64,000 nucleotides of DNA from Anthoceros angustus (taxonomy: Eukaryota > Plantae > Anthocerotophyta): assembly GCA_010909165.1 (NCBI GenBank), contig MU008168.1:310001-374000 (forward strand). The letters run 5' to 3'. Numbering within the stretch: the first letter of the stretch is position 1; the number at the start of each line of letters is the position of its first letter. The notes beneath the pieces were generated by a model. That model did no database searches. It was not told the DNA's origin and saw only the letters and a list, made by a program, of their open reading frames with translations. Positions 1 through 64,000 of the stretch are shown here, in pieces. A program made the translations under genes and the position numbers.

Positions 1-1436
1 ATATTTATATATATTATATAAAATTTAGAATTATATATTTAATATATATTTTATATAAAATATAAGAATTCCGAATTTTTTATTTCCCAACTATTCCAAA
101 AATTAGAACTTATGTACAATGTAACTCATGGTTTTTCGGATTTTCAAGCGATAATACTTATGAGAAAAAACTTATTAGAGGGATGAGTATAGCTTATTCT
201 ACAAGATGTAACGACGTGCAACACTAGATATTTTTTTAGTATATAACATTAGATAAACTGCAAATTCTCATAAAAAAAAGACAAAGGATAAGGGAGCCCA
301 AAGATCCTTAACCTAAAACTAGAGTAATAAGGACGTACTTACCTACAAACCAATCATTCAATAATCAGTTTCTAAATTGTAAAAAGATGTGCAATGTCCA
401 AGTCCCCTTTGAAGAAGGTAAGCAACCCCTTTTTGCACTCTATTATGATTGTATCCACCTGAATCACAATTCAAAATGGATTCAAACTCAACGACGGACT
501 TCTGTAACTCGCTCTTGCAATAAACTTTCCCCTATGATACCAGAAGTGGCCTTTTTCTATAGAGATATTCTCGGTATTCATCAAAAATATTTACAAGTCC
601 GTTTAGAGCACACGCAAAAAAAGGGGGGGAGAAAACACCTACAAATCTAGCAACTCTATCAAAAGATGAACAACGCACGCCAAAAGTAATCCTGTCGAGG
701 CAGATTTGATGGGTGAGGGAAAGGAAGAATGGTGTGGGCTCAACCATATTTAGCGTGAGTGTGAATGCAAAACGTGAAAAAAACATATGTGAAACTTGGT
801 AAAGGTGCATTTGGTCAGCCTCATGTTCTATTCTGAATTGAAATAAGGTCTCACAATGAAAGGTGTCACAGGGAAACATATTGAAACAAGGTCTCACGAG
901 GAAAGGTCTCACAGGGGAAATCCATATGCCCCATGAGCGTCGATTCAGAGTCTAATTGTAATTCATTGTGTACTTACTAATGGTGCCGGTGGATTACAGG
1001 CTAGCTATTGCCATTTATATGTATCCTTTGAGGTTAACTCAATAGCTTTTGTGTTGTTTGCAATCACTTTTTGAACATAGTCTAGCAACAATCATAAGCT
1101 ATAGAACCGATTGAAAATTTTGAAAGGGCTCAAGATGAGCTTGCATATTATTAGGATGATAGTCTTCAAAATAAATTTTTAGATAATTTAGTGCTACAAG
1201 CGAGTGTCTCATATATATTCAAATTGGTATTATTCTTACGCATATCTCCCGCTTAATAGATAATATGTCCAGCTCGTTATTATGGTACCAATAGAGGATA
1301 AAATACAACCATGAGAGTTTTCAAGAAAAAAATACAACCCTAAAGTTAGCTATCATTAGTAAACCTTAACCTTTTCTCTTATACTTACCTATCTTTAATC
1401 ACCTCAATGCAATCTAAACTATTGATACCCCTATCT

Positions 1437-2261
1437 TTATGCTATGAACCCTGAGGGAGTCTTTTTTGCAAAAAAAGCATTTCCTCTTCTGTAAAATGTA
1501 TCCTTGACAATAGGCTTTCTAGCATGGGCTGGCTTAGCATAGTTATATGTCTCTACGCCTGTACCGTATTCCTCATATGCTGTTTTATAACCCCAACCAC
1601 TTTCTTTTTTAAGATGAATATTATTGTTATTGTAAGCTCCACGATGTGGGCAATAATACGTTTGTTTGTGACATCTATAACAATGCTCTGTAGTTGCTAA
1701 ACCAGCTCTACCTATATCATACAAATATTTAGGTCCATCAAATCGTGTTGGGACTCTATGCATATCAAAACTAACACCTTGGTCCTTTAGACGTTTAGCA
1801 TCCATTTCAATAGTTTTCTTTGCATGTTTTTCCTCAAGTAGCAATTGTTCACGATATTGGTTGGTCCTAAGTGTATTGCTAAATTCATCTCTTTTAGAGA
1901 AATCACTGGTCCAAAAGCCAAGCTTTTTATCTTGGCCAGAGTCAACATATCGACTTGATGAAAAGTAAGGATCTCCATCAGCAATCCAAGGATGAGCGTT
2001 CTCAAAAACTGTGTCATTAGTCTGAAATTGAATTGTTTCTGTAAGACATGTTCCTGAACCCCATTTTGCAGGTGTGGTCATAAATTGTTTTCCAATGAGT
2101 TGTGATGGTTTGGTTGGTTTGACCGGGTAAGGTAGAGGGTCATCTTCTGTACCAACATCAATATAGCTTGTAATCTCGAAAACATCTCGCAAAGCCCTTT
2201 CAGTGAGCAATCCATTATTGATGCTAAACCCATGCTTGTGGTTGAAAAAAGTATTAGACAT
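1437..2261 (-). CDS. Intronless cilia/flagella-associated protein (CFAP96/C4orf47-like)
   Basis: 274-aa ORF in AT-rich DNA. Motifs VFEITSYIDVG, GKQFMTTPAK and KKLGFWTSDFSKRDEFSNTLRT resemble algal/protist axonemal proteins. The exact orthologue is uncertain. Confidence 0.55.
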   Translation of the reverse strand: MSNTFFNHKHGFSINNGLLTERALRDVFEITSYIDVGTEDDPLPYPVKPTKPSQLIGKQFMTTPAKWGSGTCLTETIQFQTNDTVFENAHPWIADGDPYFSSSRYVDSGQDKKLGFWTSDFSKRDEFSNTLRTNQYREQLLLEEKHAKKTIEMDAKRLKDQGVSFDMHRVPTRFDGPKYLYDIGRAGLATTEHCYRCHKQTYYCPHRGAYNNNNIHLKKESGWGYKTAYEEYGTGVETYNYAKPAHARKPIVKDTFYRRGNAFFAKKTPSGFIA

Positions 2262-3042
2262 CTTTGTTCAAATTTTGAGTCTAAATCAAATAATAAAAAT
2301 TATTGTACCTTGGATCTATCCAGATCATAAAGATTTTATTTCACAGATTTCACATGAGAAAAACACTATGGAACATAAAATCAAAAAACTAATTCATGCA
2401 TAACAAACACAATTGTAATCAATTTCCAGATGAATGGAGTTATATCAAAACTTAAGATCAGTTGGTAAATGACTTATTGTCACTAACTTCATTCAATCTT
2501 TTACTCCATCATAAGATAGCCTTATGCTTGATAATTTTTGACAAAAAATGTTTAGTTCAACCATCATTAAGATACAAGGACTAGCCATAAAATTTGAAGT
2601 CTCAAAGAATACTTGAATAATTCTCTCACAGCTTCACAACTATATTGGTTAATGAAAATATATATATATATATATACATATGTGAGAAAATTCTATGAGT
2701 TTGGTATCAAAAGATTTGGTTTGGTTATATACATAAGTGATGTATGGACAACAAACAAATAGATTGATCTATGTTAAATAAGATTGTTACAATCATAACA
2801 TACAATTCCGATTGGCTCCATGTATTTAGGACTAATACATAAACCGACTAATACATACACATGTTTTTTAACTTCACATAGTACAACATCTGCAATATTT
2901 GGATAGGCTCCTTGAATTTAGGACGCATTGACTTAATAGTACTTAAGGACACATTGACTCAGAACATTAATATTACTACATATGTGAATCTCACATATGT
3001 AGTACTATTAAAGCCATCTTCACTACCTTTAACCCGAAAAGG

Positions 3043-3812
3043 ATGTCGGAGTCATTACTCAATCTTTTGAATTCCATTAATAGCAATATCAATGATGCAA
3101 TGGTCGGTATACAAGACTATATTAGTTTTACAATTCAGGTGTGCATTTCATGTAATTGTTCGTAGTATTTCGTAAAGAGGCCCCTAAGTCCATAATTTTG
3201 TTTCCAAGTTTATGACCTGGCTTATGAGAAAATATAATTCACACACGAAAATAAAAAATAAAAATATTAACTATATATATATTAAAATGAAATGAATTGT
3301 GACAGAAATCATATTACAAATGTGGCTACAAATGTTGTTGTGATGACATGTCTACTCAACAGCAGCTACAAAGATGTTTAGATGATTGCAGTACACCTCT
3401 CCAAAAGGCGAACACTATTATTGATCATGAATTATCACGATTCCAGGCAAAACAACAACAACAATAATAATAATATACAATAAATGGCTAGGGAGTATAG
3501 AAAATAAAATTTCATAGAATCCCTAGACCTTAGTTTGATGTCTTTGTAGTGGAATCTGATGATGGTATTAGCCAATTTGACATTAAAATTTAAACGTGAT
3601 CAATAGCTGTGCAGGAACATTTACAACAAGGTCTAATGGCTTGTAAAGAACAAATAGAAGCCAAAAATATCATGAGTTTAGATGAAGGAAATAAAAACGC
3701 AGTAGATAGATGTATGGAAGGGTGTGCTCGAGAGCATATAAAAAGTATTCCAAATCTAGCAGCTACTATCAAGTGTGTCATCTCAAATGAGCAATTAGAT
3801 TTCTTTTGTTAA
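3043..3812 (+). CDS. FAM136A/DUF842 family Cys-rich protein, 3 exons (3043-3138, 3306-3446, 3615-3812)
   Basis: Spliced frame reads MSESLL..ISFTIQ|KSYYKCGYKCC..CLDDCSTPL..ELSRFQ|EHLQQGLMACKEQ..RCMEGC. The Cys pattern and the ELxRFQExL motif fit DUF842. Intron 2 needs a GC donor. Confidence 0.8.
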
Positions 3813-4735
3813 GAATAGTGTTTTTACTTTTGCATTAGGTTATAAGTATTTTGTTTTTGTATTGGTCGGTAACATATTAGAGCTTGATGAGATTATATAT
3901 TTTGGATTATCTTGTAACAAATATTTAGTTTTCTTTCTTCTGGTGCAAAGTTATCATACTAAACTTCCACATTAATTATCTTATTGTATGTGTGATGACA
4001 GAACTTTACTGCAAAATCATTGCAGAGATAATATAGAGCAATGAGTTGATCTATCTTATTTATTATGGAGATGGAAATTTTAACACTTCTATAGTCAATA
4101 GAGCAATGACTTGACCTATCTTATTTATGATCCAGATGAAAACTTCTACAGTTCTAGATTCACTAGAAGGTTTTGTAGGTATGTCAAACGCCAAAATTTT
4201 CACAAGTTGATGAAGTTCTCATCACATACCATAGTACTACGTTGAGAGGTTTTGGACGAAACTTGCTCCAAGACATAAAATTATTATGTTATATTACAAG
4301 CTTTGATGGATGATGAGCAATTTTCTTTTTTGTGTTCCTGGTGAAAGCTTTCACCATTGTAAGTATTATATACAAAATACAAGGCTACAAATTTTTTAGC
4401 TAGTAATAGTTGGATATCTTATCAATACTTTTTAAGAGTACATTTATGTAATGCTATTGGAATTAAAACACATAGAATGAAAGTATGGTAGTACATGTAG
4501 GGCATAATGTATATTCAAATCATGAGGGTATTGGTTCAAGTCGAACTTCGATTATAGTACAAGGAAGATTATGCCTTGAAAAGCTAATTAGCTTATTACA
4601 AAACAAAACTTGCTAATTTGTGCAAAAACTTGTTACATACTCTTCTCTGGTGCTCTTTCAGAAAAGATTTCCTATGTTGATCATAGTGATTATCAGTTTC
4701 CAATTGACACATAAGGCAAATTTGAAGAGCATTGT

Positions 4736-5982
4736 CTACGAAGAGGTAATAACCTGAATCAAATGTTCAAAACTTTCATGCATATTTCGAGCTGATTTTT
4801 CACTCTGCTGACGAAGAAAGTTTGAGTGTTCTAGTCTTGTCCTAAAAAACATATGTAAATTTTAATATATAATTTAATGTTATATCAATTTTAAACTAGA
4901 AATGAATATAGTTAAAGAAGGAAGAAGTCAAACTTATTTTCATCAAATACAACATAAAAGGTTTGCCTCACAAACCAATGATGTGCCACGTATAACATTA
5001 ACCTTAATGAGGTGACTTCTCCAATCAAAGTCTGAAATTTGTTTTTTAGCATTTCCAATTCTCTAGATTGATTGTTTATTTGCTTTTGATCTGAAATGTT
5101 GGATAGGAATATTTGTACCACTATCTTAAATATATTTTAATATTTTATAATTAAAGAAGTACTTACAAATTTGGATTTGATGCTCGGCAATATCTTTGCC
5201 TAAAACCAAGTCTTCAATAGCACTTAAGCTCATACCTAATGAAAGAAGAGCATACAATAAAGTTATGATATCTAAGCATAATTAATGAATCTAGAAAATT
5301 AACAAATTTTCTTACATGAACCTCTAACACTGACGCCCATATGCAAGCTCTCATTTAAAGAGGCATCCTTGTGCATCATTGTCTTTTCGGCAGATATTGG
5401 AATCATTTGTAATGTATACAATTCCAAATCCTCTATTGCCAAACCTAATGTCCTAGAACACTCTTCTCGTACTCTATTTATTGGAATCTCAACATATGAA
5501 GCCCTTCTTTTAGGTGTTGTTGGATTTGAAGTTTGTGTTGGGCTATCAGGACTTGAGATGGAAGCTCGCTTCTTGGTACCAGCTTGGAGTTGAACTTTAG
5601 TAGTTGGTGATAATTTCTCTTCTTTATATTCAACATATTCCCAATCAGTAGAATGATCAAGTTTTGTTGTAGTTGCTCCTTTTTTAGCTCTTTCTTCAAG
5701 TACGGTTCCATTTGATCGCTTACGTCTTCGAATTCCTTGAGTAAAAAAAAGTGTGTTCCCTTTTTCAACTTGTTGCCTCTTTTCAGGACTTGATGCCCTT
5801 CTTCTTCTAGGTGTTACCTTTTTGTCACCGGTAGTCTCCAACGAATTACTTTTCCACAAGTCATCACTAACAATAGAATCTGTTGGGTTGTGAATTGCAA
5901 ATGGAGTTTTGCAATCCTCTGCTTTGAGGTTATTTTCTAGAGAAACTATAGAAAAGCCAGGAGATAATATTGAAATATTCAT
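4736..5982 (-). CDS. Hypothetical protein, 4 exons, disordered basic N-terminus and coiled-coil C-terminus
   Basis: The 227-aa ORF joins three downstream exons (~5236-5167, ~5121-5003, ~4841-4736) through GT-AG introns that keep the frame, ending ..FEHLIQVITSS*. Confidence 0.6.
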
Positions 5983-8000
5983 TTCATAAAAAATTCAGCT
6001 TTCCATATTTAATGCAGGAGTGTTTATCACACTATTTGAACTTAATCACTTGAACTAGTGTAACACACTTTCAACCTCAATGTATCAAGGTATGAGAAAC
6101 TTGAACACCTATCCATCTCTAACATCCTTTCGTAGAGGAACTATAAGAGGATTCAATTGAGCAATATACACGATAGCCCACCTGCAGATTAAAATTTTAA
6201 TTAAAAAATAATTCAACAAAATAATTATTGAATGAAACCACAAAACATTCCACTTGTGTAAAAGTCTTTGGTACTCACATAAACCAGAGCCAAAAACAAG
6301 CTAAATAGATGAGAGTTCGATGAAGCCTGTGAATATGCAAACAAAATATAATCATGCATCAATGATTCTTAGAGTACATCATTCTAAAGAAATTATCATA
6401 TGTGCTGCAACACACGCTGATATTGCAACTTACATGTTTTTTGCATGTCCTCTATCACAACACAGCTTCACACTTATTGAACTTACAAACCCAATCACAA
6501 AGAATGCAAGAGAGGACATTACAAAACCCATGACACAAAGGTCAATCTCAACTAAGTTATGACCTATAGACTTGGTGTTTCTTTGATCTAAAAAGACCAC
6601 CTATGTATTCACATGGTGCTATTACCTAGTCACTGTTTAGTTTACACCCTTTAAAAAATTATACTTTTAGTTTAATAAGTGAATAATTATTATATGATTA
6701 CTGATATTCATCATCTTAACTTGCATAGCATATGGACATCTAGAAGGGAGTAAATTAAACAGTTCATTCTCCCTTATAGACCATGCTTATATGTACCTCG
6801 AATACAAGACTAACAAGAAATAATTTTAACTAAGGTCTATATAAGTAGATAATTGTCAAAGTCTTTGAACTAGAAAAAAAAAACATATCACTTTTGTCCA
6901 TGCAAACATGGGCTCGAAGTTATGGTAAAGTGTCTGCGGATGGACTTGGACAGCAGCCGGGTGGAGCTGACTTGCATTTTCTGCCCTTTTTGGTAGGGAC
7001 GAGGTATGTCCGCGTCGACATTGCACATAATATATGTTCAATATTTCTTGGGAAAAAAAGGGTGAAAAAGTGGAAAAGGTGAAGAAGAAAGCGAATGGCA
7101 CGCACGGACCAATGTCGCCCCGTGCACATTTGTATTGCGAGCTGCCGGAGTGCAACGTCCGCTTCGTGCAATGCTGAAGCTGTCGGCATCACGCGGGGAG
7201 GCTCCAATTGCGGGGCGCGGGCTCCTGGGGGGACGTCTCGCACCTTGATTGCCCTCGTCTAGGAGCAGTCCAACCTGACCATACCTCCCGTCCGGCTCAT
7301 GCACCAGCCAGGCCAGGGACCAGGATCACGTTCCTCGCAGCAGCAGACTGGAGCGCGTCCGTGGAGCTGCAGCTCGGCTGGGATCCCGTCTTCCTCGTGA
7401 TCCCTATCGGGGAAGGCCCAAGTCCAGGAGCGGATGAGCCGGGGGAGTAATTTATTTCCAGCCCCGCGACATTGTCGTCCTCGCTGTGTGGAAGATCGAG
7501 CCTCGGTCCCGGAGCTGCGCCAGATCGTCGTCATTTTTGCTCATCGCAGACGAAAGGGGCTCGCCGCTCCCGGGCTGCATGGCCGGGACGTTGGAATTGC
7601 TGTGATTGTTGCGGACCGGCCGTCCGATTGGCCGGTGCGGGAGGAGCGGCCGGGATTCCGGCCTGGTGGAAGGAGAGGGTTTAGGGGCGACGTGAAGGTA
7701 AGCTGGCTCTCGTGCTGTCGCGTGGTGTTGCGTTTTTGGCTTCGCCGAGACTCAGTTGCGTGCATGGTGGATTAGGTCTTCGGTGATGAAATCCGGGAAT
7801 CTGAGCAGCGTGGACGATTGACGTTTTAGTGGTGGCTGTAACATCGCTCTGCGGGACGGGAGGAGTGTGTAGCTGGGATACATTCGTGGCGTTGTACTAT
7901 TTTTCGTGGCCGGGGCCAAAGTTTAAGTTATTTCAAAGCCTGGACGGAGCAAGCTGCATTGACCACATATTTATCCTTAGCGCGTGGTCAGGGGGTCGAT

Positions 8001-11000
8001 ATGGAGTCCGCAGTTGGCAAGGAAAGAGTTTGCATGAATCGCAGGTGCAGCAGCACGTCCAGTTCGAACCGATGGAGGCCCGGATGGACGATGTCCACCG
8101 GGCAGGTTGCAGACCTTTGTAATGCCTGCGGGTAAGTATGCTAGTCTGCTGTAGCTCAACGCTGGCCGTGCACGTCGAGTAAAATATGCCGTGTGTGTTT
8201 TTTCTGTTGGTGTCAGGTTGGCCTTTGAGCAGTCCAGGTTCTGTGAAGCGTTTCACTCTGACGATGCTGGTTGGCGTACTTGCAACTCTTGTGACAAGGT
8301 GCGTGTTTGTTTTGTGAGTTCTCGGAGAAAGTGGCAATGGGGTACTAGATTATTTTTTTGAGACATGCAGTCGTGTCTAACTGCTTGTGTTATGGTTTCA
8401 GAGAATACACTGTGGGTGTGTTGCATCTCTGAAGTTGTATGCATGCCTAGATACTGGAGGCGTGGAGTGCAAGGGCTGTATTGAAAGTAAAGGCGTTAAT
8501 CAGACATTGGTACTAGTTCCTGACAGCCTCCTGCAACTTGTTGCAAATCTGAAGTCATTTGGCTGAGTATGTCCTGTGGATGGACACTTACTGACACGGC
8601 TCATTTTGTCTTGAAGCTGCAGCAGTCCCTTCACAACCTAAAACTCCTAGGCTCGTTTCAAGTATCAGAGCAGGGCACGTATACGCATGGGCAGCCTCCT
8701 GCGGATGAAGGTGATCATGAAAAAGGTCCTATTTACAAGCCGTGGCCTTCTAGCCACACAGCTGCATTTTTGGGAAGCATACGCAGAGATTTACGGATCA
8801 ATAAGAATGATATTGACCTTACAGGCGAAGGAGATCTGGTAGAATCTGCGGGTACTGGAATTAATCTTTCTAGAAGAAACCTAGGGCTGCGGGTTGGGGG
8901 TGCTTCACGAGATGTCCTCCGAGCGGATTTAGCTGTGGATGCAGAAGATGCTCTGGTTGCCGTGGCCTCAGATTTGTCACTACATGAAGACCTGAGGTAT
9001 GGTGCATCAGACTGTTCAAGGCATAGTGACTCATTTGAGAGGAATCGATCATCTGAGGAGTTTGATGGGATTACAATTGGTAGGAGCCTGAACCTAGTAA
9101 ATGACACGCCTGGAGCAGGCATAACCGAGTCCTCACTATTGGCTGTTGATGTGCACGGAAGGGATGCTGCCCGTGAAGCCACTCAGCAAACAGGTTCTTT
9201 TGATCTCTTGAGTACGGGGAGCCTAGGCCAATCTAATGGTGAGGCACAAGATGACTTGCGATTTCCAGGGGTCTTCCGATCAAGGCCCCGTCAAATAGCT
9301 CCTCGTCCATCAGGTCCACGTTTTGAAACGAGTCCTGGAGATGGGCAAGTTAGAGCAGCACGTCTGCCTGCTGAAGGAAGGGGACGTGCCCAACTCCTCC
9401 CCCGCTACTGGCCGCGCATTACTGATAAGGAGCTTCAGCAAATTTCTGGTGCTGGAGAGTATACTTCCTGTGTGTCTGTTTCAAGTTACTTCACTTACAC
9501 ATTCATTGACTTGTCAGCCATTTTGTTGTTCAATCTTCTGTGCCTGCATCTGCTAGCTGTTCGCTATGTCATAGGTGGTTTCTTTCCTGCCATACAGTGG
9601 AACGATGAATGTCTTTAATGATTCATAGCAACACAAAAACAGTTACACCGCTGTTTGAGAAGGTACTAAGTGCAAGCGATGCGGGCCGCATTGGAAGACT
9701 TGTCCTTCCGAAGGCATGTGCAGAGGCAAGTTGGTGTACCCAGTCCGCCTAATGAAACTTTTCTGAAACTTTTATAAGTTGTTTCATGTGCCTGCTCGTT
9801 TGAAATGCAGGCCTATTTCCCACAAATCTCCCAGCCAGAGGGGGTTCCGATGGAGATTCGAGATGTTAGCGGCAAGATTTGGAGCTTCCAGTTCCGGTTT
9901 TGGCCAAATAATAACAGCCGTATGTATGTTCTGGAAGGCGTCACACCCTGCATCCAGAATTTGCAGCTGCAAGCTGGTGATACAGGTAGGATTGTTATCA
10001 GGTAGTCTTCTGATAGCTTTAGAGTTGGTTCAGTTGCGTTGATACCAGAGACAAGTCCATGAACACCTTGGCATGTCCCGTCAAGACTCTAGAACCAGAG
10101 CGCATGACAAGGATACAGCCCTGGCGAGATCAGCATACACTGCAAACCCCTCTTAGTCCTTAATAGAGACAGTGAGATTGGATGAACTTTTAGAGGAGTA
10201 GTGAGACTGCACAAGGTCATATATAGAGTCGTCATGGAATGGCATTGTTGTAACTGACATGAGGCCTATGATTCAGTGACTTTCAGCAGAATGGAACCTG
10301 GTGGGAGGCTAGTTATGGGATATAGAAGATCTCCAACCTCTGCGGCATTCCTGCAGGTTAGTTCTGAACTGGACTCGGCTGAGAGGGTATTGGGAGAGTT
10401 TGGTTTGGCAAATCTTAGGATCTGTCAAGTCCTTGTAGTTGAAGTTTGGCCTGGCATCAAATTGTCTGCACTTATTTCATAGTGGGGTTATTGACTTGCA
10501 AGCCTTATAAGCTGTTTATGGTTGCAGGATCACATAAATCTGGGATATGCTGGGGGAGATGCAGCAGCTGCTTTTCCTCAGAGTCTTTCAGAAGGTCCTC
10601 CTGGGGCCCACGTGAATGCAAAAGCTCCTGAGGCTGTTTATAAGCCACCAAAAGTTGCAAAGAGCCAGGAAAGATCTCCAGAATCAGCAATGCTCCAGCA
10701 ATTGCTCATGGTTGATTGGAAGCGTGCCAGACCTCTGGGCTCTAAGACTAAGAGGCTTCGCATAGAGACCGAAGACTCCGTGCAGTTGAAGAGTAGCTGG
10801 GAAGAAGTCCAAGACCTGTTCAGACCACCTCCCTCTTGTGCCCCAAACATCGTCTCTATTGAAGGCCACGAGTTTGAAGAGTATGAGGTGAATGCTGTGC
10901 ATGAAACAGAAGTTCCCGTCACTCTGGTTTTTCGTCACAGTATAAAGCTGATGTGACTTTTATGTGTCCATGCCACAACTCGTACAGGAGCCTCCAGTTT

Positions 11001-12838
11001 TGGCAAAGAAAACAGTCTTCACACTGCAACATTCAAAATGGTTTTCATTCCACCTCCTTATTCGAGTGACCCTAAGTATTGACTGTTCCATGCTTTTTCA
11101 ATTCTGATCTGTGGAGATATGACGCATGGTGTTCACTTCTTTCTTCTCCAGGGCAGGAGAGGAAGCAGTGCAGTGCAATGATTGTGAATTTCCTCACATG
11201 TAAGGACGTGGGCTCGAGTATTTGCAAGCCCTAATAACGCTATTTAAGCCTTTTTAATTTAATGCATGTGCTTGTGTTCTAGGGCGGAGGATCAATGGGC
11301 ACAATGTGAAAATTGTGCAATCTGGCGCAGAGTTCCATCAGATGTTGTGATATCATCCAGATGGACCTGTTCGGAAAACCACTGGGACCCGGAGAGGTTA
11401 CCACCTCTTCAAAGCCTATGTGCGGGGTACTTTGTCCAGATTATTTGTGTTCTCCGCCTTGCTAACTGGTCCTGAAACTGTATTTGGCAGAGCTTCGTGC
11501 AGTGAGCCCCAGGAGTTGACTAATGAGGAGATTGAACAGCTGTTGCTTACTACGGGTAAGTCAGTCATATAATTCTGCAGGCATTGTAAGTACTTTTAGC
11601 AAATTCAAGTTATCCACAAATGACTAAAAGTCAGTAGGTTTGACTACCATGGTGTGGAAATCGTCTGAAGCCATGTCTGAAGTGAGAACTTTGCTGATAG
11701 TTACGAAGTTCATGCATGGATTTCAGGAGCGGAATATATGAGGCAAGGTGTAGATGGAGCTGTGGTTCGTGAGACAACTGCCTTAGGACTGGATGCGTTG
11801 GCTGATGCTGCTGCCTTGAGGGAGGAAGCAGTTGCTGTTGGGGCTATGCCTGTGTCGCCCACATCACCAGTCCGCACCACCAAGCACCCTCGGCACAGAC
11901 CTGGTTGCACCTGCATCGTCTGTATTCAGCCACCAAGTGGGAAGGGTCCTAAACACAAGCCCAATTGCATATGTAATGTGTGTGTGACTGTGAAAAGGAG
12001 GTTCAAGACTCTTGAATTGCGGCGCAAGAAGCGTGATATAGATGTGACTCACGTTCGAAAAAGGAAGTCCTTTCAGTATGGCAGAGATGGCGGAGATGGA
12101 GAGCACAACAAAGTGGGCACATCAAAACTGTCCTTCAGGTCCTCTGAAAATGGCAGCTATGATAGAGTGGGGCCTTTGTTGCAGGAATCCAGTTTACCAG
12201 TCGTACAAGGGGGCAATTCCTCAGGAGTCAGTCGGAAAGGTGCAGACAGGAGCAGTCATGTTGGTCTCACTCGAAGGGATGAACTTGCGATCAAGATGCC
12301 ATCAGTTAGGCTGGAACTAAGGTCTGAAAAACCTGCTGCTGGATACTCGAGATCAAATCATGCAGGTGATGAGGAGGGCTCTTGGAGGTCTAGACCAAGT
12401 GAGATAGACCTCAATATGCAACCAGATGCAAAACATGAGGAAATGCATGATAAGGCGGAGAGGGGCAGGGAACGAGACCTTGGGAGTGGATCAGCCTCAG
12501 GGTCTCTAAACCTTTTGGAAGTTGCAAGGGAGGGCCATGTGAAGCACACAGTTGCAGGACCGTTTTATGGCTCTTCATCAGATGGGAAATCCATGCATCC
12601 ACCGTTACTGGTCTCAGATGGGAGCAACACTAGAAATAAGGTGTCATTTGAAAAGCTGGAGCATCGAAGTTCCAGTGGCAGTGGTCCTGGTGAAGGGAGT
12701 AACAAGAACTTGCAGAGTGGTGAAGCTACGTCCCGGCTCTCTGCAAAAGGCCCTGACTCCGATCTGGGTGTTCAACAGGGAGGTCAATTCGCAGGGTCCA
12801 ACTTCTCAAATACCCAATCGATGGACACAGAGTGCTGA
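8001..12838 (+). CDS. VAL: VAL/HSI2-like B3-domain transcriptional repressor (multi-exon)
   Basis: N-terminal PHD-like finger ([16 protein letters not shown]), [13 protein letters not shown]3 domain ([49 protein letters not shown]), CW finger ([14 protein letters not shown]), [22 protein letters not shown] and an EAR-like IDLN. Confidence 0.95.
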
Positions 12839-13420
12839 TCGAACTATATTATATACTCTACAACTGCAAATGACAAGTTGTATATATTATGCAATTTTTG
12901 GGCCTCCTAAGTACGGGAAAGAGGTCTCTTAGATGCTCTTTGATCTGTCTCGTGTCTTCTCGAACTTGTAAGCCATGTGTTTCGAGTTATTCTCTGCGTT
13001 TTTTGCCTTATGAAGTTTGTTATGCATGAATTGTAGTGATGACCGTCTGTCAGCATGTGCAGATATTCGGTTCAGTGAGGAGGCGTTGGAAGACGGAAAC
13101 TTGAAATGACGAGATGGTACGCAACTATGCATGGTCTGTAACGTGAAAATTGAGTTCGTCAGTCGAGTTTAAAGAAGTGTGATAAAGTATAATTAAATAG
13201 GAGAAACTTCATTCGATTCCTGCCCGATTGTTGGGAGATTTGTAGTGTCATTGGTTGAGTTATGGCCAGTCATGGCCAGTCTTGTACTTGTACCACATCG
13301 ATTCGCCGATACTCTTCATAGGGATCTGCTTTTCTCGCTCAAATTCTAGAAGAGAATTTCTTACACGGCATGCGCCGTTTGGAGCGCGACATAATCTCGG
13401 CATTCACAATTTCACATTGC

Positions 13421-13515
13421 GTTAGGCCTAAATATCGGTTCGCCAAGGTACGGCCTGGCGAACCGACATGCCATGCCATGAGCATGGCCTTCCTCTCCCT
13501 CTCTCTCTCTTATCC
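13421..13515 (+). repeat. Left TIR of the MULE
   Basis: Reverse complement of 44499-44600 with few mismatches over ~80 bp, extending to ~95 bp. Confidence 0.9.
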
Positions 13516-13542
13516 GTGCCAACCCGCGAGCTACGGTTCCGT

Positions 13543-13599
13543 TGCCCGATTGTCGTGGCACCCCGCGCCATGCCCGATTGTCGTGGCACCCCGCGCCAT
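13543..13599 (+). repeat. 28-bp subterminal tandem repeat x2
   Basis: TGCCCGATTGTCGTGGCACCCCGCGCCA occurs twice, with a degenerate copy near 13515. Confidence 0.8.
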
Positions 13600-13779
13600 A
13601 CCGCCGCCTTCGTTTGTTTGATTGAGAACGAGAGCGGAGAGAGCGCTCTGCTCAAAGGAGGGCACACGGTAAGAGTTGAAAGACCGAAGGCTGGGGAGGA
13701 TGCACGTATATTGATCGTGCTCCAGCGATGGATGAGGTTGCAGCGCATTGTCCTTTGCGATTCGAGGCACGGTGGAGGG

Positions 13780-16700
13780 AAATTTTCTTTCAATGACTTG
13801 GAATGGCAGCAATCCTCATACAAGCATCCATCTTGTCCTAGCCAAGACAAACAACGACAGGTAGCTTACATCCCTTGGACCAGAGTGCAGGATTTCATAG
13901 AGGGCATGAACTCATTGCCACATGCTCCTACAAATTATTACAAGGCATCTCGTAGAGGGCCGGCCAGCAATACTTCAGCAGTAAGTTGTCTGAAGCTAGA
14001 TGCAGCCATTGTCACAACACGGTATGTATGGACCCTAAGGATTCAATCCGTTTACTTTCTGCTTGTTGGTATCATTGAAAGATTTCATCTTCAGTGGTTT
14101 GCTTGCAGTTATTGGTGTGGATATGGGCCACAGGACTTGCGGAATGTTCCCATGCCTCCACCACATACATGGAGGGTGAGAAGAAGCGTAGACGGTCTTG
14201 GATTGCTAATGGTGAAAGCATCAAACACGCAACAGCTTCGTTTGCCATTACGCGATTCTGAAGATGGCGATGGTGCTCAAGTATCATTATACGAAACTAT
14301 GCACGTGGATGTTTCCAGAAGAGTGTGTCATGGCCCAGAGTACGTAGGCATGCCAAGAGATGTCAGGGCTCCTCACTTGAGTCTTGTGAAGGCATGGGTG
14401 AAACATGGTTTATCGTAATGTTTCTATGTCGAGATTCTTAGGCGACACGGAGGCGGTGAGCGAAATGTTGTGGGCTTTCAACAAGCTTGGAGCATGAGTC
14501 ACAGTATGTCCAGGTTAGAGATGATTTCTTGACACGTGCAGACATTGACAATCTTGCCGTCGACTTGCAAGGTACAGTGTGGAAACATCATCAGGATGAC
14601 AATATTAGTGTGGGTATATGGATGCGGCTCAATGCTGCATTTGTGTTTCACAAGTCCACTGCTGATCAGTCGTTTTGTTTGGGGATTCAGACCCGTTCAT
14701 GCTTCAGACCTGTTTGACACATGGTAAGAATAATGTGCTCGGGATTGATTCCACGTTTAGTGTAAACTAGTACAAGTACCAGCTCTTCACAATTATGGCT
14801 TTCGACCTTCACATGAATGGTATTCCGGTAGCATGGGTTTTTGCAAAGGACGGTACAAGTGACACCATAGCCAGGTGGTTGACATCTTTTCATGAGGTTC
14901 TGTTAAGTATGAATGCAACTTGGTTGCCCTACGCAATATTGGTTGATGATTGTCCAGCTGAGATTGTTGCAATTCAAAAGGTTTACAATTACAGTGTTCC
15001 TGTTCTACTTTGCCTCTGGCATGTGCGTCGTGCTTGGCTCCGTAATCTTATTAAGAAAGTCCAAAGCAGGTAGACAAGGAAGCCATATGGCGAATTGCTC
15101 AAGTAACATTATACTAAACTATGCACGTGGATGTTTCGGAAGAGTGTCATGGCCCAGAGTACGTAGGCATGCCAAGAGATGTCGTGGCTCCTCACTTGAG
15201 TGCCGACAAGAAGGCATGGGTGAAACATATCGTGTAATGTTTATGTCGAGATTCTTAGACGACACCAGAGCGTGCGAAATGTTGTGGGCTTTCAACAAGC
15301 TTGGAGCATGAGTCACGGTATGTGGTTAGAGATGATTTCTTGACACGCAGACATTGACAATCTTGCCGACTTGCAAGGTACAAGGTGGAAACATCATCGA
15401 TGACAATATTAGTGTGGTATATGGATGCGGCTCAATCGCATTTGTGTTTCACAAGTCCACGATCGATCGTTTGTTTGGGGATTCGCACCGCTCATGCTTC
15501 GCACTGCTTGACACATGGTAAGAATAATGTGCTCGGATTGATTCCACGTTTGGTGTAAACCAGTACAAGTACCAGCTCTTCACAATTATGGCTTTCGACC
15601 TTCACATGAATGGTATTCCAGTAGCATGGGTTTTGGCAAAGGACGGTACAAGTGACACCATAGCCGTGTGGTTGACATCTTTTCATGAGGTTCTCATAAG
15701 GATGCAACTTGGTTGCCTCGCAATATTGGTTGATGATTGTGCAGAGATTGTTGCAATTCAAAAGGTTTACAATTACAGTGTTCCTGTTCTACTTTGCCTC
15801 TGGCATGTGCGTCGTGCTTGGCTCCGTAATCTTATTAAGAAAGTCCAAAACAGGGTAGACAAGGAAGCCATATAGCAGGAATTAGGTGAACTGATGTACA
15901 TCAAGGGCTCCAGCACATCAATTCGAGATACAATTCGAGAGAGTGAGCAGTTGCTATTTTCCTTCTATGCCAAGTAGGAGAAACGGCAACCCGCGTTCGT
16001 GGGATATTTCAGAACAACCTGGGGTGCACAACTAGGTTAGTCCATATCTCCAGCCTTGTATTCTCCCTTTTCAAGCTTGTGCACATACACATCTTCGCAA
16101 GGCCTGTTTTGATTGCAGGCATGTTCATAAAAAAATGCCCGCATGCTTGCAGGGGCAATCGTGCTCTGCTATAGAGGCATGGCATCGGTTTTTAAGGAGA
16201 AACTTAGTCTTACGAGGGCATCTCTTGCTGGCAGACAAGTAGACTGGCTGTTACATCAATTGTGCTTCGTAATTGCGTCCCATTATTGGTATGTGAACCA
16301 TTGCAAAGGAGGGTATGTGGTTAACACAGCCGAGGAGAAACTGGTGCACACTGCAATAGATGGGGCAACTCTGATTGAGAATGATAATGTTACTTTGCCT
16401 TCCCCACCTTGTACCACAGCTTTATGCAGGAGTTCAACAGATGCCCATGTGACATATACAATTGAGAATGCAGATTCCATGTGGGCTATATGTGAGTGTG
16501 CTCAAGGGAGGAAAGGCTTTATTTGTAAACACATCGTGAAAGTGCAGGATATGCTTGGAGTGCTCTCATACACACTCCGGATGAAGCGTCGATGTCTGAC
16601 AGAAAGATGGTGCAGTAATTCGAGAGAGTGAGCGGTTGCTATTTTCCTTCTATGCCAAGTGGGAGAAAGCGGCAACCCGCGTCAGGCTATTTCAACAACT

Positions 16701-17686
16701 GGGTGCACAACTAGGTTAGTCCATATCTCCAGCCTCGTATTCTCCCTTTTCAAGCTTGTGCACATACACATCTTCACAAGGCCTGTTTTGATTGCAGGCA
16801 TGTTCATAAAAAATGCCCGCATGCTTCCGCATGCAGGGCAATACTGTGCCTCTGCTATAGAGGCATGGCATCGGTTTTTTAAGGAGAAACTTAGTCTTAC
16901 GAGGGCATCTCTTGCTGGCAGACAAGTAGACTGGCTGTTACATCAATTGTGCTTCGTAATTGCGTCCCATTATTGGTATGTGAACCATTGCAAAGAAGGA
17001 GGGTATGTGGTTAACACAGCCGAGGAGGTGCACCTGCTTGCAATAGATGGGGCAACTCGATTGAGAATGATAATGTTACTTTGCCTTCCCACCTTGTACC
17101 ACTTTATGGAGTTCAGCAGATGCCCATGTGACATATACAATTGAGAATCTGATTCCATGTGGGCTACATGTGAGTGTGCTCAAGGGAGGAAAGGCTTTAT
17201 TTGTAAACACATCGTGAAAGTGCAGATATGCTTGGAGTGCTCTCATACACTCCGGATGAAGCGTCGATGACAGATAGTGCAGTAATTCGAGAGCTGTGAC
17301 TCTTGCTTTATGTGATAATAGAGAACAGGTGATGGAAAGCGTTCCGTGCAACCTGCAACCCGCTGTGGAGGGTGTTTTATGTAATGAAAGCGGAACACAA
17401 GATCAGATTCGCTTCCTGGAACAAGATTGCAATGCTATTGTGAATTTGATGCACAAGAATAAGGAAGTCATGGGGGATGCAGCACTTTTGGTGAAACGTA
17501 CACTCATGGATGTCCAGCGTTTGATTGCATATGAGCAGGAAATGCCTGCAGCACGGCAGCCTCTTCAAGCATTTACCTGGTGACGAGGGAGACAACAACA
17601 TCGTCAGGACTAAGCCATTCTTCTCACCACCGAAGAAAAAGAAGAAGAGGGTGACTTGGAAGTTATCAGCAGACAAAGAAAACTAG
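13780..17686 (+). pseudogene. MULE DDE transposase with SWIM zinc finger (At4g13970/At1g60560-like family); frameshifted and duplicated in this assembly, start uncertain
   Basis: Motifs FSFNDLEW, AYIPWTRVQDFIEG, YWCGYGPQD, HVD..CHGP, RDDFLT, FCLGIQT, IDSTF, GIPVAW, LVDD, CLWHVRRAW, SAIEAWH and SWIM CECxxGxxGFICKH. Confidence 0.85.
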
Positions 17687-17830
17687 CGTAAGTGTAGGTG
17701 CGATGTAGGTGCCAGTAATGTCTCCCTTTAGATGTTTTGACCAATGCTGCAATTAATCAAAAACTCAGTCTTGGTGATCGTCCTCTCCGCTCGTCTTGGT
17801 GATCCTCCTCTGCGCTTGCCTCAGTGCGTC

Positions 17831-20800
17831 TGTGGCGCGACTTTCGCTGATGGCCAGCCGGGCGCGCACAATCCCGTGTCGTTGTAGGAAGAAGTCCGTT
17901 CCCAAGGGAATGATAGGCTCCGTTTACCGCGTTTCAGGTGATTCCTACCGCACTTAGCGCTCGTTCAGTCTCAACGCACACATACTCCTAACTACTCACA
18001 ACGTTCACCGTACAGGCCCGGTATGGCCAAACGTTTAGGGACCCGTTCGCGTCCGTATCGTTCACATACATCCCTCACGCATCGATCCTTTCCTCTCCTC
18101 TCACGCTACACTCTTGATCTTAGAAAAAGCGGGTTCTGTGATCCGGACCTCCTCCGCCTCCTCCGCTGCTCCGGCCTCTCCGTCCGGGCTCTACACGCCC
18201 GAGTTCCTCCGGCTCACGTTCAGTCAGTTCGGTCGGACTTGGTCCGGACCTCGGTCCGGACAAAGTCGGACTCACGCCCACCCTTCCTGCACACACCACA
18301 GCGTTAAGTCCGTCACGGACCTTGATCAATCTCCCGGAGGCGCCTTTCGGTGACTCGGGACTCACGTTAGCAAGAAGACTCACAAAGGTCTCGCAAGAAC
18401 GCGCATCAACACCAAGAGAAAGATGCTTTACTAGGCTCGGCCCTCTTATCTGCGCCCAAGGTGGCGTCTTTATTACACCCCTATTACGGGCGTGCTCGGT
18501 ATACCTAATCGCCGCCTACCATCCTATTTCCCCTATCTCCTTCGCCGTGGTGGGAAGGTCACAGGCCCGCCTCGGAATGGGTGGTCAATCCCGCGGTTGT
18601 GGTGCACCCAATCGGATGATCCGTGAGGCGGGCCCCTCCTCTCCGGAATCACAGCCGGGTTGGGCTCGTGATCGACAACCGCCGTTACCACGGCGTCATC
18701 CTCCTCGGCCTCCCCAGGTCCTTGGCGGTGGGGCCACCACTATCGGCTCCCTAGCGTAAGTCGAAGGGGCTCCTCCTTCTTGCCGCCGGTCCTCGAGGTC
18801 TGTCTCGACTCCGAACTTGAGTCGGACTTATTACGGGTCCGGACTTGAGTCCGGCTAGGTCCGACCTTGTCTGGGTCCGGACCTCGGTCCGGACCTCGGT
18901 CCGGACTTGAGTCGGACTTATTAGTCCGGACTTGAGTCGGACTTATTCTGGTCCGGACTTGAGTCCGGCCTCCTCGGTCCTTCGCCGGTGGGGCCACCAC
19001 CATTCGCTCCCCTAGCGTAAGTCGGGGCTCCTCCTCCGCCGCCTCCTCGGTCCTCGAGGTCTGTCTCGACTCGAACTCGAGTCCGCTTATTTCGGTCCGC
19101 CGGCTAGGTCCGACCTTGTCTGGGGTCCGGACCTCGTGGTCCGGACTTATTACGGGTCCGGACTGTGGTCCGGACTTATTACGGGTCCGGACTTGTGGTC
19201 CGGACAAAGTCCGACTCGGTCCGGACTGTGGTCCGGCCTCCGGGTCCGGACAAAGTCCGGACTCACGCCCACCGGGTTTCCTCCTCACGGGACTCCTCCG
19301 TGGCTCTCCTCAAGTCCTCCAGTTCCCGATCGCCGTGGCTCTCCCTCGAAGTCCTCCATCTCCTCCTTCCTCGATCCGAGCGAGGGACTCCGCCTTGGCC
19401 TCCTCCTTCCATGGTGAGGTGCGGGTGCTTACCTCGATCGCATCCGCCTCCCTCGTTCTCCTCCTCCGGTTGCTCCTCTCCGCGCTCCGTCATCTCAAGC
19501 AGGGCCACTAGGGTCCTGTCTTTGTCCCGTGGCCTTCATCTCCTTGAGCCTTCCGGTCCGTCGTTTCCTCCTCACGGACTCCTCCGCCTTCGGGAGCTCG
19601 GCGTGGTAATAGGCAAAGTCAGATCGACTTGTTGAATTGCCTCTTCCACGTGTGCGGGCACCGATACTCCCTCGCCATAAGTGTTGGGGAGGCGTCTTTG
19701 CCCGGCTTGTTGGGCCACCTCTCTGCCCGGTTGTGGTGGGCAGGTATCACGCGAGGCTACAAGGCGGCCTCGGTCACCTCCTGCGGTGCAGTTGCTCCAC
19801 TGCTCCGGCTCCGTCGTTTCCTCTCCATTGCCCGGCTTGTTGGGCCACCTCTCCTGCCCGGTTGTGTGGGTATCAGCGAGGCTACAAGGCGGCCTCGGTC
19901 ACCTCCTGCTCCTTCCGCCTCTTGGCCTCCATCTCCTCCTCCGGCTCCGTCGTTTCCTCTCCATTGCCACTTACCGCCATAGCGCGGCGTTCCCTTCCGC
20001 CTTTCTCGGTGGACGGCTTCTTTTACGCTTCCGGTGCTCGCGCTCCTCCGTTCATTACGGCCTTTAGCTCCGACTCCCTCTCAGTGGTCGGATACCTCCG
20101 TCCGACTCGGACTTCCTCCGGCTCATACATGGCACAGCGTCCAACTCCTTGGATAGTCGCGATTTTCCTCCGTCTTGAGGAGCTGGGCTCTCGTGCTCGA
20201 GTCGTGGATTCTCTCGTTGAGAATCACTGCTCCGACGCATCTTGGGTTGTAGCTCCAGTGTCCTTCATCCTCCATCTGCTGCGCCTCTCCTCTACTTCCT
20301 GCGGTGTACTCGGAGATCTCCTATCTCCCGAGTCTTGGCCTCCATCTCCTCCTCCGGTGGCCTCCATCTCGCCGCCTTTGTGCGGCCTTGAGTTAGCCTC
20401 ATGCTGACTCTCCACGGTTCGATCACGTCATGGTGATCCGGTCGCTCTCTTCCCTTCGCCTCCTTCCGCCTTTACAGGCCTCGCCCACTTGGCGCCGCCT
20501 AGCCGGCCGCCTCCGCCAGTCCCGAGCTCTCTGCTTGTGCCGGGCCTCTTCCGCCTCTGCTGCGCTTCCCTTCGCAAGGTCCTCCGCCCGCTTGGCCTCT
20601 GAGCTTGCCCCGGTGACGGTGAAGAACCTTAACCAGTCTGCTTGAACGCCGGGCCTCGCGCTCCGCCACCGGCGTTCCCTTCCTCGATCCGGCGAGGGAC
20701 TCCGCCTTTTCCTTTGCCCCTCGGCCGCCTTCACTTGCTCTTGGGTTCCACCATCCTCCTCGGGTGGCCTCCACTTCACAGGTCTTCTCCTGTACCACGA

Positions 20801-23323
20801 GACCCCAAAGCATTCCGTCCATGGCGGTAGCGGACTTCGCCGTGTTTCTTCCACGGCCGGTGAGGCCCCCACAAAGTCCGTAGTGGGAGCCGGCATTTCT
20901 CGATCCGAGGACCTCCATACCGATCGAGTAAGTCGGTGGGTTCTCGGACCTAATCGGGACCCTCGGTCACAGTGGTGAGGTCCGAGTCTCACCCTCTTGG
21001 CCTCTTGGCCTCTAACTCCTTGGCCCGGCCTCTTCCTCCTTCCGCCTCTTCCGCCTCTTCCTCACCGAAGGTCCTCCGCCCGCTTGGCCTCTGAGCTTGT
21101 TTCACTGTCAGAACCTTGGCCCGGCCCCGAACCGCCTCGGCCCGCCACCCGGCGCTTCCTTCCTCGATCCGAGCGAGGGACTCCGCCTTTTCCTTTGCCT
21201 CGGCCGCCTTCACTTGCTCTTGAGTTCCACCATCCTCCTCCGGTGGCCTCCACTTCGGGTCTTCTCCACTGCACACGAGACCCCAAAGCATTCCGTCCAT
21301 GACGGTAGTGACTCGCCGTGTTTCTTCCACGGCCGCCGCTGGTGAGGCCCCCACAAAGTCCGTAGTGGGAGCCGGCATTTCTCGGTCCGCCAAGGACCTC
21401 CATACCGCAGCCCCGAGTAAGTCCGACTGGGTTCTCGGACCTAATCAGACCTCAGTCCCGAGTGGTGAGGTCCGAGTCTCACCCTCTTGGCCCTCTTGGC
21501 CTCTAACTCCTTTGTGCCCTCTTTCTCACAGGGCTCGGAGGAGGTGAGGGGTCGGGAGCAAGCTCTTTTGCCCCTTCACAGCCGGGGGACCGGCTCGAGG
21601 TGGGGCTGCGCGGTGACCTCCTGCTCCTTGGGCCACGTCCCCTGCCCTCCTTACGCCTCTTGACCTCTTGCCACTCCGTGGCGGGGTAAGTCCGGCACCT
21701 TGAGGTCTTTGCGTTGGTAAGCGGCACCGTCTTCCGCCTCTTGCTCCCGTTGAGTTCGTCGGGGCTCGGCGGCCGTCGTGGTTGTTGGGCCACCTCTCCG
21801 CCTTTTCCTTTGCCCCTCGGCCGCCTCCTCCTCCGGTGGCCTCCATCTGCTGCCCTCCTTCCGCCTTTCTCACAGGGCTCGGAGGGCACCAAAAGGAGGA
21901 AGGGGAATCGCCTCCCAAACTTCCACAGGTGGTGAGGGGTTCGCTCCGGCGTATGGAGTCAGGAATCCTCGATCGTCCTCCTCCGAGTCGCTTGGTCTTG
22001 AAGGGCGACCCCCACCTCAGGCGCCCTTGCACGCTCTACTTGGCGGGGCCTCCGGCTCCTTAGGCGCCCGCTCAAGCTCTCCCTCCTTGAGCTCGAAATG
22101 TCCCCATACATGAATCGGGTATGGGGTCACCGATGGCGAGGCTTCTCGCTCCTTAGCTTGCGTGCCTGGGAACCGGCGAAGATAATCCTTCCCGGTCGCT
22201 CTCTTCCCATGGGCGCATGCGAGAATACCAGCAGGTTATCACCAAGGTGATCCACCTTGGTGAGTTCAATGGACAATGATCCGGGCTACCGCCCTTACTC
22301 GATCCGGCGGATCGGATATCAACCATCCGTTGGTTGTCCGCTGCGTTCGAGCCTCGGCGTGCCATGGCCTATCTTCCCTTCGCCTTAAGGGGCTCGCACC
22401 ACGCCCCTTCTTCCTCCTCCGGGCGGTTGTAGGCCATCCTCGGGACCTCAAGGTCCATCGCCTCGGGTCCTCCGGAGGTTCTTGGATCGGACCTCCTTGT
22501 TGATCGCCGCCGGCATCTTCGGGCAAACTCCGGACTAGAGCGTTGAAGGTCAGACCATTTGGAACACGTCCGGATGCCATTCCCCACCAATTCCTGCTTC
22601 CTCCGGCCCGGGCCCGAAGTCCGGATAGCGCGGGTCACAATGTTGCGCTCCACGAGGGTCCATGGCTCCCAGACTTCGTCGGCTTTTGGGTGCCATTGCT
22701 TCCTCCTCTTGTTCTTTGTAGGCTGGCCGAGTCCGGCACGATGTTCCTCGCCGCGTTGTTGCTCCAACCTTGGTGAGCGCTCTGGGGCGCCCAAAAGATA
22801 GCGCCAGAGAGCCGGATTGCGGGCGCAAGGCTGTGAGGATTATGCGGGCTGTGAGCCACCTCCCTCCTTGGCGCTTGTGGAAGTAATCAGCGGAAGGCGC
22901 CTCTTCGTTGTCCGTAGCGCGAGTGCATGGCTTACTCGACCCTCGCTTCCGCTTACTGCGGCCTTACGCGCCGCGCGCGGGCGTGAATACTGCCTGCGGC
23001 AAGGTTACGGTCTGACCTCGCATGCCCGACCTCCACTCGGGGCCGTCCACGTGGCGCCGCCTGCATCCTCACGCCTCCGCTCCTAGGTTACTTTCCTGGC
23101 GTACTTATCCTGTTTTGACACAGGTGGGTTCGGACTTATCCGTTACTCGGCGTAGTCCGAGCTTGCCATAGTGGTACCGGGGTCCGTTGTTCACTCCAGT
23201 CGGAGTATACTCGAGCCTCGTCCGGCGCTACCCCAATTTATTCCTCCTTTTCGCCTTATTTATCCTTCAATCCTAAAAAGCGAAACCCTACTTATTTCTT
23301 AACTCCCGAGTGCATAGCCCACA
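17831..23323 (-). repeat. 3' LTR (~5.5 kb as assembled)
   Basis: Its left end matches the PBS-adjacent end at 31861 and 33198 (TGTGGCG..). Its right end matches 42240-42307 (CGAAACCCTACTTATTTCTTAACTC..TGCATAGCCC) and abuts the PPT. Confidence 0.8.
18830..19262. repeat. Minisatellite array of the GTCCGGAC(TT) palindrome within the LTR
   Basis: Many GTCCGGACTT/GTCGGACTT units. Equivalent arrays occur at ~34115-34405, 34685-34855, 35645-35818, 37235-37400 and 38803-38968. Confidence 0.85.
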
Positions 23324-23338
23324 TACTCCCTTCTCATC
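23324..23338 (-). other. Polypurine tract
   Basis: Minus-strand GATGAGAAGGGAGTA lies between the integrase stop (23357) and the LTR start TG. Confidence 0.7.
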
Positions 23339-23356
23339 ATTGGCGTCTCGCCAACA

Positions 23357-26300
23357 CTAAGCATGATACTTCTTCACCGCCACCCGCTCACCCGAGTGGG
23401 CAGCGACTCTCCATCTAGGCCGTGTGGGCGGACCCGTTGTCATATACTTGCACCACTTGGTACGGACCCATCCATCTCGGTGAAGTTTGCACGGAAAATG
23501 CATGTAACGACTATCATAAAGGAGGGCCAGGTCCCCCCCCTTTACATACTCCTGATTCCGCAGTCGGCGATCGTGCCAAATCTTTATTTGGTTTTGCACC
23601 AATCGCATCTTCACCGAGCTTCTTCCCCATCCTCGTGTCTTTGAACAAACCCCAAGAGTCGCTCCAGCTGGCTTTCCTCCTCTGTCAGTCTCCCTTCCAT
23701 CATTACTCGAAAAGTGGGCACTTCAAACTCCGGCATTACGGAGAGTGTCGTAGGTCAAGTAAGGGTCCGTTGTGTGGTCACCTTCTTGTCGAGCATAGTG
23801 CGGATGGACTTAGCCAGTCATGGGCGTAGTTCACTGAGTTTATTCGAGATCCTGCGGATGAGCCCATTTGTCTTCTCTGCCCCATTGGCCTTAGGATTGT
23901 AGGGTGCCGTCTTGCGATGATTGATGCGAAATACTCCGTCATGGCGGCCACCACATCATTAAGGAAATGGGTTCCCCTATCACTTACCAAGCTGCGGACA
24001 TCCGTGCGGGTTATGATGTTCTCGTCGAATTTGGCCACGGTTTTGCGAGTCCGTTCTTGTCGCCCGCCTCTACCCACAGTGCGATGTTGCCACCGGGATG
24101 TATCTCCTTGTGTGTGTCTTGTCGTGGTATAGGTCCAACAAAGTCAATACCCCACTTTTGAAGGTGCGGTGCCAATATCGGTACTAGCGGCCACCGTGTC
24201 GTCGGGGTTGGCTTTCCGATCCGACAAGCATCACACTTCTTCCTAAGCGGTGGGTGTCCCCATACATTGTTGGCCACGGTATCCGCTTCAAAATCTTTTG
24301 GTGGTGACTGTCTTTGCGTAGTGTCCTCCCCAATCCTTCGTGCATTCCCACGGCCGCTCTCTGGGTTGAAGTACCTTCGTTCTACTCCGTCAGGCCCTAA
24401 TTTGAACACACACCGTTGTACATTACGAAGGGTCGAGCATAGTGCGAATGCCTCCCTCATCCACAGTCGATTTTCGGAAGCTCCATTCCCAGGTACCGCT
24501 CTATTTCTTCGTGGGTCGGACGGCGGACCCTCCCTTCTCCGCTAAGGCTGCCGTTCTGTAGCTTGGGGTTGTCATGGGCTCCTCGGTTGTACTTTTCTGC
24601 GGCAACCAATGTCTCATCCAGGAGCGCATCTTCGATCTCTCAACACCGCCTGTTTTCAATCGTGATGAAATGCATTTTGGTCTTGCCTCCCTTGTCTTGT
24701 TTCCACTTGACGTGAACTCCTGCGGCAACAATATCCACCTTGCTATCCGTCCGGACGGTCCGCCTTATTCACCGGATGCTTGACAAAGTGGTCTACATAG
24801 AACACAAACTCCTTTGGGTAGCGGTAGTGTCGAATTTCTTGACAAGATATACCATACCCGGTGCTTGGCTTCTGGTTGTGTATTTTCGTTCGCGTGGGTG
24901 AGTCGTCCGGTAGTATACGGGATAATCCCGCTTGTCGTCCTTCCGCTCAAGACTACTCCGATAGCAAAGCGGACATCCGTGCGGGTTATGATGTTCTCGC
25001 AGTGAATTTGGCCACGTGTTTGCGAGTCCGTTCTTGTCGCCACCGCCTCTACCCACAGTGCGAGTCCGCTGCCACCGTGATGTATCTCCTTTGTGTGTGT
25101 CTTGTCGAGGTCAGATAGGTCCAACAAAGTCAATACCCCACTTTTCGAAAGGTGCCAGTGCCAATATCGGTACTAGCGGCCACTGTGTCGTCGGGGTTGG
25201 CTTTCCGATCCGCTGACAAGCATCACACTTCTTCACAAACTGGTGGGTGTCCCCATACATTGTTGGCCACCAGTATCCCGCTTCCAAAATCTTTTTGGTG
25301 GTGACTGCGTAGTGTCCTCCCCAATCCTTCGTGCATTCCCTGACGACCGCCTCCTGCCTCGCCGGCAAGTACCTTCGTTCTACTCCGTCCGCCCTAATTT
25401 GAACACACACCGTTGTACATTCTCAAGGGTCGAGCATAGTGCACGAATGCCTCCTCCGCCACGAGTCGATTTTCGGAAGCTCCATTCCCAGGTACCGCTC
25501 TATTTCTTCGTGGGTCGGACGGCGGACCCTCCCTTCTCCGCTAAGGCCGCTCGTAGCTTGGGGTTCGTCGGTGGGCTCCTCCGGTTGTACTGCAACCAAT
25601 GTCTCATCCGGAACGCATCTTCCCGATCTCTCAACACCGCCTGCTTTTCAATCGTGACAGAAATCGCATTTTGGTGCGCCTCCCTTGTCTTGTTTCCACT
25701 TCAACGTGAACTCCTGCAGCAACAATATCCACCTTGCTATCCGTCCGACAGTCCGCCTTATTCACCGGATGCTTGAGCAAAGTGGTCTACATAGAACACA
25801 AACTCACCGGGTAGGTAGTGTCGAATTTCTTGACAAGATATACCATACCCAAGGCTTGGCCTCTGTAGTTGTGTATTTTCGTTCGCGTGGGTGAGCCGCC
25901 GTAGTATACGGATAATCCCGCTTGTCGTCCTTCCGCTCAAGACTACTCCGATAGCAAAGCGGACACATCTACATACACATGAAATTTCTGCTCGATCCGG
26001 TCCTCTTAGAACCGTGCGCTTACCAAGGTGTTACGTAAATCCGAAGGCCTCCTCTCGCTCCACCGGGTCCAAACCTCCTCCTTCATGATGGTTACATCAA
26101 CTTAGCGCCCTCTTCGCAAAGTCCTTAATAAACCGGTAGTATCCCACCATTCGAAACCTCTCGGCTCCTTTAGGTTCGTTAATTTGGAGAATGGATGACC
26201 GGACCTTGTCTGGTCCACCTCGATTCACCGATGCAACAAAGTGGTCTACATAGAACACAAACTCACCGGTAGTAGGTAGTGTCGAATTTCTTGACAAGAT

Positions 26301-29300
26301 ATACCATACCCAAGGCTTGGCCTCTGTAGTTGTGTATTTTCGTTCGCGTGGGTGAGCCGCCGTAGTATACGGATAATCCTTCGCCGTCCTTCCGCTCAAG
26401 ACTACTCCGATAGCAAAGCGGACACTCTACACATGAAATTTCTGCTCGATCCGGTCCTCTTAGAACCGTGCGCTTACCAAGGTGTTCAGAAATCCGAAGG
26501 CCTCCTCTCGCCTCGTGACTGTCCAAACCTCCTCCTTCCGCAGAGTTCGCGCCCTCTTCGCAAAGTCCTTAATAAACCGCGGTAGTATCCCACCATTCCT
26601 GTGAAACCTCTCGGCTCCTTTAGGTTCGTCGGTGGAGGCGGATGACCGGACCTTGTCCCGTCCACCTCGATTCCCCGCCCGACACCCGATGTCCCAAGAT
26701 TCCCTCCGTCATTCCAAAGTAGCATTTCTCGTAGCTTGGGGTTGATCGGTGGGCTCCTCGGTTGTACTTTTCTGCGGCAACCAATGTCTCATCCAGGAGC
26801 GCATCTTCACGATCTCTCAACACCGCCTGTTTTCAATCGTGATGAAATGCATTTTGGTCTTGCCTCCCTTGTCTTGTTTCCACTTGACGTGAACTCCTGC
26901 AACAATATCCACCTTGCTATCCGTCCGGACGGTCCGTCTTATTCACCGGATGCTTGAGCAAAGTGGTCTACATAGAACACAAACTCCTTTGGGTAGTAGG
27001 TAGTGTCGAATTTCTTGGCATATACCATACCCGGTGCTTGGCGCTCTGTAGTTGTGTATTTTCGTTCAGCGTGGGTGGTATCGTCCGGTAGTATACGGGA
27101 TAATCCCTTATCGTCGCCGGCTCGGCACTACTCCGATAGCAAAGCGGACACGTCTACATACACATGAAATTTCTGCTCGATCCGGTCCTCTTAGAACCGT
27201 GCGCTTACCAAGGTGTTACGTAAATCCGAAGGCCTCCTCTCGCTCCACCGGTCCAAACCTCCTCCTTCATGATGGTTACATCAACTTAGCGCCCTCTTCG
27301 CAAAGTCCTTAATAAACCGGTAGTATCCCACCATTCGAAACCTCTCGGCTCCTTTAGGTTCGTCGGTGGAGGCGGATGACCGGACCTTGTCTGGTCCACC
27401 TCGATTCAGCCGACACGATGTCGACAAGATTCCCTCCGTCATTCCAAAGTAGCATTTCTCGTAGCTTGGGGTTGATCGGTGGGCTCCTCGGTTGTACTTT
27501 TCTGCGGCAACCAATGTCTCATCCAGGAGCGCATCTTCACGATCTCTCAACACCGCCTGTTTTCAATCGTGATGAAATGCATTTTGGTCTTGCCTCCCTT
27601 GTCTTGTTTCCACTTGACGTGAACTCCTGCAACAATATCCACCTTGCTATCCGTCCGGACGGTCCGTCTTATTCACCGGATGCTTGAGCAAAGTGGTCTA
27701 CATAGAACACAAACTCCTTTGGGTAGTAGGTGTGAATTTCTTGGCATATACCATACCCGGTGCTTGGCGCTCTGTAGTTGTGTATTTTCGTTCAGCGTGG
27801 GTGGTATCGTCCGGTAGTATACGGGATAATCCCTTATCGTCGCCGGCTCGGCACTACTCCGATAGCAAAGCGGACACGTCTACATACACATGAAATTTCT
27901 GCTCGATCCGGTCCTCTTAGAACCGTGCGCTTACCAAGGTGTTACGTAAATCCGAAGGCCTCCTCTCGCTCACGTGACCGGTCCAAACCTCCTCCTTCAT
28001 GATGGTTACATCAACTTAGCGCCCTCTTAAAGTCCTTAATAAACCGGTAGTATCCCACCATTCCGAAACCTCTCGGCTCCTTTAGGTTCGTCGGTGGAGG
28101 CGGATGACCGGACCTTGTCTGGTCCACCTCGATTCCCGACACGATGTCGACAAGATTCCCTCCGTCATTCCAAAGTAGCATTTCTCGGGTGTAGGCTCAA
28201 TTGAGTCTCCGGCGCTCAAGCACCTTCTTAGATGCCCAAGGTGTTTGTCCTCCCCATGCACACAAAATCATCCGGGAATATCTCCATGAAGTCCCTCGAA
28301 GTCACGGAAGGCGTTGGTCACCATACGCATGAGCGACCACAGGCTCGGTCATCCCAAAGGCACTTCTCTTGTAGGCAAGCGTACCCCACTCCGTAGTGAA
28401 GGTCGTCTTGTCTTGTCGGTCAAACTCCCTTAGGTGCAATTGGTTGTATCCGGAGTAGCCATCCGGAAGGAGTAAGTAGTCCGTCCACCACCTTGTCCAA
28501 AATGTCGTCTGAATGGCATCGAAGTGGTCCTTCTCGTTCGGCGTTGAGCTTCCTCAATCTTGGCATGCAATTTGTCTGGTGTTTCTTGGGAACCACCACA
28601 ATCGGCGCGACCCACTCGGCTGTGATGGGGAAAATGATGTCTGCCTCCGGTACTTATCAAGGACCTCCTTCACCTTGATCGAATACTTGGGGTTGAGCTT
28701 GTATTGTCGGATTCGGTGGCACGCTCACGGCTTCAAATCGATCTTATGCTCTCCCCACTTCTTCGGAATGCCCTTCATGTCCGTGACCTTGAAGGCGAAC
28801 ACCTCGCAAAACTCCCCCAGCAGCTGCTTTAGTCCTTCCTTCAGGTCCGGAGGCATGCCTTTCTTAAACTTCAGGAATTTGCCTGGCCGGACCTCCACTT
28901 CTTCCACGTCGTCCGGGTTCACCGTCTCCCGTTCCGTGCTGCCTCGCTGCGTCCAAACCCCTCGTCCTCCTCTCGGGGATCGTCCTCTCGCATCCCCCAT
29001 TCTCTGAAGAGCTCGTCGGAGGTGAATCGTGTTACTCCTTCGATGTCCGCTTTTCCTTGGTCCGACTCTTGTTGTCTCCCTTGTCTTTGGTCCGACCTCC
29101 TCTTCACTTCCTTCCTCCGGCCCGTTGTGGCGTTTACTCGAAAACAATCAACCACTTCCGCCAAAGGCATCCGCGGTAGTCCATCTCCTCCTCGGACCGG
29201 CGGATCTTGGCGAAAGTCGCCTCCTCGGAACTATCTTGTTCGTCGCCTGGAGTCCTCCACGAGGTATACCCCAGTGCTCACGGTTTCCCACAATAGGTGT

Positions 29301-31790
29301 CCTTGCTCCGGTGATAGCAACCCTCCCTTCGCACCTTAGGGTCCCACCACCGGCTTGAAGTGAATCTCCTTCCTTCCAAAGTGTAGCTTGCAGGCCAACC
29401 CCATGGCCGCCCAGCAACACCTCATACCCTAATGGTCCGGCGGTTTGATCACAACAAAATCCGGTTTGTAGGGTGCGCGGCTATGGTGGCCAAGACTCGG
29501 TTAACTCCCGCGGATCTCTTCTTGACATATACGCCATTCTCGAGTCTTCGTTGAGGTTGAAGGATGTGAAGCCCAATTTTCGTGCGTGGCTTGATGAGGT
29601 TGACTCGGACCCGTGTCCAGCGGTACATCCTTGATGATACATCCAATCTCCACTTGTACCTGGCACAGGTCGTATGGGACACCACCCTCACTTCCTGTGC
29701 CCTTCACGGCTTTGGTGCTCGCGAGGTGGGTTTCCCTAACGGCCAGCGGACCTCTTGTATTATTTGGGTTATCCCTCGGTGTCGAAAGGACACAAGGTCT
29801 GCGATTCATCATCGGTCGCCACATTAAAGGCGAGGCTTCTACCCCAATCGAGGATCCTGCTGCGTCCTCATCCTCTCCCGGTCACTTGTTACGGTATTCT
29901 CCGGATGCTTGCGCATTTCCTCCTGCAACATCTCGGTCACCTCCGGACTCGTCCGTGGAAGCTAACGTCGCCGTCGCGGGAGGCACCGTTCCTTCTCCAC
30001 ATCTGCGGAGAACTTCCTTGGGTAATCCCTCCGTGTGCCGTCCAGCCCTCCTTCGGTCGGATCCTCTGGTATTTCCGTTTGATTGCCTTCCTCGGCGTCG
30101 TGGCTTCCTCGATCTTGTTCTTCTTCAATGGCGCCTTTCTCGTCGCTCCTTCCCCTTCCTGATAGACACCTCAAGATTTCCACGCCCGACTCCTTCCTTT
30201 CGACACCACCGTACCTTCTTGTTCTTTTCCATCTCGCGTACCTCTGGGAATCTCTTCCCTCCATGCCAGGCATCTTGACTTGCCGTGCAGTGCAGTCTTA
30301 GGAGGTGGCGTTGGTGGTCGGGGTTCTCCGCTTGGTGTGGCATATCGTACCGTCCTTGTCGGGGTTGGGACATAGCGTCTTGCCATATGCGGCCTTGCGA
30401 TCGCCACCACGCTCGAAGTCCCCATTACCACCTCGTTGGAGTGCGGACACGCGTTGGAGTAATGGCGATTCCCAGTTCCAGACCACGGCCGTCGGAGGAT
30501 ACGAAGGGGCTCCCATGCGGTCTTTGCATCGGTGGGGCTCGTTGTATTGACGGACCTCCGGTTGGCGGATACATGGTTTTGGGATATCGCGGCCCGGAGG
30601 GCTTCACATGCACGATAGGCCTCTTCCCATTGCTCCTCGGCCTCCTCCTCGTATTCGTAGTCCACTTGATGCACCGGCCTTGAGGCGGTTGGACTTCGAA
30701 TGGCGTGTTCTTGGCACACGGCACACGATGCGTTCGCACCGTAGTCGGTGTTTTCCGCGCTCGGTCCTTAACTGGTTTATCGCGGTCCTCTACTCTCTTT
30801 ATCACTTTTCCGGTCCTCCCGCGGACAGCTACCTCCTTTGAGGGAGTCGGGTCCGGAGCTTCTCGGACGGTCTGGTGTCACCACCTCCTTCTTACCACTT
30901 CTTTTAGCGGGGCTTTCTTGCTCTTCTTCTTGCGGGGATACTCTTCCTCGCTAGAGACCTCCGTCTCTTCTTGGACGGCTCCTCCTCCTCAGAAGACACC
31001 TCCGATTGGTCTTCCTCCTCCTCGAAGACTCTTCCTCCTCAGTCGAACCCGTTTCTTCTTCTTCTTCTTGCCTCCTTGGCGGTTCTTTATCCTCGATGTA
31101 GCGATTCCTCGTAGTTTTGCTCGACCGCCTTGCCACGTCCTTCTCGGCGGCGGGGCGTGCACATGGGTTTGGCTAGACCGCCGCGAACCACCGCTTGCAT
31201 CGTGGTATGGGTTGGATGCCGATCCTCGGGGCATAGAACCGCTCGATGTCTGAGCCCGGCTTCTCCTTCTTCCTCGCTTGATTTTCCAACTTTGATAATA
31301 CATACCCCTCACGGTCGATCCTCGAAACCGTTCTAAGAAGGCATTTTCAAAGCTTCAAGCAGGCGGGTGGGGCATTCTCCGGTGGTCGGTACTTTCTCCG
31401 ATACCATTGAGCGGTTCCTCGGAGAACCCCTTGGAAAAGCTGGATGAGGCTGCGTCGACTCCCTCTCCGTTGAAGTTGGCTTTGGACATGAAGTCCTCCA
31501 CAAAGGTCTCGCATCCGCTCCTTCTTCCCTCCGAATATGGAGTCGCTTGTTTGGTCGAGGTAGGGGCCATGGCTGCGCCATCGATGGGTTAGGCGTGGGT
31601 GTCCTACCTTCTTCCGTTGGCGTCCTTGTACCCGTACTCGTCTTGGTCCGACAATTCGACCACGTTCTCCTCCTCGATCGGCGGTGCTCTCGTTGGGTTT
31701 GGCGTCTCTCTCTCCCCGGCTCGGAGAGGCAGGAGTGACCACGTCCGATCCTCTGACGGTTCACTCTTGACCGTCGCTCGACCGCCACGC
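23357..31790 (-). pseudogene. gag-pol (gag, protease, RT, RNase H, integrase), frameshifted, with RNase H/INT segments repeated; 5' boundary approximate
   Basis: Protease (DVPLDTG, ~29610), RT (EHKIDLKP, GYSGYNQ, FTTEWG, FPDDF, 28200-28800), RH (YTTTEA, FVFYVDH), INT (GGHY, GYWWPTMY, CDACQR, PFEKWGIDFVGPI, SDRGTHF, GDLALLYDSR). Confidence 0.9.
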
Positions 31791-31842
31791 ATTCACTTAC
31801 CTTCTCTTCCTAAGGGCGCACTGCGGCACCAGACCGATTTCA

Positions 31843-31857
31843 TTCCCGGCAGCGCCA
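31843..31857 (-). other. Primer-binding site (tRNA-Asp type); second copy at 33179-33194
   Basis: Minus-strand TGGCGCTGCCGGGAA and TGGCGCCGTTGGGGAA lie 3 nt after the LTR CA. Their consensus matches TGGCGCCGTTGCCGGGGA. Confidence 0.75.
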
Positions 31858-31860
31858 AAA

Positions 31861-34800
31861 TGTGGCGACTTTTCTTGATGGCCGGGCGCGCACAATCCGT
31901 GTCGTTGTAGGAAGAAGTCCGTTCCCAAGGGAATGATAGGCCCGTTTACGCGTTTGGTGATTCTTACCGTCCTTAGCGCTCGTTCGGCCTCAACACACAC
32001 ACACTCTCCTTCTCTGGCGTTCACCGTCTGGGTGGTGGCCAAGCGTTTGAGACCCGTTCGCGTCCGTATCGTTCACATACATCCTCACGCATCATCCTTT
32101 CCTCTCTCTCACGCTACACTCTTGATCTTAGAAAAGGCCGGGTTCTATCGGACCTCCTCGTCGTTCCGGCCTCTCCGTCCGGGCTCTACACGCCCTCCGG
32201 AGTTCCTCCGGCTCACGTTCGGTCGGACTTGGTCCGGACCTCGGGTCCGGACGAGCACGGTCACCTCACCCTTCCCGCACACACCACAGCGTTAAGTCCG
32301 TCACGGGACCTTGATCAATCTCCCGGGCCGTGCACCTTTCGGTGACTCGGGACTCACGTTAGCAAGAAGACTCACAAAGGTGCAAGAGCGGCATCAACAC
32401 CAAGAAAGATGCTTTACTAGGCGGCCTCGGCCCTCTTATCTGCGCCCAAGGCGTCTTTATTACACCCCTATTACGGTGATAGCTCGGTATACCCTAATCG
32501 GCCGCCTACCATCCTATTTCCCCCTATCTCCCGCCTTGTGGGAAGGTCACAGGCCGCCTCGGAATGGGTGGTCAATCCCGTCAGGTTGTGGTGCACCCAA
32601 TCGGATGATCCGTGAGGCGGGCCCTCTCTCCCGGAATCACAGTCGGGTTGGGCTCTGGCGGCGGTCGACAACCGCGTTACCACGGCGTCATCCTCCCCAG
32701 CCTCCACAGGTCCTTGGCCGGTGGGGCCACCCATTCTCCTGGTCGGTACTTTCTCCGATACCATTGAGCGGTCCTCGGAGAACCCCTTGGAAAAGCTGAG
32801 TCCCCCCTCCGTTGAAGTTGGCTTTGGACATGAAGTCCTCCACAAAGGTCTCGCATCCGCTCCTTCTTCCCTCCGAATATGGAGTACGCTTGTTTGGTCG
32901 AGGTAGGGGCCATGGCCGCCATCGTGGGTTAGGCGTCTGTCCTACCTTCTTCCGTTGGCGTCCCTTGTACCCGTACTCGTCTTGGTCCGACACCGACCAC
33001 GTTCCTCCTCCGATCGACGGTGCTCTCGTTGGGTTTGACGTCTCTCTCCCCGGCTCGGAGAACGCGAGGTGACCACGTCCGATCCTCCCGACGGTTCACT
33101 CTTGACCGCCGCTCGACCGCCACGCATTCACTTACCTTCTCTTCCTAAGGACGCACTTTGCACCACGCATCGATTTCATTCCCCAACGGCGCCAAAATGT
33201 GGCGGACTTTCGATGGCCACCGCACAATCCGTGTCGTTGTAGGAAGAAGTCCGTTCCCAAGGGAATGATAGGCTGCCACGCGTTGTGATTCTACCGCCCT
33301 TAGCGCCTGCTCACCTCAACACACACATACTCCTAACTACTCACAACGTTCACCGTGACAGCCGGTATGGCCAAACGCTTAACCCGTTCAGATCGCTCAC
33401 ATCCCTCACGATCCGCCTTTCCTCTCTCTCCTCTCACGCTACACTCTTGATCTTAGAAAAGAGTTACGCCGGACCTCCTCCTCCCGCTGGGGCCTCTCCG
33501 TCCGGCTCTACACGCCCTCCGGAGTTCCTCCGGCTCACGTTCGGTCGGACTTGGTCGGACTTGGTCCGGACGAGCACGGTCACCTCACCCTTCCCCACAC
33601 CACAACGCTAAGTCACGGGACCTTGATCAATCTCCCGAGTTCCTCCTCCGCCGCTCGGTGACTCAGACTCACGTTAGCAAGAAGACTCACAAAGGTCGCA
33701 AGAACGCGCATCAACACCAAGAGAAAGATGCTTTACTAGAGGCCCTCTTATATCGCGCCCAAGGTGGCGTCTTTATTACACCCCTATTACGGTGATAGCC
33801 ACTCGGTATACCCTAATCGGCCGCCTACCATCCTATTTCCCCTATCTCCTTCGCCGGTGGAAGGTCCTGGCCCCGCCTCGGAATGGGTGGTCCAATCCCC
33901 GTCACAGGCGCACCCAATCGGATGATCCGTGAGGGCCCCTCCTCTCCCGGAATCGCCGTTGCTACCGGTCGACAACCGCGCCACGACGTCATCCTCCCCG
34001 CCCCTCCTCGGGTCCTTCACGGTGGGGCCACTATCGCTCCCCTAGCGTAAGTCGAAGGGGCTCCTCCTTCTTGCCGCATCCGGTCCTCGAGGTCTGTCTC
34101 GACTCACGAACTTGAGTCCGGACTTATTCAGTCCGGACTTGGTCCGACCTTGTCTCAGGGTCCGGACCTCGGTCGGACGCGGCTCGGACTTGGTCCGGAC
34201 TTATTAGGGTCCGGACTTGAGGTCCGGACTTATTCTGGGTCGGACTTGGTCGGACTTATTGAGTCCGGACTTGTCCGGCCTCCTCGGGTCCGGACCTCGG
34301 GGTCGGACTTATTCTGGTCGGACTTGGTCGGACTTGAGTCCGGACTTGTCGGACTTATTCAGTCCGGACTTGTCGGCCTCCCTCGGGTCCGGACAAAGTC
34401 CGGACTCACGCCCACCGGGTTTCCTCCCTCACGGGACTCCTCCGTGGCTCTCCTCAAGTCCTCCAGCTGTTCCCGATCGCCCGGTGACTCCTTCGTTGGC
34501 CCCTCCTTCCATGGTGAGGTGCGGGGTGCTTACCTCGATCGCATCCGCGCTCCTCGTCCTCCCTGGCCTCCACAGGTCCTTGGCCGGTGGGGCCACCGGC
34601 TATCTGCTCCCCTAAGCGTAAGTCGAAGGGGCTCCTCCTTCTTGCCCGATCCGGTCCTCGAGGTCTGTCTCGACTCACGAACTTGAGTCCGGCTTATTCT
34701 GGTCCGGACTTGGTCCGACCTTGTCTGGGGTCGGACCTCGGTCGGACTTATTCTGGGGTCCGGACTTGGTCCGGACTTATTCTGAGTCCGGACTTGGTCC

Positions 34801-37800
34801 GGACTTATTCGGTCGGACTTGGTCGGCCTCCCTCTGGTCCGGACAAAGTCCGGACTCACCGGGTTTCCTCCCTCACGGGACTCCTCGTGGCTCTCCCTCG
34901 AAGTCCTTCTGTTCCCGATCGCCCGGTGACTCGCCGTTGGCCCCTCCTTCCATGGTGAGGTGCGGGGTGCTTACCTCGATCGCATCCGCGCTCCTCGTCG
35001 TTCCGCGGGCCTCTCGTCCTCTACCGCCTCCGGAGTTCCTCCGGCTCACGTTCAGTCCCGTTCGGTCGGACGCGGCTCGGGCGAGCAAATCACGATCACC
35101 CTTCCTGCACACACACACACAGCGTTAAGTCCGTCACGGGACCTTGATCAATCTCCCGGGTCGTGCACCTTTCGGTGACTCGGGACTCACGTTAGCAAGA
35201 AGACTCACAAAGGTGCAGCGGCATCAACACCAAGAAAGATGCTTTACTAGGCTCGGCCCTCTTATCTGCGCCCAAGGCGTCTTTATTACACCCCTATTAC
35301 GGTGATAGCCGGCTCGGTATACCTAATCGGCCTACCATCCTATCCCCCTATCTCCTTCCATTGTGGTGGGAAGGTCACAGGCCGCCTCGGAATGGGTGGT
35401 CAATCCCGTCAGGTTGTGGTGCGCAATCGGATGATCCGTGAGGCGGGGCCCCTCCTCTCCGGAATCACAGCCGGGTTGGGCTGGCGGCGGTCGACAGCCG
35501 CCGTTACCACGGCGTCATCCTCCCTGGCCTCCACAGGTCCTTGGCCGGTGGGGCCACCGGCTATCTGCTCCCCTAAGCGTAAGTCGAAGGGGCTCCTCCT
35601 TCTTGCCCGATCCGGTCCTCGAGGTCTGTCTCGACTCACGAACTTGAGTCCGGCTTATTCTGGTCCGGACTTGGTCCGGCCTTGTCTGGGGTCGGACCTC
35701 GGTCGGACTTATTCTGGGGTCCGGACTTGGTCCGGACTTATTCTGAGTCCGGACTTGGTCCGGACTTATTCGGTCGGACTTGGTCGGCCTCCCTCTGGTC
35801 CGGACAAAGTCCGGACTCACCGGGTTTCCTCCCTCACGGGACTCCTCGTGGCTCTCCCTCGAAGTCCTTCTGTTCCCGATCGTGACTCGCCGTTGGCCCC
35901 TCCTTCCATGGTGAGGTGCGGGGTGCTTACCTCGATCGCATCCGCTCCCTCGTTCTGCTCCTCCGCTCCTCTCCGCTCCGTCATCTCAAGCAGGCCACTA
36001 GGGTCCTGTCTTTGTCCCGTGGCCTTCATCTCCTTGAGCCTTCCGGTCCGTCCGTTTGCGTGACGTCGAGGCTTCTCGCCGAGGCTCGGTGTGGTAATAG
36101 GCAAAGTCAGATCGACTTGTTGAATTGCCTCTTCCACGTGTGCGGGCACCGATACTCCCTCCGCCATAAGTGTTAGGTGGGCGTCTTGCCGGCTTGTTGG
36201 GCCACCTCTCCTGCCCGGTTGTGGTGGGCAGGGTATCGCGAGGCTACAAGGCGCCTCGGTCACCTCCTGCATGCCTGTTGCTCCACACTCCGGCTCTCGT
36301 TTCCTCTCCATTGCCACTTACCGCCATAGCGCGGCGTTCCCTTCCGCCTTTCTCGGTGGACCGGCGGCTTCTTTTACCTTCCGGTGCTCGCGCTCCTCCG
36401 TTCATTACGGCCTTTAGCTCATGACTCCCTCTCCAGTGGTCGATACCTCCGTCCAGGCTCGGACTTCCTCCGGCTCATACATGGCACAGCAGCGTCCAAC
36501 TCCTTGGATAGTCGCCGATTTTCCTCCGTCTTGAAGGGGCTCTATTTCGTGCTCGAGTCGTGGATTCTCTCGTTGAGAATCACTGCTTTGCTCAAGCGCA
36601 TCTTGGGTTGTAGCTCCAGTGTCCTTCTGTCCTCCATCTGCCGCCTCTCCTCTACTTCCTGCGGTGTGCTGATCCTCCTATCTCCCGAGGCCGGCCTCCA
36701 TCTCCTCCTTGGCCCTTGCACTCCATAGCCTGTGCGGCCGGCCACCTCGTGACTCTCTCCACGGTTCGATCACGTCATGGTGATCCGGTCGCTCTTCTTG
36801 ACTTCCGACTCCTTCGCCGCCTTTACAGGCCGCCCACTTGGCCCTGCTGGCCGGGCCGCCTCCGGTCCGAGCTCTCTGCTTGTGCCGGGCCTCTTCCGCC
36901 TCTGCTGCGCTTCCCCCGCTGCAAGGTCCTCCGCCCGCGCTTGGGCCTCCCAGGCTTGCTTTGCGTGAAGAACCTTGGTCTGCTGAACCCGCCTCGGAAT
37001 GGGTGGTCAATCCCCGTCGGCGGTTGTGGTCGGATGATCCGGCGGGGCCCCTCCTCTCTCCGGAATCACAGCCGGGTTGGGCGGCGGTGATCGACAGCCG
37101 TTACCACGGCGTCATCCTCCCCGGCCTCCACAGGTCCCGCGGTGGGGCCACCACTATCTGCTCCCCTAAGCGTAAGTCGAAGGGGCTCCTCCCCTTCTTG
37201 CCGGTCCTCGAGGTCTGTCTCGACTCACGAACTTGAGTCGGACTTGAGTCCGGCCCGGCTAGGTCCGACCTTGTCTGGGTCCGGACCTCGGTCGGACTTA
37301 TTGAGTCCGGACTTGAGTCGGACTTATTGTCGGACTTGAGTCGGACTTATTCTGAGTCGGACTTGATCCGGCCTCCCCTAGGTCCGGACAAAGTCCGGAC
37401 TCACGCCCAGGTTTCCTCCCTCACGGGACTCCTCAGTGGCTCTCCCTCGAAGTCCTCCAGCTGTTCCCGATCGGTGACTCCGTTGGCCCCTCCTTCCATG
37501 GTGAGGTGCGGGGTGCTTACCTCGATCGCATCCGCTCCCTCGTTACGCTCGGTTGCTCCTCTCCGCGCTCCGTCATCTCAAGCAGGGCCACTAGGGTCCT
37601 GTCTTTGTCCGTGGCCTTCATCTCCTTGAGCCTTCCGGTCCGTCCGTTTGCGCGGCGTCGAGGCTTCTCGCCCGGGCTCGGCGTGGTAATAGGCAAAGTC
37701 AGATCGACTTGAATTGCCTCTTCCACGTGTGCGGGCACCGATACTCCCTCGCCATAAGTGTTAGGCGTCTTTGCCGGCTTGTTGGGCCACCTCTCGGTTG

Positions 37801-40800
37801 TGGTGGGGCCGTATCACGCGAGGCTACAAGGCGGCCTCGGTCACCTCCTGCATTGCATGTTGCTCCACTGCTCCGGCTCTCGTTTCCTCTCCATTGCCCG
37901 ACTTACCGCCATAGCGCGGCGTTCCCTTCCGCCTTTCTCGGTGGACCGGCGGCTTCTTTTACCTTCCGTGCTCGCTCCTCCGTTCATTACGGCCTTTAGC
38001 TCATGACTCCCTCTCCAGTGATCGGTACCTCCGTCCAGGCTCGGACTTCCTCCGGCTCATACATGGCACAGCGTCCAACTCCTTGGATAGTCGCCGATTT
38101 TCCTCCGTCTTGAGACAGAGGCACTATTTCGTGCTCGAGTCGTGGATTCTCGTTGAGAATCACTGCTGCTCAAGCGCATCTTGGGTTGTAGCTCCAGCGT
38201 GTCCTTCTGTCCTCCATCTGCTGCCGCCTCTACTGCTGTACTCGGAGATCTCTATCTCCCGTCTTGGCCTCCATCTCCTCTCTCCGGCACTGCTCCATAG
38301 CCTTTGTGCGGCCTTGAGCCTCGGTCACTGTGACTCTCTCCACGGTTCCGATCACGTCATGGTGATCCGGTCGCTCTTTTGCCGACTTGCTCGCCGCCTT
38401 TACAGGCCGCCCACTTGGCCTCCATCTGCCGCCGCCTCCGCCAGTCGAGCTCTCTGCTTGTGCCGGGCCTCTTCCGCCTCTGCGCTTCCCCTCTTCGCTG
38501 CAAGGTCCTCCGCGCTTGGGCCTCCCAGCTTGCTTGTGCCTGGTGAAGAACCTTAAGTCTGCTGAACCGCCGGGCCTCGCGCTCCGCCACCGGCGTTTCC
38601 CTTCCTCGATCCGGCGAGGGACTCCGCCTTTCCTTTGCCCCGGCCGCCTTCACTTGCTCTTGGGTTCCACCATCCTCCTCGGGTGGCCTCCACTTCCACA
38701 GGTCCCGCGGTGGGGCCACCACTATCTGCTCCCCTAAGCGTAAGTCGAAGGGGCTCCTCCCCTTCTTGCCGGTCCTCGAGGTCTGTCTCGACTCACGAAC
38801 TTGAGTCGGACTTGAGTCCGGCCCGGCTAGGTCCGACCTTGTCTGGGTCCGGACCTCGGTCGGACTTATTGAGTCCGGACTTGAGTCGGACTTATTGTCG
38901 GACTTGAGTCGGACTTATTCTGAGTCGGACTTGATCCGGCCTCCCCTAGGTCCGGACAAAGTCCGGACTCACGCCCAGGTTTCCTCCCTCACGGGACTCC
39001 TCAGTGGCTCTCCCTCGAAGTCCTCCAGCTGTTCCCGATCGGTGACTCCGTTGGCCCCTCCTTCCATGGTGAGGTGCGGGGTGCTTACCTCGATCGCATC
39101 CGCTCCCTCGTTACGCTCGGTTGCTCCTCTCCGCGCTCCGTCATCTCAAGCAGGGCCACTAGGGTCCTGTCTTTGTCCGTGGCCTTCATCTCCTTGAGCC
39201 TTCCGGTCCGTCCGTTTGCGCGGCGTCGAGGCTTCTCGCCCGGGCTCGGCGTGGTAATAGGCAAAGTCAGATCGACTTGAATTGCCTCTTCCACGTGTGC
39301 GGGCACCGATACTCCCTCGCCATAAGTGTTAGGCGTCTTTGCCGGCTTGTTGGGCCACCTCTCGGTTGTGGTGGGGCCGTATCACGCGAGGCTACAAGGC
39401 GGCCTCGGTCACCTCCTGCATTGCATGTTGCTCCACTGCTCCGGCTCTCGTTTCCTCTCCATTGCCCGACTTACCGCCATAGCGCGGCGTTCCCTTCCGC
39501 CTTTCTCGGTGGACCGGCGGCTTCTTTTACCTTCCGTGCTCGCTCCTCCGTTCATTACGGCCTTTAGCTCATGACTCCCTCTCCAGTGATCGGTACCTCC
39601 GTCCAGGCTCGGACTTCCTCCGGCTCATACATGGCACAGCGTCCAACTCCTTGGATAGTCGCCGATTTTCCTCCGTCTTGAGACAGAGGCACTATTTCGT
39701 GCTCGAGTCGTGGATTCTCGTTGAGAATCACTGCTGCTCAAGCGCATCTTGGGTTGTAGCTCCAGCGTGTCCTTCTGTCCTCCATCTGCTGCCGCCTCTA
39801 CTGCTGTACTCGGAGATCTCTATCTCCCGTCTTGGCCTCCATCTCCTCTCTCCGGCACTGCTCCATAGCCTTTGTGCGGCCTTGAGCCTCGGTCACTGTG
39901 ACTCTCTCCACGGTTCCGATCACGTCATGGTGATCCGGTCGCTCTTTTGCCGACTTGCTCGCCGCCTTTACAGGCCGCCCACTTGGCCCTCTGGCGGGGC
40001 CGCCTCCGCCAGTCGAGCTCTCTGCTTGTGCCGGGCCTCTTCCGCCTCTGCGCTTCCCCTCTTCGCTGCAAGGTCCTCCGCGCTTGGGCCTCCCAGCTTG
40101 CTTGTGCCTGGTGAAGAACCTTAAGTCTGCTGAACCGCCGGGCCTCGCGCTCCGCCACCGGCGTTTCCCTTCCTCGATCCGGCGAGGGACTCCGCCTTTC
40201 CTTTGCCGGCCGCCTTCACTTGCTCTTGGGTTCCACCATCCTCCTCGGGTGGCCTCCACTTCACAGGTCTTCTCCATTTGTACCACGAGACCCCAAAGCA
40301 TTCCGTCCAGTAGCAGGACTTCGCCGTGTTTCTTCCACGGCCGTAGTGAGGCCCCACAAAGTCCGTAGTGGGGCCGGCATTTCTCGATCCGCCAGGACCT
40401 CCATACCGATCCGGAGTAAGTCGGTGGGTTCTCGGACCTAATCGGGACCCTCGGTCACGAGTGGTGAGGTCCGAGTCTCACCCTCTTGGCCCTCTTGGCC
40501 TCTAACTCCTTTGTGCCCTCTTTCTCACAGGGCTCGGAGGAGGTGAGGGGTCAGGAGCAAGCTCTTTTGCCCCTTCACATCGGGGCAGGGGCCGGCTCGA
40601 GGTGGGGCTGCTGCGTGACCTCCGCCTCCTTGGGCCACGTCCCTTTACGCCCTCCTTCGCCTCTTGACCTCTTGCCACTCCGTGGGCGGGGTAAGTGCGG
40701 CACCTTGAGGTCTTTGCGTTGGTAAGCGGCACCGTCTTCCGCCTCTTGGCTCCCGTTGAGTTCGTCGGGGCTCGGCGGCCGTCGTGGTTGTTGGCTGGCA

Positions 40801-42307
40801 TAGGTGCGGGCCAGCTCCTCGACTCCCTCTGTCTTGGTGCTCGGAGGGCACCAAAAGGAGGAAGGGGAATCGCCTCCCAAACTTCCACAGGTGGTGAGGG
40901 GTTCGCTCAGGCGTATGGAGTCAGGAATCCTCGATCGTCCTCCTCCGAGTCGCTTGGTCTTGAAGGGCGACCCCCACCTCAGGCGCCCTTGCACGCTCTA
41001 CTTGGCGGGGCCTCCGGCCCTTGGGCGCCCGTTCAAGCTCTCCCTCCTTCAGGAGCTCGAAATGTCCCCATACATGAATCAGGTATGGGGTCAGCCCCGA
41101 TGGCGAGGCTTCTCGCTCCTTAGCTTGCGTGCCTCCTGACTGAACGGGCGAAGATAATCCTTCCCCAGTCCGCTCTCTTCCCCCGCTGGAGCGCATGCAA
41201 GAATACCAGCAGTTATCACCAAGGTGATCCACCTTGGTGGCGAGTTCAATGGACAATGATCCGGCTACCGCCCTTACTCGATCCGGCGGATCGGATATCA
41301 ACCATCCGTTGGTTGTCCGTGCGTTCGAGCCTCGGCTCGCGGCTGGTGGCCTATCTTCCCCCGCCTTAAGGGGCTCGCACCACGCCCCTTCTTCCTCCTT
41401 GGGCGGTTGTAGGCCATCCTCGGGACCTCAAGGTCCATCGCCTCGGGTCCTCCGGAGGTTCTTGGATCGGACCTCCTTGTTGATCGCCAACATCTTCCGC
41501 AAACTCCGGACTAGTAACCATCAAGGTCGACCATTTGGAACACGTCCAGATGCCACTCCCACCAATTCCCTGCTTCCTCCGGCCGGGGCCGAAGTCCGGA
41601 TAGCGCGGGTCACAATGTTGCGCTCCACGGTCCATGGCTCCCAGACCGGCTTTTGGGTGCCATTGCTTCTCCTCCTCTTGTTGTGCATGGCTGGCGAGTC
41701 GGCGCGATGTTCCTCCTTCGCGCGTTCGTTGCTCCAACCTTGGCCGGTGAGCGGCGCCCAAAAGATAGCGCCAGAGAGCCGGATTGCGGGCGCAAGGGAG
41801 AGGATTATGCGGAGGCTGCGCGCGATGACCTCCTCCTTGGCCGCGCTTGTGGAAGTAATGGCGGAAGGCGCCTCTTCGTTGTCCGTGCGCGAGTGCATGG
41901 CTTACTCGACCCTCGCTTCCGCTTACTGCGGCCTTACGCCGCGCGCGGCGCGGGCGTGAATACTGCCTGCGGCCTGCAGCAGGTTACGGTCTGACCCTGC
42001 ATGCCCGACCTCCACTCGGGGCCGTCCACGTGGCGCCGCCTCGTCATCCTCACGCCTCGCTCCTAGGTTACTTTCCTGGCGTACTTATCCTGTTTTGACA
42101 CAGGTGGGTTCCGGACTTATCCGTTACTCGGCGTAGTCCGGAGCTTGCCATAGTGCGGGGTCCGTTGTTCACTCCGAGTCGGAGTATACTCGAGCCTCGT
42201 CCGGCGCTACCCCAATTTATTCCTCCTTTTCCGCCTTATTTATCCTTCAATCCTAAAAAGCGAAACCCTACTTATTTCTTAACTCTCGAAGTGCATAGCC
42301 CCATACA
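31861..42307 (-). repeat. 5' LTR region, expanded by multiple partial duplications
   Basis: Same blocks as 17831-23323 but reiterated, with restarts near 33198, 34560, 35030, 36990 and 38695. Confidence 0.75.
37127..40262 (+). repeat. Near-identical 1568-bp tandem duplication
   Basis: Identical ORFs offset by 1568 bp (37327/38895, 37709/39277). Confidence 0.9.
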
Positions 42308-44498
42308 TTGCGCATGTGCGCGCTTAAGCCAGTTCGACTTAAATTGTATCGTGCCGAGTATCGCGCGGTATTGAGGACGCGGGCGAATTAGTTCCCTAAG
42401 CCTCGGTGGCCCGGTCGCGGGTTGGTCAGCCACATCGCCATTCAGTCGCTCCATTTCTTGCTGCTGTCAAGCCACTCGCTGGTAAGCCCCTAAGTGCATA
42501 TCACGCCGTGGAAGCGCCCTCAATAATGCTTCGTCCAGAAGGGTTTCATTCGGTAAGCGCAAAGGCTGTACTGTATCTTCAACGTCCGACCTTGAAAACC
42601 ATTTCCACGGCTTTTGGAGCGCCATGACAATGTTTGTTCCCCATGATAACCGCAATCTCATGCTGGTCTTCCAAGAAGGCCTCCCACCACAAATGTTCAT
42701 CTGCGGCAATATATGCACGCAAGCCAGAAAGCCCTTCTTTAAGATGGGCCACACCCTCTGTTGCCTTTAAACCTGGAAGTGTTCCCTTTTTGTCCCTAGA
42801 TCGAGTGCTAGGAGAGGTGATGTTGTGATGTCGTTAGACGGGACGAACTTCAAGAACTCCAAGCCTCCTTCAGGCTCCCATAGCGGCGATGTTGAATATT
42901 GCTTGCTTCGAATAACCGTGATTAGACCTTGCTCCGCCTTATCCTCCCGTGTTATCTTGAACTGGTGTTGGAACGAAAGGTTATTCAGTTTCCGGACTGC
43001 AGCTGTGTACGATAGCCGACCATCTCCTCTTCTGATGGGCAAGACATATAACCGGAAGTCCGGCACCTCGGTGAGAATTTTCACTGCCGGAGTTGGTGTG
43101 TATGCTTTTACGAGGTCGGATAGTCGTGCAATGTGCGCTTGTGTTTCGAGCACCGTGAAAACATCTGGTCAATCTGGTCGTGTGTGTGCCCCACTATAGC
43201 AGGAATCCCACCTTCACCTTCTGAAATGTCCCCATATATCTATCTACTAACATATTCAGATATGCAAAAAGAAGTTGATTTTTGTTCTCTCGACAAGTAT
43301 TGTCCAACTGCAAGTACAAGACTTTAGGCAATATCCCTTCATAATTGTGCAGAACATCTTGAATGATGCATATCGTCAGGTTTGCATCGTTCCGAAGGTT
43401 TGCATAGTGCAAATATGCTGTCGCTTTGTATGTATAGTTATGAACCATGCACCACATGTACGACTATGCACTCCTCACTTAAATTCTTTGGCCACCGTAA
43501 AAAACGTGGGATCTCCATTTTCTTTTGGTCCATCCCATCAATAGCGAGTAACATGTACTTGTGGGGCTCAACGTAGCTTTTCGTCCGATGTTTGGCTATT
43601 TTGGCACGCTCTGCTGATAACCGCTCGCGATGCGCCTCAAGCGCACGTTGATATTTCTCTGCACCAAACAATGTACATTTCATTAGCATCTTGCTGCTGC
43701 CCTTGCTGCTATAATCAACCACCCAAAGTGGAGGAGGAGGCGGCCGGCGGCACCTCCTCACTCCTGTTGTTGCAGTCCCTCTGTCCACTATGCATGCAGA
43801 GGGATACAGTGGAGAGGGGCCCGCCGCCTCCTCAATCCGATTTGGCCACTTAAAGTCCGCTTGTCCACTATGTGCATGCAAGAGGAACTGTGTGGGGAGG
43901 AGTCGTCGGCCTACCGGCGCCTCCTCCCCACTAAACCATGCTGTGTACGCGCCTGCACACTAACCCTAAATGTCAACATAGCCATAGTTGGGGAGATGGC
44001 GCTGACCGGCCGGCGCCTCCTCCCCAACTATGGCTATCATGCCTTCAGTGCCACATAGCAAACGCCGAAATAGAGAAGGGAATGGACTGGGAAGGGATGC
44101 CATACCTTGATCAACCTTTGAAAAAGTGTTCCGGATGGTTGCCTTTAACCCCGCGCATATCGCACACGTAGAAAATCTGTTGGACTTAGGTATCTTAACA
44201 CTGCTGAAGTGCACCTTCCAAAGCCTTAGAAACCAGGCATATGTAATAGCCCTTGTTTGTGACCGCTCACATTGTCGCTTGTACTGGCCCCATAGCTCTG
44301 GCTTAATACGTGTCCAGGAAGATTGTACACTGCGCGTGGGGGCCTCGCCATGGACATGAAAACGTTGTCCATCCAAGCAAGTGCATCATCGGATGATGTT
44401 GACAGCTGTGATGGATTTGGTCTCTGGTTATCCCATGGCGAGCTGCGCTGCACCCTGCTTTTCAACTCTTCATATCGCTTATGACCAATCCAGAAAAC
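42308..44498 (-). pseudogene. Sola/DUF7869-like DDE transposase gene with one intron (43659-44105); 5' end abuts the right TIR and 3' end is interrupted by the Gypsy element
   Basis: FLRLWKVHF..VKIPK..FSTCAIC, HR...AER, AIDGMDQ, LYLQLDNTCRENKN and VGHTHDQIDQMFS. The GT-AG intron restores the frame (KVDQ-E-KYQRAL). Confidence 0.75.
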
Positions 44499-44600
44499 CC
44501 GATACGAGAGAGAGGGGCAGGGGAGAGGAAGGCCATGCTCATGGCATGGCATGTCGGTTCGCCAGGTCGTACCCTGGCGAACCGATATTTAGGCCTAGCC
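44499..44600 (-). repeat. Right TIR of the MULE
   Basis: Inverted match to 13421-13515, followed by the TSD TTCACATTGC. Confidence 0.9.
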
Positions 44601-45192
44601 TTCACATTGCAAAGCAGAAAAGGCGGGAAGTAAGTGAAGCGTGGGTAACCCTGTAGTTTTATAAGTTACTGATCAAAGCAACATTTAATCCCTATACATA
44701 CTTGTGGGAAAAACCCATCTACATCGTGACAGGGGGGAACAACCTTCAGAGGCACCAGACCATGGGGGATTAACGCTCGTTGTCGACAATGTTGTAACTA
44801 CCTACCGCGCCTATACGTACTGGAGAGCTTGTGTCCCGGGGTCACGGAGTGCGCTTGTTTCCGTCGAACCCTCTTGCTCGTGAGTCGTGACATTGTAGCT
44901 TACCCGTTGTCGCTGTCTTTGGATGCCAGAACTCTGGCTCTCCATTTGCGGCTGGTTTAGAATGTAGGTATGGGTATGGCGGCAAGATGATGATCAAACT
45001 TTCTGATTTTGTGATGATTTCACAACAAACAGTCTTCAAAGTTTTCTGATCGCCTCCGTCTCCCTGAATCAAAGGACAGCTGTAGTGTCGTTGATCTGCT
45101 GCAGTGCAGCATGTCGCTAGAGGCACCGTCGCTCAACCTACTTCCTTGCCTCTGTACTTATCGGTCGATGATGCAAGCGAATTCTGTGTGTA

Positions 45193-45206
45193 AAACCCTA
45201 AACCCT
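45193..45206 (+). promoter_or_regulatory. Telo-box (AAACCCTAAACCCT) upstream of the HNH gene
   Basis: Two telomere-like units ~130 bp upstream of the ATG. Confidence 0.4.
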
Positions 45207-45330
45207 TGAAGCAATCCCTAAAATGTTGTCTGGTATCCTTGGACACGAACTTCTGGTGTACCAGTATCGGGTACTGGTTAAAGCCGCCGATCCCTGAGAG
45301 GTAGAGCTATTCTGCTGTCGGGTGGCAGGT

Positions 45331-46130
45331 ATGGATGGATTGTTCTCCGGCAGCCAGGATGAGGCTGGATCTAGTAAGGAGAAGGCTGGGAGTCCACGGC
45401 GGCTGAGAATTTTTGATGACAAAATGAGGAATTCCTGTTGGCAAAAGGCCGATGTCGTGCCGGGTAGGCATCCAGAGCGATGGAGAAAGGACCTCGCAGG
45501 CAACATTGTCTGTCGGAGACTGACTCGCTGTGACGGTTGTCTTTGCTATGAGTATGATCATATTCAACCCTACTCCAAAGGTCTCTGCCCTCTTTCGTGT
45601 TGATTGCATAGTGTGTACCAGGGGTTTGCTCTGCTGGCTATGCTGGTTCAGCTGGTATGCTGTAATTGATAAATTTTTTATCGCATCTTCTTGATCTCTT
45701 GACTGTGATGGCCATCGGAGGAGTATTTGTGACCATGGTTGCTGGTTTAGGTGGCGAGACGGATGTGAAGAATTGCCAGATTCTACAGGCAAGAGTTAAT
45801 CGCTACAAAAGCAATAAGGATGACATGGGCGCGTCTGACCTTCAGAACTACTCATGTGACCTAAAATTCACAGGTTTGCTCTTGACGTCTGACCCTTGGA
45901 AGTAGTGTCATTCACAGCGAGACATCGGAGGTGGTGCACTGATCCTGTGATTTTATCGCGCAGACAAGGAGTTGGATGTGATTGAGATGGCAGTTTACGG
46001 TAATGTGATACGACCCGGCATGCAGTGTCGGTGCAAGAGCGTGGCAGAAACCCTGGGGACTGCACTTATTAAAACGAAAGTCCCGGAAATGGTGGCCTGT
46101 GAGCTTCCATACAAAAATGATTCTGCTTGA
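45331..46130 (+). CDS. Plant HNH endonuclease-family protein, 3 exons
   Basis: CWQKADVVPGRHPERWRKDLAGNIV..GCLCYEYDHIQPYSKG|GETDVKNCQILQARVNRYKS..|DKELDVIEMAVYG..CRCKSVAE, joined by GT-AG introns. Confidence 0.92.
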
Positions 46131-46639
46131 ACCGTTACACGAGTAACAAGCTGATTTTTTAATCCAATTTTTGTTCTTTATACCAACCGCCGCATCATCA
46201 ACCTCAGTGCAAGGGAGGCGTCTCCATCGTAAACCCCGATGCAGGAGCCTTTTTGTTTAGCCGATTACGATACTTCAAGAACAATTTATAACTTTCAGGT
46301 AGGAACAACTGATAACTTCCAGGTGGACTGACGCGGGGCTAATCCCCGAGGGCTCGGGAGTCGGAAGTTGTAACCCGGCTCCACGGTGAGCCTTGTCATA
46401 GCCTTGCTCCAAAGGAAGTTCAGAGAGAAAAGCAGGGCTATGCTACCGGACCAGAGGCCGCTCTTACCGCCCTGCTCCACAGTTTCAGACCGGAGCATAG
46501 CCTTTTAAGACTATGACACCGCCTCACCTCGCAGGGCTTATAGAGAAGCACTTGTCAACCAAGAGCACGAGCCTGAAAACGAGGATGGAAAGGCACGAGG
46601 GACCTAGCGGCTGGACTAAAAACAAAATATCTCAGTGGG

Positions 46640-46661
46640 TGGAGACGCCGGGTTTCGATCC

Positions 46662-46707
<46 letters not shown>

Positions 46708-46712
46708 CCCCC
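46640..46712 (-). tRNA. tRNA-Ala (UGC)
   Basis: 73-nt cloverleaf GGGGGTGTAGCTCAATTGGTAGAGCGCGCGCTTTGCATGCGCGAGG..., G3:U70 identity pair, and a downstream T-run. Confidence 0.92.
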
Positions 46713-47167
46713 CAGATACCCAGCGTGATATAATTGTAAAATTATAATCTTTAAAATAAATCAAATGTTATTATTTAACTATATTTTCTTTATTTATAAG
46801 TAATTATAATAAATTTTTACCTCTACTACCTGTCAAGCCAGTTATGTACTTTCACGTCAAGTGATAGGTAGTTACTTTAGAAAATAATTTTATTTAAATT
46901 GTTTTAAAAGCAAAAGGTTGCAATAGTTCATTAACACTGTGGGTAGATCAATAGTGATGTACTCTCAAATTCTTAGAATGGAACCTCAAAGTTTTAATAT
47001 GAAGTATACTTTACGCTCTCACTTATTGGAAAACTCTTAGTGGTCCTGTAAGAGAAAAAAGTGATAACAATTAGTGAATTCCTTTTTGTTCCATGCATTG
47101 AGCTTCACAAGAAACACAATTACCCATACCATTCAATCTTGTAGCTGATATAGTCAAATGATGAAAT

Positions 47168-48144
47168 ATGTCCACTACAAGTAAAATAGAAGACTGTCAT
47201 TCTTCTGGGAGTTGTGCAAACAACACATCTTCACATGTCAAGGTTTACCAAGCTTTCATATTTGCTACACCAATATTGTTCATATTAGTACTTCTGCTAC
47301 TATTTTGTGCATTGTACATTAGAAAGCGTAGAAGAACATCAGCAATAGCTCAAAATAGAGCACAATACCTCTCGAGAGGAAGTTATGCAACAGCTGTTAG
47401 ATTCTACACTTCTAATTTGCACATATACAAATTGTTTTCTATTATTTTATTATTACAATGTTTGAGTTACTTCAAATTTAATATTTTAAATTTATGGAAC
47501 ACATTGAATTCACTAGCAAATTCTGAAACAATTTTGCATGTACCTACAAACAGCCATGTGAGAGAGGCTTGAACAAGTCATTTAGGGATGGTTTACCCTC
47601 AATGTTATACGACAAAAGGCTTTTCACTTCAAAAGGAGATACTCTGTAAGAGAATATGATCACCTCAACCATTTTTATCTAGTATATATATTTCATTTAA
47701 TTATGGGTATGAAGAAAGTGAGTAAAGTATTTGTCAAACAAGCTAGTAAAATTTAATGTATGATGTAGGTGTGCAGTATGTTTGGGAGAATTTCAAGCAA
47801 ATGAATTCGTACGAGAACTTCCAATGTGTAGTCACATTTTTCATTTGGATTGTATAGATAAATGGTTGAGTAATAATTTAACCTGTCCTATATGTAGAGA
47901 ATTTGTACAATATAATAATATTAATGTAGTACATGTGGGAGAAAATCATTTTGCATCATTTCAAAATGCTGATCAAGAGAATGAAATGACATCTTCAAAT
48001 CAAGATAGTAATAGGGTTGAAGACATAGGTCTTAGATTTACTTTTGCGCGGGAAGATGCAATAAGAACTCTAAGAGTGCCGGGGCGAGGAACGAGCACTA
48101 GGTTGCAACAGCTCCTCGCAAGCCAAATAGTGACAAACACATGA
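47168..48144 (+). CDS. ATL-family RING-H2 E3 ubiquitin ligase, 3 exons
   Basis: N-terminal TM helix followed by RKRRR, a GLD-like GLNKSFRDGLP, and CAVCLGEF..LPMCSHIFHLDCIDKWL..TCPICR. Confidence 0.9.
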
Positions 48145-48247
48145 ACAAATTTGGCTAAGTTATCTCAGACCATATCTAATTTCCATAAGTCTCGAGCACT
48201 AGGTCATAGCAACTCTTGGCAAGTCAACTACGAAACATATCAGCAAA

Positions 48248-48405
48248 TTTGACTAAGTTGTTTGGGTCCACTTCTAATTTTCATAAGTTCTTCTACGTTG
48301 TGATCCCATCGCAATGTATGCTTTATTTTGACTAAGTTGTTTGGGTCCACTTCTAATTTTCATAAGTTCTTCTACGTTGTGATCCCATCACGATGTATGC
48401 TTTAT
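48248..48405 (+). repeat. 79-bp tandem repeat x2 (diverged copy near 48145)
   Basis: TTTGACTAAGTTGTTTGGGTCCACTTC...GTATGCTTTAT is repeated. Confidence 0.85.
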
Positions 48406-49271
48406 CACCATGTATGCTTTATCTGCTCGTCATGTAAACTAGAAACATGAATGAATATGTTTCTATTGGTTTCAAGTAGAGTGTGTAGTCCTTCAAAATA
48501 TGTACATAGAATATAGGAATACCATTATTATCAATTTGAGCAAAGCGAGGTAAAATTTGCTTTCTAATGAAAGACATGTGTTTTTCTCCCTAAAAATAGA
48601 ACCTAGTTGATATGAATGCATCTTACTCCTTTTTATGAGGTGAATGAGCATCAGAGTTAAAACACTAGAACATTGATCAATGGTCACCTTTCCCCAATCT
48701 TTGTAATAAATTTTCTATCTTCTCATCAAGTTTCTCCAAAAAGTATATAATCATGCTAGTTTCATATCTTCATAAATCATAAAGTAACATTGATTGTTTC
48801 TTCATAATGTCCTCAAGAAATACAGTGATAAAGGTACATATTTAAGATAGTTTGCCATAGTTTACGAACACTATATGTAAAGTATTTGGATTTTCAAGCT
48901 AGTATCTTTTTATACTATGATCATTATTTACTATAGTGGTAGTATAAGAATTTACATAAAAAGAAGATTGGATCAATAGATGAAGCAGGTGATAAGGAAA
49001 GAGCTTCCAAGAAAGAAATAGCATCTTGAACCCAAATGTAAGTAGAAAGAACACTTCGGACTCACTTAGATCCTGTACAAGACATGGGCTCTTGTAAAGA
49101 AGCAATTGTACAAACGACTACAAATGAGTGAAGTGAAACAGCAAGAACAAGAAAGAGAAGCCAAGATAGGACATGGAGGTCAGCTTAAGGAGCTGGCTCC
49201 GCTGATATTCTGCTAAACCGAGTGATGAGTAACAGTGGAAATGGGAAGTGGCGATCCAGGCTGAACAGCCA

Positions 49272-50813
49272 ATGGTGGGTGTGGGCAGGGGGTCCCGCCC
49301 TCCACTGAGAAGTTACCTCACAGGTGTGGTGTTCTGCGTGCTGTTCCTTCTTGTGGGCGGAACACTATACCAAAAGTTCACTGTCCTTAGTTCCATCTGG
49401 TTTGCTGCTGAATCACGTCTGAAAATTCAGTGTGATGGGACGGGAAGCTGGGGGAGCAAATTGCCAGGGAAAGAGTTGCACCAAGAGAGTCAAGATGCTG
49501 CAAGGTCACCCTTGGAAATCCGGGTAACTCCCAGTTTGGAGGGGGCCTTTGAAGGGAGGACAACATTGCTTGTTGACAGCTTGGAGAGGGCACCGAAGGG
49601 GTTGGTCTCATCTTTTGAAAGGAACAGGAATGTGAAGGACTACGGTTTAACCACTGTCAAGCATGTTTGCATGAAGCCCGATGGGCCCATAATGTTGGTG
49701 GGTATCTCGGAGGGTGAAGTGCACAGAAGTCTGGAAGCGTCACCTGCATTGAGGCTGGAGTGGCACTCTGCCTATAACTGCTCCTGGGGCTGTATTGGGA
49801 TGGAAATGGTTGAACAGACACCAGAGGATGCCAGATGGGTGACAGGGAACACCACCCACATTTTACCATACCTGGGTAATGTATTTCACCATTTCGCAGA
49901 GAGAGTGTGGCCCCATATTGCAGGCTATCAGGCTCCCCTGGCGGCTACCACATCCAAGCCCGTTAATCACTTCGTGGTGAAAGGATTCAGCTCGTGGATG
50001 GAGCAATCGAGCCACAATGTGGACCGTCACACTCTCATGTTCCAGATAGCCATGCTAGGCCAACTCTCCCCGGGTGCAGACTTCCTACTTCTGGATGGGT
50101 TGCAGGGGCCTGTATGCTACGAAAGCCTCACTCTGGCCTGCACCACATGTGACCGAATCTCTGATTACCTGGGAGAGGACATTGTCACCCCTGCATTGCT
50201 CCGCTACAGGCATGCTACTTTCTCCTTCTTTGGGGTACAGGAACCCGAGGTAAGTCTGCCTCCGCACCCCCTGCGAGTCACGTTTTATGGCAGGGGAGAT
50301 GCGTCCAGACGGCGAGTGAAGAATGCACCCGAGGTGGTGCAGCATCTCCGTCATGACTGGACTTCGCCACCTCTGCAAGTCACGTTCGTTGATGACCTGC
50401 TGCTGAACGGAGACTACAGGCAAACACTGCCTGAAGTGGTCTCGCTCTTCTCCCAGACTGATCTGTTCATCACCGTCCATGGAGCTAACACGTGGGCTAC
50501 TCTATTCATGCCCAAAGGATCAGGAGTAATAGAGATTTATGGCCCCTGTGGACCAGGGACCTGGCTTGGGACCACTGCCAGGGCCCTCAGGCTCAAGCAT
50601 TCAACCAAGGCCAATCCCTGGGCTCAAAAGTTCCCATCACCGTCGGCAGGCAACACAACGGAGTGTGAAGATGCTCTTCGAACACCTGACTTTACGTATG
50701 ACTTGGCTCAACTTGACACTATCATCTACGAGTTCATGGCATTACCCAGTGGACCAGGGGATAGGTTACCCCTACATTGGCTCTACAACTGGACATCAGA
50801 ATCAAATTCTTAG
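49272..50813 (+). CDS. Glycosyltransferase family 61-like type II membrane protein, intronless
   Basis: N-terminal TM anchor, GNVFHHFAE, RGDASRRRVKN and ITVHGANTWATLFMPKGSGVIEI (GT61 C-terminal motif). First in-frame ATG is at 49272. Confidence 0.8.
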   Translation: MVGVGRGSRPPLRSYLTGVVFCVLFLLVGGTLYQKFTVLSSIWFAAESRLKIQCDGTGSWGSKLPGKELHQESQDAARSPLEIRVTPSLEGAFEGRTTLLVDSLERAPKGLVSSFERNRNVKDYGLTTVKHVCMKPDGPIMLVGISEGEVHRSLEASPALRLEWHSAYNCSWGCIGMEMVEQTPEDARWVTGNTTHILPYLGNVFHHFAERVWPHIAGYQAPLAATTSKPVNHFVVKGFSSWMEQSSHNVDRHTLMFQIAMLGQLSPGADFLLLDGLQGPVCYESLTLACTTCDRISDYLGEDIVTPALLRYRHATFSFFGVQEPEVSLPPHPLRVTFYGRGDASRRRVKNAPEVVQHLRHDWTSPPLQVTFVDDLLLNGDYRQTLPEVVSLFSQTDLFITVHGANTWATLFMPKGSGVIEIYGPCGPGTWLGTTARALRLKHSTKANPWAQKFPSPSAGNTTECEDALRTPDFTYDLAQLDTIIYEFMALPSGPGDRLPLHWLYNWTSESNS

Positions 50814-51080
50814 TCCGTTCTGGTTGCAAGAGCCTGAAGCAGTACCTGCTGTCCGGAAGGTTGATTGGTGAAGAGAACAAATGAACCTCAACTTAACGCC
50901 AGTTGCAAGCTTAGACGAAAACGATTGCTATCTCTCAGTCAAAACTGAGAAACATTCCATGGTCTAGAGCAATGATGTAAATATTCAGCCTGCATGAAAA
51001 TTCGGGCAGGAATCTGTCCTAGATAATGTGTAAGCCGATTGCAGAGGTTGTCCAAAACATCCTAAGATGTTCTCACTCGA

Positions 51081-54000
51081 TTAGGAAAAGCCCTTCAGTA
51101 CATTGCCAAAGGCCAGATCCCAGCTGGCAACCTCGTCTGCTTCGTGTGAAGATATAAAAGGCTTTGAGATCTGCTGGATCATAAGCTCCCCACAGAACGG
51201 ACATTCTCCAGCAACAGCATCATCAAGCTGTGCAACGATCTGCACAACCAACCAAAACATATTAGGCATCAGAACGGGAAATATAGTATGAGCAGCTGCT
51301 TCCTCCTCTTCCACAGGCAGATAACCAGCTCCAGTCAGACGGAGTATTAGATGAATTACCTGATCAGAAGGGACTGTTCGGCCCTGTACTGATTCCTCGT
51401 CATCCTTGTTCTTTGCAAGATTTCGAAGTTTCTTTGCAGGGCCATCACTAGGAACAGCCGCTAGTTTCTGGTGTAGTTCATTTATCCGATCCCTCTGAAA
51501 AAGAAAGGACAAATCGTTCAAGGTCATGTCATAAGGCCCGCAACCTCTTCCCAGAAGCTAGAGATACTAGACATAAAAGCACCCAAGCACACTCCCTGAT
51601 AACAACCCGAGTACTCACTAAGCACAGCTCACCTCGCTCTTGTCTGTATGCTTCATAACATGGTCTATGAGACAAGGTGCATGAAAGGCGTGCTCACAAG
51701 GGAACACATAGAATGGCGCCATAACAGAATCATATGTCCTCACAGTTCCAGCTACACCTTGGAAACCCCCCCTTGCTAGAATTTGCCTTCCACAGACCTG
51801 TAATATGGAACCAGACTGGTAAGACAGAAAATGAAACCCAATGCCGGAGCATGGGGATCAGCAGGTTGGGTTAACCCAAAGCTGTAAGACCACTTACTCC
51901 GCATTCCTCGTCACGGTTGACAATTGCATATCGCAGTGAGAGAGCAATAATATCTTGTCTGATGTTATCTGCACCCCGAGTTGCATCGTTCATTTCCATC
52001 TTCAATTCCTCAATTTGCCGATTGTAGTCTTCCAAAGATGAACAGATTGCTTCCTGATAACAGCGATGTCCAAGGCCATAAGAGATATTCCAACACAACT
52101 AACAAACTGAGGCAACAGGAATTTTGCTTCTTGTGCACAGCCGTTGAATTGACAGCAATCACGCATTTTCTTAGCACCCAGTTACACAGACATCCACAGA
52201 ACATTGGGTGGGTGGGTGGGTGGCCATACATCCCCTTCTCTATGCATCACCTGAACTAGTTCCAATCCCAAATCATTACCTTGAAGTCGTCTATAAAGGA
52301 AAAGTCTGGAAAGAAAGGAAGGATGTCTTCAATCTTCAGCAAGCCATCGGTTTCACTGAGAAAAGCTATGACCTTTCTTATGTTCTCCTGCTTAACTCCC
52401 TTCTCCTGTTCGACGACATACTTTGCTACCATCAACCACAACTTCTTTTGAAGCTCCTCATCATCCTCAATTTTTTTCACCTCGCCCTTCGCAAGATCCA
52501 AATCCACCTATCCAGCAGATATACCAAGTTGTGAGTGTACTTCAACAGTCGCAATCTCCAATACACCCATCAGTGCATTACCAGAGCAAGGGTAACGAAT
52601 CTGACACTTCACACAAGCGGACACAGAAATATGAGTATTGTGAACCTGCAATGCTAGAGCCACAGCTTCTTCATGCATGCCCATCATGCTATATATGTAG
52701 ACACAGGCTCGCATCCTCTTTTCCTCCAAACACAAGCGGAGAGCATATTTTGGGTCATAGAAAATCTCTGGCCGTCCAGGCCTCCCTCTCCCATATTTGG
52801 ACTCCAAAAATCGAAGCAGTGACATTTCGTCCTCCTATTCATAAGTGCTCAATAGTTGTAACAAAAAGAAGATTGACATCCCAATGAGGCTGCTAAAGCA
52901 AATTAGACACAGCAAGGATAAAGACATGAGATTAAGATATGGAATACACGGACCTGTTTGGCATAAAGCGAGAGGAGTAGGTTGTGGACAGCACTATCCT
53001 CATTGTGTTGCCGTTGAATGCAATACTCAAGAAACTTAATAGCTTCGTTTGCCTGGTCCCTGCAATCCATAACAAGCTTAGGATCCACCTCTTGTGGATT
53101 TATTGGTGGAAACATGCAAGACACAACTGAACTGCAGAGAATTAGAGCCACCCGATGAACCAGAGAGGCTCACAATGGACGTGGTTCACTTGAGTAGCGC
53201 ATCAGAGCAGGAATAAGGCGCCGCACGTTTAGGTTTGTGCCAGACATCCAAGACTCCACAGTTTCGTAGGCATTCAACATTATCAATGCCGGAGAAAACT
53301 TGTACTGCAGTCGTAAGAACAGGTTTCAGAGCTACTTTCGCCACAGTTCATCAAGCTATCTGTTATGAAAGTGGGTCACAATCCAGGCAACACTGCTGAG
53401 ACCAAAATGACCAGTGATGCCATACCATCAGTTCCGTAGAAACATTCGGTTTTCGTAGAACGGCCAATGCACGTTTAGCATCTCGTTGCTGCTTGATACA
53501 CACAACCAGGCCTTGTTTATGATTGATGTAGATAGATCTACTTTATACAACTTCGATTTTCTTCCAAAGATGCCTACAGCAAACAAGGGAGGGAACTTCA
53601 CAGAACACAACCTGAACATAATGTCGAACAACAACTTCATGCTGCTCCTTCAAACTTGCGAAGTACACAGCTTCCTCTGTTCTTCCGTAGCTGCATACAA
53701 TTCCCAAAGCATACAGTCAACTGGCCATACTCAGGACATCCAACTAGAGAACAGTCAGAACCTCATTAGCACAAGTCTTCAAAAAATAGGATCTTCAGTA
53801 AGCATACCTGCCTAACAGCTTCATAGTGGTTGCTTCATCTAAAACATCTTTGCAATCACTCAGAAAGGCGCGAAATTCTTTTAATGTGCTTGTGTACTCT
53901 GGTCCCTCCTGGCTACCATCAATTGCTCCTCCATCTTTGAGTTCCTCTTGATCAAATAGAAGTCGGTTTATCTGCTCAACCACATCAAATTAATGACAAC

Positions 54001-56865
54001 TGAAAATTCAATGAAAGCAAAGCCTCCGGCAGCTGAGTATTCTGACAGGCAGTCTACCTTGTCCAGGTAAAGCTCCACAATCCAAGTAGAAATCATGGTG
54101 ATTTGAGAGCGCTCATCTTTCCCGAGACGATCTAGGCGACGCAGCAAGAAAGTCCTCAAAGCGTCCTGTCAAGAAAGAAGATCTGAGACAATGTCCAGGA
54201 TGTGCTACATAGCACCTGAAATAATCATTGCTGACTCACCGGCTCATCAACAGAAATAAATTTGAGAGCCAACTCCTCGAATGATGCTGTACTACTAGTC
54301 TGTACAGAGGAGAAGATTGCAGTTAAAGTGTGAAAACCATCCAGGTTCTCCAGAAGACAGGAACTCGACGCGTCATACCTTCGCATAAAAGGATGCAGCC
54401 CGCAGATAATCTTTTTCAAAAAAAGCAGCATCTGCCTGCATCAAACAATAAATTATTTCCTTTCAGACTGGTTAATGAAAAACGTAGGATGTGTGTGGAG
54501 TCAATCAATACACACCTGTGCTGCAAATACTCTGTCTTTCTGAAACGAATCCCGGCAGTGTTCCAGAGCTAATGCATATTCCTTCATACTAAGATAAACT
54601 TGCCACATGTCTCGTCCTTCATCATGGACAGCAATCTGCAAGATCCCAAAGGGAACCCATGAGGAGCTGTGGAATGTAGATATTAGAAACAGTTTGAAAG
54701 CCTCCAACCCATCTTTATACCTCAAATATGGAGCTTTCATTGAATCCGTAAAATGTTCCTGCAGCAGTATCAGAAGCAAGACCAAGCATGCCCACTGGGC
54801 TCATTTCCTGCAGCTCATCAAATTTCTCCTCCTGGATGACTTTTTCGTTTACTGTGTTCACCACCTGAGCTTTCCAAGCGGATGGACAACCTTGTCAGAA
54901 TGAAGCATGGAAAGGCAAGGCTTTTTCAACAGAAAAAAGAAACAATGAGTACCTTGAGCTTCTTGTCAAAAAGGAGGAGGAAATGGTAGTTCGTGAGTGC
55001 CATCGACTTGGGGATGCTTTCAGTTCCATCCGACAACTTAGCATAACTTAGGAGCCACTTGTTTTCCACGTAGCTATCTTCTACATGAGTGGCTTCACTG
55101 TGAAAAACGTAGGATCAGACTGACTCACATAGTAGCAACAGTACGCTTGTCATGTCAGGAGAGAACCGATTCACTCACTTTACACCTGAACCATATACCA
55201 TGTAGCAACAGATGCATACCTTTGTCGAGTACCCAAATTCAGGTGACCATGGTAGATGCCTGGGCCAGCTAGCCATGCAAATCGTTCTGACCTACGCTGC
55301 TTACCGAAAAAGTGCAATTCACTGCAACACAACATGCTGACCTGTTGAACAGTGCAGACATAGACTGAAGCCACACTGACTTAAGTTCCACAGATTTCTG
55401 GTGCACTTCAGAAACTATGAGGCTACGACTCTGAAGTTAGATCGATTGTGCCAGCAAAAGGGACACTGCTTCACTAGCCATTTATTACCTGTTCGGTATC
55501 TCTCCAGGAAACTCTGTGAAGCGCGCTGCCTGGTCGGCATACGCAGGAAAGACTGCCTGCCATGCAAGTGATTGGAACACGTCCTCTTGAAATCATTCAA
55601 GTCGCTTGAGACTGTAGATCGTTACCAACGCTCTTAAGTGATATCATGTAGAGACATATTTCTAGCTTTACAGCTCTAGAGCCACCACGGGGGCAGCAAC
55701 AACCCAGGACCAACTTCCCTTGGGACAACGTTTTATGACACAGGCGACTTTGAAGCTTGGAAACTAACCTCGAGAGATCCAGTGCCCACGAAAACATACA
55801 AGCGCGTCATGGTTGCAGCCATAACGAAATATCGAATGCTGGGGCCTGTACCCACTGTCTCCATCTGGAAGTCCATAAGAAATGAGCGCTTGGATACAGT
55901 AAACCTACACTGTTCATCTCAAAGTCAGCAATCAGATTTTGAAGTCTTGCCTGCACCCCAACGAATGGTTCCTTCCTTTCATTCAGCTCGAACAAAAGCT
56001 TGAGGTATTTTTCTTTCTTGTCCTTCTCATCAACCCATGTCTCATATAGATGCCCTCCACTTGTTCCAATTACCACCTCCCTAGTTGACGCTGTAAGGCA
56101 GTGACACTTCAGAACAAGCAAAGTACAACTCCTTTACAAAAAGAGCTAATCCCAGCAGATGAAGCCCACCATCGGTGATCTGCTGCCGGTTCCAAGCAAC
56201 CGCATTCACAACCATGCCCTTCAGTTTGCTCAAAGCTCGGGGCTTTTTCCATCTAGCATGGATGTAATACGTTTCTGCTGCCGCGCTGCTCAAGTGCGTG
56301 GCAAGACAGTGCCTGCCTCCGGGATCCACGAAAACTCTGTGGATGGGTTGACCAGAACCCCGGCTTGTATTCAAGTCAAGATCTGCAAACAAGAAAAGCC
56401 ATCACCAATAAGTAAACCTGCTGAGTAAGGTTTAGAAGAAAGCGAAGCTCGCATGACGCCAACAGAAATATCCGCTAGCCTGACCTATACAACTTCCTTC
56501 CGTGAAATCATGCCGAACTATCCACCCTTTGTTGGTGCCGACCAGAACCACATTGTTCCCAGCCGCGACCGAGGTAATGAGCCCGTGCCCTTTGGCAGCA
56601 TTGGGATCCAACACCTCCACGGTGCAGATGGGAATCTGGGAGCTCTTGGAGGTGCTTCCAGCAACTCCAAGCTGGCCAACCTGGAAACACAACATTTCGC
56701 ATGAGACAAAAATCCCACGCCTTTCTCCCAAGTCCAAGACGTCCCTCCCGTCCGACCTTCTGTCAACAGAAAACCCAGCACCACTAGACCCAACACCTGA
56801 TATTCAGCAGAGGGAGGAGCTCCTCCGGCAGACGCAGAGGACTGCGCCCATTCATCCAGCATCAT
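51081..56865 (-). CDS. VPS18: Vacuolar protein sorting 18 (HOPS/CORVET subunit), multi-exon
   Basis: AAGNNVVLVGTNKGW, VFVDPGGRHCL, DEGRDMWQVYL, FEELALKF, YDPKYALRLC, LLKIEDILPFFPDF and C-terminal RING ..ECPFCGE. Confidence 0.95.
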
Positions 56866-57471
56866 GCCCGATCAGACGCCACCTTGGCCCAATTGCACCA
56901 ACCCTGTCGAAGATCTGCACATCCACCGACCCTGTTCAACCTCGCTCGCACCCAGACGCCTACCTAGGCGGAAGCAAAAATTCATCTGCTGATGCCGCAA
57001 TGCTGGCACGGGCAGCTACGATCTGGAGGGTAGAGTGGTCCACTTGGCGGCACGCTGCTCACCGAGAAGGCAAAATCAACATAGGCAGCTACCAGTCCCT
57101 CTCTCGAGACACATCTGACAAACCATTCAGGTCGGTGTTACCAAAAGTCACAGCTGCTCCACATTAGAAAACAATGTCATCCACAGCTACATACGTTTAG
57201 TCGTTATTTTACTTTCCAAGGTCTAACAATTTCCTACTTTAATTCGCGGATCGCATTATTTGACAGTTGCATACACTGTGGGTATGTTTCAACTCCAGTG
57301 TACAGGAATAGTCAGGAACAGCGAAGTGCAGCGGGTGCGATGAAGGGATGCATCCATCACCACTTGGCCTTTGCATCGCTTTCTTCTTCCTCGGCCGGCC
57401 TATGCTTCGATCGCATCCAGACTGGCTCCTGCAACGCGCTCTGCACAGCAAGGGAAGGGAAGGCAGGAGCT

Positions 57472-58794
57472 ATGGCATGTGTAGAAGGGATTACGGCCGG
57501 GATCAGCTGGCCTTGGCAGCTGGCGGCACAGGTGGCAACGGGAACAGTCCAGGTGGAGGGAAGGAGGACATGCCGGGGAGTAGGAGCCCTGTCAAATCCG
57601 GGCCTCGGCAGGCCGAAGCCGACATGGATAGTGTCCAAGGTCTTGCGGATGGGGCTGGTGTTGAAGTCGGGATCGGGATCGGGAGCAGGGGAAGGGAGAG
57701 CGGGGGATCGACGGCATCCTAGTGGAATCCCTGAAGCCGTGGCTTCCTCAGATGCGCCCGCTCCCGGGCTGCAGCAGGCGTCGCAGCAGGTGATGGAGTC
57801 GCTGTTTCTGCCCCTGCCGGGGCACAGCGTGTCGCACCTGCCGTCGGAGAAGAGCTACAAGGTGACGGTGGTGGGAGTCGGCAACGTCGGGATGGCGTGC
57901 GCGCAGACGATTCTGACGCAAGATCTGGCGGACGAGCTAGCCCTAGTGGACGTGCAGGCGGACAAGCTCCGCGGGGAGATGCTGGATCTTCAACACGCGG
58001 CTGCCTTCCTGCCGAGAGTCACCATCTCGGCGGACACGAACTATGCGGTCACGGCGGGATCGGACATCTGCATTGTCACGGCGGGAGCCCGGCAGCGGGA
58101 CGGCGAGACTCGCCTATCCCTGGTGGAGCGGAACGTGTCGCTCTTCAAGGGCATCATCCCGAAGCTGGTGCAGCACAGTCCCAACACCACGCTTCTCATC
58201 GTCTCCAACCCCGTGGACATCCTGACCTACGTTTCGTGGAAGCTCTCCGGGCTGCCGCCGAATCGGGTGATCGGGAGTGGGACGAATTTGGACTCTTCTC
58301 GCTTCAAATTCGTCATCGCGAATCAGCTGGATGTGAACGCGCAGAATGTGCACGCTTACATTGTCGGGGAGCACGGAGACAGCTGCGTGGCTCTGTGGTC
58401 TAGTATGAGCGTGGGAGGAATTCCGGTCCTAGAATTCCTGCGAAAGCGCGGAGTGAACGTCGATAAGGAGGACCTGAAGACCATCCGGCAGACGGTGGTG
58501 GACGGAGCCTATCAGGTGATCAAGCTCAAGGGCTACACTTCCTGGGCTATCGGCTACTCCGTTGCCAGCCTCACCAAGAGCCTGCTCCGGAACCACAGAA
58601 GAATTCATCCCGTTTCCGTCCTAGCCAAGGGCTTTCACGGCATTGAAGAAGAGGTTTTCCTCAGCTTGCCGGCGCAGCTCGGCCGCGCCGGCATTCTCAG
58701 CGTTGTTAACGCCATCCTAGACGACGAAGAGACCGACCAGATCCGGCGGTCTGCCAAGGCTTTGTGGGAAGTGCAGTCGAAACTGGATATTTGA
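57472..58794 (+). CDS. LDH: L-lactate dehydrogenase, intronless, with N-terminal extension (start uncertain: 57340, 57472 or 57792)
   Basis: KVTVVGVGNVGMA, TAGARQRDGETRL, VSNPVD, GSGTNLDSSRF, VGEHGDS and KGYTSWAIG. Confidence 0.95.
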   Translation: MACVEGITAGISWPWQLAAQVATGTVQVEGRRTCRGVGALSNPGLGRPKPTWIVSKVLRMGLVLKSGSGSGAGEGRAGDRRHPSGIPEAVASSDAPAPGLQQASQQVMESLFLPLPGHSVSHLPSEKSYKVTVVGVGNVGMACAQTILTQDLADELALVDVQADKLRGEMLDLQHAAAFLPRVTISADTNYAVTAGSDICIVTAGARQRDGETRLSLVERNVSLFKGIIPKLVQHSPNTTLLIVSNPVDILTYVSWKLSGLPPNRVIGSGTNLDSSRFKFVIANQLDVNAQNVHAYIVGEHGDSCVALWSSMSVGGIPVLEFLRKRGVNVDKEDLKTIRQTVVDGAYQVIKLKGYTSWAIGYSVASLTKSLLRNHRRIHPVSVLAKGFHGIEEEVFLSLPAQLGRAGILSVVNAILDDEETDQIRRSAKALWEVQSKLDI

Positions 58795-58960
58795 AGCACA
58801 ATGCCACATTTCAGCAAAGCTGCCAAGGTTATGACACAACCTATGTATGTATTGTAAGTACCATAGTACCATAGAAAAGAAACTGTAGAGACGCAGAGCA
58901 CATAACAGTAACTTACTGATGTTGTCAATGAGATCAGCCGATCATACTAAAAATAAAAGC

Positions 58961-59853
58961 TCACTTGTTGTCGGTGTACTCGTAAGGGTTCAACTCCCTA
59001 TTTACTTCCCCCAAGAAGCCCGTTGCTCTGAAATTTTTCAGCTGCAGTGGTAGAGTTTCGCTGGCTGGGACGACGATCTCGATTTCAAACTTCCCCTTAC
59101 CCTGCACTCATACAAGAAGAGGCTGATATCAGAGGTTGTGCGAAATGGTGGCGACAAAAGAGAGGCAATGCCAGGAGGTAGCCTTACAGGCGGGATCTCC
59201 TTGATGGAGGCTAATCTTCCTCGGTTCGGTAGGGCTGGCTCGTCGTACGCATCCAAAACAAAACCAAACACGTCGGCGTTGTAGACCGTGAGTCCGGTAG
59301 GGTTTATGGTCTCGCCCGAGATCCTGAAGCACTTGGCCTTGTAAAGCGAAGAGCCTGGGGCAACGGCATCCCTGTCACACGGCTTGTACTTGAGGTTCAC
59401 GAGCTTGATCTGCACAACCTGCATAGCCTAGGACCCCTGAGTGAGAGTCTACATCTTTTCTTTCAGTCCCTGGCAACACATTAAATGTCCTGGTGTCTGC
59501 AAATGCACACATCATTCGAGAGTACAAGCAATGGAGAAAGAAAGCGACTTAACCGCCTGAGCCGGAGCTGGAACAGAGACACAGTGAAGAGACGCACCCG
59601 TGAGAAGCGCAGCTCCCAAAGCCCACCGCCTGCTCCACTCCCTCTCCTTCTCCTTCGCCTCCACCATTTCCCCCTGCCTCGTCACAGCCGCGGAGGATGG
59701 CTTGGAGGCCACCGATCTGGCCGCAGCCGAAGAATCACGGCTGCTTGGGCCGCATCGCACTCCGCAAATGCCAACATAGGTTTTCCGCCGGGAAGCAGGC
59801 GAGGCAGGAGCCAGAACGGGCCACACCCTGCACGCGCCAGACGCCATCGCCAT
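58961..59853 (-). CDS. Putative thylakoid-lumen protein of cyanobacterial-type conserved hypothetical family, 3 exons
   Basis: Transit peptide, SRRWAL, a hydrophobic stretch and AQA. Mature region QIKL..C..CF.ISG..NPTG.TVYNADVFG...RLASIKEIPP|GKGKFEIEIVVPA..PLQLKNFRATGF. Confidence 0.75.
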
Positions 59854-60519
59854 CGTCTCCGACTACCCGGGGGCCGGAATCGGATAAGCCCGATCAAGCC
59901 TATCCGATTCGAGCGATTCAAAGCTTTCAAACTGTTGGCAAAGACGACAATTTTATCTACATTATTCATTTCATTTCAAATGCAAAGTTGTCCTTGAAAG
60001 GAATGTACATACGTTGTACATATGTATTCATAGGATGGTGAATCTGTGGAAAGATTCACGATTCAAGCCGGGGCCTGGGATTCCCCCCGGTCACCGCGAC
60101 CGGGTGCAGGCGGTGGCAGAGGCGTGATGGGTCATGGGCAACGGCGCACAGTGTCCGGAGCGAAGAGATCGGGGGCGAGCATCGGGCTGGGCGGGCGGAT
60201 CCCGGTGGGTGCGTCCCGCTGAGCGAGAATCGTGATCGGCAGCGGAATGTTACGCACTGCCGTGCCCTGGCTGCTTGGAATGGGTTTGGGTTGTAATCTG
60301 GCGAGCCGGGCATGAAAGCAGCAGCGGGAGCAGAGTAGAGCCAGGCAGGGCGGTGCGGTGCGGTGCTGTGCTGTGCTTCCTGTGCTGTGGGCAGCCGGCG
60401 GCAGGAGCTGAGGGAGAACTGGCAACGCTGCGGCGGCGGAGTGCAGTGCAGCGCGGCATGTGAGCCTGCCGGGAGGCGGTGAGAGCAGGCAGCGGCGACT
60501 AGAGACAGGAGTGCAAGCC

Positions 60520-62016
60520 ATGGCGTCGCCTGGCACATGGGCCCGGTACATGTTCACCAAGTTCAAGGCATCCCTTGCGCATAGCCTCAAGGTCGGATGG
60601 GTGGTGGCAACCGTCTGTTTGAGCACTTGTTGTGGGAAGTTGGTGTGCTTCATGCCTGGGCCTGGCTGGTGAGGGAGTGGCGCGGGGCTGGGTGTGGAGG
60701 GATGGTTCTGCTTTTGCTGCTTGCCGTTCCTTCCTTGTGTAGCGCCAGCGCTGGACCAGCAAAGTCACCTTCTTTCGGCCGTGGGATGCATTTCTAGGAT
60801 TAGGGTTTTTTTTGGGGTTCCGGGATTGGTGTGTTGGTCTTGGTGGGGCGTGGTGGTCTGAAACTGTTTGCTGTGTGTCTTGGAGTGGACTGGCAGAGCT
60901 ATGGGAGTGGCCAGATTTCGGAAAAAGAGCTTTTCGAGAGATTCAAACGTGTGTGGCAAGACAAGCTTACCTTCATTTCAATGTACAAAGGGGAGGAGAT
61001 GGTGCCCACGTTTTCGAGCCAAGGAGAGACTCTGCTCATACGTTCTTTGCCGAAACCAAGCCCCAGGTACGGCAGACGCTCCAAGGATACTGCATGTACG
61101 AAAATGTATATGGATGCACACCGGACATGGTGCCGCCGTGATAGTCAAGAACCCTGCGTTAGTTCTCCTCTTGCTCGGAATTGGGCAGTGTCCTGGCCAT
61201 CTATGAACAATTTTTACAATCAGGGGCGCATTTTTGCAGGTCTGTTTACGTTGGGGACGTCGTAACGTTGAGGGACCCAAATGATCCGCAAAAGGTCCTG
61301 GTGAGACGTGTTGCTGCACTGGAAGATGCAGAAATGGTTTCCACTGATGATGACGATGAGCCTTTTAGAATACAACCAGGGCACTGTTGGGTGCTTTGTG
61401 ACAATGAAGCATTAGGCCCCAAGGTACCGGTAAGGATTATGCACTGTCGGTTTCCGCGTTCGCGATGAAGTTGTTCAGCCGTTAGGAATAAAACATAAGA
61501 AAGAGCAAGTACTGATTCTGTGCAAACTGTACGGTGTTGGATCTTCAGTTTTGGTGACCTTGACTAATAGTTCATGGCTCTGTCTCCCTCTGTGCGTAGG
61601 ATGCTCCTGACAGTAGGACGTTTGGGCCTCTGCCTTTGACAAATATCGTTGGCAGGGCTATCTACTGTAGCCGATCAGCTGTCGATCATGGATTTGTGAA
61701 AAACAGGTATATTCCGTGTCCTACATATCCCGTCCTGACCAGGGTTACTGACCAGCAAGTTCAGGATGTTTGTTTGAAATTTACTGTGTTAGTGTCTGCA
61801 CACAGAGCAGTCAGTGTGAACTGTTTCTCGTCTTGCAACAACTGGACGAACAGGTCCAGCATAGACAAGGTTGAAGTGCCTGAAGTCTATGTGCAACGGG
61901 TATATTGGTTTGTTGATCTTGTTGCTTCTTCATGTTCCAGTGACGAGGCAATGCAGGAAGATTCCGCAGTACTGGCCATCGAACTTGATGTTGATGAGAT
62001 GACGAAACAAATATAA
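60520..62016 (+). CDS. Peptidase S26/IMP-like protein (At1g06200-type), multi-exon
   Basis: MASPGTWARY.., KGEEMVPT, VYVGDVVTLRDP..LVRRVAALE, CWVLCDN, DSRTFGP, IVGRAIYC..AVDHG and LAIELDVDEM. Confidence 0.88.
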
Positions 62017-62603
62017 ATGGCTCAGTTGTCATTGAGCTCCAGGTATTCCAATGCTTGCGGGGGTCTCTTACGGACTAGTGCTTGAGCTGGAAGCTGCGTG
62101 AAGGCACACAGCTTTCATATCCTCGGACAATGACCAAAAGGACTGGTAGAGAAAACAGGTATATTCCGTGTCCTACATATCCCGTCCTGACCAGGGTTAC
62201 TGACCAGCAAGTTCAGGATGTTTGTTTGAAATTTACTGTGTTAGTGTCTGCACACAGAGCAGTCAGTGTGAACTGTTTCTCGTCTTGCAACAACTGGACG
62301 AACAGGTCCAGCATAGACAAGGTTGAAGTGCCTGAAGTCTATGTGCAACGGGTATATTGGTTTGTTGATCTTGTTGCTTCTTCATGTTCCAGTGACGAGG
62401 CAATGCAGGAAGATTCCGCAGTACTGGCCATCGAACTTGATGTTGATGAGATGACGAAACAAATATAAATGGCTCAGTTGTCATTGAGCTCCAGGTATTC
62501 CAATGCTTGCGGGGGTCTCTTACGGACTAGTGCTTGAGCTGGAAGCTGCGTGAAGGCACACAGCTTTCATATCCTCGGACAATGACCAAAAGGACTGGTA
62601 GAG
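61700..62603 (+). repeat. Exact 452-bp tandem duplication (last intron, last exon and 3' UTR)
   Basis: 61700-62151 equals 62152-62603. Confidence 0.9.
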
Positions 62604-62785
62604 CCAAAACGAGCGGTAAAGTTGCGTTCTCCGCCCAGGGTCCAATTGTGCTCAAGTTTCTCCGTAAACTTGGCAACCGGTTCTGCGAACCTCATTTCCT
62701 TTTATCTGGTACCGAGGAATACGAGTAACTAGATCCGTTGTTGGAAACAAGCGGAGTTGATGTGTCTTGTTATCTGTGCGTTTTG

Positions 62786-63266
62786 GAGAAATGGAAATTC
62801 AGTTCGGAACTGCGTCTAGGCAGCCCTGGCCAAGTAAGTGCCCCTGGAGCAATCCAAAATCGACGATATGTTGCACGTCACGGTCATTTAAAAGACTGTC
62901 ACTCAGTCCACCCAACCAATCCCTTACTAGCCCTGGCTTGGGGGGTCACCTCGTCCTTCTCGATGTAAAAAGGAGGCGTTTTTCTCTCATCAGGGAGGTT
63001 GGGATTAGGAGGATGTGTTTTGTCATCTGTGCGTCTTGGAGACATGGAATTTTAGCTCGGAATTGCGTTTAGGCAGCTCTTAGTGAGGGAAGTGCCCCTG
63101 GAGCAATGGAAAATTGACAATATGTTGCACGTTTCCGTCGTTCTAAGAAATTATGTTGCTCAATCCCCCCAACCACTCTCTTACTAGCCCTGGCTTGGGA
63201 GATCACGTCCTTCTTGTCGATGTGAAAAGGGGGATGCAGTTTTCTCTTATCAGGGATGTTGGGATT
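62786..63266 (+). repeat. Diverged ~250-bp tandem repeat x2
   Basis: Shared blocks AAGTGCCCCTGGAGCAAT, TATGTTGCACGT and CTTACTAGCCCTGGCTTGGG at ~250-bp offset. Confidence 0.7.
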
Positions 63267-63675
63267 CGAAGCAGGCTCAGAACAGGAAGATTCGAGTCAG
63301 AGGTCATTGAAGGAGTAGACGAGGGCGCACCTTTTCCACTTTCTTGTCTTGTGGCATTCAAGATAGAGGGCATCTGCACGTTAAGAGTAATGAAGAGATA
63401 TCCACAAGTGCACACCAGCGACCAGCGAGTTGGTCTTAGGGAGAAGACGATTGCTAATCACATTTGGTTTTAAAAGTGATGGAGCAACATCTCTGCCATA
63501 CTCGACAATACTGGCCATACAATACTGGCCAGTATACTACATAGCTACATATCAAATTCGTCTACAAAGATCAAGACTAAAGCTCGCAACATTTCCCAGC
63601 CTATGATGTTGTCCAGCCGCTGCACTGACGATCTATATCCATGGAGATTTTCGTTTGTCTTGTCAAGATCAAGTT

Positions 63676-63936
63676 TCAACTGACTGCTAGTAGGCGGAAG
63701 GTGTCAAGAACAAAGTTCGCATCGGGCAGCTCTGGCATCTTGCTGACCACATTCGTGAATTCCTCAAAGGCGTATGGCCGGTAATGAGCAGGTCGGTCCG
63801 CCGACACTAGCTGAGGCGCCGCCGAGATGATCTGTTTTGGAATCGGCTGCACAAAGAAAGCGATTGACAAGCGATCCTTGTCGGTATTGACAGTCGCCCG
63901 ATGGTCGGCACTGGTGTACAGGTCATTGCTTACTGC
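63676..63936 (-). CDS. Final exon of a 2-oxoglutarate/Fe(II) dioxygenase (gene continues beyond the window)
   Basis: AVSNDLYTSADHRATVN..RLSIAFF (distal His and RxS motif), ..YRPY; preceded by a CAG acceptor. Confidence 0.88.
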   Translation of the reverse strand, partial: AVSNDLYTSADHRATVNTDKDRLSIAFFVQPIPKQIISAAPQLVSADRPAHYRPYAFEEFTNVVSKMPELPDANFVLDTFRLLAVS

Positions 63937-64000
63937 CTGCAGACACACAAAGGGCAATGGGGCACAGGGAGCGGCAAATTCTTGTGAGTAATTATCAACA

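Follow-up and report, generated by a model that had tools for sequence, protein, structure and literature searches.

The window, a 64,000-nucleotide stretch of the Anthoceros angustus contig MU008168.1, contains a transposon insertion between positions 13421 and 44600. The evidence supports a single MULE-type insertion that holds two convergent, unrelated transposase-type genes, namely a MULE transposase gene on the plus strand and an incomplete Sola-like (DUF7869) transposase gene on the minus strand, with a Ty3/gypsy-like LTR retrotransposon lying between them. The features are given below in window coordinates, with the means of identification in brackets.

13411..13420, unstranded: left TSD copy, TTCACATTGC (read directly, identical to 44601-44610)
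13421..13510, plus strand: left MULE TIR, core arm 13423-13499 (inverted-repeat search, BLASTN, unique 20-mer)
13543..13599, unstranded: subterminal tandem repeat, 28-bp x2, in the left arm only (Tandem Repeats Finder, 100% match)
13728..17686, plus strand: MULE (MURA-type) transposase gene, in many frames as assembled (Pfam, frames, motif coordinates)
13728, plus strand: candidate ATG of the MULE gene
14110-14136, plus strand: N-terminal motif of the MULE gene
14264..15873, plus strand: tandem duplication 1 in the MULE gene, 14264-15088 and 15087-15873, 90%, doubling the MULE domain (BLASTN self-comparison)
15537-15554, plus strand: first catalytic D region of the MULE gene
14936-14953 and 15723-15740, plus strand: second D of the MULE gene
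15932..17293, plus strand: tandem duplication 2 in the MULE gene, 15932-16626 and 16617-17293, 91%, doubling the E region along with the putative SWIM finger (BLASTN self-comparison)
16168-16191 and 16854-16877, plus strand: E region of the MULE gene
16491-16532 and 17169-17210, plus strand: putative SWIM finger of the MULE gene
17627-17653, plus strand: basic tail of the MULE gene
17581 or 17684, plus strand: stop of the MULE gene
17768..17816, unstranded: 25-bp x2 tandem repeat, read on the minus strand as an "acidic tail" (Tandem Repeats Finder)
17831..42306, minus strand: Ty3/gypsy-like LTR retrotransposon between the two genes (LTR alignments, boundaries, Integrase_H2C2, ORF order)
~17831-23326 and ~31855-42306: LTRs of the insert
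23327-31854: internal region of the insert
42596..44334, minus strand: incomplete Sola-like (DUF7869) transposase gene (Pfam, TBLASTN with relatives, profile of 43 relatives)
42701-42675 and 42610-42596, minus strand: W-rich segments of the DUF7869 gene
43542-43525, 43310-43278 and 43191-43156, minus strand: the three D sites of the DDD core, after the intron
43659..44105, minus strand: GT..AG intron of the DUF7869 gene, 447 nt (splice sites read directly, in-frame join)
44175-44149, minus strand: CxxC region of the DUF7869 gene, before the intron
44507..44600, minus strand: right MULE TIR, core arm 44521-44597 (inverted-repeat search, BLASTN, unique 20-mer)
44601..44610, unstranded: right TSD copy (read directly)

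Between 13000 and 45000, one inverted-repeat pair was identified, and its 77-nt arms (13423-13499 and 44521-44597) are 97% identical. BLASTN stretches the pair to 13423-13510 versus 44597-44507 at 93% identity (about 90 nt). The terminal 20-mer of the TIR occurs at two sites in the window, which are the two ends of the element, where chance would give 0, and it has no match among the metagenome contigs. The 10-bp TSD is present in two exact copies immediately outside the element; GT on the left and GCC on the right lie between these copies and the repeat arms, placing the element ends at 13421 and 44600, and the outer flanks share no similarity past the 10 bp. The first-pass annotation had described one TIR pair and an exact TSD enclosing two convergent genes, in an element of about 6.7 kb without the insert. 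The layout is confirmed, and the size is borne out as assembled, although about 1.5 kb of it consists of two tandem duplications identified with BLASTN. The ORFs that begin within the two TIRs are mirror images made by the inverted repeat itself. Long TIRs and a 10-bp TSD, which falls within the 9-11 and 7-12-bp ranges, are features of the Mutator superfamily, and long TIRs with TSDs of 7-12 bp are described for MULEs (PMC10741241).

The plus-strand gene carries the MULE domain PF10551 twice above the cut-off of 27.6 bits (34.4 bits at 15528-15872 and 31.1 bits at 14771-15070), and with D, D and E regions also located, its earlier reading as a MULE transposase gene is upheld. Pfam further gives 30.3 bits for ZSWIM1-3_RNaseH-like on this gene and 17 bits for SWIM PF04434; the latter is under the 19.6 cut-off, and the CxC...CxH pattern is readable in both duplicated copies. 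Many MULE transposases have a SWIM zinc finger behind the catalytic domain. The copies of duplication 1 differ by 32 substitutions versus 30 gap events, and those of duplication 2 by 11 substitutions versus 27 gap events. These indel-rich differences suggest an unpolished assembly in the repeats. The N-terminal part of the gene weakly resembles a MULE-type ORF from a liverwort. No match to the exon-sized plus-strand piece 16131-16628 was found in a set of 5.8 billion proteins, a negative whose weight is limited by the length window of the search, and the MULE piece scanned against the metagenome contigs gave no relative.

The insert between the two genes is classed as Ty3/gypsy-like because it contains an Integrase_H2C2 match (38.7 bits) and its minus-strand ORFs are RT-like and then integrase-like in order. 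Its second LTR is inflated by tandem duplications, and one duplication crosses an LTR/internal boundary. There is no clean 5-bp TSD at the boundaries of the insert (GCGTC versus ATTGC).

On the minus strand, a DUF7869 domain was identified with Pfam at 43197-43457 (E = 7.7e-21). The gene, which was searched as separate exons and frame pieces, gave no match but DUF7869, so it is not a mudrB homologue. The three motifs that had been quoted for an intron-containing minus-strand gene are the three D sites of the DDD core, and the family-invariant D, N and K residues are present. There is one real GT..AG intron with an in-frame join, bracketed by profile positions 363 and 368, and its position matches that in a liverwort DUF7869 gene, which is gapped at the same place. 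A 60-bp palindrome (43978-44037) lies within this intron. The minus-strand piece 43441-43959 had no match in the 5.8-billion-protein set, where the same length window limits the weight of the result.

The profile of 43 relatives runs colinearly along the gene, covering positions 292-696 of 891 only. Four frame changes occur within about 400 codons, and they are frameshifts, not introns; the aligned segments contain zero in-frame stops, and the catalytic motifs are all intact. The conserved part begins 187 bp inside the right TIR. At the other end of the gene, a C-terminal module of about 155 aa is missing: its profile, which finds the module in relatives outside its training set with E = 1e-23 to 1e-48, does not find it in the element, where the remaining space would fit only about 106 codons. 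A possible acidic tail at 17765-17830 had been proposed for this gene. It was rejected as the C-terminus, being a 25-bp repeat whose two copies lie in different frames and which does not match the C-terminal profile of the relatives. The window shows neither a donor Sola element nor a methylase-like remnant.

Relatives of the DUF7869 gene were found in a liverwort, a fern and a sea urchin, and several of them have acidic tails at their ends. The liverwort relatives lie in elements of about 9.6 kb whose TIRs are 33 bp long and whose TSDs are 4 bp long (GTAG and TTTG in the two copies compared), and these TIRs are unrelated to those of the present element. The true ends of the liverwort elements were found by comparing copies; the inverted repeats first seen beside the liverwort genes proved to be repeated hairpins instead and were rejected as ends. 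At nine related loci, the partner of the DUF7869 gene is a DNA-methylase-like gene or a small ORF, and a convergent MULE gene is paired with it at none of the nine, so that a general partnership between DUF7869 and MULE genes was discarded. At one liverwort locus, on Riccia sorocarpa chromosome CM100795.1, a related MULE-type gene lies 8.2 kb from a DUF7869 gene, which counts against the cargo reading given below.

Sola DNA transposons are known from the moss Physcomitrella and from many animals. Their published features include a DDD transposase and a 4-bp TSD (PMC10741241). The predicted structure of one relative, P0017 (pLDDT 75), has its best PDB matches with TnsB, IstA, MuA, integrases and RNase H, and in the model the acidic residues are placed on strand 1, after strand 4 and on the next helix of an RNase H-like fold. 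The Sola/DUF7869-type identity proposed in the first-pass annotation is thereby supported through the DUF7869 match, the DDD triad on the modelled fold and the relatives' own TIRs and 4-bp TSDs; Sola-like here refers to fold and element structure. No paper with "DUF7869" was found in the literature, and a motif-based literature search gave nothing relevant.

MuDR, the autonomous Mutator element of maize, contains mudrA and mudrB in convergent orientation and has long TIRs and a TSD of the 9-11-bp class. The present element resembles it in its long TIRs, in a MURA-type gene running inward from one end and in a second gene running inward from the other (MULE gene 13728 to 17686 on the plus strand, DUF7869 gene 44334 to 42596 on the minus strand). 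Unlike in MuDR, the second gene is an incomplete DUF7869/Sola-like DDD core and not mudrB, and a single copy is known. Accessory genes are carried by VANDAL and KI-MULE elements, and Pack-MULEs are without a transposase gene and contain mostly pieces of host genes. With Pack-MULEs and other MULEs with acquired sequence, the present element shares MULE TIRs and a TSD around a foreign, incomplete gene fragment in which the intron is retained; it differs from Pack-MULEs in having its own MULE gene, broken as assembled, and in a cargo that is the transposase gene of another transposon. Features in common with Sola are the three conserved acidic residues of the DUF7869 protein on a modelled RNase H-like fold and the TIRs and 4-bp TSDs of the liverwort relatives, whereas the gene in the window is without Sola TIRs, a 4-bp TSD or the C-terminal module. 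The presence of one transposon's sequence within another recalls ordinary nested insertions, of which the gypsy insert is a case, but the Sola-like part lacks ends of its own and is therefore a fragment and not a nested element.

Taken together, the element is probably a MULE whose cargo is an incomplete Sola-like transposase gene, rather than an established second gene in working order. The MULE transposase would have recognised the TIRs of about 80-90 bp and made the 10-bp target duplication; since the liverwort relatives have 4-bp TSDs, the 10-bp TSD here suggests that the MULE enzyme moved the element. The cargo would be a genomic copy of a Sola-like (DUF7869, DDD) gene that comprises the catalytic core and the conserved intron and lacks both the Sola ends and the C-terminal module, and the intron position held in common with the liverwort gene argues that the copy was derived from genomic DNA. 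It most likely entered either through sequence capture of the MULE kind (the transduplication known from Pack-MULEs) or through an ancient nested insertion whose two ends were subsequently lost, and by whichever route would since have been carried passively by the MULE. The Ty3/gypsy retrotransposon would have inserted later between the genes, in a position at the 3' end of the cargo gene or close to it. Several points count against the cargo reading. The four frameshifts may be assembly errors, given the indel-rich noise in the assembly repeats, and a deletion at the retrotransposon insertion could have cost a complete gene its C-terminal module. Furthermore, the catalytic motifs are intact, the aligned segments are free of stops and no donor lies in the window. 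As only one copy is known, recurrence and selection cannot separate cargo from accessory gene.

The first-pass annotation had gone further and proposed a MuDR-style two-gene element with a co-opted second transposase. Its structural part, one MULE insertion with two convergent, unrelated genes, agrees with our results; co-option in the mudrB position is not supported, with the C-terminal module missing and four frame breaks present. A true two-gene MULE family, in which the Sola-type core has been retained in the mudrB slot as a functional accessory gene, transcribed convergently from the right TIR, is accordingly regarded as unlikely. The convergent layout, with the conserved gene part 187 bp inside the right TIR, would suit such a family, as would the intact DDD motifs and other family-invariant residues, the conserved intron with its good splice sites and the absence of Sola ends. 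Assembly noise could explain the frameshifts, and acidic tails do terminate several relatives. Set against these are the loss of the conserved C-terminal module, the four frame changes in about 400 codons and the nature of the "tail", a 25-bp repeat in two frames. The relatives have as their partner either a small ORF or a gene of methylase-like type, not a MULE gene, and no second copy was found in the protein-set searches or metagenome scans. In its most far-reaching form, a MULE lineage in a non-seed land plant would have recruited a Sola-type DDD core as a standing second gene in a mudrB-like slot and would thus be a cut-and-paste element with two unrelated transposase folds encoded in it, the breaks being assembly noise and the C-terminus having been lost in this copy only, at the retrotransposon insertion; we consider this quite improbable.

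An assembly artefact, in which the arms or other parts were misjoined or misduplicated in a poorly polished, repeat-rich stretch and the two-gene layout is unreal, is given little credence. Both the MULE gene and the retrotransposon contain numerous head-to-tail duplications (84-92% identity), which speaks for it, as do the prevalence of small indels among the differences between duplicates, the retrotransposon without a clean TSD and the duplication over one of its LTR/internal boundaries. The exact 10-bp duplication and the matching TIRs, in contrast, tie both ends to one insertion site, and unique host genes in the window have long intact ORFs (a 333-aa LDH whose alignment covers 99% of its length, and a GT61-type ORF of 521 aa). 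In a homology search, this LDH gave 79% to its best-matching protein and about 71% to mosses, which places the window among land plants.

Nested transposons are common, and the Sola-like gene has relatives that carry TIRs and 4-bp TSDs, so that an intact Sola-like transposon within the MULE, with its own TIRs and 4-bp TSD still recognisable, had to be weighed. No inverted repeat of at least 10 bp was found that pairs 44335-44520 with either 42308-42600 or 17690-17830, and the same was true for 7-nt words. With no internal inverted repeat around the DUF7869 gene, just 187 bp between the MULE TIR and the conserved gene start, and elements of about 9.6 kb with further genes in the relatives but no methylase-like remnant in the window, simple nesting, which had been named as an outcome that would overturn the two-gene proposal, was rejected as very improbable. 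It is equally hard to believe that the DUF7869 enzyme moves the element with the MULE gene as a passenger, since its core motifs are intact but the two complete elements of its relatives make 4-bp TSDs and have unrelated 33-bp TIRs, published Sola TSDs are also 4 bp (PMC10741241), and a 10-bp TSD with long TIRs suits MULEs.

As it stands, the cargo reading would make this locus a well-delimited case of a MULE with the transposase gene of another transposon as cargo. It also calls for caution in annotation, as domain-based classifiers would assign the element to MULE and to Sola at once. Should the pairing recur with a second gene that has stayed open, the element would represent a rare case of a eukaryotic DNA transposon with two unrelated transposases, and one would ask whether one of them had been re-used as a regulator or helper, like mudrB or the VANDAL accessory genes. 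A side result may be more generally useful: DUF7869 is tied to Sola-like liverwort elements with 4-bp TSDs, and such Sola-like DUF7869 elements often contain a DNA-methylase-like gene.

The element at 13421-44600 is confirmed as a Mutator-like element (MULE) in which the element's own transposase gene is accompanied by an incomplete transposase gene of Sola-like type that has no element ends. Between 13000 and 45000 there is a single long inverted repeat, formed by 13423-13499 and 44521-44597 (77 nt, 97% identity) and stretched to about 90 nt by BLASTN. The terminal 20-mer of this terminal inverted repeat (TIR) has no further occurrence in the window (0 expected by chance). The 10-mer TTCACATTGC is found at 13411-13420 and 44601-44610, immediately outside the ends 13421 and 44600, and the similarity of the flanks ends at this 10-bp target-site duplication (TSD). 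The probability that 10 bp agree exactly at a fixed offset by chance is about one in a million, and the TIR pair and exact TSD described in the first-pass annotation are borne out. The TSDs of MULEs measure 7-12 bp (PMC10741241), and long TIRs combined with a 10-bp duplication are characteristic of Mutator-like elements. A short internal hairpin of ~30 nt was also observed near the tip of each TIR (13435-13466 and 44554-44585).

The left arm carries a MURA-type transposase gene on the plus strand, in agreement with the SWIM-MULE transposase annotated there earlier. The MULE domain exceeds the Pfam cut-off (27.6) twice, with 31.1 bits at 14771-15070 and 34.4 bits at 15528-15872, and the ZSWIM1-3 RNase H-like model also matches. 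The SWIM finger scores slightly below its cut-off, with the CxC...CxH pattern evident. The candidate start at 13728 lies about 220 bp inside the TIR, and a basic stretch precedes the ends of the frames at 17583 or 17686. An unannotated MULE-type ORF of Riccia sorocarpa shows weak but recognisable similarity to the N-terminal part (14110-14136 and beyond). The gene is broken as assembled, and the MULE domain, the E region and the SWIM finger are each present twice because of two head-to-tail duplications:

14264-15088 / 15087-15873, plus strand, first duplication in the MULE gene, 90% identity
15932-16626 / 16617-17293, plus strand, second duplication in the MULE gene, 91% identity

The copies differ by 30 gap events versus 32 substitutions in the first duplication and by 27 versus 11 in the second. 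The retrotransposon repeats show the same differences rich in small gaps, and the unique host genes form long clean ORFs. Such gap-rich differences are likely unpolished long-read noise or stutter limited to repeats, so that frameshifts in either transposon gene are no proof of decay. Head-to-tail duplications are numerous within the transposons (14264-17293, 20545-21512, 23994-28187 and 31373-40269), with 84-92% identity (99.4% in one) and mostly small indels.

The minus-strand gene of the right arm, which was searched in single frame pieces, belongs to the DUF7869 family. A single frame piece (43197-43457) alone reached E = 7.7e-21 and has 504 relatives among 1.84 billion representative proteins, the best at 55-62% identity; the named ones come from the liverwort Riccia sorocarpa, a fern and a sea urchin. 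A profile of 43 relatives (891 positions) is colinear with 44334->42648 and is covered from position 292 to 696. All three motifs quoted in the first-pass annotation were located, at 43542-43525, 43310-43278 and 43191-43156, and contain invariant or nearly invariant residues of the family. The intron claimed for this gene is likewise real: 44105->43659 is bounded by GT..AG, joins in frame and coincides with a gap position in the liverwort gene. The remaining four frame changes are frameshifts, since they leave no room for introns. Inside the intron, we observed a 60-bp palindrome (87%) at 43978-44037 and a related one of 40 bp at 43892-43931.

The two arms are separated by a retrotransposon:

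17831-42306, minus strand, LTR retrotransposon, LTRs about 17831-23326 and 31855-42306

Its second LTR is swollen by tandem duplications. It contains an integrase zinc-binding domain (38.7 bits), and its RT-like ORFs lie upstream of the integrase-like ORFs, as in Ty3/gypsy elements. No clean 5-bp duplication was found at its ends, so the contiguity of the arms depends on the outer TIRs and TSD instead of the footprint of the insert. A C-terminal module of ~155 residues is common to the DUF7869 relatives; in it a small beta-rich domain precedes a conserved motif, to which an acidic tail is often added. The profile built from this module detects relatives outside its building set (E = 1e-23 to 1e-48) and matches neither arm on either strand. 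The module would be expected to start about 100-170 residues past the DUF7869 domain, roughly at the retrotransposon junction, and the space up to the point where the MULE gene ends amounts to only about 106 codons. The possible acidic tail noted earlier at 17765-17830 proved to be two copies of a 25-bp unit, whose acidic motifs fall in different frames as 25 is no multiple of three. The DUF7869 gene of the element is incomplete.

To characterize the family, the relative P0017 was modelled by AlphaFold with the 43-sequence alignment (mean pLDDT 75, core >90). In the model, an RNase H-like fold carries the three conserved aspartates: one closes strand 1, one follows strand 4 and one sits on the helix that comes next. 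Among PDB structures, it matches best TnsB, IstA, MuA, retroviral integrases, P-element transposase and RNase H, all with weak E-values (5e-4 and above). In Riccia, a multi-copy DUF7869 element family of ~9.6 kb with 33-bp TIRs was delimited by comparing copies:

L002:4416-15737, two-ended copy
L006:3157-12769, two-ended copy
L004:12125, L005:11556 and L001:487, right ends of further copies

Both two-ended copies have 4-bp TSDs (TTTG, and GTAG with one terminal mismatch), and a divergent ORF of 231-322 aa, of no known family, lies upstream of the transposase gene. Sola elements, found in bryophytes and many animals, encode a DDD transposase and produce 4-bp TSDs (PMC10741241). The Sola-type identity given in the first-pass annotation is therefore supported at the level of these shared features.

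The 10-bp TSD does not agree with the 4 bp that elements of DUF7869 relatives duplicate, and the MULE enzyme is therefore likely the mover of the element. Simple nesting of a Sola-like element, which the first-pass annotation had considered, was rejected, because within the MULE the DUF7869 gene is not enclosed by any inverted repeat of at least 10 bp and its conserved start is only 187 bp from the MULE TIR. Transposon-in-transposon chimeras are common, and MULEs are known for sequence capture. In the most economical reading, which we somewhat favour, the Sola-like gene is cargo. It could have been acquired through capture by the MULE, or through an old nested insertion that later lost both ends, and would have moved with the MULE since. 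MULEs with acquired cargo are already known; here the cargo is the transposase gene of another superfamily. A standing, working second transposase would agree with the intact catalytic motifs, with frameshifts that may be noise and with a C-terminus that the retrotransposon may have removed, but nothing positive supports it and we consider it improbable. Of the chimeric element proposed in the first-pass annotation, the two genes within one MULE thus stand, and the co-option of the second, incomplete gene does not gain support. Only one copy of the element was seen; misassembly is a smaller risk, since the outer TSD ties both ends together.

The surroundings of nine related DUF7869 loci were also compared. 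None of the nine has a convergent MULE gene beside DUF7869; the neighbour is a small ORF or, at three loci (two of Riccia sorocarpa, one on an ENA metagenome contig), a DNA-methylase-like gene (PF01555, N6_N4_Mtase):

L001:4915-8109, DNA-methylase-like gene next to the DUF7869 gene
L008:3406-7139, the same
L007:2982-5414, the same

As these three genes are mutually homologous, the methylase-like gene may regularly accompany DUF7869 elements as an accessory gene; no remnant of it was found in the window. The Riccia locus L001 also holds an unannotated MULE-type gene at 22126-23117, in which the first catalytic D region comes after an N-terminal ORF. This gene, a distant relative of the MULE gene of the window, is cut by the end of the locus; the DUF7869 gene P0013 is on the same strand, 8.2 kb upstream of it. 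This proximity may be due to chance in a transposon-rich region.

Outside the element, the window contains two host genes, for a GT61-type glycosyltransferase and L-lactate dehydrogenase, which mark it as land-plant DNA (the sequence is not human), and a further ORF:

11738-12838, 366-aa ORF, Cys-rich (CxC...CxxC) and then basic, ending ~580 bp upstream of the MULE
49248-50810, GT61-type glycosyltransferase ORF
57298-58791, L-lactate dehydrogenase gene, intron-less ORF (dehydrogenase at 57793-58791), best match 79% (unnamed protein), moss proteins at about 71%

The 366-aa ORF had no match in the Pfam search but is similar to plant B3/VAL-type regulators in their C-terminal part; if it belongs to them, a host gene lies immediately upstream of the MULE. 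At 61700-62603, outside the transposons, a 452-bp segment is duplicated in tandem with 100% identity.
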